The notes under the pieces were generated by a model that searched no databases, had not been told where the DNA came from, and saw nothing but the letters and a program-made list of their open reading frames with translations. Shown here piece after piece: positions 1-64,000 of a DNA stretch of 64,000 nt (positions within the stretch are counted from its first letter, which is position 1; every line of letters starts with the position of its first letter). The stretch comes from Leucoraja ocellata (lineage: Eukaryota), in contig JAWMAR010000263.1 in NCBI GenBank assembly GCA_036785375.1, positions 992,001 through 1,056,000 of the forward strand. Direction: 5' to 3'. Both the position numbers and the translations under genes were made by a program.

Positions 1-506
1 AAAAAAAAAGAATTTAATATCAATTGTGAACAATAATTGTTGCTTTAATGATGTTACTTCTAAAAGGATTATATCATTCGACTACCAGTTGCCTTGGCTG
101 CCTCAATGATTATATAAATTCCTAGAGAAGTAACCTGTGAGGAGATTTTGAATGAAAGGCTTTGAATTAAACCAAATGTGTGTGCAATTATCTTTGCCGT
201 GTTTCCCGACTGGAAACGGGATGAACTGTGAGGTCCAAATCTGCAGTGTTCAAGTCAGCCCATACTGAGTGGTACAAAACATCTATTTATGACCTTCACA
301 AGGTCTTCAGGGATGCCAAAAGGGAGCTCCGAACCAAGCATGAGTTCCAAAATAAACACCTGAAGACCTGTAGATTGTGATCTACAATAGTGAGTTACAA
401 GGTGATATTGAGCAGTTTCATGTCCATTTGCAACAAACTCAGTGCAGTCTGTGCTCACTTTGAACTGAAGGTCAATGGAAGGATGACCCACAACCCCCTC
501 ATGGTT

Positions 507-3027
507 AGAAATGCGTGCGGCAAGGGCAAAACAGTTATAATGGGTGACTTCAATCTACATATAGATTGGGTGGATCAGGGGTGCTGAGGAAGAGGATTTC
601 TTGGAATGTATGCGGGATAGTTATCTAAATCAACATGTAGAGGAACCAACGAGAGAGCACGCTATTTTGGACTGGGTATTGAGTAATGAGGAAGGGTTAG
701 TTAGCAGTCTTGTTGTACGTGCCCCCTTGGGCAAGAGTGACCATAATATGGTTGAGTTCTTCATTAGGATGGAGAGTGACATTGTTAATTCAGAAACAAT
801 GGTTCTGAACTTAAAGAAAAGTAACTTTGAGGGTATGAGACGTGAATTGGCCAAGATTGACTGGCAATTAATTCTAAAAGGGTTGACGGTGGATATGCAA
901 TGGAAGACATTTAAAGACTGCATGGATGAACTACAAAAATTGTTCATCCCAGTTTGGCAAAAGAATAAATCAGGGAAGGTAGTACATCTGTGGATAACAA
1001 GGGAAATCAGGGATAGTATCAAAGCGAAGGATGATGCGTACAAATTAGCCAGAAAAAGCAGCATACCGGAGGACTGGGAGAAATTCGGAGACCTGCAGAG
1101 GAGGACAAAGGGCTTAATTAGGAAAGGAAAAATAGATTATGAAAGAAAACTGGCAGGGAACATAAAAACTGACTGCAAAAGTTTTTATAGATATGTGAAA
1201 AGAAAGAGATTAGTTAAAACAAATGTAGGTCCATTGCAGTCAGAAACAGGTGAGTTGATCATGGTGAACAAGGATATGGCGGACCAATTGAATAACTACT
1301 TTGGTTCCGTCTTCACTAAGGAAGACATAAATAATCTGCCGGAAATAGCAAGGGACCGCAGGTCAAAGGAGTTGGAGGAATTGAGTGAAATCCAGGTTAG
1401 CCGGGAAGTGGTGTTGGGTAAATTGAATGGATTAAAGGCCGATAAATCCCCAGGGCCAGATAGGCTGCATACCAGAGTACTTAAGGAAGTAGCTCCAGAA
1501 ATAGTGGATGCATTAGTAATAATCTTTCAAAACTCTTTAGATTCTGGAGTAGTTCCTGAGGATTGGCGGGTAGCAAACGTAACCCCACTTTTTAAGAAGG
1601 GAGGGAGAGAGAAAACGGGGAATTACAGACCAGTTAGTCTAACATCGGTAGTGGGGAAACTGCTAGAGTCAGTTATTAAAGATGGGATAGCAGCACATTT
1701 GGAAAGTGGTGAAATCATTGGACAAAGTCAGCATGGATTTACGAAAGGTAAATCATGTCTGACGAATCTTATAGAATTTTTCGAGGATGTAACTAGTAGC
1801 GTGGATAGGGGAGAACCAGTGGATGTGGTGTATCTGGACTTCCAGAAGGCTTTCGACAAGGTCCCACATAAGAGATTAGTATACTAACCAAAAGCACACG
1901 ACATTGTGGGTTCAGTATTGATGTGGATAGATAACTGGCTGGCAAACAGGAAGCAAAGAGCAGGAGTAAACGGGTCCTTTTCACAATGGCAGGCAGTGAC
2001 TAGTGGGGTACCGCAAGGCTCAGTGCTGGGACCCCAGCTATTTACAATATATATTAATGATCTGGATGAGGGAATTGAAGGCAATGTCTCCAAGTTTGTG
2101 GATGACACTAAGCTGGGGGGCAGTGTTAGCTGTGAGGAGGATGCTAGGAGACTGCAAGGTGACTTGGATAGGCTGGGTGAGTTGAGTGGGCAAATGTTTG
2201 GCAGATGCAGTATAATGTGGATAAATGTGAGGTTATCCATTTTGGTGGCAAAAACGGGAAAGCAGACTATTATCTAAATGGTGGCCGACTAGGAAAAGGG
2301 GAGATGCAGCGAGACATGGGTGTCATGGTACACCAGTCATTGAAAGTAGGCATGCAGGTGCAGCAGGCAGTGAAGAAAGCGAATGGTATGTTAGCTTTCA
2401 TAGCAAAAGGATTTGAGTATAGGAGCAGGGAGGTTCTGCTGCAGTTGTACAGGGTCTTGGTGAGACCACACCTGGAGTATTGCGTACAGTTTTGGTCTCC
2501 AAATCTGAGGAAGGACATTATTGCCATAGAGTGAGTGCAGAGAAGGTTCACCAGACTGATTCCTGGGGTGTCAGGGCTCTTATGAAGAAAGACTGGATAG
2601 ACTTGGTTTATACTCTCTAGAATTTAGGAGATTGAGAGGGGATCTTATAGAAACTTCTTAAGGGGTTGGACAGGCTAGATGCAGGAAGATTGCTCCTGAT
2701 GTTGGGGAAGTCCAGGACAAGAGGTCACAGCTTAAGGATAAGAGGGAAATCCTTTAAAACCGAGATGAGAAGAACTTTTTTCACACAAAGAGTGGTGAAT
2801 CTCTGGAACTCTCTGCCACAGAGGGTAGTTGAGGCCAGTTCATTGGCTATATTTAAGAGGGAGTTAGATGTGGCCCTTCTGGCTAAGGGGATCAGAGGGT
2901 ATGGAGAGAAGGCAGGTACGGGATACTGAGTTGAATGATCAGCCATGATCATATTGAATGGCGGTGCAGGCCCGAAGGGCCGAATGGCCTACTCCTGCAC
3001 CTAATTTCTATATTTCTATGTTTCTAT
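507..3027 (+). mobile_element. 5'-truncated CR1-clade LINE (ORF2 APE-endonuclease remnant + RT), disabled
   Basis: ORFs read VIMGDFN (APE), [53 protein letters not shown], and the C-terminal RTRGHSL...FFTQRVV. Stop at 1885-1887, frameshift near 2180 and stop at 2532; 3' tail (tttctatg)n. Confidence 0.95.
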
Positions 3028-3149
3028 GGTTGGTGTTAACAATGTACGAGTGGCCTCCCTGAGAGTGAATTGCAGAAAGCAACTGATCATGATGGAGTAC
3101 CTGATCTTGTCCTTAGGATCTACGTGGACCTATAGGAGTATTCACAGAC

Positions 3150-4100
3150 ATCTTTAACCTCTCACAGTCAATTTTGATGTCCCCATCTCCTTTAAGAAGA
3201 CCACTATCATCCCAGTACAAGGTAAGGAAAGCAAGATAGTGTTCCTAAATGACTCCCATCCAGTGGCTCCAACAGAATTGGCCACTTGGTCATGGGTACT
3301 TTGGGGGTCTAGTAAAGGGCCTATTATTAATGCTCCGAGAGGCTGGTCAGGAGTGCATCTTAAAGGGGCTGTCCCACTGTACAAGGTAATTCAAGTGCTC
3401 TCCCGAGTTTAAAAAAAAATCAAAATTGTGGTAAGCACGTAGAATGTACATAGAGGGTACATCGGGTCACTTAGTGGCTCGTAACTCTAACGGCAGGTAC
3501 TTGGGAAACGCGGTAAGCTTTTGAAGAATCGTGAAGATTTTTCAACCTGTTGAAAAATGTCCACGAGAGCCCCGAGTACCTACGAGCGGCTATTACCGTA
3601 ATTCTCTGTGTTCGAATCAGGGGAAACTCGGGAGAACTCTTGAATTAGCTCGTACAGTGGGACAGCCCCTTAACTTCAGCCTTACAGTCAGCCTTGATTC
3701 ATTGCAGTTTGCCCACCATCACAACAGGGCCATGGCAGATGCCATCTCACTGGCCCTCTACTTCTCTGGAACAATTAGATAATAAGGATAGATATGTTAG
3801 ATTCTTATTTATTGACTAAAGCTCTGTTTTCAACGCCCCATCACCTCCAAACTCATCTCCAAATGCCTATACCAGAAATTAGCACCTTCCCTCTGCCACT
3901 GGATATTCTGACCCACAGACCACAACCTGCGAAGACAGGCAACTAAACACACTCCATGATATTTCTCAAAACCGATGCCCCTTAAGGATGTATTCTTTGT
4001 CTTGCTACACTGCCTGTACACGCACAAATGTGCGGCTAAATTCTGTTCTAACTTAACTTACAAGTTTGCAGATGACACCATTGTAATGGACTGGAACTCA
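3150..4100 (+). mobile_element. Old non-LTR RT fragment (Rex1/Babar-like), interrupted by a MITE
   Basis: Remnants FKKTTIIPV near 3190 and YKFADDT near 4060; many stops. Confidence 0.55.
3364..3670. mobile_element. PIF/Harbinger-like MITE
   Basis: TIR aggggctgtcccactgtac / gtacagtgggacagcccct; TAA on both sides (3361-3363, 3671-3673). Confidence 0.85.
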
Positions 4101-4436
4101 AACAGGGCAGTGAACATACATAATTTCCTACCACATAAAGCCAAGCTGCTGAATATATTTAAGAAGGTGAGAGGTAGATTTCCAGATGAGAAAGGTGTCA
4201 ATGAATATCGGAAGAATGCAGGGATATGAAAATGACATAGAGAATCAGCCGTGATCACATTGAATAGTGGACCATTATGGAAGGGTGAATGGCTCACTCC
4301 TGACCTGATGTTTTGTTTCAAAGTAGTAAATCCACAGATTTTTAGTTTTTTCAGATTGTTTTTGAATGAGACTAAGATTTGGCCACATCCATTTGGGGAA
4401 TGCTCTTATATTAAGGATTAACAAGTTTAAACAACA

Positions 4437-4461
4437 TGTGTGTGTGTGTGTGTGTGCATGT

Positions 4462-4492
<31 letters not shown>

Positions 4493-4494
4493 GT
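4437..4494. repeat. (TG)n microsatellite followed by a poly-G run
   Basis: Direct reading. Confidence 0.95.
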
Positions 4495-5509
4495 GATTTG
4501 ACCAAATATATTCTCATTGCATCATGTTAGATTTTTAAAATACCTTGTCCCACTTCTTGACGTATGTTATCAGTCATGTTCTACAATGAACGTTTGGTGT
4601 ATAAAAAGACTGAAGGATTGTCGTATCCTTGTACTATTTGTCATCCTGTTTCGTGATTTCATGGGGGTCCTGCAATCACAGTCCCACAATGAGCCACATT
4701 GATCTTAAGTAAACTCACACAACCATAACGTTGGAAGACATAACCTTTGAGAAATGCTCAGCAGGGAATAAACACCAGCTCTAATGCTCTCAGCAGAGTT
4801 TCAGTTCCTTCTTGGCATATTTACAGTGTAATATGAACAGACTTCAAAATCAGTGACAATGACCAAAAGGGCTTATTTTTTCACCTGTTTCCACACATTC
4901 GCCCAGAATGCACAAAGCACATAAATCATCTTATTTCACGGTTCACTTACTGCAGTTTCTGTAAAATCTAATTTATTGCTTAGCTTTTGTTTAAAAAAAG
5001 TGTTTGCTGATTTATTGATTCATTGGAATCAAGCTGTCAACCTCCCTGCAGGGAGACTTTGTGTAGCTAGCCAGTAACCACACTGATAAGATCAGAACAA
5101 GATAGCGATATGGTAAAATGGGGAGCTGCGGCATATTTTTTCTTAAAGACCTGCGTATCTAAATACATCATTAAATATATTCAGGTTGAGATAGATGGGA
5201 TTAAAACCGAGTCTAGATGGTATAAGGACTGGGTAGCTGAGTTGAGACCAAGACCAGATTGATCATACAGTTAGAGGAGCTATTTAATATCAAAGAGTCA
5301 CAGAGCTATACAGGGCTGCCAACATTGGGTGAGAGTTGGCAGCCCTGTCTATACAACACAGACACTGGTCTTCAGACCAACTTATCCAAATTTACTAAAT
5401 TGCCCAACTAAACTAATCCCACTTGTTTGTGCTTGGCACATATTCCATCAAACCTTTTCTATGCATGTATTTGTCCAAGTATCTTCCATAACCTCTGAAT
5501 TGTGCCCAC

Positions 5510-5897
5510 GTCAGCATCCATCAAGACTCCTCACACCCTTGTAATGGACTGTTTGAACTACTTCCTTCCGGCAGATGTTACAAGGCCTTCTACACCCTCA
5601 CCTCCAGACTCAGGAACAGCTTCATTCCCAGAGCTGTAGCTGCTCTGAACTGGCCCTGCTGAGTGCCCCCACCCCCATGGACTGTCTCCCTCGGATGGTC
5701 ACGTCGCACAGATACATCTGCACTTTAGTCTGTTTTGACTGTTTTACTGTTTTAATGTTCTTTTTACAAACCATGTTCTTGGGGTATCTAAATCTAAATT
5801 GTATTAAATTGTATTTAAGGTATGACATCGGATGGAAACTGCATACCCAAATCTCGTTGCACTTATGTGCAATGACAATCAAATATACTATTATTAC

Positions 5898-5970
<73 letters not shown>
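5510..5970 (+). mobile_element. 3' end of a Rex1/Babar-like LINE with long (ATT)n tail
   Basis: Remnant resembling HPCNGLFELLPSGR...RNSF; (att)n at about 5888-5970. Confidence 0.7.
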
Positions 5971-5973
<3 letters not shown>

Positions 5974-6686
5974 ATTTCCATTGGCAGCTCATTTGACAAG
6001 CACAGCATCCTCTGTGTGGAACACATTGCCCCTGGTGTCCCTTTTAAAACGTTCCCTTCTCATCTTAAATCTATGCCCTGTAGTTTTAGACTCCTCTACC
6101 CTTGGGAAATGGCTATGGCTTTTTAACTTTTCCATGCTCCTCATGGTTTTATAAACCTCAATAAAGTCACCTCTGTGTTCCTTTTTTCCTTTGTTGCAGG
6201 GGGCAAATATTCAATCTATCCAGCTTCTGCTCATAACTCAAACCTCCCTGACCCAGGAATATCCCCATAAACATATCTTGAGCCCTTTCCAGTTTAATAA
6301 CATCCTTCCATCCAATGCAAGGCAACCGAAAAAGTGCACAGTATGCCAAATGTCATCTTACAAACATCTTGTAGAGGTGTAACATGACATTCAAGCTCCT
6401 GTGCTCAATACATTGACCATGAAAGGCAAACATACCAAATGCTTTCTTCACCACCCTCCTACCTGTGTTGTCACTTTCTTGAAAATATGTACCTGCACCC
6501 CTCAGTCTCTCTTTACTACAAGTCTCATTTACTGCACGTCCAGCCCTGGTTTGTCTTACCAAAATGAAACACCTCACATTTATCTGAATTAACTTCCATC
6601 TGCCATTCCACAGCCCATTGGCCCATTTGATCAAGATTTCCTTGTAATATTAGATAACGTTCCTCACTCTCTGCTATAACCACCAA
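5971..6686 (-). mobile_element. Old CR1 fragment, left part of the CR1 split by the DIRS insertion
   Basis: Minus-strand CR1-like residues (VVKKAFGMFAF, KLERAQ); the RT motif KFxDDTKIGG is cut at 6686. Confidence 0.75.
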
Positions 6687-9600
6687 TTTTACTTCGGAGT
6701 CACGTGAGTGACTACGTGAAGAGCCCGCTCAGCACGCATGCGCGACATTGCGTTCACGCAGGCAACAGCGATGCAGCGGGAGTCAGGCGCTCCCGCTATA
6801 AGCCTGAAGGAAAGGACCGTTAGGTAAGTACTTACCTTCAGTTTAAAGTAGTGACTTTGCGTTCGTTTTTGCTCCAGGGGGAGCAAAGCAGCAGAGGGAA
6901 GCGGCCCCCGTTCGACTCCAGGGAAGGAACCGACAGTGGAGGGGGGAGAGGCGGCAACGGGACCGCACACGCTGCGGTCCACAGACACGGGTGCTGCGCT
7001 GATGCCCAGTCCGCTAAACAGCTGTCTGACCAACAGCAGAGGACTGGAGGGAAATTCAAAAACCGGCCGGCACCCCTGCAGACTTCCGACAAGGAGACTC
7101 GCCGCCCGAGAACCGCTGAAATGCCGCCCGAAAACGGCAGACAGCCTCTAACAGCAAGGTCAGGACCAACCTCAGGCTGGAGACAGACACGGAAGATGGA
7201 ATCAGCACTTCAAACAAGAAACAAGAGTGTCTGTTTCTCCAAGCCAGAGGAAGGTCATGGAACTAAAAACTCCAGCGAGACTTGCCTCAGGAGCAGGGGC
7301 AAGTCCGCCAAGGGAGCTAACACTCCCACTCCAGTGCCTAACTGCATTGGCCATCTCCCTTGTCGAGGGATTGATGGGGACCAGACTGGACTGGTCAAGA
7401 AGAGGGGTCACTGGCTGAAGTTTATCGGGAGTATGCTTGAGGTATAGGATCAGGAAGAGCTGCTGGGTGTGGCCGCTATGTGGCTCCACCACTAGCGAGA
7501 TGGCTTTTCAGTCTCAACTGATGGCCAGCTTACTACCTGTTCTTTTAAAAAAAACCTCTCCAAGACAGGTAGTCATGAGGTGTTGGATTCATCACGCCTC
7601 CCCTAAATTGCATTTACTCAAAGTGCCCACCGTTATTGGGGGGTACATTGAGCATTGCTTTAAAACCCAAATATCTTCAAATGCGTTTGATATCCCTGAC
7701 GTCGGTTATCATTTTGCATGCTCATTTCAGAGGGACAGGGTAGTATGGCAAAACACCTGACCCTACTGCTTGCAGTGCTCCGCAACTTCTTAGGAAGTTA
7801 TAAAACCTGCCCTCAACTTAAAAAATTACAGGACTGTGAGAATGCCAACCTCTCAACCACAGATCCTGCTAGCTGGCTAAGTTATCAAACCAAGCCTAAA
7901 AAACTGGAGAAGTATCCAAAATTCGGCATCTAGAGGGCAGGGTCTGGAATGAGCACCACACGAAACCAGCAGCAGTGCCTCTAGGCGTCCACCAGTAGGC
8001 GTCCATCTAATAGTACTGGTGTAAACTCGGGGCCCGCATGCCAACCACCAGTAAGCCCTGTTTTGTCAGGCCAGGGTCCAGAACGGGCCCCCTGGAAAAA
8101 TGTGCCACCCCCAACAACACCATCCCTACGGACAAGGAACCAGAAACCGAAGAGATGAACACACCACGGAACAACAGTGAAATAAGATAAGTATGGTTCC
8201 TGCCATCACACAAAAGATGAAGGGTTTGTACTAACAAAGCATTCAAGGATAAAATTAAATTAGATCCCATCCTGCTCGGCCTTTTGGCTAAGATTAGTAG
8301 TAACTGCCTTATTAGTTTATATCTGATATGTCCCTTCCCAGGGACCATACAATACCAGTACAGCATGCACCTTAGGGGTCTACCCTCCCACTAATAAGAA
8401 CATGAGGGACTAGCAACTGGGGGTAATAATTATACAGGGGTCATATAGAAGCCTATATGAACCTTTGGTACCAACTAACCACGTCGCCATCATTGATATC
8501 AAGGGGTCATAATAAACCCAGTATGAACCTTTGGCTCTAAAAATCCCAACATGGTATATGTCGCACCGTCATTGACTTGCCACTTGAGTATCTCGCCAGG
8601 CCACGCTTGGAATATTGAAACTGCCAACCTTTCATTCCAAGCATACTTAATGGTAGACATCAACTTAAAAGATGCATACTATTCAGTACCCATTCAAAGA
8701 ACTTGGAGATAACTTGGCAGTATTAATTATCGACTATGACTATTACAGCCAAACTGGTTCCAGATATTCTAACCAGCCCTGGCTATATTAAGGAACTATC
8801 GTCATGGCATGTTCCAATGATATTAACGACGACTAATCCATGGGTATAGCTATCACAGCTTTAGTTATTATTCTTTTAGCCGAGCTTGTCATGCAATCCA
8901 GATAGATCTACGATTGAAACCATCGCTCTCAGCCTTGACTAAGATCAAGCTGAGTATCTGTTGTTGTTAGTTCTATTTTGACTTTGATATTGACATATAT
9001 CAATTGATTTGGAACAGGGAGATGGGGAGGGGCTTGTTCCGTCCACTCCACGCATCAACCAGTATTGCAGTACCTTGAAATATAAATCCTCTACTGTTGA
9101 CTATTTGGTATTCAACACCCTACCCACTTATCTTTAACTTGGCATAGGAGAGTCAGTATGACACAACCTGTAACAATTAATGGTATCTACCTACCATTCA
9201 ACAGTGGCAAGAGTATTGGGAGTTAGTAGCAGCTGTTCCAGCTACTTAACTTGAATCTTCCATTAAGGCTAGGTGCTAATGTTTAAACTACCCTCACCCA
9301 AAACATGGTGGCATAAGGACTAATCTGGAGTCGTCATCACTATAGACACTAGGCGTAAAACCTAGTTTGGAAATTTTGAGTACGCTCTATTGGCAAAGCA
9401 TATTATCCTGCAGTGCACCATTTTGTACATCACAGTAGTGACATACACAAACCACTTGGGCAGAATAAATCGATATCATGTGACATTTATTTAACAATTG
9501 GAAACTACAGGTCGTCAAAAATATCCGACCATCAGCAAACTTACCCACTAGGTGAGCTAAATACTGTAAACAGACATATTAAACCCAAGTATTGCTGGAA

Positions 9601-11456
9601 TTACAAAGCAATATGGAACACCCGATATCGATTTCACTGTGTTTAAGAGGGAACTGCAGATGCTGGAGAATCGAAGGTTACACAAAAAAGCTGGAGAAAC
9701 TCAGCGGGTGCAGCAGCATCTATGGAGCGAAGGAAATAGGCAACGTTTCGGGCCGAAACCCTTCTTCAGACAATTTTGATTTCACTGTATTCAATTGAAT
9801 TCTCCACATACCGATGTATGTCGCAAGAAACCAAATTTGAGGCAGGGGCAATGAATTCATTCCCACTGAATTAGGAAGCGTGAGGGGGGAATCTAATCTA
9901 CGTTTTTTCCCTTTTTTCCTACCTTATCAGGCACTATGGCCTCATCAGTCGGGTACTACGCACATGCCACGATAAATTAAACTACTGGATTGCAGATTTG
10001 AAAAGACCATCACTGGTCCTGGATTGCAGAATTGGGAAGACCTCTGCTGGGCCTGGATTGTCAACAGCGCTATCAACACAAGGACAGCATCCCATCGCAT
10101 ATCCACTAGGGAACATACTTGGCGAACATCAAGAAGTGGGAAGATACCATTCAAATACAGGAACTACATATTCAACTACAACAAACCTGTACTTGAGTTC
10201 TGGCAGGTCTTCACCACAATGAAGGATTCAGCCAGAAGTGCTCTGTCAACCTACTTAACTCGGGCACCAGGACCACAGGCCATAGGGTACCCCACTGGTG
10301 ATCAAATTTAGGAGAGGTTAATCCCCCAGATCCAGGTACACCCAAATCTGGGATGTCAGTATGGACCTGACGTACCTTAGGGGATGGTCACCAGCCAGGT
10401 CCCTCACCCTGGAACAGTCCACCCTGAAGGGACATGCTGATGGCCTTGTCTCAGCACAAAGAGTCCAGTTTTCCTCCATCCAATACGATTGGACAATATG
10501 GTCCACTACACCATGTTACATTACCATTAGGGACTGGGCAAACAGAGCAGACCAGGAACATCAGGTCTAGTCATGGAATTCCGGGCATACCCACCTGAAC
10601 CACGGTTATGTGTCATGACCCACTTATTGAACTACATCGACACAATAAGTAATCCTCGAGGGAGAGAAAAAGCCTTATGGGTCAGCCACAAGAAACATTA
10701 TGGTCGGGTGACGAGCCAAACTATCTCAAGTGGCTCAAGCAGGTACTGGGAGTTGCTGGAGTACATATTAACGTGTATAAATCTTATTCCACCAGGACAG
10801 CATCCACATCAGTGACTAAGAGGATGGACGTGCCAATGGACCACATCCTGGCTACAGCGGGGTGGTCTAGGGAGTATACGTTCCAAACTTTTATAACAAA
10901 CCACTGACAGAACCTGTATCGTTGCAGAAAAAGAATCTGCAAAAAATATATAATTTAAGCCCGGGGGAGCATTTGGTCTTGTTGTTAATAATACCATTAT
11001 TGTTTTTACAAACAGATTCATGGTTGATTACGATAACATACTTCCTCCCTCGAAAGACTTCGGCAGCGAGTGAAGTATGAACTGTTACACGGTTAGAAAT
11101 CACAGAGCTTTAAAATCTTCACGTAGTCACTCACGTGACTCCGAAGTAAAATAATAAGAATAAACGAGAACTTACAAGTTTGAAGTTTGATCTGTATTTT
11201 ATGAGGAGTTACGATGAGGGATTACATGCCCTCCGCTCCCACCCTCAATAATATGGGTCAAACTGATAACTAAGCTCTCCTTTTCTTTACTATGTTTATT
11301 TCAATAACTGTGTCTGTCTGTGATTACACACCGCTGCTTTGCAGTATGTCGCGCATGCGTGCTGAGCGGGTTCTTCACGTAATCCCTTATCATAACTCCT
11401 CATAAAATACAGATCAAACTTCAAACTGGTAAGTTCTCGTTTAATCTCACTATTTT
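6687..11456 (+). mobile_element. DIRS1-type tyrosine-recombinase retrotransposon, full termini, decayed ORFs
   Basis: Left ITR ttttacttcggagtcacgtgagtgactacgtgaag...gcacgcatgcgcgacat; ICR at ~11116-11226 complementary to both ends; right ITR ~11345-11380 plus extension to 11456. RT remnant DINLKDAYYSVPI (8656-8694); YR C-terminus STRTASTS...ILATAGWS...TF (10677-10907). Confidence 0.92.
9641..9771 (-). mobile_element. Short Penelope-derived element nested in the DIRS
   Basis: Matches the terminus of the Penelope fragment at 46133-46225; flanking direct repeat gatttcactgt (9630-9640, 9778-9788). Confidence 0.8.
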
Positions 11457-11780
11457 AGTGTCATCCACAAACTTACTCGGCATGCCTCCCATAATCCCAT
11501 CCAAATCCTTAATGTAAATAATGAACAAAAGTGGACAAACCATTGATCCCCACTGACACTACTCTTTACAGTCTGTGTCTGTAAACCAACTCTCCCCACC
11601 ACCACCACCACCACCACATATATTCTGTCTTCAAGCCAATTTTGCATCCAATCGGCTAGTTCGCCTTCGATCCCATATGATCTGACTTTTGAGACCAGTC
11701 TCCCATGCGATACCATGTCAAAGACCTTGCTGAAGTCTATGTGGATAATGTCAACTCCACTGCTCTCATCATCTACCTAG
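11457..11780 (-). mobile_element. Old CR1 fragment, right part of the CR1 split by the DIRS insertion
   Basis: Minus-strand VSHGRLVSKVRSYGIEGELADWMQNWL; resumes the KFVDDTK motif. Confidence 0.75.
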
Positions 11781-11937
11781 GAATAGTCAGTATGGGTTTG
11801 TTTTTGGGCGGTCATGTCTTATGAGCTTGATTGAGTTTTTTGAGATGATGAAGGTGATAAATGAGAGTAAAGCAGAGGATGGTGTTTACATAGATTTTAG
11901 TAAGGCATTTGATCAATCTCAGGATATTTGCTGGAAC

Positions 11938-12081
11938 NNNNNNNNNNNNNNNNNNNNNNNNNNNNNNNNNNNNNNNNNNNNNNNNNNNNNNNNNNNNNNN
12001 NNNNNNNNNNNNNNNNNNNNNNNNNNNNNNNNNNNNNNNNNNNNNNNNNNNNNNNNNNNNNNNNNNNNNNNNNNNNNNNNN
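11938..12081. other. Assembly gap (144 N) within a CR1 fragment
   Basis: N run; the left flank reads YIDFSKAFD. Confidence 0.99.
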
Positions 12082-14499
12082 ATATAAATAACTTGGACAT
12101 GTCGAATAGTATGTTTCCAGATGAAAGTTGGTGGAGTTGCAAACAGTGAGGAAAGTTGTCAATATATAGTAGGATATAAATCAGCTATAGAAATGGACAA
12201 ATAAATGGATGATTTTGACCTGACGGGGCACAACTCTGTTGGGAATGGGAGAGATGGGTGTACAATCAGGTGGGGGGAGGGGGGGGGGTGGGCAAGGAGG
12301 GGAGAGGGGAGGGAGGGGTATGGGGGAGGAAATGGGCGGCTGGGGATGTTTATAGGCTACTTACATAAAATTGAAGAATTCAATGTCCATACTGTTGGTT
12401 TGAAAGTTACCCAAGCAGAATTGCGGTGCCATCCCGCACACCCAAATGGAATATGAGGTGTTGTTCCACATTTTCTGCTTGGGTAGCTTACAACCCAAAG
12501 TTATGGATGTTGAATTCTCCAATTTTAGGTAGTGAATCTAAAAACTCCACCCCCTTCCCCCCACCCTTTGTAAAGGAGCATCTGCAGTTCCTTGTATCTA
12601 CAGTTTACCTTTCCCATTATTTGAGGACAAATAATGAGGATCTGGACTGCCAGGTCTAAGCATTGCAGATGTACGATGCTCTTCCAACTGTACTACCATT
12701 AACAGTAGCCTGTTCCAATACACAATATTGTTAACCAAGCTCTTCTCAGTGCCAACAAGCTCCTCTTAGTGTCACCTTTCTAATATCTGTCAGATTCAGA
12801 TTCAGATTCAGATTCAGATTCAATTTTAATTGTCATTGTCAGTGTACAGTACAGAGGCAACGAAATGCATTTAGCATCTCCCTGGAAGAGCGACATAGCA
12901 AATGATTTGAAATTAAGTCAGTTAATAAAACAAGACGATAAGATCACCTGGTCCTTTGCCAGTTTGGTTTTTATGGGTGCTTGTAACATGTAATTTGGCC
13001 ACAGTATTTTCATTCGCCACCACAGAGAACATAGTTTCAAAACACTTTGGTACCTCTGATGGGCTCCAGGAATTAATGAAATGAATGAACGTGTTTCTAT
13101 TCATACTGGTCAGTATGAGTGTAAACACATTATTTGTTGCATCTTGTCTAAATCTACTGTCCCTTAACGTAAAATCAGATCCCTATATTCAAACCTGTCT
13201 GATCTTTTATATTTAAGCCATGCTATTTTGATACATCTAGCATTTCATTCCACAGTGTTAAACCTCAACTTTATCACTATATATTGTTTCATTTTATATT
13301 ATAAAAACATGTGCATATGGTTTCCCAATTTGATATCCGTGAGAGTATATTACGTCTAGTGGGACTATGATTTTACGATGACACAAATCAGTGTGAATGG
13401 AAATGGATTTTAATAGACTGATTTAAAATGTACTGCTTTGCAGCTCCATAGACCTTGCCTTTCCTGGATCAAGTGATGCAAACAAACCTATATGTGATGT
13501 AAGTAGCCTGCTCTCACTTTCAACATCATGCAATTTACAACTTTCACTCATCAAACGTTTGCGAAGTGCTGAAAGGCAGGGTTCGCACATAACTGCAGTG
13601 GGTAAAAGCTTGATACATTTTGCCCCATGTTTTGTCCTTGGCCATATGGTTGTTTACATGCTATTATAACTGAAGGGCTTACACTAATAGGATTAAACCC
13701 TAGTGTTCATGGCCCCATATTAAGCTTTAGAAACGGGTCCATCCATGTCATTTTGAAGCAATTCACTATGAACATCAGTTTATGGTGGATATGATAATCC
13801 AGTGAGCTGACACAACCTGTGGTGTGAACTCATGAATAGCACGACAACACTTTTGTATGAATTATAACATTTGCTCTGAGAAGTCACGAGATTGGCTGGT
13901 TCAGTAACATGTGTCACTCAAGTTTTAGTCAAGCTTGATACAGTATTTCCAATGAGTTCCTCATAGGCTAATCCCTGCAGATCATTCACGATGCTTCTGC
14001 AATGAAAGGAAACCTGTCATTCTGCTTTAAAGTTCTGTGCCGCATTTAATTTTGAAGTGCTGTAGCAGAGAAAATCCTGCCTTCCAAGCTTGATATTGAA
14101 GGATGTTGCACTTAAGAAAAATAATACTTCTTCATATTTCCTTTATTCCCACATCATCTTCGGGAGGTGATGTGGTACCAGCAACAATCTAGTGCCTCAT
14201 CATCCCAGCAGCTGTTCTTTATCTCTCAGTTGAGATAAAGAATTAAAATGAAATGCATGAGGAGCCACATTGGAGTTCAATGATGGGAACTGTTATGTAG
14301 TGTGCACCCATGATATCCTGCCTAACCCGCAAAGCAGCCAAACGTCCAACCATTAATAACTCATTCACTTTGACAAATGAAGCCTTTAAAACTGAACACT
14401 GGATGAAACAGCCCAGGATGAAAAATACATACAACTAAGTGGATAGTTTTATCCCTCCCAACACAAAGATATTACATCTATCTCCATATCGCCATGTTC

Positions 14500-14882
14500 C
14501 ATCTCGCCAGGAAGCGAGCGGGCAAGATCATCTCTGAGACCTCACACCCTGGCCACAAACTCTTTGAATCACTTCCCTTTGGAAGGTGACTCTGGATTGT
14601 CAAAGCTGCCACAGCCAGACATAAAAACAGTTTTTATCCACGAGTAGTTGCTGTACTCAACAGCCAAAAATCTGCAGCCTCCCTTTGATCTGGTATTTTG
14701 TTGGTTCACATGCTTGATCAATGGTGTTTTATCATTAATGTTTTATTATTATCAATGTTTAGTGTTTTCTGAGTCATTCGTACCTGTTAATATCTGTCAT
14801 GTTGTCACTTGTGGGCAGAGCACCAAGGCAAATTCCTTGTATGTGAATACTTGGCCAATAAACTTACTTACTTACTTACTTA
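14500..14882 (+). mobile_element. Rex1/Babar-like LINE 3' end
   Basis: SHPGHKLFESLP-like remnant, aataaa and (ttac)n tail. Confidence 0.65.
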
Positions 14883-14958
14883 TATCTACTTTGTTATTCT
14901 GGAGGCCCATCTTCAGCATTAGGGCAGCACGGTGGCACAGCGGTTGTTGCTGCCTTAC

Positions 14959-16574
14959 AGGGCCTGTCTCACTTGGGCGTCACTTGCTCGTCATTTACAC
15001 GACAGGCCCGTAGTGACTGACACTTGACAGTCACGCGAAAATCGTCCAGCAGTACGACAGTCGCGCGCCAAGTGCTCTTGATGGCCCTGCTTCTTTTGGG
15101 AGCCATTGCGATGTTGTTCGTACTTAGTCCGATCTCCGTGGCAAGGATTTTCCAAGTGAAGATCAACTATACTATGGTGAAAGGTTTTCAAAACTAGGCT
15201 CGCTTTATACCCGTGGTCACGTGGTGCGGCACTCAAATGACGCGTACGGGTGCCGCATGGTTACGGACGTTGACGCATGGTGACGCATAATAAATTAGCA
15301 TGGGCAATGTTCGTGCATCACTGTGCGTAACCATGCATCACCACGCGCTACATGTACGCCGTCAGTACTTCAGCGTACGCCATCAGAACGTCAGCGTGCG
15401 CAAGGGATACGTCACGCAGGTGGCGTGCGAGGATTTTGAGCACTGCAAAATCCTAGGGCGCCGCACGTTACCGCGCATCACTGCATACGCCACCACGCTT
15501 CACCACACGCCATGTTCCTCGAGGAGGAGGAGCCATCTTGGGGAACGGCTGCTAACCAGCAGCCGTCCGTTTAATTCACTTTTTTTTGTAGTTCTAGTGA
15601 GTCCTGTGTTTTGTTTGTGGGAGAAATAGACTTTTTAATGTGGGGGGGGAAGGGGGTAGCTATATTTCTAGGTCCCTACCTGGTCGGTGAGGCAGCTTTT
15701 TCTCCGGGCTGCCCCGTCGACCCGTCCTCGTGGCCTACCAGCGGGCGTGGAGCGCCGTTTCCTGGCGGGGACCGCCCAGCACCTCGGCTTCGGTGGCGGC
15801 ACAGCGCTGGAGCGCTATCGCGGAGCGGAGCGGGCGATGCCTTGCCTGGGTCGCCGCGCTGGATCGACGCGCTGGAGCTCCGGTGAGCTGTGACTATGGG
15901 CTGCGGGTCTGCGGAGCGGGGGCGGCGCCGACTTCAACATCGGGAGCCTGGGAGCTCCAAACTGGCGCGGCCTTGTCGGCTTCAGAAGCCGTGGTCTCCG
16001 GTAAGGAAGCGGCCGTTCCAGGAGGCCCAGCCGCTTAGAGGATTCTCCCGACGACGGGGCAACACCACCCGGCGAGAACGGCCAGGAACACCGGGCCTCC
16101 GTAGAGGCAACAGCGGAGGCCTCAATAGGCCTGACTTTGGGAGAACTGGGGATGGGGACTGGACATTGTGCCTTCCCCCACAGTGGTAACCATTGTGGGG
16201 GGATGATTTTTGTGTGTAAGTGATTATTTTTGTTTGTGTCCAAGATGGCTGTCGGAAGGGAGAGTGTACGCTGGCGCGGTTTAGCTGCCGCTGCTATCTC
16301 TTCACATTGTGTTTTTGATTTTTTTTGTCTTTGAATCGAATTATGTCTTTAATTTGTGTATTGGTGATGTCTTTATTATTTATTTTACTCCGATTATATG
16401 TTTTTTACTCATGTTAAATTCTGTAAGGTGTCCTTGAGACTTTTGAAAAGCGCCCACAAATAAAATTTATTATTATTATTATTATTATTATTATGTTCGT
16501 ATCACGATGTGCCAACCAATATTTAGGATGTCGCGTAAATGATGCGCAAATGACGCCCAAGCGGGACAGGCCTT
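14959..16574. mobile_element. Harbinger-like MITE inside the SINE
   Basis: TIR agggcctgtctcacttgggcgtca / tgacgcccaagcgggacaggcctt; 3-bp TSD tac. Confidence 0.8.
15518..16492 (+). mobile_element. GC-rich non-autonomous retroposon with (TTA)n tail, inside the MITE
   Basis: aataaa then (tta)n; direct repeat atgttc at 15512-15517 and 16493-16498. Confidence 0.65.
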
Positions 16575-16637
16575 TACAGCGCCAGAGACCGTGTTTGGTC
16601 CGGACTATGGGTACTGTCTGAATGGAGTTTGTACATT

Positions 16638-17304
16638 CAGGAGGCGGAAATCCCAGGGGGGACAGGGGCCAAATACGTCCCTCCCATGTTTTGAGAGGCA
16701 GGGGGTGGGGGGGGGGATCCCCCCCCCATGATTTGTAATCCGTATTTTAAAACTCAGTAAAAAGAAATTATTAAAAATCTCCGCTTTCCGCGAGACAGTA
16801 GGGGTGGGATTGATGATCGAGGGCGCTGATTGTATGAGAGAGAAGTCGGTTAGCAGGCATTGGGGTGGGGGGACATGATGATTGGAGGAGGGAGGTGTCT
16901 GTCGGAGGCGGAAGTAGGGGTTGGGACTGAGAATAGAGCATGGTGATTAGAGGAAGGAGATATCCATTGAGCAAAGATCAGAGCGGAGGTTGAATCGGCC
17001 AGTTTGCGGGGCCTTTCATCGCCCGGCATGGCCGGCCGCTGGATCTTCCACCGCCCCGCGGTCAAATTGCTACGTCAAGGCGTTCGAGGCTCCTGATGTT
17101 GAAACCCCCACGAACAGGCCGATTGAAGCCCCACGATTCAGGGCGGACGAAGCTGCTGTTGCTGGAGTTCGGAGTCGGTCACCAACCAGGTCAGCTCCCA
17201 ATGCCGTCCACAGGGCCCATGACCGAAGCCTCGCGTGTGTGCACATGCGCGTGCGGCTGCAAGTAATTGTGTCCCGCATGTTTTGAGAGCGATTTCCGTG
17301 CCTG
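16638..17304. mobile_element. Non-autonomous TIR element inside the SINE, superfamily unclear
   Basis: caggaggcggaaatc ... gatttccgtgcctg; the SINE sequence rejoins across it. Confidence 0.6.
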
Positions 17305-17670
17305 TTCTCCCTGTGACCGCCTGGATTTTCTCCAGGTGCTCCGGTTTCCTCCCACACTCCAAAGACCTGTAGGTTTGTAGGTTAATTGCCTTTGGCTAAA
17401 ATTGTACTCTGTCCCTAGTGTGTAGGATAGTGCTAGTGTATGGGGTGATCGCTGGTCAGTGCAGACTCGATGGGCCGATGCGGCCTGTTTCTGCACTCTA
17501 TCTCTAAACATTTGCAAATACCAAAAGGTTTGAAAAAAAATTCAATCATACAATTTCCTAAATATTCTTTAAATAAGGCTTTTAATGATGTGTCACTGGA
17601 GTTCTCTGCAGCCAATTTAGCACGGGGTAGGAATTATACTGGGACCTTGTGCGGCTGATTGGCAAGGGGA

Positions 17671-18050
17671 ATAGACAATAGACAATAGGTGCAGGAGTCG
17701 GCCATTTGGCCCTTCGAGCCAGCACCGCCATTCAATGTTATCATGGCTGATCATCCCCAATCAGTAACCCGTTCCTGGCTTCTCCCCATATCCCCTGACT
17801 CCGCTATTTTTAAGAGCCCTAGCTAGCTCTTTCTTGAAAGCATCCAGAGAACCTGCCTCCACCGCCCTCTGAGGCAGAGAATTCCACAGACTCACCACCC
17901 TCTGTGAGAAAAAGTGTTTCCTCATCTCCGTTCTAAATGGCTTACTCCTTATTCTTAAACTTTGGCCCCTCATTCTGGACTCCCCCAACATCGGGAACAT
18001 GTGTCCAAGCCCTTAACAATCTTATATGTTTGAATGAAATCCCCTCATCC
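17671..18050 (-). mobile_element. CR1 3' fragment
   Basis: ORF ...FFSQRVVSLWNSLP...GYGEKPGTGY; (tagacaa)n tail as read on the + strand. Confidence 0.9.
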
Positions 18051-18700
18051 CCAGAAGGGTTGCTGATGTCGGAGGCTGGGAGTTTGCTGCATGTGGGAAG
18101 GTGCGCTGACTGGAATTGGAGATTGAGAGATTGTTTTGGGGTAAAAAGGGAAACTGAGGCCAGGAGAGTGTTGTGGATGAGAGGAGCAACTGCTAGTGTA
18201 ACTGCAAGTGATGCAATGCCTGCTCTTTACCCTCCCCCCTTACTAGTTCAATTTAGTTTATTACTGTTACGTGCAGCGAGGCAAACATGCCATCACCTGT
18301 TTTTCCACTGTGTCTACTTAATCTGCCATTTTCATGGAGCTGGAGACTTGCACCTCAGGACCCCTAAAGGTCATGCCATGTGCTAAATATTCTCCACTTA
18401 CCTTCCAAAATGCAAAACTTCACACACTTGTCCAGATTAAATAGCATCTGCCGTTTTCAGCATCTGCTATGTTCGGATTAAACCAGCATCTGCAGTTCCT
18501 TCCTACACATTGCGTCAGCTATTCCACTGGCCATGGATCTACATACAGCTGCAACATCTGAAAAGCGAGCCTACTATCTATAACTCCACCAATTTTTGTC
18601 AACTCATTCTGAGATTCTGCGTGTCCTTTAAAACAAAACTGAATGGAGCTAATGGACACTGGCTACCTGAAACAACCACGCAAGCATATCCCCAGACATA

Positions 18701-18859
18701 GTGTATAGAAAGGAACTGCAGATGCTGGTTTAACCAGGAGAGAGGCACAAAATGCTGGGGTAACTCAGCAGGATAGGTCTCGAACCGAAAAACGTCACCC
18801 ATTCCATCTCTCCAGAGATGCTGCCTGTCCCGCTGAGTTACTCCAGCTTTTTATGTCTA
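18701..18859. mobile_element. Short Penelope-derived element, inverted two-part form
   Basis: Two oppositely oriented pieces; direct repeat cagacata at 18693-18700 and 18860-18867. Confidence 0.75.
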
Positions 18860-19803
18860 CAGACATAAAGATTTGGCTAATCAGCAAGGAAATGGCAGTT
18901 TAATTGTGCATTTGATTCAATGGAAACCAACGCCATCACAAGTTTAAATATTAAAATTAAATTAAACATAAAACCAATTCAAGTGTAGTCTCTTTGTCTC
19001 AGCCTCCTCGCTGAAGACTCTTGAGCCAAAGACTCACACTTCCCCTCCCCCAGACCTAAACTTCATTTAATCTAATCAAGTCAACTATCCACACACTAAT
19101 TATGATGTCTCAGCCAATCCACTCACTCGCTGGTCTGGCTGCAGCTCCCCTGCAACCTTCTAGGTTATTCCACCTTTGCGGCTCATGTGGCCACCTGTGG
19201 TGATGTCCCCAGTGGACCCTTCACATCAATGTCCCGCAGCAGAGGGACCCTGGCTGTGGTCCTCCTCCTCCCCCCACCACCCCCACCACCCCCCCCCCCA
19301 CCCCACCCCCACCCAGCCTTGCCATCGACTGCACCAACCTAATTGTCCACTGATCACTGCAACTTGGCTGAAGGGTTATACAGGCTTCGTTGATGAAACA
19401 ACACTCCAACACACTCGCCCACCTAAGATATCGGCACAAAAGCTGGAGTAACTACAGCAGGACATGCAGCATCTCTGGAGAGAAGGAATGGGTGGGTGTT
19501 TCAGGTCGAGACGCTTCTTCAGTAATCAATTAGCTCCACATCGGGTGCACAGTCCAGCAGCTACCATCCATTGCATGTCCTTTGCAATCTGATGGGTTGC
19601 ATGAACATATCTCAGTTTCAGCATTTGCAGTTCCATTTGTCTCGGGACTAGAAGAGTTTTTCGACCCCTTCCCCTCCACAAATACGCTGAGTTCCTGAGT
19701 TTATTGTGGCTTCGATTTTTTCCCTTTCCAGGGACGGGGCCAGGTCTCTCCAGGGTATAGGGTTGGCGACAGTGTCTCTCCAGGGTATGGGGTCAGTGGA
19801 TAT

Positions 19804-20220
19804 TAGAAACATAGAAAATAGGTGCAGGCGTAGGCCATTCGGCCCTTCGAGACAGCACCGTCATTCAATATGATCATGGCTGATCATCTGGAATCAGTAT
19901 CCCATTCCTGCTTTCTCCACATATTCCTTGATTCTGTTAGCCCCAAGAGCTATACCCAACTCTCTCTTGAAAACATACAGTGAATTGGCCTCCACTGCCT
20001 TCTGTGGCAGAGAATTCCACAGATTCACAACTCTCTGGGTGAAAATATTTTTCTTCATCTCAGTTCTAAATGGCCGACCCCTTATTCTTCAACTGTGACC
20101 CTTGTTTCTGGCCTCCCCCAGCATCGGGGACATTTTTCCTGCACATAGCCTGTCCACTCCATTAAGAATGTTATATGTTTCTATATGATCCACTCTCTTC
20201 CTTCAAAATTCCAGTGAATA
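19804..20220 (-). mobile_element. CR1 3' fragment
   Basis: Reverse complement of the 2600-3027 CR1 end; tagaaacatagaaa tail. Confidence 0.9.
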
Positions 20221-20839
20221 TTCTTGGAGGCGGTGTCGGTATCACTCCTGGAGATAGGGTGAGTGTTTTACCCGGAGCGGGGTTCGCTGTCTCCCCAGGT
20301 TGCGGGTCCAGTGTTTCTCCCGGGAGGTGGGATTAATAACTCTTTAGGGGATGGGTCAGTGTCACTCCAGGGGATAAGGTCAGGGACTTATTTTCCCCGG
20401 GAGTTGGGATCAGTGTCCCCCGAGGGACATTCCTTCTCTCCAGAGACGCAGCCTGTCCCGCTGAATTACTCCAATACTTCGTGTAGATATTGAAATATAT
20501 CACTTTATTAAATATATCACTTTAAAATAGCTGGGTTTTTTCCTTTTTTCCCTCCCACAAATATGCAATATGTGAATATGTGTTTCTGCTCCATTCTGTT
20601 TTGTAGTTTTGTTGCACAATCCGCGAGCATTGGCACTTTTCATTTCACTGCACATCTGGTATGTGTATGTGACGAATACACTTGACTTTGACTATTCATT
20701 TAGGATTTAATCTTTATTTATCAGGATTATGTTTATTAACAATATAGAAAAATAAGAAATTGTATAGAATTACGGATTTTCTGTCTGAACGGAATCAATG
20801 TAGCGGGACCCCAAAGTAGGCTCTTACTGAAGAATCACC

Positions 20840-23800
20840 CGTCTATCTCCTTCCAGGGGCTGGGGTCAGTGTTTTCGGGGCGGAGAGGCGCGGTGGCTAT
20901 TTCTCCAGGGGAGGCGGGTTCGCTGTTGTTTGGGGGCCGGGCCGAGGGCTGTCCTGCATTACCTGGAGCTGGCGCTGCGAGAAAAGAGCACTTTATCCAT
21001 GTGCGCCTGACAGCTACAGCAGCAGCAGCAGCAGCAGCCGCAGCCAGCAGCCCCTCTAGCAGCGCAAGACACAACAACTTCCCGGGGCTCGGACAAAGTC
21101 CAGGCAGAGACGATGCCGCTCTCCCCGCAGCCGCGGGCAGGTGCTGGCGGCCGCAGGACCAGCCGCTTCTCCACGGCCAGTGCTCTTTGCCTCTGCTTCC
21201 TCCTCGCTGCCCTGCAAGCCGAGGAGCTGCCGGAGCCCTCCCGGGACACGCTGCTGCTCGCCAACAACTTGGTGAGGGCGCCCTTCGGCAGATCGGTCCA
21301 CATCGACCCGGTCAACGACCTGATGATCCAAGTGGTCCCGGGAGACAGGTGCCTGGTCACGGTGTTGGACAACGAACCCCTGTCCCAGAGACCCGGCGTG
21401 TTGTCGCCCAAGAAATTCCCCTGTGACTTCGGGCCGGGGGACGTCGCGTACACCCACCACGGCTCCAGGAGCCCGGCCGCGGACCGGGTGAGGCTGCAAC
21501 TCCGCTACGACACACAGACCGACACCATCATCGTGCCCTTCTCGCTGGAGATACAGGTGGTCTTCCAGCAGCTGCAGGTGGTCACCCGCAACGTGCCTCT
21601 GGTGGTGGAGAGGCTGAACGGAGCCAGCAACCCCATCGATAGCAAGGTGCTGGGCTTTACCTACGACGGGGGCTCTGAGAGCTGCCAGCTCACCCCTCTG
21701 CTGGGCGAGGGGGGTTTGCCCCGCTATGGACACCTCGTCAACTTCAGCAGCAGCAGCAGCAGCAGCAGCAGCGGGCGGTCGGTGGACTGCGCCGCCTTCG
21801 TGCAAGCGGGAGTCCGCTACCAGCACACGGCGACCACTAGTTCCCCCAACAGGGACTACATCCCCATGCTGGTGGAGCTACTGGAGCGGGGGGGCCGGGG
21901 CAAGCCGGCCAGGCAGGAGTATTTTCAGCTGGTGGTTCGGATCCGCCCGGGGGCCGAGAACACGCCGCCCAGACCCAGCTTCGTGGCCATGATGATGATG
22001 GAGGTGGATCAGTTCGTGTTGACGGCCATCACCAGCGAGATGTTGGCGGCCGAGGACGTGGAGACCGAGGCGGACCAGCTGATTTTCAACATCACCTCGC
22101 CCCTGGGGCCGGCCGAAGGGCAGCTGATCAGCACCGCCGACCAGAACCAGCCCATCACGTCCTTCTACCAGGGGGACATGCGGGAGCTGACCATCGCCTA
22201 CAAGCCCCCGGCGGCAGACTCGGACGAGGAGCGCATCTTCCAGCTGGAGCTGCAGGCGGTGGACTCGGAAGGGGCCGCCTCGGAGCCGTTCGCCTTCATG
22301 GTGGTGGTGAAACCCATGAACACGCTGGCGCCGGTGGCTAGTGGAGGCGGAGGGCAGCTGCTGCTGTTCGAGGGCCAGTCTCGGCCGCTGTCCACCCTGC
22401 ACATCAGCGACGAGGACGACGTGGAGAGGGTGAGGGTGAGTGTGGTGCACGGCCTGAGACACGGCCGGCTGAGTGTGTTGGGAGCAGCCCGCAGCTGGTT
22501 CAGCCCCGCCGAGCTCCACGCCGGCCTGGTGGTCTACCAGCACGACGGCGGCGAGTCCCACAGCGACAACGTGGTCTTCCGCATGGAGGACGGCCAGGGC
22601 CACCGCGTCCAGTTCCTCTACCCCATCAGCATCGCCCCGACCGACGACCAGGCGCCCGTGGTCATCGCCAACACCGGCCTTGCGCTGCCCGAGCAGAGCA
22701 CCCGGCAGATCTCGCCCTTCGTCCTCAGCGCCAGCGACATCGACTCCGAGGACTCGGTCATCCGCTTCTTGCTGGAGGCTCCCTACTCCCCGCTCGGGCT
22801 CCTGCTCCTCCGGCAGGGAGAGAGGCCCCAGGAGATACATACAGGCTGGAGATACGTGGAGGAGCAGCGGGTGTACGAGAAGGTGGTGAGTCAGTGGACG
22901 CAGCGGGACATCTTGGAGGGCAAGTTGTACTACAGGCACGTCGGGCCGCACAGCACCCGCACCGTGATGGACTCGCTGGCCTTCCGTGTGCAGGACGATA
23001 ACGACCCACCCAACCTGTCCGGAGAGCACAGGCTGACGGTCAAAGTGGAGCCTGTAGACCACCTGCCCCCCGAGCTGTTCCCCGGCACCAGCCTGCAGAT
23101 GGTGGTCAGGGAGTACGAGCTGAGCCACCTCGGCAAGAAGTCCCTGCGCTACACAGACTTGGATTCGGATGACCGGCAACTGAGGTACACCATCCTATCG
23201 CCACCCACCGACATAGACGACAACAACCCGGTCCGGACGGGGGACCTGGTGCTGAGCGGCAACCCCGAGGCAGCGGTCAGCCAGTTCACCCAGGCTCAGG
23301 TGAGCCACCACAAGGTGTCCTACCGGCCCCCGGACCAGGAGCTGGGCATCACCGCCAGGGTGGTGCAGTTTACCTACTCGGTACACGACCCCGCGGGCAA
23401 CGCCGCCAGAGGCACTTTCACCATCTTCCTGCAGCCGGTGGACAACAAACCCCCGCAGATCAGCAACACGGGCTTCACCGTGACCGAGGGCGGCGATTTC
23501 GTATTGACGGCCGGCGAGCTGGACGCCAGCGACGAGGACACGGACCGGGACAGAATCACTTTCACCCTGACCCAGGCTCCCCAGCACGGCCGGCTCCAGT
23601 ATGTCGGGGTCACCATCTCAGCAGGAGAGTCCTTCAACTTGGACGACATCGCAAGCGGGCGGCTTGTGTACCGGCACAGCGGAGGCGAAACCACCGCCGA
23701 TTCCTTCAGACTGGACGTTGCCGACGGGCTCCACCAAGTGCCGGTGGCCGTTCGGGTGACGGTGAGTCCCGTAGATGACCAGGCGCCCACCATCACCTTG

Positions 23801-23900
23801 CCCGAGGGTCAGCTTGGCTCCCACATCGACGTCCTCGAAAACGGAGCCACTGAAATCACCACCAGCGTCATCCGAGGCACCGATGAAGACACCGATGACT
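20840..23900 (+). promoter_or_regulatory. CpG-island-like region over the putative promoter and 5' part of exon 1
   Basis: Visibly GC/CpG-rich; GC boxes ggggcgg and gaggcggg at ~20877-20918; TSS not determinable. Confidence 0.6.
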
Positions 23901-26141
23901 TAATGCTGACATTCATTGTGGAGAATCCACCCAAACTGGGGGAAATACTGGCCAACGGGCTGCCAGTGGAGAGATTCACCCAGGAGGATTTAATGAATGG
24001 CGCGGTGGTCTATGCCCATACCAGTGGCGAAGTTGGCACACAGAGGAAACACGATTGGTTCAACTTGACTGTCTCTGACATGTCAAATGAATGGGTGGTT
24101 GGCGGGAATAAGGTGCAAGGAGTCAGGGTTCAAGTCACCATCTTGCCCGTAGACAGCGTGGCACCTGATGTGAAGGTTGGAGAGCAGTACACGGTTTTGG
24201 AGGGGGGGAAGAATGCCATCACAACGGGACATTTAAACGCTGAAGATATAGATACCCTAAAGGATGACATCCTGTGCATAATCATTGTCCAGCCAACATC
24301 CGGTTATGTGGAAAACATTTCACCGGCTCCAGGGTCTGAGAAGTCGAGGAGCGGCAAGGCCATTAGTGCTTTTACCATGAAGGATGTTGGAGATGGCCAC
24401 GTCCACTATGTTCAAAGTATTCACAAGGGGGTTGAACAGGTGGAGGACAGGTTCACCTTCCACTGTTCCGACGGCATTAACTTCTCTCACCACCACTTCT
24501 TCCCAATTGTAATTTTCCCAATCAACGACGAAACGCCAGAGATCTTTGTCCGTGAGTTTGTGGTGATGGAGGGGATGAGTCTCGTTGTGGACAGCCCAAT
24601 ATTGAATGCGGCCGATGCCGACATTCCCCCTGACCAACTTCATTTTATCCTAACTAAACCGCCAAAGCATGGTCAGTTTGTGCAGCAGTCGGCACAGGGT
24701 ACTGTGCCCATCAAAAACTTTACCCTGGAGGACATCTCCATCGGTTCCACCATTGTCTACGAACATGATGATTCTGAAACCAATGAAGACACCTTTGATA
24801 TCAGAGTTACAGATGGCAAATATACTGTGGACAAGACAGTCCCCATTATGATAATCCTGGTTGACGATGAAACTCCACGCATGACCATAAACGATGGCCT
24901 GGAAGTAGAAATAGGCGAGTCGAAGATAATAACCAACACAATCTTAAAAGCAACAGACTTGGATTCTGATGACAAAACGTTGACTTATGTAATTCGTCAC
25001 AGCCCAAGTCAAGGCTTGTTGCAACATTTGATGAAAGATGGCGATGTGCTTCAGAACCTCACAGTCGGCATGAATTTCACCCAGGATGAAATCGATAAAG
25101 GATTGATTCAGTATGTGCACGCTGGCCAAGCGGGCGTGCGCGATCTCGTTAAGTTTGATGTGACGGATGGCATCAACCCACTGATTGATCGCTATTTTTA
25201 CATTAGCGTCGGCAGCATCGATGCGGTGTTCCCGGAAGTAATTAACAAAGGTGTCACATTGAAGGAAGGTGGGAAGGTGACGCTGACTACAGATTTACTG
25301 AGCACCAGTGATATTAACAGCCCCGACGAAAACTTAAGGTTCAGTATCACTCGTGCTCCGAGACGAGGGCATCTGGAAAAGACTGATAGTCCTGGCCTGC
25401 CTATCACCTCCTTCACTCAACTGGAACTAGCAGGAAACAAAATCTATTATATCCATACATCGGATGATGAAGTTAAAATGGACAGTTTTGAGTTTGAGGT
25501 TACCGATGGTTACAATCCAGTGTTTCGTACATTTCGAGTTTCCATAACAGATGTCGACAATAAGAAACCGGTTCTCACGATCCATGACTTGGTCGTGAGC
25601 GAAGGGGAAGGGAAGCTGATCACTCCCTTTGAGCTCACAGTAGAGGACCACGACACACCAGACTATTTTCTCAGTTTCATTATCACCCAGGTCCCTGTTC
25701 ATGGTCAGTTGCTGTTTAACAGAAGCCAACCAGTCACCAGCTTCACCAAGCAGGACCTCAATGACAATCTCATTAGTTACAAACACGATGGCACGGAGAC
25801 AAATGAAGACAGTTTCTCTTTCACAGTAACTGATGGCACACATACTGAATACTACGTTTTCCCTGACCCTGTGTTTGAAACACGCAAGCCTCAGACGATG
25901 AAGATCTGGATCGCAGCTGTTGACAACGGTGTTCCACAAATTATTGTCAACAAAGGGGCTCCAACACTTCGACTAATGCACACTGGTCACCTTGGATTTA
26001 TGATCACCAGCAAGGCACTGAAGGCCGAGGACCGTGACAGCCCACACAAACTCCTGAAGTACAAGATCTCTGAGGGACCAGAGCATGGCTACATTATTAA
26101 CACTGATCTGGGAAACGACAGTATTACCACATTCAGTCAAG
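21113..26141 (+). CDS. FREM3: FRAS1-related extracellular matrix protein, giant coding exon 1 (signal peptide, N-terminal domain, CSPG/cadherin-like repeats); FREM3 favoured over FREM2
   Basis: 1676 codons + 1 nt; ATG with A at -3; signal-like [18 protein letters not shown]; motifs [26 protein letters not shown] and repeated D-x-D-S/T...P-x-HG...FTQ..YxH. Donor CAA G|gttggt. The C-terminal [14 protein letters not shown] resembles FREM3 as I recall it, so family confidence is high and paralogue confidence moderate. Confidence 0.85.
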
Positions 26142-28340
26142 GTTGGTGTGAAGTTTTATAGTCAAGTTTTAACCTAGAAAGCTTTTTTATCTCTCTATTC
26201 CCACTATCTATTTAATCTGTATATTAGATGATAATAATTATTTGAACAATCGCCAATTTACCATTCCAAATATGATAGGCTTAAATAAGACAGCAGCCTG
26301 AACAAATAGTATCTGTCCAAAGAATAATGACATCTTTCACATGTGGTCTCTATTATAGCTGTATTTTTGTCCATTTTCTTACACTTATTTGCTGATTTTG
26401 TGTGACTGGTGTTGAACAACATGACACTGCCTCCAGGAAGGATTGCATTGTTCCCTTGTCGGTACATATGACAATTCAACCCTCTTGTAATTAAGCACCG
26501 GTTGTACTGAAGTGGGTTCAGGTATGCAATGCTATGTGTTTGACAATTTTTATCCACACAGTCTGGCCTTTTGTCCGTTGTTTATTCTTGCATGACTGTT
26601 TTTGGATTAAGTAGTTGAACCAAGATTAACAAGCTCTGATCAGTGAAGTTTGGTCAAAAGGTAGCAGGTGCATGAAGGACGTTTCAAAAAATGAGCTAAG
26701 TAAAAAATGAGCTTTACATTGCATTACCAGTCTGAAGACAGCATTTGATTATGACAACTATTTTAAGAATGCTTTGAAGTTAAAAGTGATTAAAGAAAGT
26801 GGTTCCCGAGTGCTACTGTGCCCTTCCAGACGGCAGCATATAGAAATAGTGAATGAATTGGTGTGTGGCATGAAATAAGGATCATTGCATAATTCACTAC
26901 AGTGTTCAGTAGAGACATCCACATGACAACATCTGTTAGCTTCGTTTTAAAGGGCGTTCAAGTCTGCGAGGCATTACTGCAGTGCACAGTGAACATGAAT
27001 TAGGTGAACAATTGCTGACATTGTATTGAAAACCACTTGAGCTTTTAGTCAAAAGCACCCTGGAGCAGCCAGAAGAATGGAAGATAGTAAACAGAGTTTA
27101 ACTATGCAATTCTTGGTGTATTGACTTATGTTGGCCATGCCAGAGGTTAAAGCATAGCTAAAGAGAAGCCTGTTATTTATGTTTCCTGCCATCAAGAGAA
27201 ACCTTCAGTAAGACTCACAGAGACAATTCATTCAGCACATGACATTCGTTTGAATATTGGATACTAAAAAAATGAATTGGCAACTACAGTTTTAGTTTAC
27301 CAAAGTATTATGCTATCAACACCTGGTTTATACTTGTTAAAACAGAAAATATTTAAGTTTTTCAATTATATTCAATTGGATTGTGAATAAGAAGGATGAT
27401 GCAACATGGTTTCAAAGGCATCTAAATAAGCTGGATGAATGGGCAGGAACGTGACAGAAACAATATAACGTGCAAAAATGTACTAGCTTTGCATCTTTGG
27501 AATGTTTTACCTAGAAGGTTGTGGAGGTTTAGTTGTGTGTTTTTTTTTCAAAATAGAGATGAATAGGTTTCTGGATATTCAAGGAAGTATCTTTGACTAA
27601 CAGGCCAGCCATTACACTGATGAATGACAGCTTCTTCCTCAATGCTACATCTTGTAATTGTAATTTGAATATAATAAGTGTGAATATGTTGAAAGTAAAT
27701 TTTAAAGCTGGTTGAAGTTATGGTTCCCTTATCTTGCCCTTCGGCATTTAACACAGGTAGAAAAATGTTTAAACATTCTGTTGACTGGGAATTCCTGCCA
27801 TTCCATTGATTCATCGTGTCCTTGTTGTTTCTATAATTGTGGTCTCCTAAAGGTTTATCTTAAGTGATCCTATAATCCATGCTTTTGTCAATAAGATGAA
27901 TGGTGGTTGTTAACTTGAAGCAGTGTTCCAAAATAGCCTCAGGTAAGCTTTCAGTTATCTAAACACTGACAGACTTGATCGGGGAAGCTTTGAGAAACAG
28001 TAAACACTAAATGACATTTATTTTGTTTTGAATCACAACACTGATGCTCTTAAAATTTACAAGTATATTAGCATCGCTCGATGTTCCCCATGTGATGGTT
28101 AAATGTAGTCTACAGCTTTCAATGCAAGTTATTGCAGAAAACCTCAGAGAGGAGACTTTTATCTTGTATACGGCTGGAGATTGTCTACATCTTTTAATGC
28201 AAGTAATTCTTAAATGTGGACTCATAGAGATAGAGTCATACAATATGCAAACAGAGGCTTCGCCTATTGAGTTGGTACTGGCCATAAGCACCCATTTACA
28301 TTAATCTTTCACTTATTCTATTTTATTTGCCCCTCATTCC

Positions 28341-28740
28341 CAAAGATCCTATAGCGGAGCAAGATAGAACACTCCTGCTAAATGCAATGGGCTGACATGT
28401 AGTACGGAACGGAACGGAACGTGAGCCTTTTTTTAATACATTTTCGTAACCAGACCGGACCCGACCCGACTCGCAGTGCAATCAAAGTTGCGGGGGAACA
28501 GTTTGTGTTAATAAATTAAAATTCTGAAAATGAGGAGAAGATTTTTACCAAATAACTTTTATTTTTACGAGGATGTTTCCGTAACTGGCTTCTGTCTCTG
28601 CACTATTATCCTAAGGGATCTTTGGTTCGGAGACGGAAGCCGGTTACGGAAATGGGGCCTTAAATTACCCATGAATCTGCCTATGACCGTACTACATCTT
28701 TTTCGTCGAGTGAACTATCTTGCTCGCTATAGGATCTTTG
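28341..28740. mobile_element. 400-bp MITE with 8-bp TSD (hAT- or P-like)
   Basis: TIR caaagatcctatagcggagcaagatag / ctatcttgctcgctataggatctttg; TSD ctcattcc (28333-28340, 28741-28748). Confidence 0.88.
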
Positions 28741-29376
28741 CTCATTCCCATCAATTCCTCTATTCACCTATGCAGTCTGGGCGATTTACAGTGGCCTGTT
28801 AACACACTGACATGTAGTGAAGCTGCAACTCTACAGCTGCATTAAAGATGTGGGGAAGCTTCTTGTACTCTGTTCTGTATGCATGGTGGCGGTCAGAACT
28901 CACCTTTAATCCAACACCAAGCTCTATTTTTTCTCATTCCAGTCCAGAGAGGATGGTCAGAGGTAAATGTAAAATACCATGTTTTATGCATTGGACAGAT
29001 CCACCAAATTTGCATTGATACTGAATTTGCACTGAGTTTGCAAATCTTATCTATCACAAAGTTTATCTTCTGTTACCTCCTTAACTTTGTTGGCTTTTGA
29101 CTCCTGTTTTAATTTATCTGTTGCTGAAACATTTACGGGTATATTTTGACATATTGAGATGCAACTCCTTCAATACTTTCCCCGTGTTATTTCTCAATCG
29201 CTGTCCAAACACCTGAACTTATCCGAAACTGTGGCCCATTCCTCTGTTGCATTCAATCTTGCTGCCAAACGATCTCTCCATGTTGAATGTACATTGGTTC
29301 TCAATCACCCAACACTTTATATTTCGACACAAGGAATCGGGAGAAAGTTGCCTGGGTTTCAGCAACTGAGTTACTG

Positions 29377-29790
29377 AGAAAGGTTGAACAAGTTAGGTCT
29401 TTATTCTTTGGAGCGCAGAAGGTTAGTGGGGGACTTGATAGAGGTCTTTAAAATGATGAGAGGGATAGACAGAGTTGACTTGGATAAGCTTTTCCCATTG
29501 AGAGTAGGGAAGATTCAAACAAGAGGACATGACTTGAGAATTAAGGGACAGAAGTTTAGGGGTAACATGAGGAGGAACTTCTTTACTCAGAGAGTGGTAG
29601 CTGTGTGGAATGAGCTTCCAGTGGAAGTGGTGGAGGCAGGTTCAATTTTATCATTTAAAAATAAATTGGATAGGAATGGAGGGTTATGGTCTGAGTGCAG
29701 GTAGATGGGACTAGGGGAAAATAAGTGTTCGGCAAGGACTAGAAGGGCTGAGATCGCCTGTTTCCGTGCTGTAATTGTTATATGGCTATA
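29377..29790 (+). mobile_element. CR1 3' fragment (second subfamily)
   Basis: LGLYSLERRRL.GDLIEVFK...TRGH...FFTQRVV. Confidence 0.9.
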
Positions 29791-30759
29791 TAAACAAACT
29801 GCTGGAGGAACTCAGAAAATCAAGCAGCATCTGTGGAGGCAGAGGGATGATTCTGATTCAGGGTGTCAAGCTGAACATGGACCATCCATTCACCTCCTCA
29901 GATGATAATTGGCCTGCAGAGTTCCACTAGAAGTTTATTTTGCTGTTTAAATTTAAGATTCTCATCAACATTTTTAAGTATTAGTCTAGAGAGCTCTGGA
30001 AAGCAACCCTGAGCTACCATCTACCTCATTGGAGAGATTTGAACTATCTTTAATCGACATTTACTGGACTTTATCTTGCACTAAACCTTATTCCCTTTAT
30101 CCTCTATCTGTACAATGTGGACCTAGATTGTAATTATTTATAGTCTTTCCACCGACTGGAGAGCACACAACAAAAAAGCTTTTCACTGTACCTCGGTACA
30201 CGTGACAATAAACTAAACTATTGTTATAGACTTGCCCCTTTTTAACTTTGTAATCTCAAAACTGCATTCATCCCTCCTCGTCCCACCTTCTGTTTCTTTT
30301 GTGAATATCTGTAAATTTGTGGTCATGCCTTCAGCTGCCCTGATATTATGATGTAAAATTCCTCCCACGTTGATATTCTATTTCTCTCTGCCATGCAAAA
30401 TCTCCCAACTAAATCTCCTGACACTTTTCTTGAAAGACTAATAATTGGCTAACCATTTATTTAGCCTTCCTAACATTACACTTTTTTTTTTAGTTTTGCA
30501 GAGTTTAATTATTGATTATGAATATTCCTTTAGATATTTTACTACATCAATAGAATTGTTCAAATACACAGTTATAATATTGTTTCTGAATATAATATTT
30601 TATACAATGTAGTAAACTCCAAGCAAATGTTAGTCAGTGTCATGTTAACATGGGTTATAGACGGTGAACTTCTATAGGTATTTTTCCACATACACCATTT
30701 CTTCAGTGGAAAAGTTATAGAAATAGGGGAAAAAGCAGCAAGTTACAAGTGATTTTTCC

Positions 30760-31285
30760 AGAATTCCTCGGTCCGCCAAGGCCTACTGGATCCCTCATTT
30801 CCTAACCATTTTAACTCCCATTCCCATACAGACCTTTCTGTCCCGGGCCTCCTCCGTTACCAGAATGAACTACCCACAAACTAACGGAAAGCATTTCATA
30901 TTCCGTTGAGTAGCTTGCAACTTAATAACATGATTATTGAAATCTCTGATTTTAGGTACCCCCCCTTATATAGCCCCAGCCGATTGCACACCCATTTCCC
31001 CACTATTCCACCCCTTTCCCCTTCCTCTGTCCCCTTCCACCTATATCCCTTCGTATTTCACTCCACTTTTTTAAACCTCTAGCCTTTGTCTGACCACCCA
31101 CCTGAAATCACAACCCCTCTCACAGCACCTATCACTTTGCCAGGCTTTGTCCCGCTCCCAATTCTTTTCTAGTTGTCTACCTCTTACTACGATCAGTCTG
31201 AAGAAGGGTCCCGACCAAAAAAGTCACCCCTGTACCCCAGTGCTGCTGCCTGACCCGCTGAGTTACTCCAGCACTTTGTGTTTCG
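30760..31285 (+). mobile_element. Old Penelope 3' fragment
   Basis: Similar to 45840-46225 (cattcccatacagacctttctgtcccgggcctcctcc); ends in ctgaagaagggtcccgacc and the short-repeat body. Confidence 0.7.
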
Positions 31286-31919
31286 TTGATCCGAAATGTT
31301 TGCGGACACAAATGGATCGTAGAATGCAATGTGCAGAACATTTTTTTAAATGGTTGAAATTTATTTTCCATTTTCTCTCTTATTTTGTCCCATATTGCAC
31401 CTCATCCGCTCACTGGTGTAAAGAGAATATGATGTATTTACATGATATATCTGTTCATGTTATTCAAGGGTCATGCATGTGGTGTTGTGATAGATTATTG
31501 TCTTTACTCTCCTGTCTTGCGAAAGCATCACCGGTCACTTTGTTCCTGGCATTGAACTAAGATGGTGATTTGCACTTGGAGATAACCTTGGATTCAGGCC
31601 TTTCCCACTCAACGACACTGCACGACAGTGCACCAATTCTTTATTTGTGCTTAGATTACCCAAAGAGTAAAACTTATCTTTTTAAAAAGTAAGCTTAAAT
31701 TTCTGTTAAAGATTGCTTAGAAAAATGTTACTATTGATTTTTTTTTAAACTTTAGAGTCATAGAGTCATAGAGTGGTACAGGCTCTTTGGCCCAACTTGT
31801 CCACACTCCCCAACATGTCCCAGCTACCCTAGTTCCACCTTGCTGTGTTTGGTCCATATCCCTCCAAACCTGTCCTAACCACATGAAAGAAATGTTGCAG
31901 CTAACAAATTAGCTAGTTA

Positions 31920-32345
31920 ATCTCCCCTCCCTGATGGATATCTACACCTCCCGCTGCCTTAGCAGGGCAAAGAATATCATCAAAGACAGCTCCCATCCTG
32001 CGTTTGGACTGTTCGACCTGCTGCCCTCTGGAAGGCGCTATAGGTGCATCAAATCCAGTACAAATAGACTCAGGAATAGTTGCTTTCCGAAAATTATAAC
32101 TACTCTTAATTCAAATTCACACATGCACTGACTTCACAGCCCAACACCCGGACTTCCATCTGTATATATGTATATAGCGCCGCAGAATTGTGCACCTATC
32201 CCCCCCCCCCCCCCCCCCCCCCCCCCCCTTCTCCCTTCTGTTTTTGTTTTTCTGTTTCTTGTTTTTTGTACTAAATTATATGTATGCACTGAGTACGAGC
32301 AGCTTTTAATTTCATTGTACATGTATAGTGACAATAAATGGCATA
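31920..32345 (+). mobile_element. Rex1/Babar-like LINE 3' end
   Basis: ORF IYTSRCLSRAKNIIKDSSHPAFGLFDLLPSGRRYR...RLRNS. Confidence 0.75.
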
Positions 32346-33015
32346 TCATTAATGCTGCCTAGAAATCATTGTCTTAGATGCACCAGTCTAACTATTCCTT
32401 AAATGTTGGGATAGTCCCTGCCTCAACTACCTCACTAATCTGGCAGCTTGTGTGATAAAGTTACTTTTAAATATTTTCACCTTCACCATAAACCTATTGG
32501 AGGACTTGTGGCGGAATTGCTGTTGACATTTTATTCCATCAAAATATCTTGCTACTGACAGGCACAGAATGGGGACGCATTAAATTGGTGTCATGCCCAG
32601 TGTTAATTGGTGTTGCCCTCCATCATACAACAGATGGATGATGGATATTTGAAGTCGATGAAATGCAAGGAATTCATAACATTTCTGACTGGCGAAAGAG
32701 GGGAATCAGGAATGAATGAAAAGCATCGTGAAACATTAACCCTGTCACTTTCTTCACAGATGCTTCTTGGCGTTTGCATTTTCTGTCTTTGTTTTCTATC
32801 CACCATTGTTATGCAAAGAATAATAATCTGCACTATGCATCAAAACAATGATTTCCAGGCAGGAATTAACCAGCTAATTTGTAAGGTGCAACATTTCTTT
32901 CACTTGGCTATGCTGTAATTCATGAGTTTGAAGTGTATTTAGAATAATAACGTAACCATTTGCTTGCTAATGAACCCAACAATCTATTAATTGGCTGTGA
33001 ATTCCATTTTGACAG

Positions 33016-33105
33016 CGGACATTGATGACATGAAGATTTCTTACGTTTTGTGTGAAGGTGAAAATGCAACAAATGATGCCTTCTATTTCTCCATTGAAGA
33101 TGCTG
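33016..33105 (+). CDS. FREM3: FREM exon 2 (90 bp, phase 1-1)
   Basis: ttttgacag|CG GAC... completes GCG with the exon 1 G, giving ADIDDMKISYVLCEGENATNDAFYFSIEDAG|gtaag. This is the expected continuation of the last CSPG repeat. Confidence 0.92.
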
Positions 33106-33254
33106 GTAAGACTTTGCTTATTACTTGGTTTAATCTACTGGCTATGTTATCAAATGTTTTTTTATTGAAGAGTTGCTGCCGATGAATTGAAGCAGCTTCA
33201 TCTTTATTACTAATATGTGGCCTATCACCTACTGTTACTATGTGAAGATATTTA

Positions 33255-33560
33255 ATGGCTGTAGCTCAGCGGCTGCCTTACAGTGCTTACAGCGCCAGAG
33301 ACCCAGGTTCGATCCCGGCTACAGGTGCTGTCTGTATGGAGTTTGTACGTTCCACCGTGTCCGTGTGGGTTTTCTCTGAGATCTTTGCTTTCCTCCCACA
33401 CTCCAAAGACGTACAGATTTGTAGGTTAATTCGCTTGATATATGTGGAAATTGTCCCGAGTACGTGTAGGATAGTGTTAATGTGCGAGGATCGCTTGTCG
33501 GCGCGGACTTGGTGGGACGAAGGGCCTGTTTCCGCGCTGTATCTCTAAACTAAACTAAAG
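33255..33560 (+). mobile_element. tRNA-derived V-domain SINE
   Basis: Box B ggttcgatccc, cctcccacactccaaagac core, (taaac)n tail. Confidence 0.85.
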
Positions 33561-34075
33561 AGTACACTGAAATTCATTGTAAATCCAAAAGGCAATTATA
33601 TTTAAGCTGTTGATTAATCCTGATTGTTACATGAAGAGAAATCAATAATCCAGATCAAACTACTACAGTGTAAACCTTTGTTTTGCAGGCACATACATTC
33701 TAAGTAGGCTAATGATTATGTTACAAATGAGACAATTTCTTTATGAATTACAGAATGAATGCCAGTGTATTCCTGTTGTTTGAGCGTTTTGGTCTGAGTG
33801 AGGAGGTAATTGATTTGTTCTTTAATCCAAACCTTTAGCACAGCCTTAGCACCAAAGACTGGATTTTACAATATTTTGCAAATAAGTGGCATCACTTCCA
33901 TTTGCATATTACTGGATTTTTGTTTGATTGTTCGTGTTAGATATATATTTTACCTTCTACATCCAATCCAGGACATGGGTGAAAGGGGCAATCAACTCTG
34001 TGTCTCCTGAATCAACCAGCATCTGAATCAGGAAGTGCCACTTAAAAAGTTTGACACTGGGCAGATACACAGGTT

Positions 34076-37000
34076 AATAGTAAGATTAAACGAGAACTTA
34101 CCAGTTCGAAGTTTGATCGTTATTTTATGAGGAGTAACGTTGAGGGATTACGTGAAGAACCCGCCAGCACGCATGCGTGTCATTCTTCAAAGCAGCGGTG
34201 TGAAATCACACATAACAGTAATGACCTGAACATAGTAAGATTAGAGAAAAAAGGATACCAGTTGAACTTTATGATCGGGGGTGTGAGCGGAGGGCACGTA
34301 ATCCCTCAATGTTACTCCTCATAAAATAACGATCCAACTTCGAACTGGTAAGTTCTCGTTTAATCTTACTATTTTACTTCGGAGTCACACGAGTGACTAC
34401 GTGAAGATTTCAAAGCTCTGTGATTTCATGCCGTGGAAACGAGTCCATGCCTCACAACTGCCTTAATTGACTAAGGGGGGAAATAGTGTTAACGTATTCA
34501 AACATGAATCCGACATTGAAATTCCATGATGAACTATTAACAACAATTATAGCCCCTGTCTTATGGGGTAATCATGATACAGATCTAATTTTGATTCTGC
34601 AATGTCACATCTCATTGCCTTTGTGCTGTTTAGAGTTCTCTATGTATAAGAACAAATGTCTCATAATGCATAGGCAATCATCTATTGGGTATGCACTGAA
34701 CTCGATATGAGGCCTGACGATCCCGGTCTGTTCTGTTAAACTCATTCGTGGATGTAAAAAGTTATTTTGCTAGTAGAAGAGATGTTACTATCCAGCCTTG
34801 ATTTATGTAAAGACTGAATTCTGTGTGTTGAGACCAATGCCATAAGCATGACCATGTCATGTGCAAGTCTATGCAGGGACAGAGCTGTAGCTGGTGACCA
34901 ATTCCTCAGTAATGTTGGACTATACTCATATACCATATAAGGGAAACTAGCCCTTGGGGATAACATTAAAAATTCCCCTCATGAGTTTAGTCACCAGGGG
35001 GTGAGACCCGACAGAATGACGCTCTGATCCTTGCCCCAGAATACTGAAAAGGCACTACTGGCGCAGTTTGTGGCACTAAACTGAGCCCCTCATCATAGTG
35101 GAGGCTAGCCAGGAATTTCAGAACAGAGTTATGTTCGTCGTACAGTAGTGATGTTGTTCCTAGAACAATGTTTCCCACTTCCTGATGTGGACCCGATATA
35201 GTTTCTTCGTGGACTGCCTGTGAGCCGCTGCATATGTTCATTGTTCAGTTCGTTAGTCCCAGGTCCGGAAATGGTTACTTAAGATTCTGCTGACGAACAC
35301 ATTTGTCCTATTATGGTAGGGGTGATTTTCCCGCCCGCTACGGGATGGACCAACAATCTGGTTATTTTGGAACGGAGAGCCATGTTTAGTTGTATTTTGC
35401 ATAATACCCGACTGATGAGGCAGAAAGGAGGGAATGTATAGAAAGAACAATCCCCCCCCCCCCCGCCCCCCCCCCCCCCACCCCCCCACCCCCCCAATGC
35501 AGCAAGAAGGCATCCATCGCCGATGCCCCAGTCTGATTCCCAAGAAACACAGATAGGCAACTGGTGATTAAGCCGAGATGCAATAGATCAATCTCTGGTG
35601 TTTCATATCATGCTACAATATCAGCAAACACTTTGCGGTCCAACATCCATTCGATGTTTGTCATGAATTTGCGTGACCTGGTGTCTGCCACTAAATTTGA
35701 GGTTACCTGGTAGGTAACTAGCTGATATTCAAATGTTTTTCTGAATACACCACTGCCAAATTGTGTTAGCCGGATTATCACATGATACCGATTTGATTCC
35801 ACCCATGTAGTTAGTATATGTCACCATGGTGGTGTTATCAATCTGTAGTCTAACATGCAGGTGATGCATTTCTGAACAGTATGATTTTAGTCCATAGAAC
35901 GCACCCAACATTTCCAAGTAGTTTATGACATGTATCTGAAGCAATGATGCATCCCATCTATATCCACAACTAGAGATGGGGTTAGTAACACGCCAACCAT
36001 GAACACTGGGATCAGTTTGTAGCACCACTGAATGGTTGCTGACAATGATAGGGCTTGAACAATGCCCAATATTTCCCCTATCATTGTATTTCCGTGATTG
36101 CTTAGATTGGTAGCCTCATTGGTCTCTACACATGACCAGTATTGATTTTAAGTGCTTATACCTTTGTCCTTGTAATTATTGGTAATACAAAGGTCAAACA
36201 GTGTGGCTGGAAAGGCCACAGTATTGCCAATTACCCTTGCTACCAGTCGAATAGGTGGTTTACTGATGTCAATGAGGTTGTTGGCCTCAGTTAAGTCTGT
36301 ACCTTCCTTTGATAAGTTACCCACATGTAGACTAAGTCAAAGGTGAACCCTAAGAAGTCCTTAGTGGTGGAAGGTGTTAGTTTAGAATTAATAACGTCTA
36401 TAATCCTTCCGCATAGGCACCGTATGGTAAGCATCTTTTAATGGATGCAATCCATAAAGTAGCCTATGGAATCAATTGTTTGGCAGTAACAAAGGTTTCC
36501 AATTTCAAATGAATTTACTGCACAATGTATTCAGGTTTGTCAGACCTGAATGTTTGGTAACCACATCTTTTTGTTTTTCGTAAAGATATTGACACGAATT
36601 CCAAAGAGTCGTGTTGGGATTTCCCCATGATTCCCTAGCATCTAGCCTCTCCAGTTCAGCATGCGCTCCCAATTTTTCTTATCGTGAAGGCACGAACATT
36701 CAGTTCGGTACATGCTGAACCGGGAAATTTTGTGCACAAATTCAATTGTATATCCCTGAACACTAGGTAGAAAATAAGTGTTAGTAGTTATTGCACTCCA
36801 TGCCTCCCAAGAAAATGTAATCTACACACCAATTTGTGTTATTTATATCTCCTGTTTTTTGGAAGAGACCAGACACCTCTACCTCCATGGTGACCAGTGG
36901 AAAGTTTGTTTTCTTCCTTGCAGTCGCCGTAGAGGTTGTGGCGTTGGTTTTTGGATTTGGGATTTGGGGTTGCACGTCTTCCACGAAGGCCGGTCTGGGC

Positions 37001-38379
37001 CAGACCTAAAATACCTCTGTCCTGTAGCCCGGCCTTTGAGCTTTCACCAACTTATGTGTGTCTTCCTGCTGGTGGGCGCGTGGAGGTGCTGTTGTCGTGT
37101 GTAGGAGATCCTGCCTGTTGCCGCCTTTATGAGCCCTAGGGTATTGGCCTCCTTATTGAGCTCTTTTACCTGTTTTGACAGGTTGCCCCCAAGTAGTAAT
37201 ATTGGTGGTTTAATCCCTCCAGGTCTGCACAGCTCTGCAAACTTAGGGTTTAAAGCTGGGCGGATGGTGTTCTCCTGAGACTATTAATCTCATACTTCGC
37301 ATTGCAGAATAATGCCACAGCGTCTTAGCTAAACATCCTGCCTTCTGACTCCTGTTCCAATGTGTTTTCAGACCCATTTTCCGGTGCCAAATATTTGGCA
37401 GTAGTGTCTATTACAGCCATGTTCCTGGAGTTGTTTTTAGATGTACAAACTTGGACTCCTTTTCCAGGAGGTTTCCTTGTTCTTGCACCCCCTGCACACT
37501 GATTTCTTCCTTCAGCAAAACCCCTCTTCAGAGCCAGCCCAGAATTGGCTCCCAGTACTCCCCTCTGTCGAGGGAGATGCACTGTGCAGCCCTGATAAGG
37601 TGCTGCCATGGGTGTATTATATACCCATTGTGACCCATTATATACCCATTATATACCCACAGTGGAGCATGTGCTCCATAAACCGCTCCATTTGGCCCCA
37701 GTAACGCTGGTCCCCGCGGCATTTCTTTGCAGTTCGACTTGTCAGCCAAGTCGGGCACAGCTGATCCCACTAACGGTGATCTGGTGCCATCAGCCGCTGC
37801 TGGCTGTCCGCAACTCCGCGGTTTCCCCAGCCAGTGCAGCCCTTGTGGACTCCTGTCCATATTTTCCCCCTGTAAGAAACAGACACGGGAAACAAACACG
37901 ACCGCAGTAATTCCCTTACCCGTCGGTCTTGGTTTTAAAAACTTGCCGCTGCAGGGGAATGCTCCCCCCGCCTGCCGTTTCAACTTGTCAGAGTCAACGG
38001 CTCTTGATCTGTGTATCCTTCCCGCCCAGCCGTGGTGTTGATCTGGCCGGCGCGGGTGCTAAGTCCGGCACAGCTGATCCCATTCTTGGTGATGCTGGTG
38101 CCTTCAGCTGCTGCTGCTGCTCCGCGGTCCTCCCCAGCCAGTTTTAGACGCAGCCCTTGTGGACTCTATTTTTGTCCAGTTTCCCCCTGTAAAAACAGCG
38201 CGGGAAACAAAAAATGACCGCAAAGTAATTCACTTACCTGTCGGTCGCGGTTTCAAATTTACCGCTGCGGGAGAACGTCGTTCCACCCCGTCTGTCGTCT
38301 CGCAATGCGTGAAGCGATATGACACGCATGCGTCCTGGCGGGTTCTTCACGTAGTCTCTCACGTGACTCCGAAGTAAAA
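34076..38379 (-). mobile_element. Second DIRS1-type retrotransposon, antisense in intron 2, decayed ORFs
   Basis: Same termini as 6687-11456 in reverse; ICR ~34296-34406. RNase H LQTDPS.HGW...INYLEM...LQIDNTT (35729-36028); methyltransferase-like YTFPPFCLISRVL (in ORF 35279-35560); RT KDAYHTVP near 36420-36440. Confidence 0.92.
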
Positions 38380-38802
38380 TTCAATGGAGTTGGCACTCTA
38401 TAGTCAGAGCATTATACAGCATGGAAACGGGCCCTTCAGCCCAATTTGTCTGTGCCAACCAGGATGTTCATGTAAGCGAGTCCCATTTGTCCACGTTTCA
38501 ACCATGTCCCTCAAAACCTTTCCTATTGTGTTTCAACCATTTCCAATTAAGTGTGAAACCATATAGTGCATATTTTAGGTTAAATGTAAATCTGTCTCTT
38601 ACTGCTTTGTGCTAGGATTTCACCTCTGGTAAAAACAATGCTAGAAGCAAAGAAAATGTGTTATGATTGTGCTATGCTAGTCTCCACACAGTTTATCATC
38701 TTCTGCTGACATCTGAAATAAGTCAGCAGTAAGCAAGTGGAAGACAAACATTTAGGAAAAACTTCCAATTCACTTCATATTCACTTGCTGACTAGAATAA
38801 TT

Positions 38803-39318
38803 CAAGTCAATTCAATTCAATTCAATTTAATTGTTATTTGGACCCCTTGAGGTCCAAATGAAATGCCGTTTCTGCAGCCATACATTACAAACAAATAGAC
38901 CCAAGACACAACATAATTTACATAAACATCCATCACATCGCTGTGATGGAAGGCCAAAAAAACTTATCTCTCCACTGCACTCTCCCCCCCCCCCCCCCGA
39001 TGTCAGAGTCAAAGTCAAAGCCCCCGGCTGGCGATGGCGATTGTCCCGCGGCCATTAAAGCCACGCCGGGTGGTGCGAGGTCGCACACCGGGTCTTGGTG
39101 TTAAAGCCCCCGGCGTGCGCTCGCAGAGTCCCGCGGCCATTCCAAGCCGCGCGGGGCGGTGATGTCAGGCCCCGCTCCAGGAGCTCTTCAACCCCGCAAC
39201 TTGGGCGGGAGAAGTCGCCGTTGCAGGAGCCCTGAAAAGCGGTCTCCCTCGAGGGACCCGCGGGCTCCCGGTGCCGCCGTCCGCCAAACCCGCAGTTGCA
39301 GCCTCCGAATCTCCGGAT
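38803..39318 (-). mobile_element. GC-rich retroposon 3' fragment with pentamer tail
   Basis: (ttcaa)n at the left end followed by a GC-rich body. Confidence 0.5.
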
Positions 39319-39439
39319 TATGAACCATAATTATGAGAATGTAGAATTACTTACAGCAGTTTTAAATTGCAATAATATTAGATTATTGTTACTAATTTGT
39401 TCTATGTTTACCTGTTTCTGATAACAAACATTACACAGA

Positions 39440-39565
39440 CAGAAGAAGGGTTTTGGCCCAAAACGTTACCTATTTCCTTTGCTCCATAGATGCTGCCTCA
39501 CCCGCTGAGTTTCTCCAGCATTTTTGTCTACCATCGATTTTCCAGCATCTGCAGTTCTTTCTTAC
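39440..39565 (+). mobile_element. Short Penelope-derived element
   Basis: agaagaagggttttggcccaaaacgtt...ccagcatctgcagttc; ttacacaga on both sides. Confidence 0.8.
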
Positions 39566-39754
39566 ACAGATGATTGCTTTGTTGCAGAATATTGTGCAGT
39601 AACTTAATGTAGCTTTTCTTGGAATTAGGATTTTCAGACTGATTCTGCTTTCTTGACATTCCTCCTTTGTATTTTAATAGAAGCTAATTAACAAATAGTG
39701 GAACTTTTATTCATGTTCATTAAGCTTTTGCTGGTTAATAATTTAGAGTTGCTT

Positions 39755-40065
39755 GGTGGCGCAGCGGTAGAGTTGCTGCCTTACAGTGCCAGATTCCTGG
39801 GTTCGATCCTGACTATGGGTACTGCATGTACGCAGTTTGTACTTTCTCCCCATGACCTGCAAAGGTTTTCTCTGGAAGCGCCAGTTTCCTCCCAAACTCC
39901 AAAAACGTACAGGTTTGAAGGTGAATTGGCTTGGTGTCAATGTAAATTGTCCCTAGTGTGTGTAGGATAATGTTAATGTGCGGGGATCGCTGGTCGGCGC
40001 GGACCTGGTGGCCCGAAGGGCCTGTTTCTACGCTGTATTTCTAAACTAAACAAAACTAAACTAGA
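39755..40065 (+). mobile_element. tRNA-derived V-domain SINE
   Basis: Box A ggtggcgcagcgg, box B ggttcgatcc, taaac tail. Confidence 0.85.
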
Positions 40066-40640
40066 CTAATTCTGTACTTGAAATGCCTGTAGCACCAGTG
40101 CAGGTTAGTTAGCAAAACTCAGCTCCTTATACAGCCTGCCGCAAATTCACATAATCACTTTGCCATATTTTTCTGCTAGGATAGGTGTGAAAAACACCTC
40201 ACGGTAGACTATGTGAACTTCTATAGTTGCAAATATCCTCTGGTGCTTCACATTCATCTAACCTCTGGGAAATATGGATCTGGTTTTCAAAAACCTTGAA
40301 AGTGTTGCATAAACGGTCATATTCAGTAATTGCAAGATAACGTACTGGAGTTTTATGGTCTGCTATCATCCCGTTAAATTTGTAAATCATACTTCCCAAT
40401 GGCCTCCAAACACTAATACTGTTGCTGCTCCTCAGCAGGGAGTTCAAGTATGGTGTCTGCAGCTTTCACCGTGCAAGATCTCCGCTAGGTTGCCCTGATA
40501 ACTCAGCCTGTGCCCCTTTTCCGGGGTTATGTCCGCGCCCGGGTGGTACTAGAGCGGGGCTACGTGCTGTCCACGGGGGGATTGGGGGGGATTTCTGGCT
40601 CTGATGGGCACAGCGGGGGGTGGAATGCTTTCTTAACAAG

Positions 40641-41679
40641 TAGCAATGTTACAAAATTTTGAGATTTAAAAAATCAAGTCTGCAATTTATCCCATCAGAT
40701 AAAGCACAAAAATAAGTTTAATTTGACACCTAATTCACTTTCATATCTTCAGTATTAAAACAGTTATGGCCATTTTCATACTCGGAAATTAGCATCTTGT
40801 TCCCTATTGATTTTCCACTGACTTAACACAAAAGCTGTGATCAAGGACAGTGAAATGGCCATAACTTTCTTAAAAATTAAGAGAACTGAAAGAAAATTTC
40901 AGTTATTATAAATTGAAGCATTCTGAAACAAATATGAAACAATCTTACTTGGATGACCTGAAATTAAAGCATATAATTAGTTAGTTACCCAATTGTAGCT
41001 AATTCCAAACTTCAATTACTAGATCTAAACATCTATCCATTTCTTAAGAAAAGATTAACATTTTTAAATAGCCTAAGTGTCCAAATAACATTCACAAAGA
41101 ATTCACAACAAAACATGATTTTTAAATCTCATTTACATTAATTTATAGGCCAAATGGAAGGAATTTAGTGTTTAACTGCTGTAAATTAATGGCCATTTAA
41201 ATCAGCTTTCAAGTGGGATCCTGTGGAACTTCGTGGAACGCGCCCATTGCGGTAGATTTGTACCCCATATGCCCAGAAAAATACTGTGGGATTTAATGGG
41301 GACCCAAATTAGCTACTCGTAACATACAACTTTGTATAAAGGGATCTTAAGAAGCGCTTTTTAATGTAAAAATAAACAACCTACCTTCCATTGTCCCCTG
41401 TATGAGATCCGTCCCATTGTTGGCGGTCGCGGGTTTCGAGGATAATTTTTAACCTACTATAACAATTAAATTAACCAATTAAGTTTAAAAATAACTGCAG
41501 CGAATGAATCTCGCAGCGATTTTTCATCAGCAACTAAGTAGGCTGAACAACCTCGATTTGAATAGCCAAGGGAAAATCGCGTTTTAAACCCGCCCCCCTC
41601 TCAACGGCGCCAAAACCACGCACACACGGGCTTGGACAGATCTGCAGCCCCACTGAAGGTAGGTTTTGCAACATACCTA
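40641..41679. mobile_element. Non-autonomous DNA-transposon-like element (~1 kb)
   Basis: Imperfect TIR tagcaatgttacaaaa / ttttgcaacataccta; direct repeat taacaag (40634-40640, 41680-41686). Confidence 0.6.
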
Positions 41680-42274
41680 TAACAAGGATGGGGGAAATAT
41701 TTATCTAATGTTCATTTTATTAGTTTTACTTGTACTGTAGTGGCCGTTTGTTTGAATTGTTTAGTGTTGTAAATAGCATTGTAAATAATTGAATTAATCT
41801 ACAGTGTATTTTTGGTTTAAAAAAAAGATAACTCTGCCTGTTGACACTTGAAACCAACGTTGATATGTTGACCTCTTGGGCAGTATCCCGGAGACTGGGT
41901 GCTGCCCTTGGACCACATCTCAGCATGCGTTGTGACTCCAGGAAAGGAGCGAAGCAAATTAGGAGTGAAAAAAGGCTAACAAAAACGGAGCAGCTGTTCC
42001 TCTGCCGTTCTGCTCCGCGCCAACAAGAGGCTAAAATGACAAAGGATTAAGTAACCTTGGTGAAAACAATTATGGCCCACTGTGGATCGGCTACCAGTGT
42101 TGACATGCAAATGCAAGGCAGTAGAAAGTGACAGGTTGACTGACATGTCTGAAGGGGAATGCCAATGGGTGGGGGAAATGTGGTCGAGGATAAAAGCAAA
42201 ACTCTGAGGATCCAACAGGAAAAGGTTTTGTCAGCTTTCTTAACCTTTCAAGGGATCAAATGAAAATAAAGCAT

Positions 42275-42592
42275 TTTAGTTTAGTTTAGTTTAGTTTAGA
42301 GATACAGCGTGGAAACAGGCCCTTCAGCCCACCCAGTCCACACCGCCAGCGATCCCAGCTCATTAACATTATCCTACACACACGAAGCACAATTTATACT
42401 TGTACCAAGTCACTTAACCTACAAACCCGTACGTCTTTGGAGTGTGGGAGGAAACCAAAGAACTCGGAGAAAACCCACGCTGTCACGGGGATAACGTAAA
42501 ACTCCACAAAGACAGCACCCATGGTCAGGATCGAACCTGGCCCTTTGGTGCTGCAAGCGCTGTAAGGCAGCAACTCTGCCACCGTGCCGCCC
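42275..42592 (-). mobile_element. tRNA-derived V-domain SINE
   Basis: (ttagt)n tail; gtctttggagtgtgggaggaaacc; ggatcgaacc. Confidence 0.85.
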
Positions 42593-42622
42593 TGTAGTTT
42601 AGGTGTGTGTGGTATTGTGTGT

Positions 42623-44992
42623 GGACGTGGCGCCGACAGACAAGTAGCCGAACCAAAGAAGTCGAAGCCAAAGAACTGAATAGAAATGAGGCCGAAAGGC
42701 CAAAGAACCGAAAGGGTCCGAAGACGAAACGCCTACTAACCGTAAGGATGGGACGCTTAAATGCAAACTAACTGAAAGGGCGGGACGCCTATAAACCAAC
42801 AAACCGAAAGGCTGCATCATCTTAAAGCAAACTTACCGAATGGCCGCTCTGTCGAAACGCCACCTACCCGAAAGGCGGCGTCGCCTACAGGCCAAAGGAC
42901 TGACTGCCGCTCAACTGAAACGTCCAATAACAGACTTGCCGTTGCCGGGGGACGGGAAATGTCAGCGATTGGTCCAGACCCCCGCGTCCATCACATCACT
43001 GTGAAGGCATGAACATTGTCCCAAACCTCCGCTCCACCCGACCCGCAGCCCGCGGAGGGTGGCCGTGGGAGAGTGGGGGCTGTCCCGAGGGATGCACACC
43101 TTTGGCCACTTTCAACTTGGTGCTTGGGTTCAGATTGCCCAGTCACCTATGGCTTGTGTGGGAAAATGAACCCCACGCTCCCGTCTCCCCCTTCTCTCTC
43201 CCCCTCTCTCTCTCTCCCTTCTCTCTCTCCCTTCTCTCTCCTCCTCTCTCTCCCCTCTTGCTCCATTCTTCTCTCCCCCCCCCCCACCCGCTTTCTCCCC
43301 TTCTCTCTCTCTCCCCCCCCCTTCTCTCCCCCATCTCTCTCTCCTCCGTCTCTACTCGCGGGAGCGTCCCACAGTCATTGACCGCGATGCACCGCCATCG
43401 GACCCCAACCCCCACACTAGGGTGACTTGCCACCCCCTCCCCCGACCCCCGGACTTTGACACCCACACCAGGCTGACCTTCCCCGGCCATGGGAACAGAC
43501 GCTTTATTTATTACCGTCTCGGTGTTTGCGGAACGCACCCAAGCTCCCACGCACAAAACAGGCAGCATCTCTGGAGAGAAGGAATGGGTGACGTTTCGTG
43601 CCGAGACCATTCTTCAGAGTGCGTCTGAAAGGTCTGGACCCGAAACGCCACCCATTCTCTCCAGAGATGCTGCCTGTTCAGCTGAGTTACTCCAGCATTT
43701 TGTGTCTATCTTTTGTGTCCATCTCCGAATGTAAGAACAATTTATACATGTAATACATGATATACACCAGATAAATAACCAGGTATAAATGTATATCATG
43801 TACAGGTGCACAACCTTTTATCCGAAAGCCTTGGGACCAGACACTTGTCGGATTTCGGACATTTTCGGATTTCCGAATGGAAGATTTTTAGCGTAGATTA
43901 GGTAGGTAGCGCGGGCGGCTTGAAAAGTCTGGAGCGACTGCCTCCTCCCTGGAGACCGGGGAATCATTGTAAATCATTGCATAAATGTTAGTCAGTTAGT
44001 TTGGAGGGATTTTATGTGGTGGTGGTGGGGTGGGTGGGTGAAGGGGGAAACTTTAATTCTTAGTCCCCTACCTGGTCGGCGACTCCCAACATCGCGGAGC
44101 TGGGGGCTCTGTCCGGGCCGCGGGCGGCGCCGGTTGGAGCTCCGACCCCGGCAACTCTACCCCTGGCTGCGCGGCTCCAAATCCAGCACCACCCGCGGTC
44201 GGACGCCCGCAGCCCCAGCTCCGCGAATGTTGGGAGAAGGCGGACTCCGCGCCCTGGAACTTACCGCACAGCGACCCGGTAAGGCATTGCCCATTTCCCG
44301 CTGGTATCCCAGCGCTGCGACGCCGCCGACTCGGAGTCAGTGGGTCGGAGCTACAACCGGCGCCGCCCACAGCCCCAGCTGGGAGTTGGCGGCCACAGCG
44401 CTGCGGAGCTTACTGCACGGCGACCCGGTAAGGCATTGACCGCTCCCCGTCTCTCCGACCAGGTAGGGAACTAAGAATTAAAGTTTACCCTTCAACCCCC
44501 CCCCTTCACATAAAAGCCCTCCAAACTAACTGACTAACATTTAAGCAATGATTTACAGATGTTTAAGTGTCTCCCCGGTCTCCGGGGAGGAGGCAGCCGC
44601 TACAGTAGTACAGACCTGGGTTGACCGTGGGTCGTTTCGGGTCAAGTTTGGTGCCAGACGCGAGTTTTGGTGTGCAGACGATATCCTGGAAAAAATGGTC
44701 GGTTTTCGGAGTTTTTCGGTTTCCGGAACACCGGATAAAAGGTTGTGCACCTGTATTACATGTATAAATCGTTCTTACCTTCCGGAACATGGTTAAGTAA
44801 CTGGTTGCATTATTTCCCTGTCCTAACAGCCTTTGTTTAAACCGGTGATTACATCCATTCCATCCCTCCCTCGCAAAGATGTGGTATTTCAATTTGAGCG
44901 CACTTGTTTGATTAGATGCAAGCGGCATGTACGGCGTCTCTCCTTGGCTTCGACTTCTTTGCTTCAGCTTCTTGTCTGTCGGCGCCACGACC
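42623..44992. mobile_element. 2.4-kb composite TIR element with a subterminal repeat array; superfamily unresolved
   Basis: ~46-bp inverted repeat cgtggcgccgacagacaagtagccgaaccaaagaagtcgaagccaa (42626-42671) vs 44944-44989; no clean TSD. Confidence 0.7.
43803..44753. mobile_element. Tc1/mariner/pogo-like MITE
   Basis: TIR caggtgcacaaccttttatccg / cggataaaaggttgtgcacctg, TA on both sides. Confidence 0.88.
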
Positions 44993-45359
44993 GGGTACCG
45001 TGTAGTATGGTGCTGCTTTTTAGGTAAATAAAATGCAGCTAATTGAAATGTAGTTAATTAAATTAATGAGTGCAATTTGTCTGGGAGTTCTTAGTTTCTG
45101 CTCAGAGTGAGTTCTTCCAGGAGACATCATCTCTTGCTATGCGATTGGCAATCGTCCATCAATTCAGCTCCATATTAAAGTAAAGCTTTTATCATAGTGG
45201 AGTCTAATCAATTTCTCATTTTTCCATTCACTTTCCTCACGCTTCACTGACCCTTTAGATTATTTTTCATTGAATTTTTAGCAAGTGGATAGAAGTTGTT
45301 TTAACAAAGGGACAGATATCAACTGAGTCCTTTAAGAGAATAAAGATCTTTGATAATTC

Positions 45360-46225
45360 TTTAGGAAACGGGAGTTCCTCGCTTCCATTATAGATGAGGC
45401 TCTCACTAGGGTCTCACTAGGGTCTCCTCGATATCCTTGTCCCCCTTGTACTCATCTTCTACCCCATTAGCCGTCGCATACAGCATCTTATCCTCGCCAC
45501 CTCCAACGGGATCCCACTACTGGCCACATCTTCCCATCTCCACTCCTTTTTGCTTTCCACAGAGACTGTTCCCTCCGTAACTCCCTGGTCAACTCGTCCT
45601 TTCTCACCCAAACCACCCCCTCCCCAGGTACTTTCTCCTGCAACTGCAGGAGCTGCAACACCTGTCCCTTGACATCCCCCCTCGACTCCATCCAAGGACC
45701 CAAATAGTCTTTCCAGGTGAGGCAGAGGTTCACCTGCACCGCCTCGAACCTCATTTACTGTATCCGCTGTTCCAGGTGTCAACTTCTCTACATCGGCGAG
45801 ACCAAGCGCAGGCTCGGCGATCGTTTCACTGAACACCTCCGCTCAGTCCGTCTTAACCAACCTGATCTCCCAGTGGCCCAACACTTCAACTCCCCTTCCC
45901 ATTCCCAATCTGACCTTTCTGTCCTGGGCCTCCTCCATTGTAAGAGTGCGTCCCACCGCAAATTGCAGGAACAACACCTCATATTTCGCTTGGGTAGCTT
46001 ATACCCCAGCAGTATGAACATTAACTTCAGATAGCCCTTACTTTCTCTCTCCATCCCCTTCCAAGTTCTCCCACTAGTCTTACTGTCTCCTACTACATTC
46101 TATCTTTGTCCCGCCCCCTCCCCTGACATCATGTCTGAAGAAGGGTTTTGACCTGAAACGTCGCCCATTCCTCTCCAGAGATGCTGCCTCACCCGCTGAG
46201 TTACTCCAGTATTTTGTATCTACCA
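45360..46225 (+). mobile_element. Penelope-like element 3' part with GIY-YIG endonuclease
   Basis: CNCRSCNTC, then FTCTASNLIYCIRCSRCQLLYIGETKRRLGDRFTEHLRS...VAQHFN; terminal ctgaagaaggg...gaaacgtc motif. Confidence 0.9.
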
Positions 46226-46266
46226 AAGATCTTTGACGCCAATGTTGTCCTGATATTTGCCTGTTA

Positions 46267-46982
46267 CAAGTCAAGTCAAGTTTATTCATCACATACATAT
46301 ACAAGATGTGCAGTGAAATGAAAAGTGGCAATGCTCGTGGACTTTGTGCAAAAAACAAACAAACAAACAAAAAAAACCACAAACAGAATGGAACAGAATC
46401 ACATATTCTTTTACATATTACATATTGTGGGAGGAAGGAAAAAGGGAAACAAAAAAAAACAGCAATTTAAAAAAACAGTAAAATGGTACAGTAAAGTTAG
46501 TCCCTGGTGAGATAGGAGTTTACAGTCCTAATGGCCTCTGGGAAGAAACTCCTTCTCAACCTCTCCGTTCTCACAGCATGGCAATGGAGGCGTTTGCCTG
46601 ACTGTAGTAGCTGGAACCGCCCGTTGCAGGGGTGGAAGGGGTTTCCCATGATCTTATTGGCTCTGGAGTTACACCTTCTGATGTATAGATCCAGTAGAGG
46701 GGCGAGTGTAGTTCCCATAGTGCGTTCGGCCGAATGAACTACTCTCTGCAGAGACTTCTTGTCCTGGGCAGAGCAGTTCCCAAACCAAATCGTGATATTT
46801 CCGGACAAGATGCTTTCCACAGCCGCTGAGTAGAAGCACTGGAGGATCCTCAGAGACACTCTGAATTTCCTCAATTGCCTGAGGTGGCAAAGGCTTGCCT
46901 TACTCACGAGTGCTGCGGCGTGTGATGTCCATGTCATATCCTCAGAGATGTGGACTCCCAGGTATTTAAAATAGCTCACCCT
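46267..46982 (-). mobile_element. Rex1/Babar-like LINE 3' fragment
   Basis: FKYLGVHISEDMTW...LRQLRKF...FYSAAVESIL...WFGNCS...RLRRSFFPEAIR; (caagt)n tail. Confidence 0.85.
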
Positions 46983-47669
46983 TTATGACTTAGCTGTTAT
47001 TAATGGAAATTTGACATCTAATCTTGATTTCCTTTCTTGATCAACATTTTTGAATCACAAAGTGGACCATATAATTGCCGAATTCTCCTAGTATAGAAAG
47101 ATGAGAAAACTGCAGCAATATACATATATATATATATATATACATATATACGTGAAAGAGGGAAAGGGTTGACTCAAGCAAGTAATGGTGTCACAAACAC
47201 ATGGATTAGAGTTTTTCAGAGAAATACAATAATGCAATAGAGGAAATAAAAAAAATATGGATTGAGAAAAGACCTTTAGACGTTCAGCACATTTCAAACA
47301 CAGAAAACTATTATTGGTTTCATAATATACTTTGCTTCTTCTCAAATACATTTTGAGTAATTACAACACCATAGAAGCAACAATGACAAATTGAAAATAA
47401 TTAAAGATGCTGAGGTCTGAAGAAGGGTCTCGACCCAAAACGTCACTCACTCTTTCTCTCCAGAGATGCTGCCTGGCCCGCTGAGTTACACCAGCATTTT
47501 GTGTCTTTGAAGATTCATCAGTGTTAATTTGTAATTTCATTATTTCAGTAAGACATGACCCTTGGCTCAAGTATCAATAGATTAGTACAGAGGAATCCAT
47601 GAGTATGTCATAGAGTCATGGAGCATGGAAACAGGCCCTTCGGCCCAACTTGCCCGTGCTTACCAAGAT

Positions 47670-48313
47670 ACATAGAAACATAGAAACATAGAAATTAGGT
47701 GCAGGAGTAGGCCATTCGGCCCTTCGAGCCTGCACCGCCATTCAATATGATCATGGCTGATCATCCAACTCAGTATCCCGTACCTGCCTTCTCTCCATAC
47801 CCTCTGATCCCCTTAGCCACAAGGGCCACATCTAACTCCCTCTTAAATATAGCCAATGAACTGGCCTCGACTACCCTCTGTGGCAGAGAGTTCCAGAGAT
47901 TCACCACTCTCTGTGTGAAAAAAGTTCTTCTCATCTCAGTTTTAAAAGATTTCCCCCTTATCCCTAAGCTGTGACCCCTTGTCCTGGACTTCCCCAACAT
48001 TGGGAGCAATCTTCCTGCATCTAGCCTGTCCAACCCCTTAAGAATTTTGTAAGTTTCTATAAGATCCCCTCTCAATCTCCTAAATTCTAGAGAGTATAAA
48101 CCAAGTCTATCCAGTCTTTCTTCATAAGACAGTCCTGACATCCCAGGAATCAGTCTGGTGAACCTTCTCTGCACTCCCTCTACGGCAATAATGCCCTTCC
48201 TCAGATTTGGAGACCAAAACTGTACGCAATACTCCAGGTGTGGTCTCACCAAGACCCTGTACAACTGCAGTAGAACCTCCCTGCTCCTATACTCAAATCC
48301 TTTTGCTATGAAA
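47670..48313 (-). mobile_element. Young CR1 3' fragment
   Basis: Open 184-aa ORF nearly identical to the 2400-2929 region; (tagaaaca)n tail. Confidence 0.93.
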
Positions 48314-49331
48314 CTATGCTGCAACTATGCTTGTCCCACCTGCCGCATTTGACCCATATCCCTGTAAAACTTTCCTATCCATGTACTCCCCAAATATCTT
48401 TGAAATGTTATCATAGTACTATGTCAATGATTTGGATAGAATGTACACGGCATGATTGGCAAATTGGTAGATGACACTAAACTGTGTGACATAGTAGATA
48501 GCGAAGTTAGTTATCAAAACATTACAGCAGAATCTTAATTAGCTGGGCAAGTGGGCTGAGATAATGGTTAATAGACTTTAATACAGATAAGTGTGAGGTG
48601 TTGCATTTTGGAAAGTCAAACCATGCAGGACCTTGCAAGTGAATGGCAGGGCTCTGATGTGTGTTGTGGAGCAGAAGGGTTTAGGCATGCAAGTCCATTG
48701 TTCCCTGAAAGTGGCATCACAGGTTGAAAGGGTGGGCAAGAAGTCTTTTACATTGGCCTGCATCACTCAGGGTATTGAGTTTGGAGGTTGGAATGTTCTG
48801 TTACAATTGTACAAGACATTGGTGGAGCAGTGTTCAGTTTTGGTCACCCTGCTATTAGAAGGGTGGCATTATGCTGGAAAGAATGCAGGGAAGATTTACG
48901 AGGATGTTGCCTGGACTTGAGAGTCTAAACAACAGGGGGAGGTTGGGCAAACTAGCTATCCCTGGATCTCATGTATTCTAACTTTCCAGAGCAACCTACT
49001 ACTTGGAACCTTATCAAAGGATTCTTAAGGCAAGATCTCTCACAGACAAAACCATGCTGATTATTCTTAATTACTTCCTAAAAAGTGAAAATATCATATC
49101 TCGCAGAGTCCTCTTCAGTAACCGCCACAGATGTGAGGCTCACTGGTCTAACGTTCCCAGGCCTTTCCTTGCAACCCTTCTTAAATAGAGGCTACACATC
49201 AACCTTCTGGCACCTCACTAGATATATATGCATGATGTTTAATGATCATGCATATACTATCTCAGCCAGGGTTCCTATAATTTCTTCTCTAGCTTCCCAT
49301 TGTGTCCTCAGATTATCTGATCAGGCCTGGG

Positions 49332-50006
49332 TGTCACAGTCTGCCCTCTCCTCATTCTCATCCACTTCACCTCCCAGTACTTTTCCACCAGTCCCTCCTT
49401 CTCCTCACCTGCCTGCCTGCCACTCCCCTCTCATCAGCCCAACTCTCCTCACCTGTTGCACTCAGTTGCCTCTGATCACCTATTAACCCGGTATATAGAC
49501 TCTCACCGTTCACACAGTGCCAGATTGTTCTCAGCATTCATGCAAGACTCTCCAGCGATTTCCCGACTGCCTACACGGATTCGAACCTGCCTGCCCCTGA
49601 CCATTCCGTCCTGTCGTCTTCCTGGATATCACCTCAGCCTTCTGTCCCCGACCATGGCCTTCGTCCCGTACCTCCTGGTTTCTGTCTGCCTCTCTCCTGG
49701 GCTGTTTGGTGTATCCCTGCAACGGCTCCTCGACTTCCTGCCTGGCTTCGACTCTCCTTTTGTCTGTCCTTCGCTGGTTTGTTTGCATTGTGTGTTGGAT
49801 CTCCTGGTTACTGGACCTTCCACTACCCTGACTAAGTCTCCTGCCTGCCCCTCTTCGGAACCCTCGCTCAATCCTGAGCCTCTGTGTGAGTACGGTGTAC
49901 CCATTCCTGTGTTACTGCTCTGTGTTACAGTAGCGTAATAAAGTTAATTACCAATTATACCTGCCTGATTCTGTGCAGCTATTGGGGCCAAGCAATACCC
50001 GTTACA
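49332..50006 (+). mobile_element. Solo LTR (675 bp)
   Basis: TGTCACA...GTTACA ends; 5-bp TSD ctggg (49327-49331, 50007-50011); tatata near 49492; aataaa near 49937. Confidence 0.8.
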
Positions 50007-51546
50007 CTGGGAGATTTATCCATCTCATCCTCCATAGAATGTCCAGCACCTCCTTGACTGTAACAAACTGTCCTCAAAGCATCTCCATTATCTATCCCAA
50101 GGTCCCCAAGTTGGGTGCATGGATGTGGTTATGCAATGCTGCTTATAGTTTATTTTCTGTTACTATTGACAGGTAGTTGAGGCAGGTACTATCGTAATGT
50201 TTTAGAAACATTTAGATAGGTACATGGATAGGACAGGTTTAGAGGGATATGGGGCAAATGCAGGAAGGTGGGACTAGTGTAGATGGGACATGATGGCTAG
50301 TGTGGGCAAGTGGGGCTGAAGGGCCTGTTTTCATGCTATAAGGGACTAATTTTGACATAAAAACCAGGAAGTGATCAAAAAGTAAGTGATCGAGGTAAGT
50401 GATGAATTGTAGCTAAAGCTTGGAAGACATACATCATTGTTAAACTGGGCAGTTTATGGTAAGGGTGTACATAATAAAACTGTCATTTTAAAAGATAACC
50501 AGGTAAGAATGTACATACAGTACCTGCATACCAGACTGCTGGCAAACGAGTAACCTTGGCAAGCATACAACTGGAAGGGACTTGCACTTAATTTGCCAAT
50601 GAGACAGTCACCAATTGCATTGTGGTGAAAGCAGTCAAATGCCATTGTAGATTAGCATCTAGTTGCACAACAATATTGAGCTTATTTCAGCGTTTGCCCT
50701 GTTAGGCAGCTTGGCAGGAAGAGGACAAGAAAGATTGATTCGAGCAATTTGACTGTTTTGTTATGGTAATCGCCCATAGCCGGCATATTATAACACAACC
50801 TAGACCTGTCATGGGGAAAGGTATAACTTATGTTTAAGATATGCCCGAGAAATTAGAGTCAATCTAAGTTTAAAACGTATTAAATGCAATGAAGTTTGGT
50901 ATAAAAATGCATAATTGTTTAAATTATAGAACGTTCAATATTCACTGAAGTACTAAGTTACCCTGCTGCATGTATAACCTTGCCTAATCTGATTTGTCTG
51001 GATGTAACGCTTGCTTGCCCTCAAAGTGACAGATTTTCCTCACAAGGTTTTTAGTGATATGAGCTGGTAACTGATGCTGAAATCAGCGGTCATTCTTTGC
51101 TGTAAGGAGCACTGGTTGAGGAAGCACTGTTAAGATAAAGTTTATAATATCACCTTCATGATTTCTTTTGTTCTTTCATCAATGTGTAAGGGAAACCATA
51201 ATTTCTAAACTCCACAGGTGCAAGCAAGCAATGCTAGAGTTTCAATAAGCAACATGACATCAGTAATATAATGTCTTGGGAGACTGATAGATTGTTCACT
51301 CTTAAATGTGTTTCTGTGGTAACTTATTCCTGATATATTTCCTTTATTTTCTTCCTGTGGAATTACCATTTAATTTCTATAAAGCATAATCACATTCCCT
51401 TGTTTCCAGCGATGTGGAAGAGCATTTAATTTCAAAGTCATTGCAAATATTTTTGATGAACATGTTAAAAATAACAGATCAAATACTCAAAGCTACTGCT
51501 AGTTGTCATTGCATATGAAGGTGTCATATCTACAAGAAATAGTTAA

Positions 51547-51885
51547 GAGTGTAGGAAGGGATTGCAGATACTAGTTTACACTGGAGATAGATACAAAATG
51601 CTGGAGTAACAGCGGGACAGGCAGCATCTCTGGATAGAAGGAATAGGTGACATTTCAGGTCGGTTCTGAAGAAGGGTCCTGACCCGAAACGTCACCCATA
51701 TAACAATTACAGCACGGAAACAGGCCATCTCGGCCCTTCTAGTCCGTGCCGAACACTTATTCTCCCCTAGTCCCATCTACCTGCACTCAGACCATAACCC
51801 TCCATTCCTTTCCCGTCCATATAACTATCCCATTCCATTTATTCAGAGATGCTGAGTTACACCAGCATTTTGTGTCTATCTTCTT
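51547..51885. mobile_element. Inverted pair of short Penelope-derived elements interrupted by a CR1 tail
   Basis: Intact ctgaagaagggtcctgacccgaaacgtc at 51666-51693; CR1 3' UTR (minus strand) at ~51697-51835. Confidence 0.75.
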
Positions 51886-53232
51886 AGAAATAGTAAGAGT
51901 ATACTTATTTTAATTCAGAGTTATTTCCAGTAATAAAGAGGAAGACGATTGGACTTTTTTGCCTTCCATCACAGTGAGGAATGTGGGGAATCCGCTGTGG
52001 TGGATGTTTATGTTAACTTTTATGTAGTTGTGTGTCTTGTTGCTTTTTTTTCGTATGGCTGTATGGCAATTCACATATCACTGTACCTTAATTGGTACAT
52101 GGGACAATAAAAGACCTTTGAAACCTTTAATTTGAACTCATTTAAAAATAGATTATTATCAGCATATAAACTAATGAGCAATACTTAATCTGTAGCTACA
52201 GGTAGTTTGTGAGCCTTAGTACTGAATTTGCTCCAAATGCCTATCACATCCATTAAATATGGAAACTGATTAATGCCGTGAATTCCTAAACAGAGATTTT
52301 CAAGTTACAACTTCTCTCTGTAATAACACGGCTAGACCGAGTCTGTGAAATGTTTGTCCATTTTAACTTAGATATGAATTTCATTGACATTGGTTATCTA
52401 AAAATTCACCAGTGATCAGTAGTGCTAAATGCACTCTGTGTTAGTAACAGCACATTGGAGGAGGCAGACAATAAATCATTACTGTAAACAGATGGAGTTT
52501 TTAGCATGACTGGCTGGGTATGAATTTCTAACAACCTGATTTGCTCATTTTGCACCTGCTACTTGCATATAAAACTCACCAAATATACCTTCAGAAACCC
52601 AAATTCATATTTACCGCTGAAAAATATGGGATATTTGATGCACCAAATCTGACCTGCGGGCATTTCTTTTATTGCAACACTCAAATTGCAAACAAGATGA
52701 ATATGCTGGCTCAGACCATCCCTTCATACCGGGTCTATTTTGATGATTTATTATGATTTGGGGGCGGTAGTGGATAGCACTTGTGATATGCTCACTACTA
52801 TGACCCTGATGCACTTCTGGACAGTCTTTGGCGTCTCCTGTTGGGGTCAGCGCAATATTATGGTCCTCAACATCCAAACAGACAAAACCCAATGGATATA
52901 TCTGCAAAGTAGATTTTTGCTTCAGATTTATTTGTAACCCCCTTGAAGTCAATAGCCTCAAACTGACGTCATGTTCCCTGGATGCTGTTATTATCCACAG
53001 CGTATCCAAGACTCCAGTCATTAAGAACAGAGTGTATTAAGGGTCACAAGTGTCGGAGTAACTTAGCGGGTCAGGCAACACCTCTGGAGAACATGGATAG
53101 GTGATGTTTTGGATCGGGACCTTTCTGTAGACTGATTGACTATAAAGGTTTTTGTTATCGTACCAGTGCTCAATCCTCTCACTCAATAACTATAACTCTA
53201 CTCTCTACAGTAACTAACATAGAGACAGTAAG

Positions 53233-53361
53233 TGTTTAAGAAGGAACTGCAGATGCTGGAAAATCGAAGGTACACAAAAATGCTGGAGAAACTCAGCGGG
53301 TGCAGCAGCATCTATGGAGCGAAGGAAATAGGCAATGTTTCGGGCTGAAACCCTTCTTCAG
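53233..53361 (-). mobile_element. Short Penelope-derived element
   Basis: Near-identical to 9641-9771; flanks atagagacagtaag / atagagatagtaag. Confidence 0.82.
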
Positions 53362-56357
53362 ATAGAGATAGTAAGATATATTTTAGCATTTAGAATCTGC
53401 TCTGTCATTGAATGAGAATAAGGATGACCTTTATTTAGCTCCATCTTGGCTTACAAAGAAGCAGGCATAAAATTACTAGCTAAGCCAGACATATTCAGCT
53501 TGGTATTCTATCATGTGAAAATCAGGATTGAGCTGTACAGATATATGTGGAGAAGGCATTAGGAGGACTGTTATTCTCACAACTTTTGAGAAGCGGGACA
53601 GAACCACACAATAAAATAATCATGCATGGGTTCTGATGGAGTAAGTTTGATTGGCCAATTTTTTTCATTCTGAAATTTCTTATGCACCAAAGAGCTATCC
53701 GGAAACTCCAAAAAGCCAAAAATATTTGCCTTTTGAAATCTACCATTCTGAAGTAGATATACATTACAAGTTTCTAAACCAGTGGCTAGTTTGTTGAATG
53801 GTTTGTTTCATGGAGTGTGATTTTCTGGTCAGAGGTTAAGACGCCACTACTCGATCTGTCTGCAGAACACATATATCACATCAGTGGATTATTGAACCAG
53901 TATGTACCAGCACAGAAACCAGACAGAAGCCTATATGAAAATAGAGTGAAGTGGTAACAGGCCACTTCACACCAGTGGGAAACTAAGTATGGGAATCAGA
54001 TCTGTTTTGTACAATTACCAAATATTATTAAACACAACAGCCGGCAGCTCAACTCAGTTTCTTCTCAGATGGACAAAGGGTTCCACAGATACATTAATGG
54101 ATTGCCACAGCTGTTATAGTTAGGTTTATAGTCCTATTTTATTTAAATATGCTTTTCTCCTTTCATAGTGCCTCCAGTAACTATAATCTAGACATAAAGA
54201 TATAATTCCTGCTGCAGGAAGGTAAATGCAAAATATAATGCTAGTTATATTAATTCATAAAGTTGAAATAAATTAAACATGGTAGTATGTTCAATCTGAA
54301 AAGTAGAGCATTTTTGATATTTTTGTACATCCGTCAATGTAAATCACTTCAGAGATAAGTTATCACGGTGACTTTATCGCTATCAAAGTACTGTATACTA
54401 ACTATATGGAGCTAATTTGATGACTCTAAATTAAGTTTTAAATGGTAGAAGCAGAATTGTCTATTTGCCAATAACGATTCCTTTAGCAAGAACCTGGGTG
54501 TGATTATTATAACATTGACTTGCCTTATGCAACAATTAATGAACATTTACATGAGAGAATAACGTTTTGCTTCAGCAACAGCCCCTGAAAAAAAATCTTT
54601 TGTTTAATACCTCTAAAAATGTAATTATTATTGAGGATTATTCTTGTCTGTCGTGCGGGTTAAGTCTCTCTCTAGTTATTTGTGGCAGTAATATTGATGG
54701 CCCATGCAGTGCCTGATGTTTTGAGATCGGCACAGAAGTATTGACAGTTGAGACATTAGTCCTGTAAGTTTGTTGAGTAATTACTGGGAGATCTATGGTG
54801 CATTCAATTTTAGGACAAATCTTTTCTTCAATGGAAGAATTCTATGAAATAAAAATGCTGAATAATGCAACATGATAATTGATGATGTAAAGCAATAGAC
54901 TTTTGCTACATGCCATGATAGATGATAATAATACTCAGAAAAATCATTTCCCATTGACAGAGCATGATTTTATGAACAGTTTAAAGTTTACCGTTGCCTG
55001 TACACCAATATTCCCATGTTGTCAAGTGCATAATCTGTATTCTGACTCCATAACAAAGGCATATCTTCAACCAATTCTACAGTATATATATATATATATA
55101 TATTGTTCAACTCTGCAAATTCACAAGGCAAGCATGCCACCGACATGCACGCATAAGCATCTGAGTGCCAATTAAGCATTCAGAATTTGATTTTCATATT
55201 TTCTGAATTTCTGAAACAATCGATGCACTTTCTTCATTGATAAATCTGTGTTTCCTGCTACAGCGATTTTGTTTTCCCACTGCTTTGTCCTAATTAAATT
55301 TGGTGGTGAACTGAGGCAAACACCAAGTATATATTGGATTAAAGGCATCTGTATAATGTTAGTGAACTGGGAATGCAAAGAGTAAGCTCAAATCTCACTT
55401 GGATCAATAAATCTAAAGTAAACTGTTGGTATCTGTGCAGGTATAGGAGCTTGTGAAGCCGTTAAACTTGCAAAGATCCCAGTGTGTTCACTAATCTCCT
55501 TACCTGGTGTGGTCTAGACCTTTCTCAAGTTCCACACCATTACAATTTGCTCTTTAACTGCCCCTATCTGAGCGGTGCTGGTAATGGCCATTCATCTCAT
55601 TGAGGCTCCAGAATGCAATTCTCTGCTGCTGCTGCTATGTGACTTATGTCTATTATCACATCAGATAGGGGTGAGCTGGTGAGGTGGAATGACTGCTCTC
55701 TGTGAACAAAATTGCTCTGGGCTTCTGCTACCCCGACTATTTCCTTTGAGATTTGGTCATTGTCAACCGAATCAAAGAAGAACAGCCCACCAAAGATGAT
55801 GGGGTTCGTAAAACATTTTACAAGTACAAGGAGCACTTGAAGACCTGTTTTATGGTGCCATAAATCAAACTGGTAGAAAGAGGCATTTACTGTAACTCAC
55901 TGAAAGGTCTAATAGCAAGCAGAGACTGTAAATACATTCTTAAGTGGCATTTAATGGATTCCGTGTCCGGTTTAAAATAATAGAGAATGCTCTATAATTA
56001 CCGAGACCTTCTGAAACATCTGTTTTAAGTTTTTTTTTGCAGTTGTGCTTATTCCTGTTTGATAGTCTTTGATGGGGAAAAAAAAATTGTGTGCATTTGT
56101 TTAGATGTTGGTCTGTTTTTGTGTTTGTTTCCTTATGACATAGAAGGAGGCCATTTGGCTCATGAAGTCTATTGCAGGTTTCAGAACAAACCCACTCTCC
56201 CACCTATATTCCCTTCACCTGCACACTCATAATTGCCGATCCAAGAGAAGACTTTGATCTTCGCACCAGACCTACAGTGAGACTAAATTATAGGAGCCTA
56301 TTCAACAAACAACTAGTATATTTTTGGGATGTCGGAAGAAATCAGAGCACATGGAGG

Positions 56358-56662
56358 CAGTGGGGGGGGGGGGGGGGGGGGGGCAGTGGGGCGGTTGCCC
56401 CGGGCGCTAAATTTTTAGGGGTGCAAAAAAATTGTTGCTCCGTGGCCAGGCCGCCGATGTCGCTGTCCCCGCTCCGAGGCCAGGTCGCCGCCCCAGCTCC
56501 GTGGCCAGGCCGCCGCTGCTGCTGCTGCCGCCGTCCCAGCCATCGCCCCCGCCCTACACCCACCCACGCCCGCCCCAGCCCCGCCCCCCCCCCCCCCCCG
56601 CTAATGAGGAGGCGCAAAACTTTAAACTGCCCCAGGCGCTCAAAACCCACCCTACGCCACTG
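56358..56662. mobile_element. hAT-like MITE
   Basis: cagtgg...ccactg ends; 8-bp TSD catggagg; sits in a minus-strand SINE remnant. Confidence 0.8.
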
Positions 56663-56724
56663 CATGGAGGAAACCCATAGGGAGAACATGCAAACTCCGC
56701 ACCAGAAGCCAGAATGGAGCCTTA

Positions 56725-57358
56725 AGGGCCTGTCCCACTTACGTGCCCTTGACACGCAAATTACGCAATTTCATGTGTACGAACAGTCGTCTGGAGCACG
56801 TGACGTCATTTGAAGATGGACACAAAGCTGGAGTAGCTCAGCGAGACCAGCAGCATCTCTGGAGAGAAGGAATGGGTGATGTTTCATGTCGAGACTCTTT
56901 TTCAGTCTGAAAAGAAGGGCCTTGACCCGAAACGTCACCCATTCCTTCTCTCCAGGGGTGCTGCCGGTCCCGCTGAGTTGCTCCTGCATTTTGTGTCTAT
57001 CTTCAATTTTCTTGGCCCCGCTCTGGAAGTGGGAGTGGGAGTGGGGCGGATCCAGACCGCAACGGCCGTGAGCTCCAGGCCGAGTTCGGCGATCGTTTGC
57101 CTGATTCTGCTGCTGTTGAAGGTGAGACATTGCGTCGCACCAGGGTCTTGGCCCTGTCCCACCTTGGCCGTCAGTTATGCGACAGGCCGTTGGCACGCGA
57201 AGATTTCGGAGCCCCACGCGATGTCGTGCACAACTACATACCCCTCCGTGCTGCTCAATGGGACCGGCCCCGCATGGCCACACAATGCCCGTGCACCTCA
57301 ACGTGACCACGAGGTCGAGTAATTTGCATGCCAAGGACACGTAAGTGGGACAGGCCCT
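56725..57358. mobile_element. Harbinger-like MITE containing an inverted Penelope-derived pair (~56810-57003)
   Basis: TIR agggcctgtcccacttacgtg; TTA TSD. Confidence 0.88.
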
Positions 57359-58529
57359 TTAGTTGCTGGAATTGTGAGATGCCTTGCCCCCCAAGATCAG
57401 GCTCAAGATCGGACAGGAAGACGAGCATTTAGGTAAAGTGTTTAATGAATTGTTAATTGAGATTGATTCTTGTACTTGAGGAAGGCACGCAGGCTAATTT
57501 TGTGGCTGTTTTTGAGCTGACGTCACAGGACCTTGAAACTTCCAACTAAACCAAAACTGGCTGTTAGAATGGTAATTTAATATTTCATTTGCAGGATGAT
57601 ATTTCAAACCATGCAGCATTTCGAACTATGCACTGACTTGAGTATCATCCTGCTTTAATAACATAAACTTAGATTATGGCACCAACCCACTGCAAGATGG
57701 CGAGGTACGACTGTTACCAATTTGAGTCACATAGGTTTTCTAATCCTTTTTTTGTTACTTTGGAGGGATATTTTGTTTTAAGACTTGGGATAAATCTTCA
57801 TTCCCTGTTCTGCACCATTTCTGAAAAATGTTTTAGTTTTGTAACATGATGTCTAAAGCTGAATTTCAAGTTCTGAATGGTCTAACTGTCTTTAGACTTT
57901 AGCATGCAGCATGGAAACGGACCCTTTGGCCCATCGAGTCTGCGGCGACTCACTGTAGCATTTTAAATTAAAATGCCACAGTGAGACTATAGGTACACTG
58001 AGAAGGAAGGCCGTTCAATGTGGGAAAGCAACAATCCTCTTCATGTGCGTTTTCCATGACTGATATTTAAGTGGGGATTGCTAAGGAGAATGCTAGCCTG
58101 TGGCTTGTGCATTTAAAGATTTCTATAATTTTTGAGTTAAACTGTATTATCTATGATGCCCGTATATAACCAGTCATACAGCTGTGTGTTTCTGTTTCTA
58201 TTCTGATGCTTGGACTTGTACAATATGACCTCTTATGCGTAATTCAGTAAACCATAGCATTTTAATTTAAATTATTGAGCAAAATATACCTCATTTGAAC
58301 AATTCCTCATCATACTTAAAGAGGCGATGATTCATTTAGCAGTTTGGTCCAAAACCATTGTATATAATATTTTCTAATTACCACAGCTCCATGTGTTAAT
58401 AATTATAGAACCCCGATGTAAGGATATTCTTTTCCAATCATTTGTCTAACTGAAATATCACAGTTGATGTATTAAAATTAAATAATTTCAATGTTTTTAT
58501 TAAATTTCTCTCTTTGAGTGCTGAAGTTA

Positions 58530-58787
58530 AGGGCCTGTCCCACTTGGGCGTAATTTGCGCGTAATTTACGCTACATCATTTACGAGTCACGATGCGTGTG
58601 TCGTGCAGCGCAAGTGACGCGCGCATGTTGTGCATTACGTGCGCATGGTGCACATTACGCGCGCATGGTGCGTGGTGACATAGGCAGTGACGTGCGGTTG
58701 CGCGCAGTGCCCAAGGATTTTGGGATGTACAAAAATTTGCGCGCCATCTGCGTGACACGCAAATGATGTCCAAGTGGGACAGGCCCT
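58530..58787. mobile_element. Harbinger-like MITE
   Basis: TIR agggcctgtcccacttgg; TTA TSD. Confidence 0.88.
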
Positions 58788-59369
58788 TTACTATTGATTT
58801 CAATGACCACTCAACAGATTCCTGAGAAGTAAAAAGTAGTGAACAAAATAATCAGTTTATTCAAGTGTTCTGAAACACATTTCTAAATAAGCATAGACAG
58901 AGAAATAATGTATTTGGGAGTGAGAGAATATCTTGTACCATTGGATCTTTCTTCTTTCTGTGAGGTCTCTTATTTTGGTTCATGAAGTGAACTATTTTCC
59001 TTGTTTGCTCATTTCACAACTTCAAAACCCTTTAGCGTATAAAGCAGCAAACGAGCTTGTCGTGTGCTGAGAAAATGGACGTCATGGAAATATTCAGTAA
59101 TTTCCACACCTGATTTAGTCAAATGGAATAGTCCTGAAGACATTTTATTTCCCTTGTACAGGATGGAATGATTTTGAAAGGGATACTCCTCCTTTGTGGA
59201 AATGACATGAATAGAGTTAATCCTCTAATTTTCCTCAAAATCCATGAAATAAACATCATGTGGGTAAATTCAAGTGGGCAATGCTTCATTATTTCCATGC
59301 AGTTGATAACATTGACTCAGTCCTAGTTGTTTTATAATAAATGGTTGCACAAGATGTAACTAGGAAATG

Positions 59370-59835
59370 GTTAACAAGGTTAATTCCCGGGATGGTGGGA
59401 TGAGAGAATGAAACAGCTGGGCTTGTATACTCTGGGGTTTAGAGGGATGAAATGAGATCTCATTGAAACATATAAGATTGTTAAGGGCTTGGACACGCTA
59501 GAGGCAGGAAACATGTTTCCGATGTTGGGGTGGTCCAGAACCAGGGGCCACAGTTTAAGAATAAGGAGTAAGCCATTTAGAACGGAGCCGAGGAAACACT
59601 TTATCTCACGGAGTGGTGAGTCTGTGGAATTCTCTGCCTCAGGGGGCGGTGGAGGCAGGTTCTCTGGATGCTTTCAAGAGAGAGCTAGATGGGGCTCTTA
59701 AAAATAGCTGAGTCAGGGGATATGGGGAGAAGGCAGGAACGGGGTACTGATTGGGGATGATCAGCCATGATCTCATTGAATGGCAGTGCTGGCACGAAGG
59801 GCCAAATGTCCTACTCCTGCACCTATTGTCTATTG
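59370..59835 (+). mobile_element. CR1 3' fragment
   Basis: SRTRGHSLRIRSKPFRTE; (ctattgt)n tail. Confidence 0.88.
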
Positions 59836-60230
59836 TCATAAGATAACTTTTATTTGTTGCATTCTATCAATATTCCTTTGAGTTGTTTACAGAAGGTTCC
59901 ACCTGGACTGTTTTGATGAATGTTGCCCAACTAGAACTACTTAAAACTAATGTCAACCCCGATATGAATGAAAGGTGCAAATATTGCAAGGCCTTACAGA
60001 GTACGCCACTGTCACTTATCCGAAATATGATTTCTAACATGTTCCCAAAGGTGAGAGGGGCCATTAACAAAACGGAAAGGCAACACAGCCATTTGTAGGG
60101 AGGCTACTATGTAATGAAGCAGAGTTTTTGCATGATTAATAACTAAACAACTTTTTACATTGACCTTTATTATTAAATCTTCGACGATCCTAATTTTCTT
60201 TGCCTGTTCTGATCTCAACTCTGTTTCTCC

Positions 60231-60446
60231 TGCCCCTGTCCCACTTATGAAACCTGAACGGAAACCTCTGGAGACTTTGCGCCCCACCCAAGGTTTCCAT
60301 GCTGTTCCTGGAGGTTCCCAGAGGTTTTTGTCAGTCTCCCAACCTGCTTCCACTACCTGCAACCGCCGGGAACCGCACGGAAACCTTGGGTGGGGCGCAA
60401 AGTCTCCAGAGGTTTCCGTTCAGGTTTCCTAAATGGGACAAGGGCA
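60231..60446. mobile_element. Hairpin MITE with ~85-bp TIRs (ctgtcccactt family)
   Basis: gaaacctgaacggaaacctctggagactttgcgccccacccaaggtttcc mirrored at 60378-60428. Confidence 0.8.
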
Positions 60447-60681
60447 TAATAGCCAGCTATCATAATTAAAATATGAAAATGCAAAGAAATGCAAATCTTG
60501 AAAAATTGAAATCCTGAAGGGCTTGTTCTGATATTTATTCATCTTGGGTTGATATTTCTTGGCTCTCTGTTCAGCCTGACAGAGGAGCGGAAGATCTGAA
60601 CCAACTATCTCCCTATGTCAGTGTGTAGGAAGGAACTGCAGATGCTGGTTTACACCAAAGATAGACACAAAATGCTGGAGT

Positions 60682-61095
60682 AACATTAGTCAGAACAATC
60701 ACATTTTAAGTAGCTCTTGTTAGGCAGCATCAATCAAAACATTCCAAGTGGAACCTTCTCAACACAACATCCAAGGAATGTTGATAGAAAGCAGCCATTT
60801 ACTAGAAATGATACCGGGAGAGAAGCACAAAATGCTGGAGTAACTCAGCGGAACAGGCAGCATCTCTGGATAGAAGGAATGGGTGACGTTTCAGATGGAG
60901 ACCTTTCTCCAGAGATGCTGCCTGTTCCGCTGAGTTACTTCAGCATTTTGTGCCTCTCTCCCGATATCATTTCTAGTAAATGGCTGCTTTCCATCAATAT
61001 TCCTTGGATTTGTGTTGAGAAGGTTCCACTTGGAATATTTTGATTGATGCTGCCTAACAAGACCTACTTAAAATGTGAATGTTCTGACTAATGTT
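60682..61095. repeat. Long inverted repeat (arms 60682-60870 and 60908-61095)
   Basis: Arms are reverse complements with scattered mismatches. Confidence 0.93.
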
Positions 61096-62367
61096 CTTCA
61101 GAAGCAGTTTCTCTTTAAGGAACAGTTGTTAATTGAAGGAATTTCTTGCACTATTTTCCACAAGGAAGTGCAATTGTATTCAGTTACGAGACGGAAATCA
61201 AATCTGATGGGATTGGTTATATACTGGATCTTTTGAATGACTGTGGCAGCTGGTTGAATGGCGATTGCCTTTGCAATAGCTTCAACATAACATCACCTGC
61301 AACAGCTGCAGGCCAGCTGGTCAAGGTCCCTAAATTTAATGGCCAATCCTTCCTCTATCTCCCTTCCTCACTAGCGTTGGTAAATACATTATTTTCCAGT
61401 GAGCTGCAGAGCTAAGTAGACAGTTAATGTTGGCCTCCATCTTCTGAGTTGATCAGGGTGGCAATCGCTGTGACTTGTTTGACACAGTTGAAAAAAAGTC
61501 AGAGAAAAAGTCAGTCAAAACTCGTCCTTTAAATCACAGCTGCAAGGTTTGGTCACAGTTAATAATCTGCTCGTATATCTGCATATGGACAATGCTCCTT
61601 GGGTGAGATGTCAGAAGGCTGGCAGCGGCATCCTTGAAATGATCACTAACATGAGCAGGAGCAGAAGAGCGAGCTTAAAAACAATCCTGTGTTTAATTTC
61701 ACAATTGAACCACATTGTACACTTGGTTACCCAATGTGGCAAGACTGAGTTTTAAAGCAACCACTTTACGTTTCAGCTTGCCAACTGCTTGAAAAAGATA
61801 CTCTCCTTGCAATATGAGCCCCAAATTGTTACGTTCAGCATTTTAACAGTGCACCATGAGAAAATATCTCAGCAGGATTTGTATTGGGATTTCATGTGAA
61901 GTTTAAGCAGCATTGAGAGGTAAAGAGATTAAAGGTAGTGTCAGCATTTTACATAAATAGCATAATCTCTCAGATTTTTATACGTCACTAATTAATCACT
62001 ATTTTTGCCAGTTAATCACAATCTTTTAAAAATCTATTCTTGATCATTTGTATAATGGGTTTCCAAGTTTTAAATTTTGGCAGAAGATAGACACAAAAAG
62101 CTGGAGTAACTCAGCGGGACAGGCAGCATCTGGAGAGAAGGAATGGGTGACGTTTTGGGCAATTTTGGCAGTTTAAGACCTACCGCCTTCATGTTTGCAG
62201 ACTCACCCGAGTCAGAATGTTTTGGGTTCAACTCTGACTCCAGAGATCTTTCCATTAAAATCTAAACCAGTACTACTGTGCTACACAGACAGTGCTGCAC
62301 AATAGGAGGTTCAGACTTTAGGATGATACACTTAATTGGAGCCTTTTTGCATTCTCAGGTGGGCATA

Positions 62368-62950
62368 AACATAGAAACATAGAAAATAGGTGCAGGAGTA
62401 GGCCATTCGGCCCTTCGAGTCTGCACTGCCATTTAATATGATCATGGCTGATCATCCAACTCCGTATCCCATCCCTGCCTTCTCTCCATACCCCCTGATC
62501 CCTTTAGCCACAAGGGCCACATCTAACTCCCTCTTAAATATAGCCAATGAACTGGCCTCAACTACCTTCTGTGGCAGAGAATTCCACAGATTCACCACTC
62601 TCTGTGTGAAAAATGATTTCCTTATCTCGGTCCTAAAAGTCTTCCCCCTTATCCTTAAACTGTGACCCCTGGTTCTGGACTTCCCCAAAATCGGGAATGA
62701 TCTTCCTGCATCTAGCCTGTCCAACCCCTTAAGAATTTTGTAAGTTTCTATAAGAGCCCCCCTCAGTCTTCTGAATTCCAACGTGTACAAGCCGAGTCTA
62801 TCCAGTCTTTCCTTATATGAAAGTCCTGCCATCCCAGGAATCAGTCTGGTGAACCTTTTCTGTACTCCCTCTATGGCAAGAATGTCTTTCAATAGATTAG
62901 GAGACCAAAACTGTACGCAATATTCCAGGTACTGTACGCAATACTCCAGA
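62368..62950 (-). mobile_element. CR1 3' fragment
   Basis: ORF LEYCVQFWSP...GYGEKAG; small internal duplication LEYCVQY. Confidence 0.92.
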
Positions 62951-63387
62951 TCCTGTAACACCACTCAAAGAGGCCGGGATTAATATATTGTACTACACAA
63001 TATCGATTCCTTATTTCTAAAGAGATATGCTGCCAAAAGACCTTGTTGGTCATACGATCGTGCTGTGAGCAAATCATCTACTGAACTTTCTGCATTGTAA
63101 CAATGTCTGCAGTTTAAAAGAACTTGATTACCTAAAAATAGACTATCTGAGGTTCAAAAAGGACCATGGAAGATATTATATTAATGGGATTTTTCCTTAT
63201 TTAAAAAAACCCCCATAATAATCATTTTTGTGTATTGGCCTTAATCCTGTGTTTAATTTTACAATTGAACCACATTGTACCTAACACTTAATTACCCAAT
63301 TTTTATCATCTTTAAATTGTTCATGAAGCCTCAAGAGGCTGTCCCACTGCGGTGACCTAATTGGCGGGTTAGACAATAGGTGCAGGA

Positions 63388-63787
63388 GTCAAGTCAAGTT
63401 TATTCGTCACATACACATACGAGATGTGCAGTGAAATAAAAGCGGCAATGCTCGCGGACTTTGTGCAAAAAACAAACAAACAAACAACCAAACAAACTAC
63501 AAACAGAATGGAACAGAATCACATATTATTTTACATATTACATATTGTGGGAGGAAGGAAAAAGGAAAAAAAAACAGCAATTTAAAAAAAAACAGTAGAA
63601 TGGTACAGTAAAGTTAGTCCCTGGTGAGTTATGAGTTTACAGTCCTAACGGCCTCTGGGAAGAAACTCCTTCTAAACCTTTCCGTTCTCACCGCATGGCA
63701 ACGGAGGCGTTTGCCTGACGGTAGCAGCTGGAACAGTCCGTTGCAGGGGTGGAAGGAGTCTCCCATGATCTTATTGTCTCTGGAGGT
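63388..63787 (-). mobile_element. Rex1/Babar-like 3' fragment, same family as 46267-46982
   Basis: Near-identical 3' UTR and HPCNGLFQLLPSGKRL. Confidence 0.85.
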
Positions 63788-64000
63788 CAGGTCCATTGTT
63801 TTCATTTCCTTCTCTACAGTTCGACGCCAGGTGGTTTTGAGTCTCCCTCTTTTCCTTTTCCCTTCCGGTGTCCAGTGCAGGGCTATTCTTGGGATGCTGT
63901 CTGGTTCTCTTCTTAGTACATGGCCAATCCAGTTCCAGTGCCTTCTCATGATGCCTGGTCTTATGTTTGGCATTTAGAAATTCCACCTTCCTGTCAGTGG
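63788..64000 (-). mobile_element. RTE-clade LINE C-terminal fragment
   Basis: WNWIGHVLRR...ALHWTPEGKRKRGR.KTTWRRTV. Confidence 0.8.

What the first reader, a model, noticed from the sequence alone, without database searches (positions are those of the whole stretch)
6822..6881. Conserved ~50-nt GT-AG intron-like unit in the DIRS 5' leader
Seen: copy 1 has tag|GTAAGT...gtttttgctcCAG|GGGG (6824-6877, 54 nt). Copy 2 on the minus strand has cag|GTAAGT...tgtttttaCAG|GGGG (38187-38237, 51 nt) and again ggg|GTAAGG-like ...tttcttaCAG|GGGG (37870-37919, 50 nt). Donor, pyrimidine tract and acceptor are retained while the middle diverges. In copy 1 the donor lies within a perfect 16-bp palindrome, aggtaagtacttacct (6822-6837), which could mask it. 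Inference: a regulated splice signal that separates unspliced genomic RNA from mRNA. A 50-nt intron is very short for a vertebrate, so the donor and acceptor may instead be used with distant partners.
Basis: partly seen in the sequence, partly recalled or inferred. Interest (0 to 1): 0.7.

Follow-up and report, generated by a model that had tools for sequence, protein, structure and literature searches.

The report
Likely leader intron in DIRS retrotransposons
Two decayed jumping genes in a cartilaginous-fish genome keep what looks like a very small intron just ahead of their first gene, and some distant relatives keep a similar one, which suggests (without RNA proof) that these elements copy themselves from unspliced RNA and make protein from spliced RNA.

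Summary
Two decayed DIRS1-like retrotransposons (6686-11454 +; 38380-34076 -) carry 50-54 nt GT...pyrimidine...CAG units about 140 nt from the 5' end. They are three of the four strongest short donor-acceptor pairs in the window, but two are tandem duplicates, so there are two independent cases. In metagenome relatives, 8 of 32 family leaders hold a 64-119 nt unit ending 1-23 nt before the gag ATG (1.3 expected). Five of the eight form one clade, and a diverged pair keeps donor, CTAAC branch motif and acceptor. Best reading: a retained 5' UTR intron, as in Penelope, spliced in mRNA and kept in the RNA that is reverse-transcribed. It is not shown: no spliced read was listed in two RNA read runs, one possible-RNA contig set or one DNA-like contig set from relatives, at only 7-8x RNA depth. 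The fish units are also near the vertebrate size limit. Masking by the palindrome is not supported. Side results: a donor 11-44 nt after the gag stop (14 of 21 families) and a near-invariant donor about 25 nt from the 3' end.

The parts
6686..11454 (+). DIRS1-like retrotransposon copy 1, decayed, ATT at both ends
   Evidence: Self-comparison shows ITR and ICR; tblastn with P0002 hits 9576-10775
6686..6748 (+). Left ITR of copy 1
   Evidence: 84% inverted match to 11346-11408
6824..6877 (+). Leader intron-like unit of copy 1, 54 nt; candidate branch A at 6854
   Evidence: Donor score 11.4, acceptor 10.9; A positions
6822..6837 (.). Perfect 16-bp palindrome over the donor; not kept as such in copy 2
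11116..11228 (+). ICR of copy 1, complementary to both termini
   Evidence: 11116-11152 matches 6686-6722 at 100%; 11147-11228 matches 11376-11457 at 91%
11429..11434 (+). 3'-terminal donor-like GTAAGT of copy 1, 26 nt from the end
   Evidence: same motif in 24 of 27 relative loci printed
34076..38380 (-). DIRS1-like retrotransposon copy 2, decayed, a different subfamily
   Evidence: ITR/ICR; tblastn with P0004 and P0002 hits 36821-34611
38187..38237 (-). Leader intron-like unit A of copy 2, 51 nt
   Evidence: Donor 12.9, acceptor 9.5
37870..37919 (-). Leader intron-like unit B of copy 2, 50 nt; first ATG 10 nt after the acceptor opens a 110-codon frame (candidate gag start)
   Evidence: Donor 9.1, acceptor 10.9; ATG scan
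37745..38301 (-). Tandem duplication of the leader (two copies of about 240 nt, 75.6%) that carries units A and B
34295..34407 (-). ICR of copy 2
   Evidence: 34295-34373 matches 34076-34154 at 97%; 34371-34407 matches 38344-38380 at 92%
34096..34101 (-). 3'-terminal donor-like GTAAGT of copy 2, 26 nt from the end

Best explanation
The unit is a small U2-type intron in the 5' untranslated leader of a DIRS1-like retrotransposon, between the left ITR and the gag start codon. Part of the sense RNA is spliced there and serves as mRNA. The RNA that is reverse-transcribed keeps the intron, so new DNA copies inherit it. The intron is optional in this clade: most related families lack it. Shown: the sequence anatomy, its position, its recurrence and selective conservation in relatives, and retention in DNA copies. 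Inferred: that splicing happens, that it joins these two nearby sites in the fish, and that it separates mRNA from genomic RNA.
For: Three of the four strongest short donor-acceptor pairs in the window sit at the same place in two DIRS subfamilies whose leaders are otherwise about 50% alike. In relatives, 8 of 32 family leaders have GTRAG plus an acceptor within 30 nt of the gag ATG, against 1.33 expected from dinucleotide shuffles; none of the eight has GTRAG on the opposite strand. L002 and L007 keep GTGAGTATTT, CACTAAC and the pyrimidine tract with TTTAG while the unit is 50/65 identical, against 59/60 in the ITR. L004 and L034 also have CTAAC about 20 nt before the AG. Five unit-bearing families form one clade (100/98) whose sister clade of five lacks the unit. 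The leaders of L002, L051 and L070 minus the unit are 127-138 nt, close to the 82-148 nt leaders of that sister clade. These elements also keep a donor 11-44 nt after the gag stop (14 of 21 families, 0.6 expected), so splicing signals are part of their design. Penelope and Chlamys-3 retain a 5' UTR intron (PMC8557442, passages).
Against: No read or contig joining 6823 to 6878 was listed in any of four runs; RNA reads at 6864, inside the unit, numbered 3 (X8) and 7 (X11), and an X1 contig runs through it unspliced. The test is weak: depth 7-8, related species, unknown tissues, and mostly one-directional, probably antisense, gag reads in X8. At 50-54 nt the fish units fall among ultra-short introns, which are rare in humans (22 candidates of 37-65 nt, 15 with evidence; PMC4463651, abstract). 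Unit B has no A between positions 13 and 46 to serve as branch point. 24 of 32 related leaders lack the unit, including L043, L047, L049, L058 and L067 in the clade that holds the fish elements. The enrichment is inflated by relatedness (five of eight in one clade) and by thresholds chosen after viewing the sequences; a stricter score gave 4 of 30 against 0.97.
Confidence: 0.58

Rival explanations
1. Both sites are real splice sites but too close to splice to each other in a vertebrate. The donor joins distant acceptors (for example the one at the end of pol, before the recombinase frame), and the acceptor takes an upstream donor (host transcript, tandem copy or the element's terminal donor).
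For: Length of 50-54 nt and the missing branch A in unit B. A CAG acceptor recurs at the end of pol in five families of the clade closest to the fish elements, and copy 1 has CAG|ATT at the matching place. A donor lies 26 nt from the 3' end of both copies.
Against: No GT..AG joint from 6823 to any place up to 8250 was listed (low depth, and the recombinase acceptor lies outside the stretch laid). Relatives have their own post-gag donor whether or not they have a leader unit. Relatives' units are 64-119 nt and need no distant partner.
Confidence: 0.2
2. The unit is not spliced in the fish. It is kept as a U1/U2AF-binding or internal promoter element, or as a DNA site for the element's own proteins, or it is the shrunken vestige of an older intron.
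For: Only unspliced RNA was seen. GTAAG is also near-invariant at the 3' terminus, where no conserved acceptor follows (9 of 19 against 5.4 expected), so the motif can be kept without a local intron. GTAA-N4/5-TTAC is an inverted pair in all three units. In Penelope the leader intron overlaps the internal promoter (PMC8557442).
Against: A donor-binding or promoter role does not explain a pyrimidine tract plus CAG|G kept at 50-54 nt in two subfamilies, nor the branch motif and acceptor kept in relatives.
Confidence: 0.18
3. Chance resemblance to splice sites in a T-rich leader.
For: Only two independent cases in the window; the scoring matrices are approximate; donors alone are barely enriched in related leaders (11 against 6.8).
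Against: Three of the top four pairs in the window at one homologous position; selective conservation of three separate signals in L002/L007.
Confidence: 0.04

Closest known systems
DIRS1-like tyrosine-recombinase retrotransposons (Piednoel et al. 2011, PMC3266345, passages; Gazolla et al. 2021, PMC9210276, first fifth and passages)
   Same: ITRs, ICR complementary to both termini, right extension, NTT (ATT) at both ends, gag then RT-RH-MT then YR, about 4.3-4.8 kb.
   Different: Neither paper's main text contains 'intron' or 'splic'. Here a leader intron-like unit, a post-gag donor and a terminal donor are found.
5' UTR intron of Penelope (Drosophila virilis, 75 bp) and Chlamys-3_cRei (398 bp) (PMC8557442, passages)
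   Same: A spliceosomal intron ahead of the first ORF, near the terminal repeat, retained through retrotransposition.
   Different: Penelope-like elements use a GIY-YIG endonuclease and pseudo-LTRs, and their introns are shown in RNA. Here the carrier is a YR element, the unit is 50-54 nt, and splicing is not shown.
BARE1 spliced gag RNA and separate RNA pools (PMC3735527, abstract)
   Same: Splicing used to separate translated RNA from reverse-transcribed RNA; resembles the post-gag donor of the relatives.
   Different: BARE is a copia LTR element and its splice shortens the coding region; the unit here lies in the leader and changes no reading frame.

Membership tests
DIRS1-like retrotransposon | Inverted terminal repeats | tested here: met
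   6686-6748 vs 11346-11408 (84%); 38319-38380 vs 34122-34183 (87%)
DIRS1-like retrotransposon | ICR complementary to both outer termini, with right extension | tested here: met
   11116-11228 and 34295-34407
DIRS1-like retrotransposon | RT-RNase H-methyltransferase followed by tyrosine recombinase | tested here: met
   Direct Pfam scan of 10 decayed frames found nothing relevant. Homologues P0002-P0005 carry RVT_1, Dam and integrase SAM-like matches, and P0002/P0004 map in order to the copies. The RT core of copy 1 gave no hit, only short matches to copy 2.
DIRS1-like retrotransposon | NTT trinucleotide at both ends | tested here: met
   ATT at 6686 and 11452-11454; ATT at 38380 and 34078-34076
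U2-type spliceosomal intron | GTRAG donor and pyrimidine tract with YAG acceptor | tested here: met
   Scores 9.1-12.9 and 9.5-10.9 with recalled matrices
U2-type spliceosomal intron | Branch-point A about 18-40 nt before the acceptor and far enough from the donor | tested here: inconclusive
   Copy 1: GTGAC, A at +31/-23. Unit A: A at +23/-28. Unit B: only A at +12/-38 or closer to the donor. Clear CTAAC in relatives L002, L007, L004, L034.
U2-type spliceosomal intron | Removed from RNA at the GT..AG borders | tested here: inconclusive
   No junction listed in four runs; RNA depth 7-8 over the unit
Retained retroelement intron (Penelope-like behaviour) | Intron kept in new DNA copies | tested here: met
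   Present in both window copies and in X4 and X1 contigs; no intron-less joint listed at 2% share in X4; kept in L007, L061, L066, L069, L071
Penelope-like element | GIY-YIG endonuclease and pseudo-LTRs instead of YR and ITR/ICR | tested here: not met
   The carriers have ITR/ICR and YR homology

The most novel reading that the evidence does not exclude
This clade of DIRS1-like elements sorts its RNA with three splice donors: an optional leader intron that marks mRNA, a donor placed under 50 nt after the gag stop (a spacing that should escape nonsense-mediated decay) that removes pol, and a near-invariant donor about 25 nt from the 3' end that acts on the genomic RNA itself, either defining its 3' end through U1 or back-splicing to an upstream acceptor across the paired ITRs, the lost terminal bases being restored from the ICR.
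Probability: 0.15. Interest if true: 0.85.

Novelty: new variant of a known kind. Interest (0 to 1): 0.52.

Why it matters
Retroelements normally lose introns, and Penelope-like elements are the textbook exception. A retained leader intron in DIRS1-like elements of a vertebrate and of distant relatives would extend that exception. With the post-gag and terminal donors it gives exact, testable coordinates for an open question: how DIRS elements express three overlapping genes and set aside the RNA they copy. If the 50-54 nt units are spliced, they would also be among the shortest vertebrate introns. The two window copies are dead, so the effect on the host is probably nil.

Tried and rejected
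No host genome was held, so conservation across genomic copies could not be counted directly. The 20-nt terminal pattern found nothing in viral or prokaryote collections. The run search listed no holder on record as RNA. Reads were laid only on 6600-8250 and only on 4 of 24 listed runs, so copy 2, the recombinase acceptor and the terminal donor were not tested in RNA. Pfam on 10 decayed frames gave no relevant family. Palindrome masking: rejected for copy 1; unit A's donor does sit in a predicted hairpin (pairing 0.73 against 0.61; z -2.8), unit B's does not stand out, and relatives range from 0.39 to 0.97. Removal of upstream ATGs: rejected, none of the upstream ATGs lies inside the unit in 7 of 7 relatives checked. 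An intron across the circle junction (terminal donor to an acceptor in the first 35 nt): not supported, 9 of 19 against 5.4 expected. Gag-recombinase fusion from the post-gag donor: no support; the three in-frame cases used weak sites at or before the gag stop, or a read-through frame. Exact intron loss between close relatives: not found in five alignments of related leaders. The 49-nt DNA deletion 6848-6898 in X4 has TA..GG ends and is not an intron-less copy. The count of 6 gains or losses on the tree is unreliable, because four proteins of unknown leader state were scored as lacking the unit.

Full report
Setting. The window is from an animal genome, most likely a cartilaginous fish (inference): it holds a 1716-codon FREM2-like exon (name from my own recognition of the translation), and the only named homologue of the element's protein is from Leucoraja erinacea. 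No whole genome was available.

The carriers. Self-comparison shows two full-length, decayed elements. Copy 1 runs 6686-11454 on the plus strand and copy 2 runs 38380-34076 on the minus strand. Each has inverted terminal repeats, an internal region complementary to both termini, and ATT at both ends. A Pfam scan of 10 decayed frames found nothing relevant, but five homologues found with one frame include reverse transcriptase, Dam-like methyltransferase and integrase SAM-like matches, and two of them map back in the expected order. This matches the DIRS1-like definition in PMC3266345 (passages). The two copies share termini at 80-88% but little internal DNA, so they are different subfamilies.

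The observation. Using approximate splice matrices that I recalled, 4 donor-acceptor pairs 45-60 nt apart score at least 8 at both ends on the two strands of the window, and three are these units; at a threshold of 5 there are 35. Units A and B of copy 2 lie in a tandem duplication and are 83% identical, so there are two independent cases. Copy 1 and copy 2 units are 55-56% identical, like their flanks. The donors lie 139 and 144 nt from the 5' ends. An ATG 10 nt after acceptor B opens a 110-codon frame; the gag start of copy 1 could not be placed. The palindrome is real but weak evidence: three non-repeat perfect 16-mers occur in the window against about 1.3 expected, and the donor of copy 1 is predicted to be less paired than its surroundings.

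Relatives. An alignment of 33 of the 120 listed pol homologues found 542 related stretches in metagenome contigs, of which the best 77 loci were kept, plus one viral-collection locus. Their host organisms were not determined. They form 49 clusters at 88%; 32 had a usable leader, one per cluster, and several start codons were placed by hand. Eight of 32 have GTRAG followed 64-119 nt later by an acceptor 1-23 nt before the gag ATG, against 1.33 expected from dinucleotide shuffles. The nominal P of 2e-5 overstates the case, because five of the eight are one clade and the rule was set after viewing the sequences; a stricter score gave 4 of 30 against 0.97. L068 has a unit further upstream and L001 a donor without a good acceptor; neither was counted. 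The clearest evidence is qualitative. L002 and L007 keep the donor, a CACTAAC branch motif and the pyrimidine tract with TTTAG, while 15 of 65 columns differ, mostly between these signals. L004 and L034 have CTAAC about 20 nt before the acceptor. On a tree of 34 RNase H-methyltransferase segments (L053, L060, L072 left out), the five unit-bearing families group at 100/98 beside five families with short, unit-less leaders. L052, which has a unit, is nearest to the fish group (94/91, not starred), but L043, L047, L049, L058 and L067 of the same wider clade lack it. The unit is therefore optional and patchy, as expected for an intron in an element that sometimes copies spliced RNA. No exact loss was caught.

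RNA test. Of 24 listed runs, four were laid on 6600-8250 at 80% likeness: raw RNA reads X8 and X11 (about 6% and 5% of each run read), contigs X4 (kind not on record, taken as DNA) and contigs X1 (possibly RNA). Three joints were listed, none with GT..AG ends and none at 6823-6878. Depth over the unit was about 7 in X8 and 8 in X11; 3 and 7 reads covered 6864, inside the unit, and one X1 contig spans it unspliced. A joint needs three reads to be listed. In X8 the gag region is read in one direction only (18-70 against 0), which in most stranded libraries means antisense RNA, so these reads are probably copies carried inside other transcripts. The result counts mildly against efficient splicing and does not refute it. 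In X4 no intron-less form reached 2%, which fits retention in DNA copies.

Other splice signals. In 14 of 21 families with intact gag, a donor lies 11-44 nt after the gag stop, against 0.6 expected from coding windows (pattern chosen). That spacing is within the roughly 50 nt that escapes nonsense-mediated decay (recalled rule). An acceptor recurs at the end of pol in five families near the fish group. Separately, G|GTAAG lies about 20-26 nt from the 3' end or in the ICR of both window copies and of 24 of 27 relative loci printed; two contigs ended too early and one was rearranged. No conserved acceptor follows it across the circle junction. Its role is unexplained.

Mechanism. Most likely the left ITR region drives a sense transcript, part of which loses the leader intron and serves as mRNA, while unspliced RNA is reverse-transcribed and completed with the ICR (replication model from PMC7192593, passages). 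In Dictyostelium DIRS-1, a reporter intron placed between the left repeat and ORF1 was incompletely spliced, which the authors ascribe to competition with retrotransposition factors; a poorly spliced 50-nt intron at that place would favour retention. I put local splicing at 0.58, distant partners at 0.20, an unspliced binding element or vestige at 0.18 and chance at 0.04. The main doubts are the size, which is in the ultra-short class (PMC4463651 and PMC5435141, abstracts), and the missing branch A in unit B.

Novelty. Retained 5' UTR introns are known in Penelope and Chlamys-3 (PMC8557442, passages), and spliced versus copied RNA pools in BARE (PMC3735527, abstract). Searches of the held library (listings, with passages read in PMC7192593, PMC3266345, PMC9210276, PMC9341512 and PMC3212892) showed no description of a native leader intron or terminal donor in DIRS1-like elements. 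I did not see the Goodwin and Poulter papers, the Poulter and Butler review, Repbase entries or any supplements, and these may bear on the claim. Earlier notes of this scan report introns in other DIRS-order elements, so the theme recurs; they are unchecked leads. Verdict: a new variant of a known kind, well supported in anatomy and comparison, unproven in RNA. Interest 0.52.

Noticed in passing
window 11429-11434 (+), 34096-34101 (-), both ICRs; loci such as L002, L016, L047, L051: A near-invariant G|GTAAG(T/C) donor consensus about 20-26 nt from the 3' terminus, in 24 of 27 relative loci printed; in many relatives it is preceded by its own complement. Function unknown.
   Followed up: partly
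L002, L006, L008, L014, L016, L047, L049, L052, L058, L067, L068, L072, L074, L075: A splice donor 11-44 nt after the gag stop codon in 14 of 21 intact families (0.6 expected). A possible decayed equivalent, GAG|GTAGAG, lies at the pol start of copy 2 near 36888.
   Followed up: partly
window 8269-8388 and 8922-9092 (+): Two U2 snRNA-like stretches inside the pol region of copy 1, both in the element's sense direction (E 1-2e-4, below the Rfam gathering score). Two such inserts in one 4.8-kb element is odd.
   Followed up: partly
window 9639-9770: A short interspersed repeat inserted in copy 1, with many relatives in the window.
   Followed up: no
window 7496-7943: In RNA run X8 the gag region is covered at 18-70x in one direction only, probably antisense to the element.
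   Followed up: no
window 21011-26161 (+): A 1716-codon open frame resembling the large first exon of FREM2 (name from my own recognition); it lies between the two DIRS copies.
   Followed up: no
window 45717 (+): The fourth high-scoring short donor-acceptor pair; by eye it lies in a GIY-YIG (Penelope-like) coding remnant and looks like a chance hit.
   Followed up: partly
L052:1-217: The leader has a duplicated donor segment (GTGAGC at 40 and 93), echoing the duplicated leader of window copy 2.
   Followed up: no
window 565-1887 (+): A 440-codon frame of a LINE-type reverse transcriptase remnant (by recognition).
   Followed up: no

Follow-up and report, generated by a model that had tools for sequence, protein, structure and literature searches.

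Penelope-like elements (PLEs) have been known since 2014 to carry a minimal hammerhead ribozyme in which CUGANGA plus an extra nucleotide, a G10.1-C11.1 pair, GAAA, palindromic positions 15.2-16.2 and NUH are combined without a loop III; its helix I is short, with 2-bp precedents, and the motifs are mostly single and dispersed, with some opposite-strand pairs. The repeat family that we describe here, from a 64,000-nt stretch of the genome of the skate Leucoraja ocellata (the window), shares these features, and given the known link the motif itself is unsurprising; it differs in that helix I (2 bp) and stem II (4 bp) lie at the short extreme and the flanks are not AU-rich. The part of the published species list (Table S1) and alignment (Fig. 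S3) drawn on here names no cartilaginous fish.

Neptune-clade PLEs that encode an endonuclease (EN+) join a cysteine linker to a C-terminal GIY-YIG domain, and PLE insertions show 5' truncation, an inverted 5' copy, an optional 30-40-bp tail at one end, 8-14-bp target-site duplications (TSDs), solo pLTRs and palindromic junctions (Craig et al. 2021, PMC8557442; Arkhipova et al. 2013, PMC3846280); copies joined head to head and 3' ends at two fixed points are likewise established for PLEs. The skate family resembles them in each respect; unlike PLE insertions in general, however, it is dominated by solo and inverted terminal pieces (19 of 22 arms) with one fixed start at the 5' edge of the hammerhead. 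As in the Anolis element PAc, a member of the Poseidon clade, the copies end at two 3' positions that differ by a tail, the longer end is AC-rich and an uncleaved hammerhead is retained; the PAc ORF starts at stem II, whereas the ORF start of the skate family lies outside the window (Frangieh et al. 2024, PMC11167929). The units are also short, non-coding, related to pLTRs and endowed with a type-I hammerhead, like non-LTR retrozymes, but the latter are arranged head to tail in tandem and processed to circles, whereas the skate units are dispersed solos and head-to-head pairs whose ends lie off the cut site (Cervera and de la Pena 2020, PMC7229834; Li et al. 2026, bioRxiv 10.64898/2026.07.22.740005). 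The point of interest is that copies start just before the hammerhead and not at its cut site; such junctions bear on the role of the PLE hammerhead and on the origin of head-to-head copies, both of which are stated as open in the literature.

The repeats and their parent element

All 16 positions at which the initial annotation placed a ~130-160 bp unit are covered by our HMM; the length needs revision: the unit spans 90-135 nt, with a short form of ~90-100 nt and a long form of ~130-135 nt. The HMM, trained on 13 copies (which match by construction), detects 25 segments in the window at E<=0.01 and none in the reversed window that served as control. Of these segments, 22 are arms of subfamilies A and B, one continues an interrupted arm and two are older, diverged arms; the density is about one arm per 3 kb in this window (Table 1).

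The unit had been said to match the terminus of a GIY-YIG Penelope fragment, and we confirm this: an EN-bearing copy of 870 bp, flanked by its own TSD, ends in the unit. Its GIY-YIG endonuclease (45708-46031; Pfam E=1.1e-4) lies in a frame broken by upstream stops, tblastn of 45357-46028 gives 52% to a Stegostoma protein, and the 3' UTR is 80% pyrimidine. The hammerhead begins at 46135, ~100 nt past the GIY-YIG stop, a second EN-linked case stands at 31197, and both EN-linked copies (n=2) are terminated by a unit with the short 3' end. A CX2-5CxxC linker, which Nematis has too, precedes the C-terminal GIY-YIG domain, and the optional tail, inverted 5' copy and short TSD of Neptune-clade PLEs are all present; from linker, domain and insertion anatomy, the RT core being absent from the window, we assign the element as Neptune-type. 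Judged by sequence, the repeats are dispersed 3'-end pieces (pLTR plus optional tail) of this PLE.

The family is not described in the titles and abstracts found for Penelope with shark or skate; Repbase, Dfam or the supplements of Li et al. may already hold it. Full-text literature searching with the motif letters returned nothing related by title, the motif scan of bacterial and archaeal genomes gave 0 matches, and in a word-indexed protein search with a 49-aa read-through query 0 of 20 candidates scored. The seven matches of an HMMER protein search were three read-throughs of the unit and four repetitive proteins, which were set aside (three of the four inspected).

Table 1. Units, element copies and motifs of the family, with positions in the window
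Feature	Position	Strand	Remarks
5'-truncated Neptune-type PLE	45354..46226	+	linker CX4CxxC, GIY-YIG, pyrimidine-rich 3' UTR, unit with short end
TSD of this copy	45342-45353 / 46225-46236		12 bp
Minimal hammerhead of EN-linked copy	46135..46162	+	descriptor match; G-U closes stem II; 2-bp helix I
Solo subfamily-B unit, long	9639..9771	-	intact motif 9742-9769; 14-bp TSD (1 mismatch); 6-nt filler at 5' end
Tail-only fragment	18458..18509	+	
Head-to-head pair, centre deleted	18701..18859		long arm (-), short arm (+); 8-bp TSD; sequence variants differ between arms
Solo subfamily-A unit, short	19430..19523	-	start at C3; core mutated
Fragment	20428..20486	+	start 3 nt past predicted cut site; the only start near cut site
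Older diverged head-to-head pair	29788..29936		
Second EN-linked copy	30816..31285	+	EN remnant 30816-30916; pyrimidine-rich UTR; unit 31190-31285, core mutated
Solo subfamily-B unit, long	39438..39568	+	9-bp TSD; core mutated (U4, G12)
Head-to-head pair	43545..43712		arm starts -1 and -2; 4-nt filler between arms
Solo subfamily-A unit, short	47415..47506	+	start -2; G12 mutated; TSD not found
Head-to-head pair	51546..51885		long arm (-), short arm (+); 11-bp TSD; intact motif 51666-51693
Right arm of this pair			interrupted by another repeat at 51700-51827
Old diverged unit	53044..53139	-	~7 nt of upstream PLE sequence kept
Solo subfamily-B unit, long	53231..53362	-	14-bp TSD (1 mismatch); palindrome broken at 16.2
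Head-to-head pair, two short arms	56810..57006		overlap at interrupted palindrome TCAG-T-CTGA; TSD not found
Fold-back palindrome	60619..61095		antisense unit, 3' end pairs internally, copied back through ~130 nt of flank
Extra long-tail piece in fold-back locus	60619-60684		
Solo subfamily-A unit	62084..62160	-	start inside stem II; 11-bp TSD

The hammerhead motif

Both motifs quoted in the initial annotation occur exactly, at 51666-51693(+) and 9742-9769(-), and its reading of them as a PLE-type minimal hammerhead with palindromic ACGU fits the published PLE consensus. A minimal-hammerhead descriptor passes three sites in the window (9769-, 46135+ and 51666+), compared with a mean of 0.04 in 200 simulated windows, eight of which held one site and none two; two other CTGATGAG motifs (9948-, 35412+) did not pass. 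The core CUGANGA-H ... GAAA-N-N'-U-H with palindromic 15.2/16.2 is found in both subfamily consensuses and in three copies; the consensuses are intact at 11 of 11 core positions, and the four in-motif differences are all structure-compatible. Helix II has 4 bp, with G10.1-C11.1 and an extra nucleotide at 9/10.1 (83% of cells paired over 17 rows), and helix I is 2 bp long in each consensus (61% of cells paired); the extra A and ~2-bp stem I earlier entered as caveats are present, but they are normal for the PLE minimal class. Core mutations do affect some copies, as had been noted (e.g. the units at 19430, 31190, 39438 and 47415). The motif occupies the same place in the read-through peptide of a Stegostoma PLE, where the flanks are unrelated. 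The sequence evidence supports a type-I hammerhead of the minimal kind published for PLEs.

Mismatches are not significantly rarer in the core than in the flank (7/142 vs 68/866, P=0.30; 0/11 vs 11/60, P=0.19), the terminal columns of six rows having been excluded by hand at junctions and indels. Covariation across unit copies shows no excess over shuffles (291/500), folding z-scores are unremarkable, and an Rfam scan finds no hammerhead family at E<=1, a null that is uninformative because the motif is without loop III. G12, part of a CpG, has mutated in 5 of 17 cells, which neutral decay would predict. Pairing of the core strand with a downstream tract is predicted at -10.1/-10.6 kcal/mol vs -2.9/-3.5 kcal/mol for helices I and II.

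Junctions of the inserted copies

The alignments show a unit that is the 3' end of the element, with two fixed 3' ends, TSDs and a 5' end at the edge of the hammerhead. Direct repeats of at least 8 bp flank 7 of 17 insertion loci vs 10 of 400 random intervals (boundaries set by eye, slack of +/-12 nt, one mismatch tolerated from 10 bp), in agreement with the 8-14-bp duplications reported earlier; none was detectable at the other 10 loci. The initial annotation also had copies ending at the motif, which is correct insofar as a fixed end lies at the motif's 5' edge and leaves the motif complete within the copy, but that end is not the cut site. None of the 19 short arms starts at the cut site; nine start at -3..+2 of C3 (~28 nt upstream of the cut) by script, or 11 with two junction arms judged by eye, and eight start elsewhere. 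This clustering has P about 1e-6 under a uniform null, and persists for solo loci alone (5/8 starts at -3..+2 of C3, P 2e-4). The script start at -87 (score 19) for the tail-only arm at 18458 was rejected as spurious. Upstream PLE sequence is absent from 19 of 22 arms, and in the read-through peptides from other records (n=3) similarity breaks off at this edge, immediately ahead of the Ser-Leu codons.

At the 3' side, 7 of 22 arms reach the long end (within 0-1 nt), 12 stop 34-45 nt short of it and three align 54-69 nt short; the two ends match the optional tail of 30-40 bp described for PLEs and the pair of sites at which RT starts in Anolis PAc. Head-to-head pairs occur at 5-6 loci, which further amends the initial annotation, and both TSD-flanked pairs consist of one long and one short arm, which agrees with published PLE insertions. 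Private variants common to the arms of a pair number one each, too few to tell twin priming from fold-back.

Proposed mechanism and alternatives

We propose, with a probability of roughly 0.6, that the repeats are dispersed pLTR-end insertions of the skate Neptune-type PLE, made by the element's own RT/GIY-YIG protein via run-off. The PLE protein would nick target DNA, and cDNA synthesis would be primed from within an RNA not cut by the ribozyme, either ~95 or ~130 nt downstream of its hammerhead; extension would halt at a constant position 0-3 nt before C3, in the simplest case the 5' end of a transcript starting at an initiator-like TCAGT, a putative start suggested by this 5-nt motif. A single cDNA would give a solo copy, and priming of both target strands, or folding back of the cDNA 3' end, a head-to-head pair. 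In the source RNA the hammerhead is predicted to be a probably weak, dimer- or protein-dependent ribozyme that a competing helix with the downstream CCUUC tract may hold off, and in inserted copies it would decay neutrally. For PAc, both target strands are extended, uncleaved RNA is the main substrate and hammerhead cleavage needs protein (PMC11167929); this biochemistry is borrowed for the run-off model, since PAc belongs to the Poseidon clade. The template may be either full-length RNA or a solo master, as one window fits both. The eight short arms that start away from C3 and the 10 loci at which no TSD was detectable tell against run-off.

The joint reading as 'strong-stop' cDNA, with a start at -3, internal priming, two-strand priming on sense RNAs and a possibly self-propagating unit, is tentative, and we hold it somewhat short of an even chance. 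If it is true, the thousands of copies expected in the skate genome would be a fossil record of PLE strong-stop cDNAs; a transcript start 3 nt before the core would explain the 2-bp helix I; two sense RNAs would yield head-to-head pairs earlier thought to require an antisense template; and the 135-nt unit may spread as a minimal promoter-plus-RT-site element without ribozyme cutting. The genome offers a large natural sample for testing whether cleavage ever sets inserted ends, which it does in 0 of 19 arms here, and for testing two-strand priming on sense RNA as the source of inverted pairs.

The fixed 5' edge could also arise by ordinary 5' truncation of long cDNAs, with clustering caused by RT stall, TCAG-T-CTGA self-priming or a splice acceptor and some solos left over from deleted inverted pairs, an account that we regard as possible and clearly less probable than run-off. 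5' truncation and palindromic inverted junctions are typical of PLE insertions, palindrome self-priming has been proposed (PMC3846280), the two arms at 56810 share the palindrome where they overlap, and the locus at 60619 is clearly a fold-back. Moreover, pyrimidines make up 74-80% of the upstream UTR, whose last letters are CAG, so that the edge could be a splice acceptor or RT stall site, which counts against run-off; in D. virilis Penelope, transcription begins upstream of an intron, and the 3' end of that intron maps to helix I. However, the arms of the 43545 pair are joined by filler without palindromic overlap, TSD-flanked solos at the edge have no inverted remnant, and the solos have no shared upstream exon. 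A separate non-autonomous family is possible as well. Its specific form as a 'pLTR-SINE', in which the 135-nt unit self-propagates by an internal promoter and RT start site, transcription running on into the flank and the Neptune protein copying the uncleaved RNA in trans, appears unlikely to us: the lack of upstream PLE sequence in most arms would suit it, as would the subfamily-B copies, all three of which are solo, long, TSD-flanked and alike in 5' edge, those at 53231 and 9639 differing at 5 positions in 132 nt; in D. virilis the promoter lies within the pLTR, and in Adineta pLTRs suffice for mobilisation in trans. Yet three copies make too small a sample, the same ends are expected of run-off on full-length RNA, and some subfamily-B letters recur in the EN-linked 46133 copy, which argues that B-like ends exist on coding elements.

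The retrozyme-like family put forward in the initial annotation, whose tandem transcripts would self-cleave as dimers, circularise and re-insert, fares worst and is very improbable. The motif match to the PLE minimal hammerhead speaks for it, and animal retrozymes have been argued to derive from pLTRs and are reported in the one chondrichthyan sampled; but the window contains no head-to-tail array, the ends avoid the cleavage site and no arm is circularly permuted. Motifs on opposite strands of head-to-head pairs cannot dimerise in one transcript, and the same-strand neighbours 53362/53132, 230 nt apart, are independent insertions with the motif broken in both. The hammerheads of published retrozymes are canonical and make tertiary contacts, unlike the minimal PLE type, and no such canonical hammerhead was found here (no helix III loop, a 2-bp helix I, no Rfam match). 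That the motif instead resembles a hammerhead without functioning as one, or was already a dead relic in the source element, is improbable, though less so. Such a relic would account for the three copies only that pass the descriptor, for the similar mismatch rates of core and downstream sequence and for the covariation, folding and Rfam nulls, and 8 of 9 predicted Xenopus retrozyme dimers failed to cleave; against it stand the intact cores and structure-compatible differences of the consensuses, the Stegostoma motif amid unrelated flanks, and the position of the motif where PLE hammerheads sit.

Identity of the unit

The unit, a short repeat carrying a minimal hammerhead motif near its 5′ edge, forms the 3′ terminus of a Penelope-like element (PLE), in line with the Penelope origin claimed in the initial annotation. 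One truncated copy with a GIY-YIG endonuclease (EN) runs from its linker through the EN domain and the UTR into the unit inside a single target duplication (see table). Its GIY-YIG frame (45708–46031) is closest to relatives from the skates Leucoraja erinacea (77%) and Rhinoraja longicauda (75%), followed by ones from rays and sharks, which suggests a skate-like genome. Given that a CX2-5CxxC-type linker before GIY-YIG marks Neptune or Nematis PLEs (PMC8557442), and that Li et al. found only Neptune and Poseidon PLEs in their vertebrate sample (bioRxiv 10.64898/2026.07.22.740005), we infer a Neptune element from linker type and sampled clades rather than from a tree. In the EN-linked copy, a GC-box-like stretch (46110–46128) precedes the putative start by 10–25 nt. 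At 12250–12600, two PLE endonuclease 3′ fragments form an inverted pair of greater age, which has a tail-like end and lacks the hammerhead region.

An HMM built from 13 of the copies found 25 unit segments in the window, among them every one of the 16 sites listed initially; the reversed window gave no match. There are 17 insertion loci; flanking duplications of 8–14 bp, reported earlier for several copies, occur at seven of them (vs. 10/400 random intervals), with none detectable at the rest. Among 22 arms (single copies of the unit), seven end at one long 3′ end and 12 end 34–45 nt short of it; alignments of the other three stop 54–69 nt short. The 34–45-nt difference is the optional 30–40-bp tail described for PLEs (PMC8557442; PMC3846280). 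The tail of PAc, an Anolis Poseidon-clade PLE, spans two internal RT start sites (PMC11167929), and the unit likewise has two 3′ ends.

Principal features in the window
Feature	Coordinates	Strand	Remarks
EN-linked truncated PLE copy	45354–46226		CX4CxxC linker, GIY-YIG domain, pyrimidine-rich UTR, then unit; 12-bp duplication around
Second EN-linked copy	3′ end at 31285		older
FREM-family exon	21011–26161	+	1716 aa; Frem_N and 12 cadherin-like repeats
Decayed U2 snRNA copies (two)	8269–8388, 8922–9092	+	Rfam, under gathering score
LINE RT fragments	565–2534 (+), 47660–48313, 62367–62930		3′ parts 90–97% alike
Short inverted-repeat elements	60231–60446, 11085–11457 / 34076–34438		possibly MITEs

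The hammerhead motif

Both motifs quoted initially are exact in the window sequence. A descriptor following the published minimal hammerhead found three intact motifs (9769−, 46135+ and 51666+; 0.04 expected per simulated window), and an Rfam scan of the window detected no hammerhead motifs. A shared 24-mer containing CTGATGAG, at 9939–9962 (−) and 35398–35421 (+), fails the descriptor. The consensuses of both subfamilies, A and B, contain the core, an extra A, a 4-bp stem II with a tetraloop, GAAA, the ACGU palindrome, NUH and a 2-bp helix I, which by sequence fits the PLE minimal hammerhead as described in PMC4209133. The extra A and the ~2-bp stem I, first raised as caveats, are indeed present, yet both are known in the published class: the extra nucleotide is a listed trait, and a 2-bp helix I has precedents (PMC4209133).

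The A and B consensuses differ at 0/11 core positions and 11/60 downstream positions (P = 0.19, with B derived from 3 copies); the four substitutions that fall within the motif preserve its structure, and selection on the source element may be at work. Mismatches across copies affect 7/142 non-CpG core positions vs. 68/866 downstream (P = 0.30), G12, within a CpG, is mismatched in 5/17, and covariation in the unit copies shows no excess over shuffles; the hammerheads of inserted copies therefore look like neutrally decaying sequence. The same motif, between unrelated flanks, appears in the read-through of a Stegostoma PLE protein. In predicted folds the core strand prefers to pair with the pyrimidine tract downstream of it, forming a competing helix.

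Ends, pairs and a possible mechanism

Hammerhead cleavage would set the 5′ end at +28 from core position C3. No start falls at this predicted cut site among the 19 arms that lack upstream PLE sequence (the nearest is one at +31); nine begin at −3 to +2 by script, or 11 if two junction arms assessed by eye are included (P about 1e-6, uniform null), and the other eight start further inside the unit. Solo loci alone give 5/8 at −3 to +2 (P = 2e-4, same null). Animal retrozymes are described as head-to-tail repeats with canonical hammerheads (PMC7229834), and the window contains no head-to-tail array of the unit. The retrozyme-like family proposed initially is therefore very unlikely: no arm starts at +28, and there is no tandem array in the window. 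Three read-through peptides in public records, one including an inverted arm, lose similarity just before the same 5′ edge and lend it weak, indirect support.

Arms also occur in head-to-head pairs, at five loci and one older locus. The pairs with target duplications (18701 and 51546) each join a long arm to a short arm, like pairs described for PLEs (PMC8557442; PMC3846280). The 43545 arms end at −1 and −2 around a 4-nt filler; the 56810 arms overlap within TCAG-T-CTGA; and at 60619–61095 an antisense copy folds back into a palindrome (arms ~190 nt, 95–97% complementary) extended through ~130 nt of duplicated flank, part of which has a paralog at 59858–59946. The 18701 arms differ in sequence variants, compared by eye, which favours two templates; a comparison of shared variants by alignment pointed neither way. 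Short repeats at 51700–51827 and 29668–29785 are 96% alike and presumably CR1 3′-end-like; the first lies within a PLE pair and the second adjoins one.

As described, PAc primes within its own RNA, extends both target strands and uses uncleaved RNA, and its hammerhead cleaves only with protein (PMC11167929). By analogy, cDNA synthesis would begin at one of the two tail sites of uncleaved PLE RNA and stop at a fixed point ahead of C3, and the product would be inserted singly or twice in opposite orientations; the template here may be either full-length RNA or a solo master. Most simply, the stop would be a transcript start at the TCAGT of the unit's 5′ edge, which we take to be initiator-like. 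Adineta pLTRs (PLE terminal repeats) are described as carrying an Inr-like TCACT. The stop may instead reflect a splice acceptor or an RT stall, since the D. virilis intron is described as ending at helix I. The unit junctions are a mechanistic clue open to testing.

Published precedents and other repeats

Published work already describes minimal hammerheads within pLTRs, motifs dispersed as single copies, solo pLTRs, inverted copies and tails. The 2014 minimal-hammerhead species lists consulted (PMC4209133) include no cartilaginous fish. Our literature search found no published account of this skate PLE family, nor of copies whose ends are fixed at the hammerhead 5′ edge.

The window is repeat-rich vertebrate DNA. 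Frames at 35729–36115 (−) and 52611–53036 (−) have no Pfam match and, we presume, resemble DIRS RNase H and RT.
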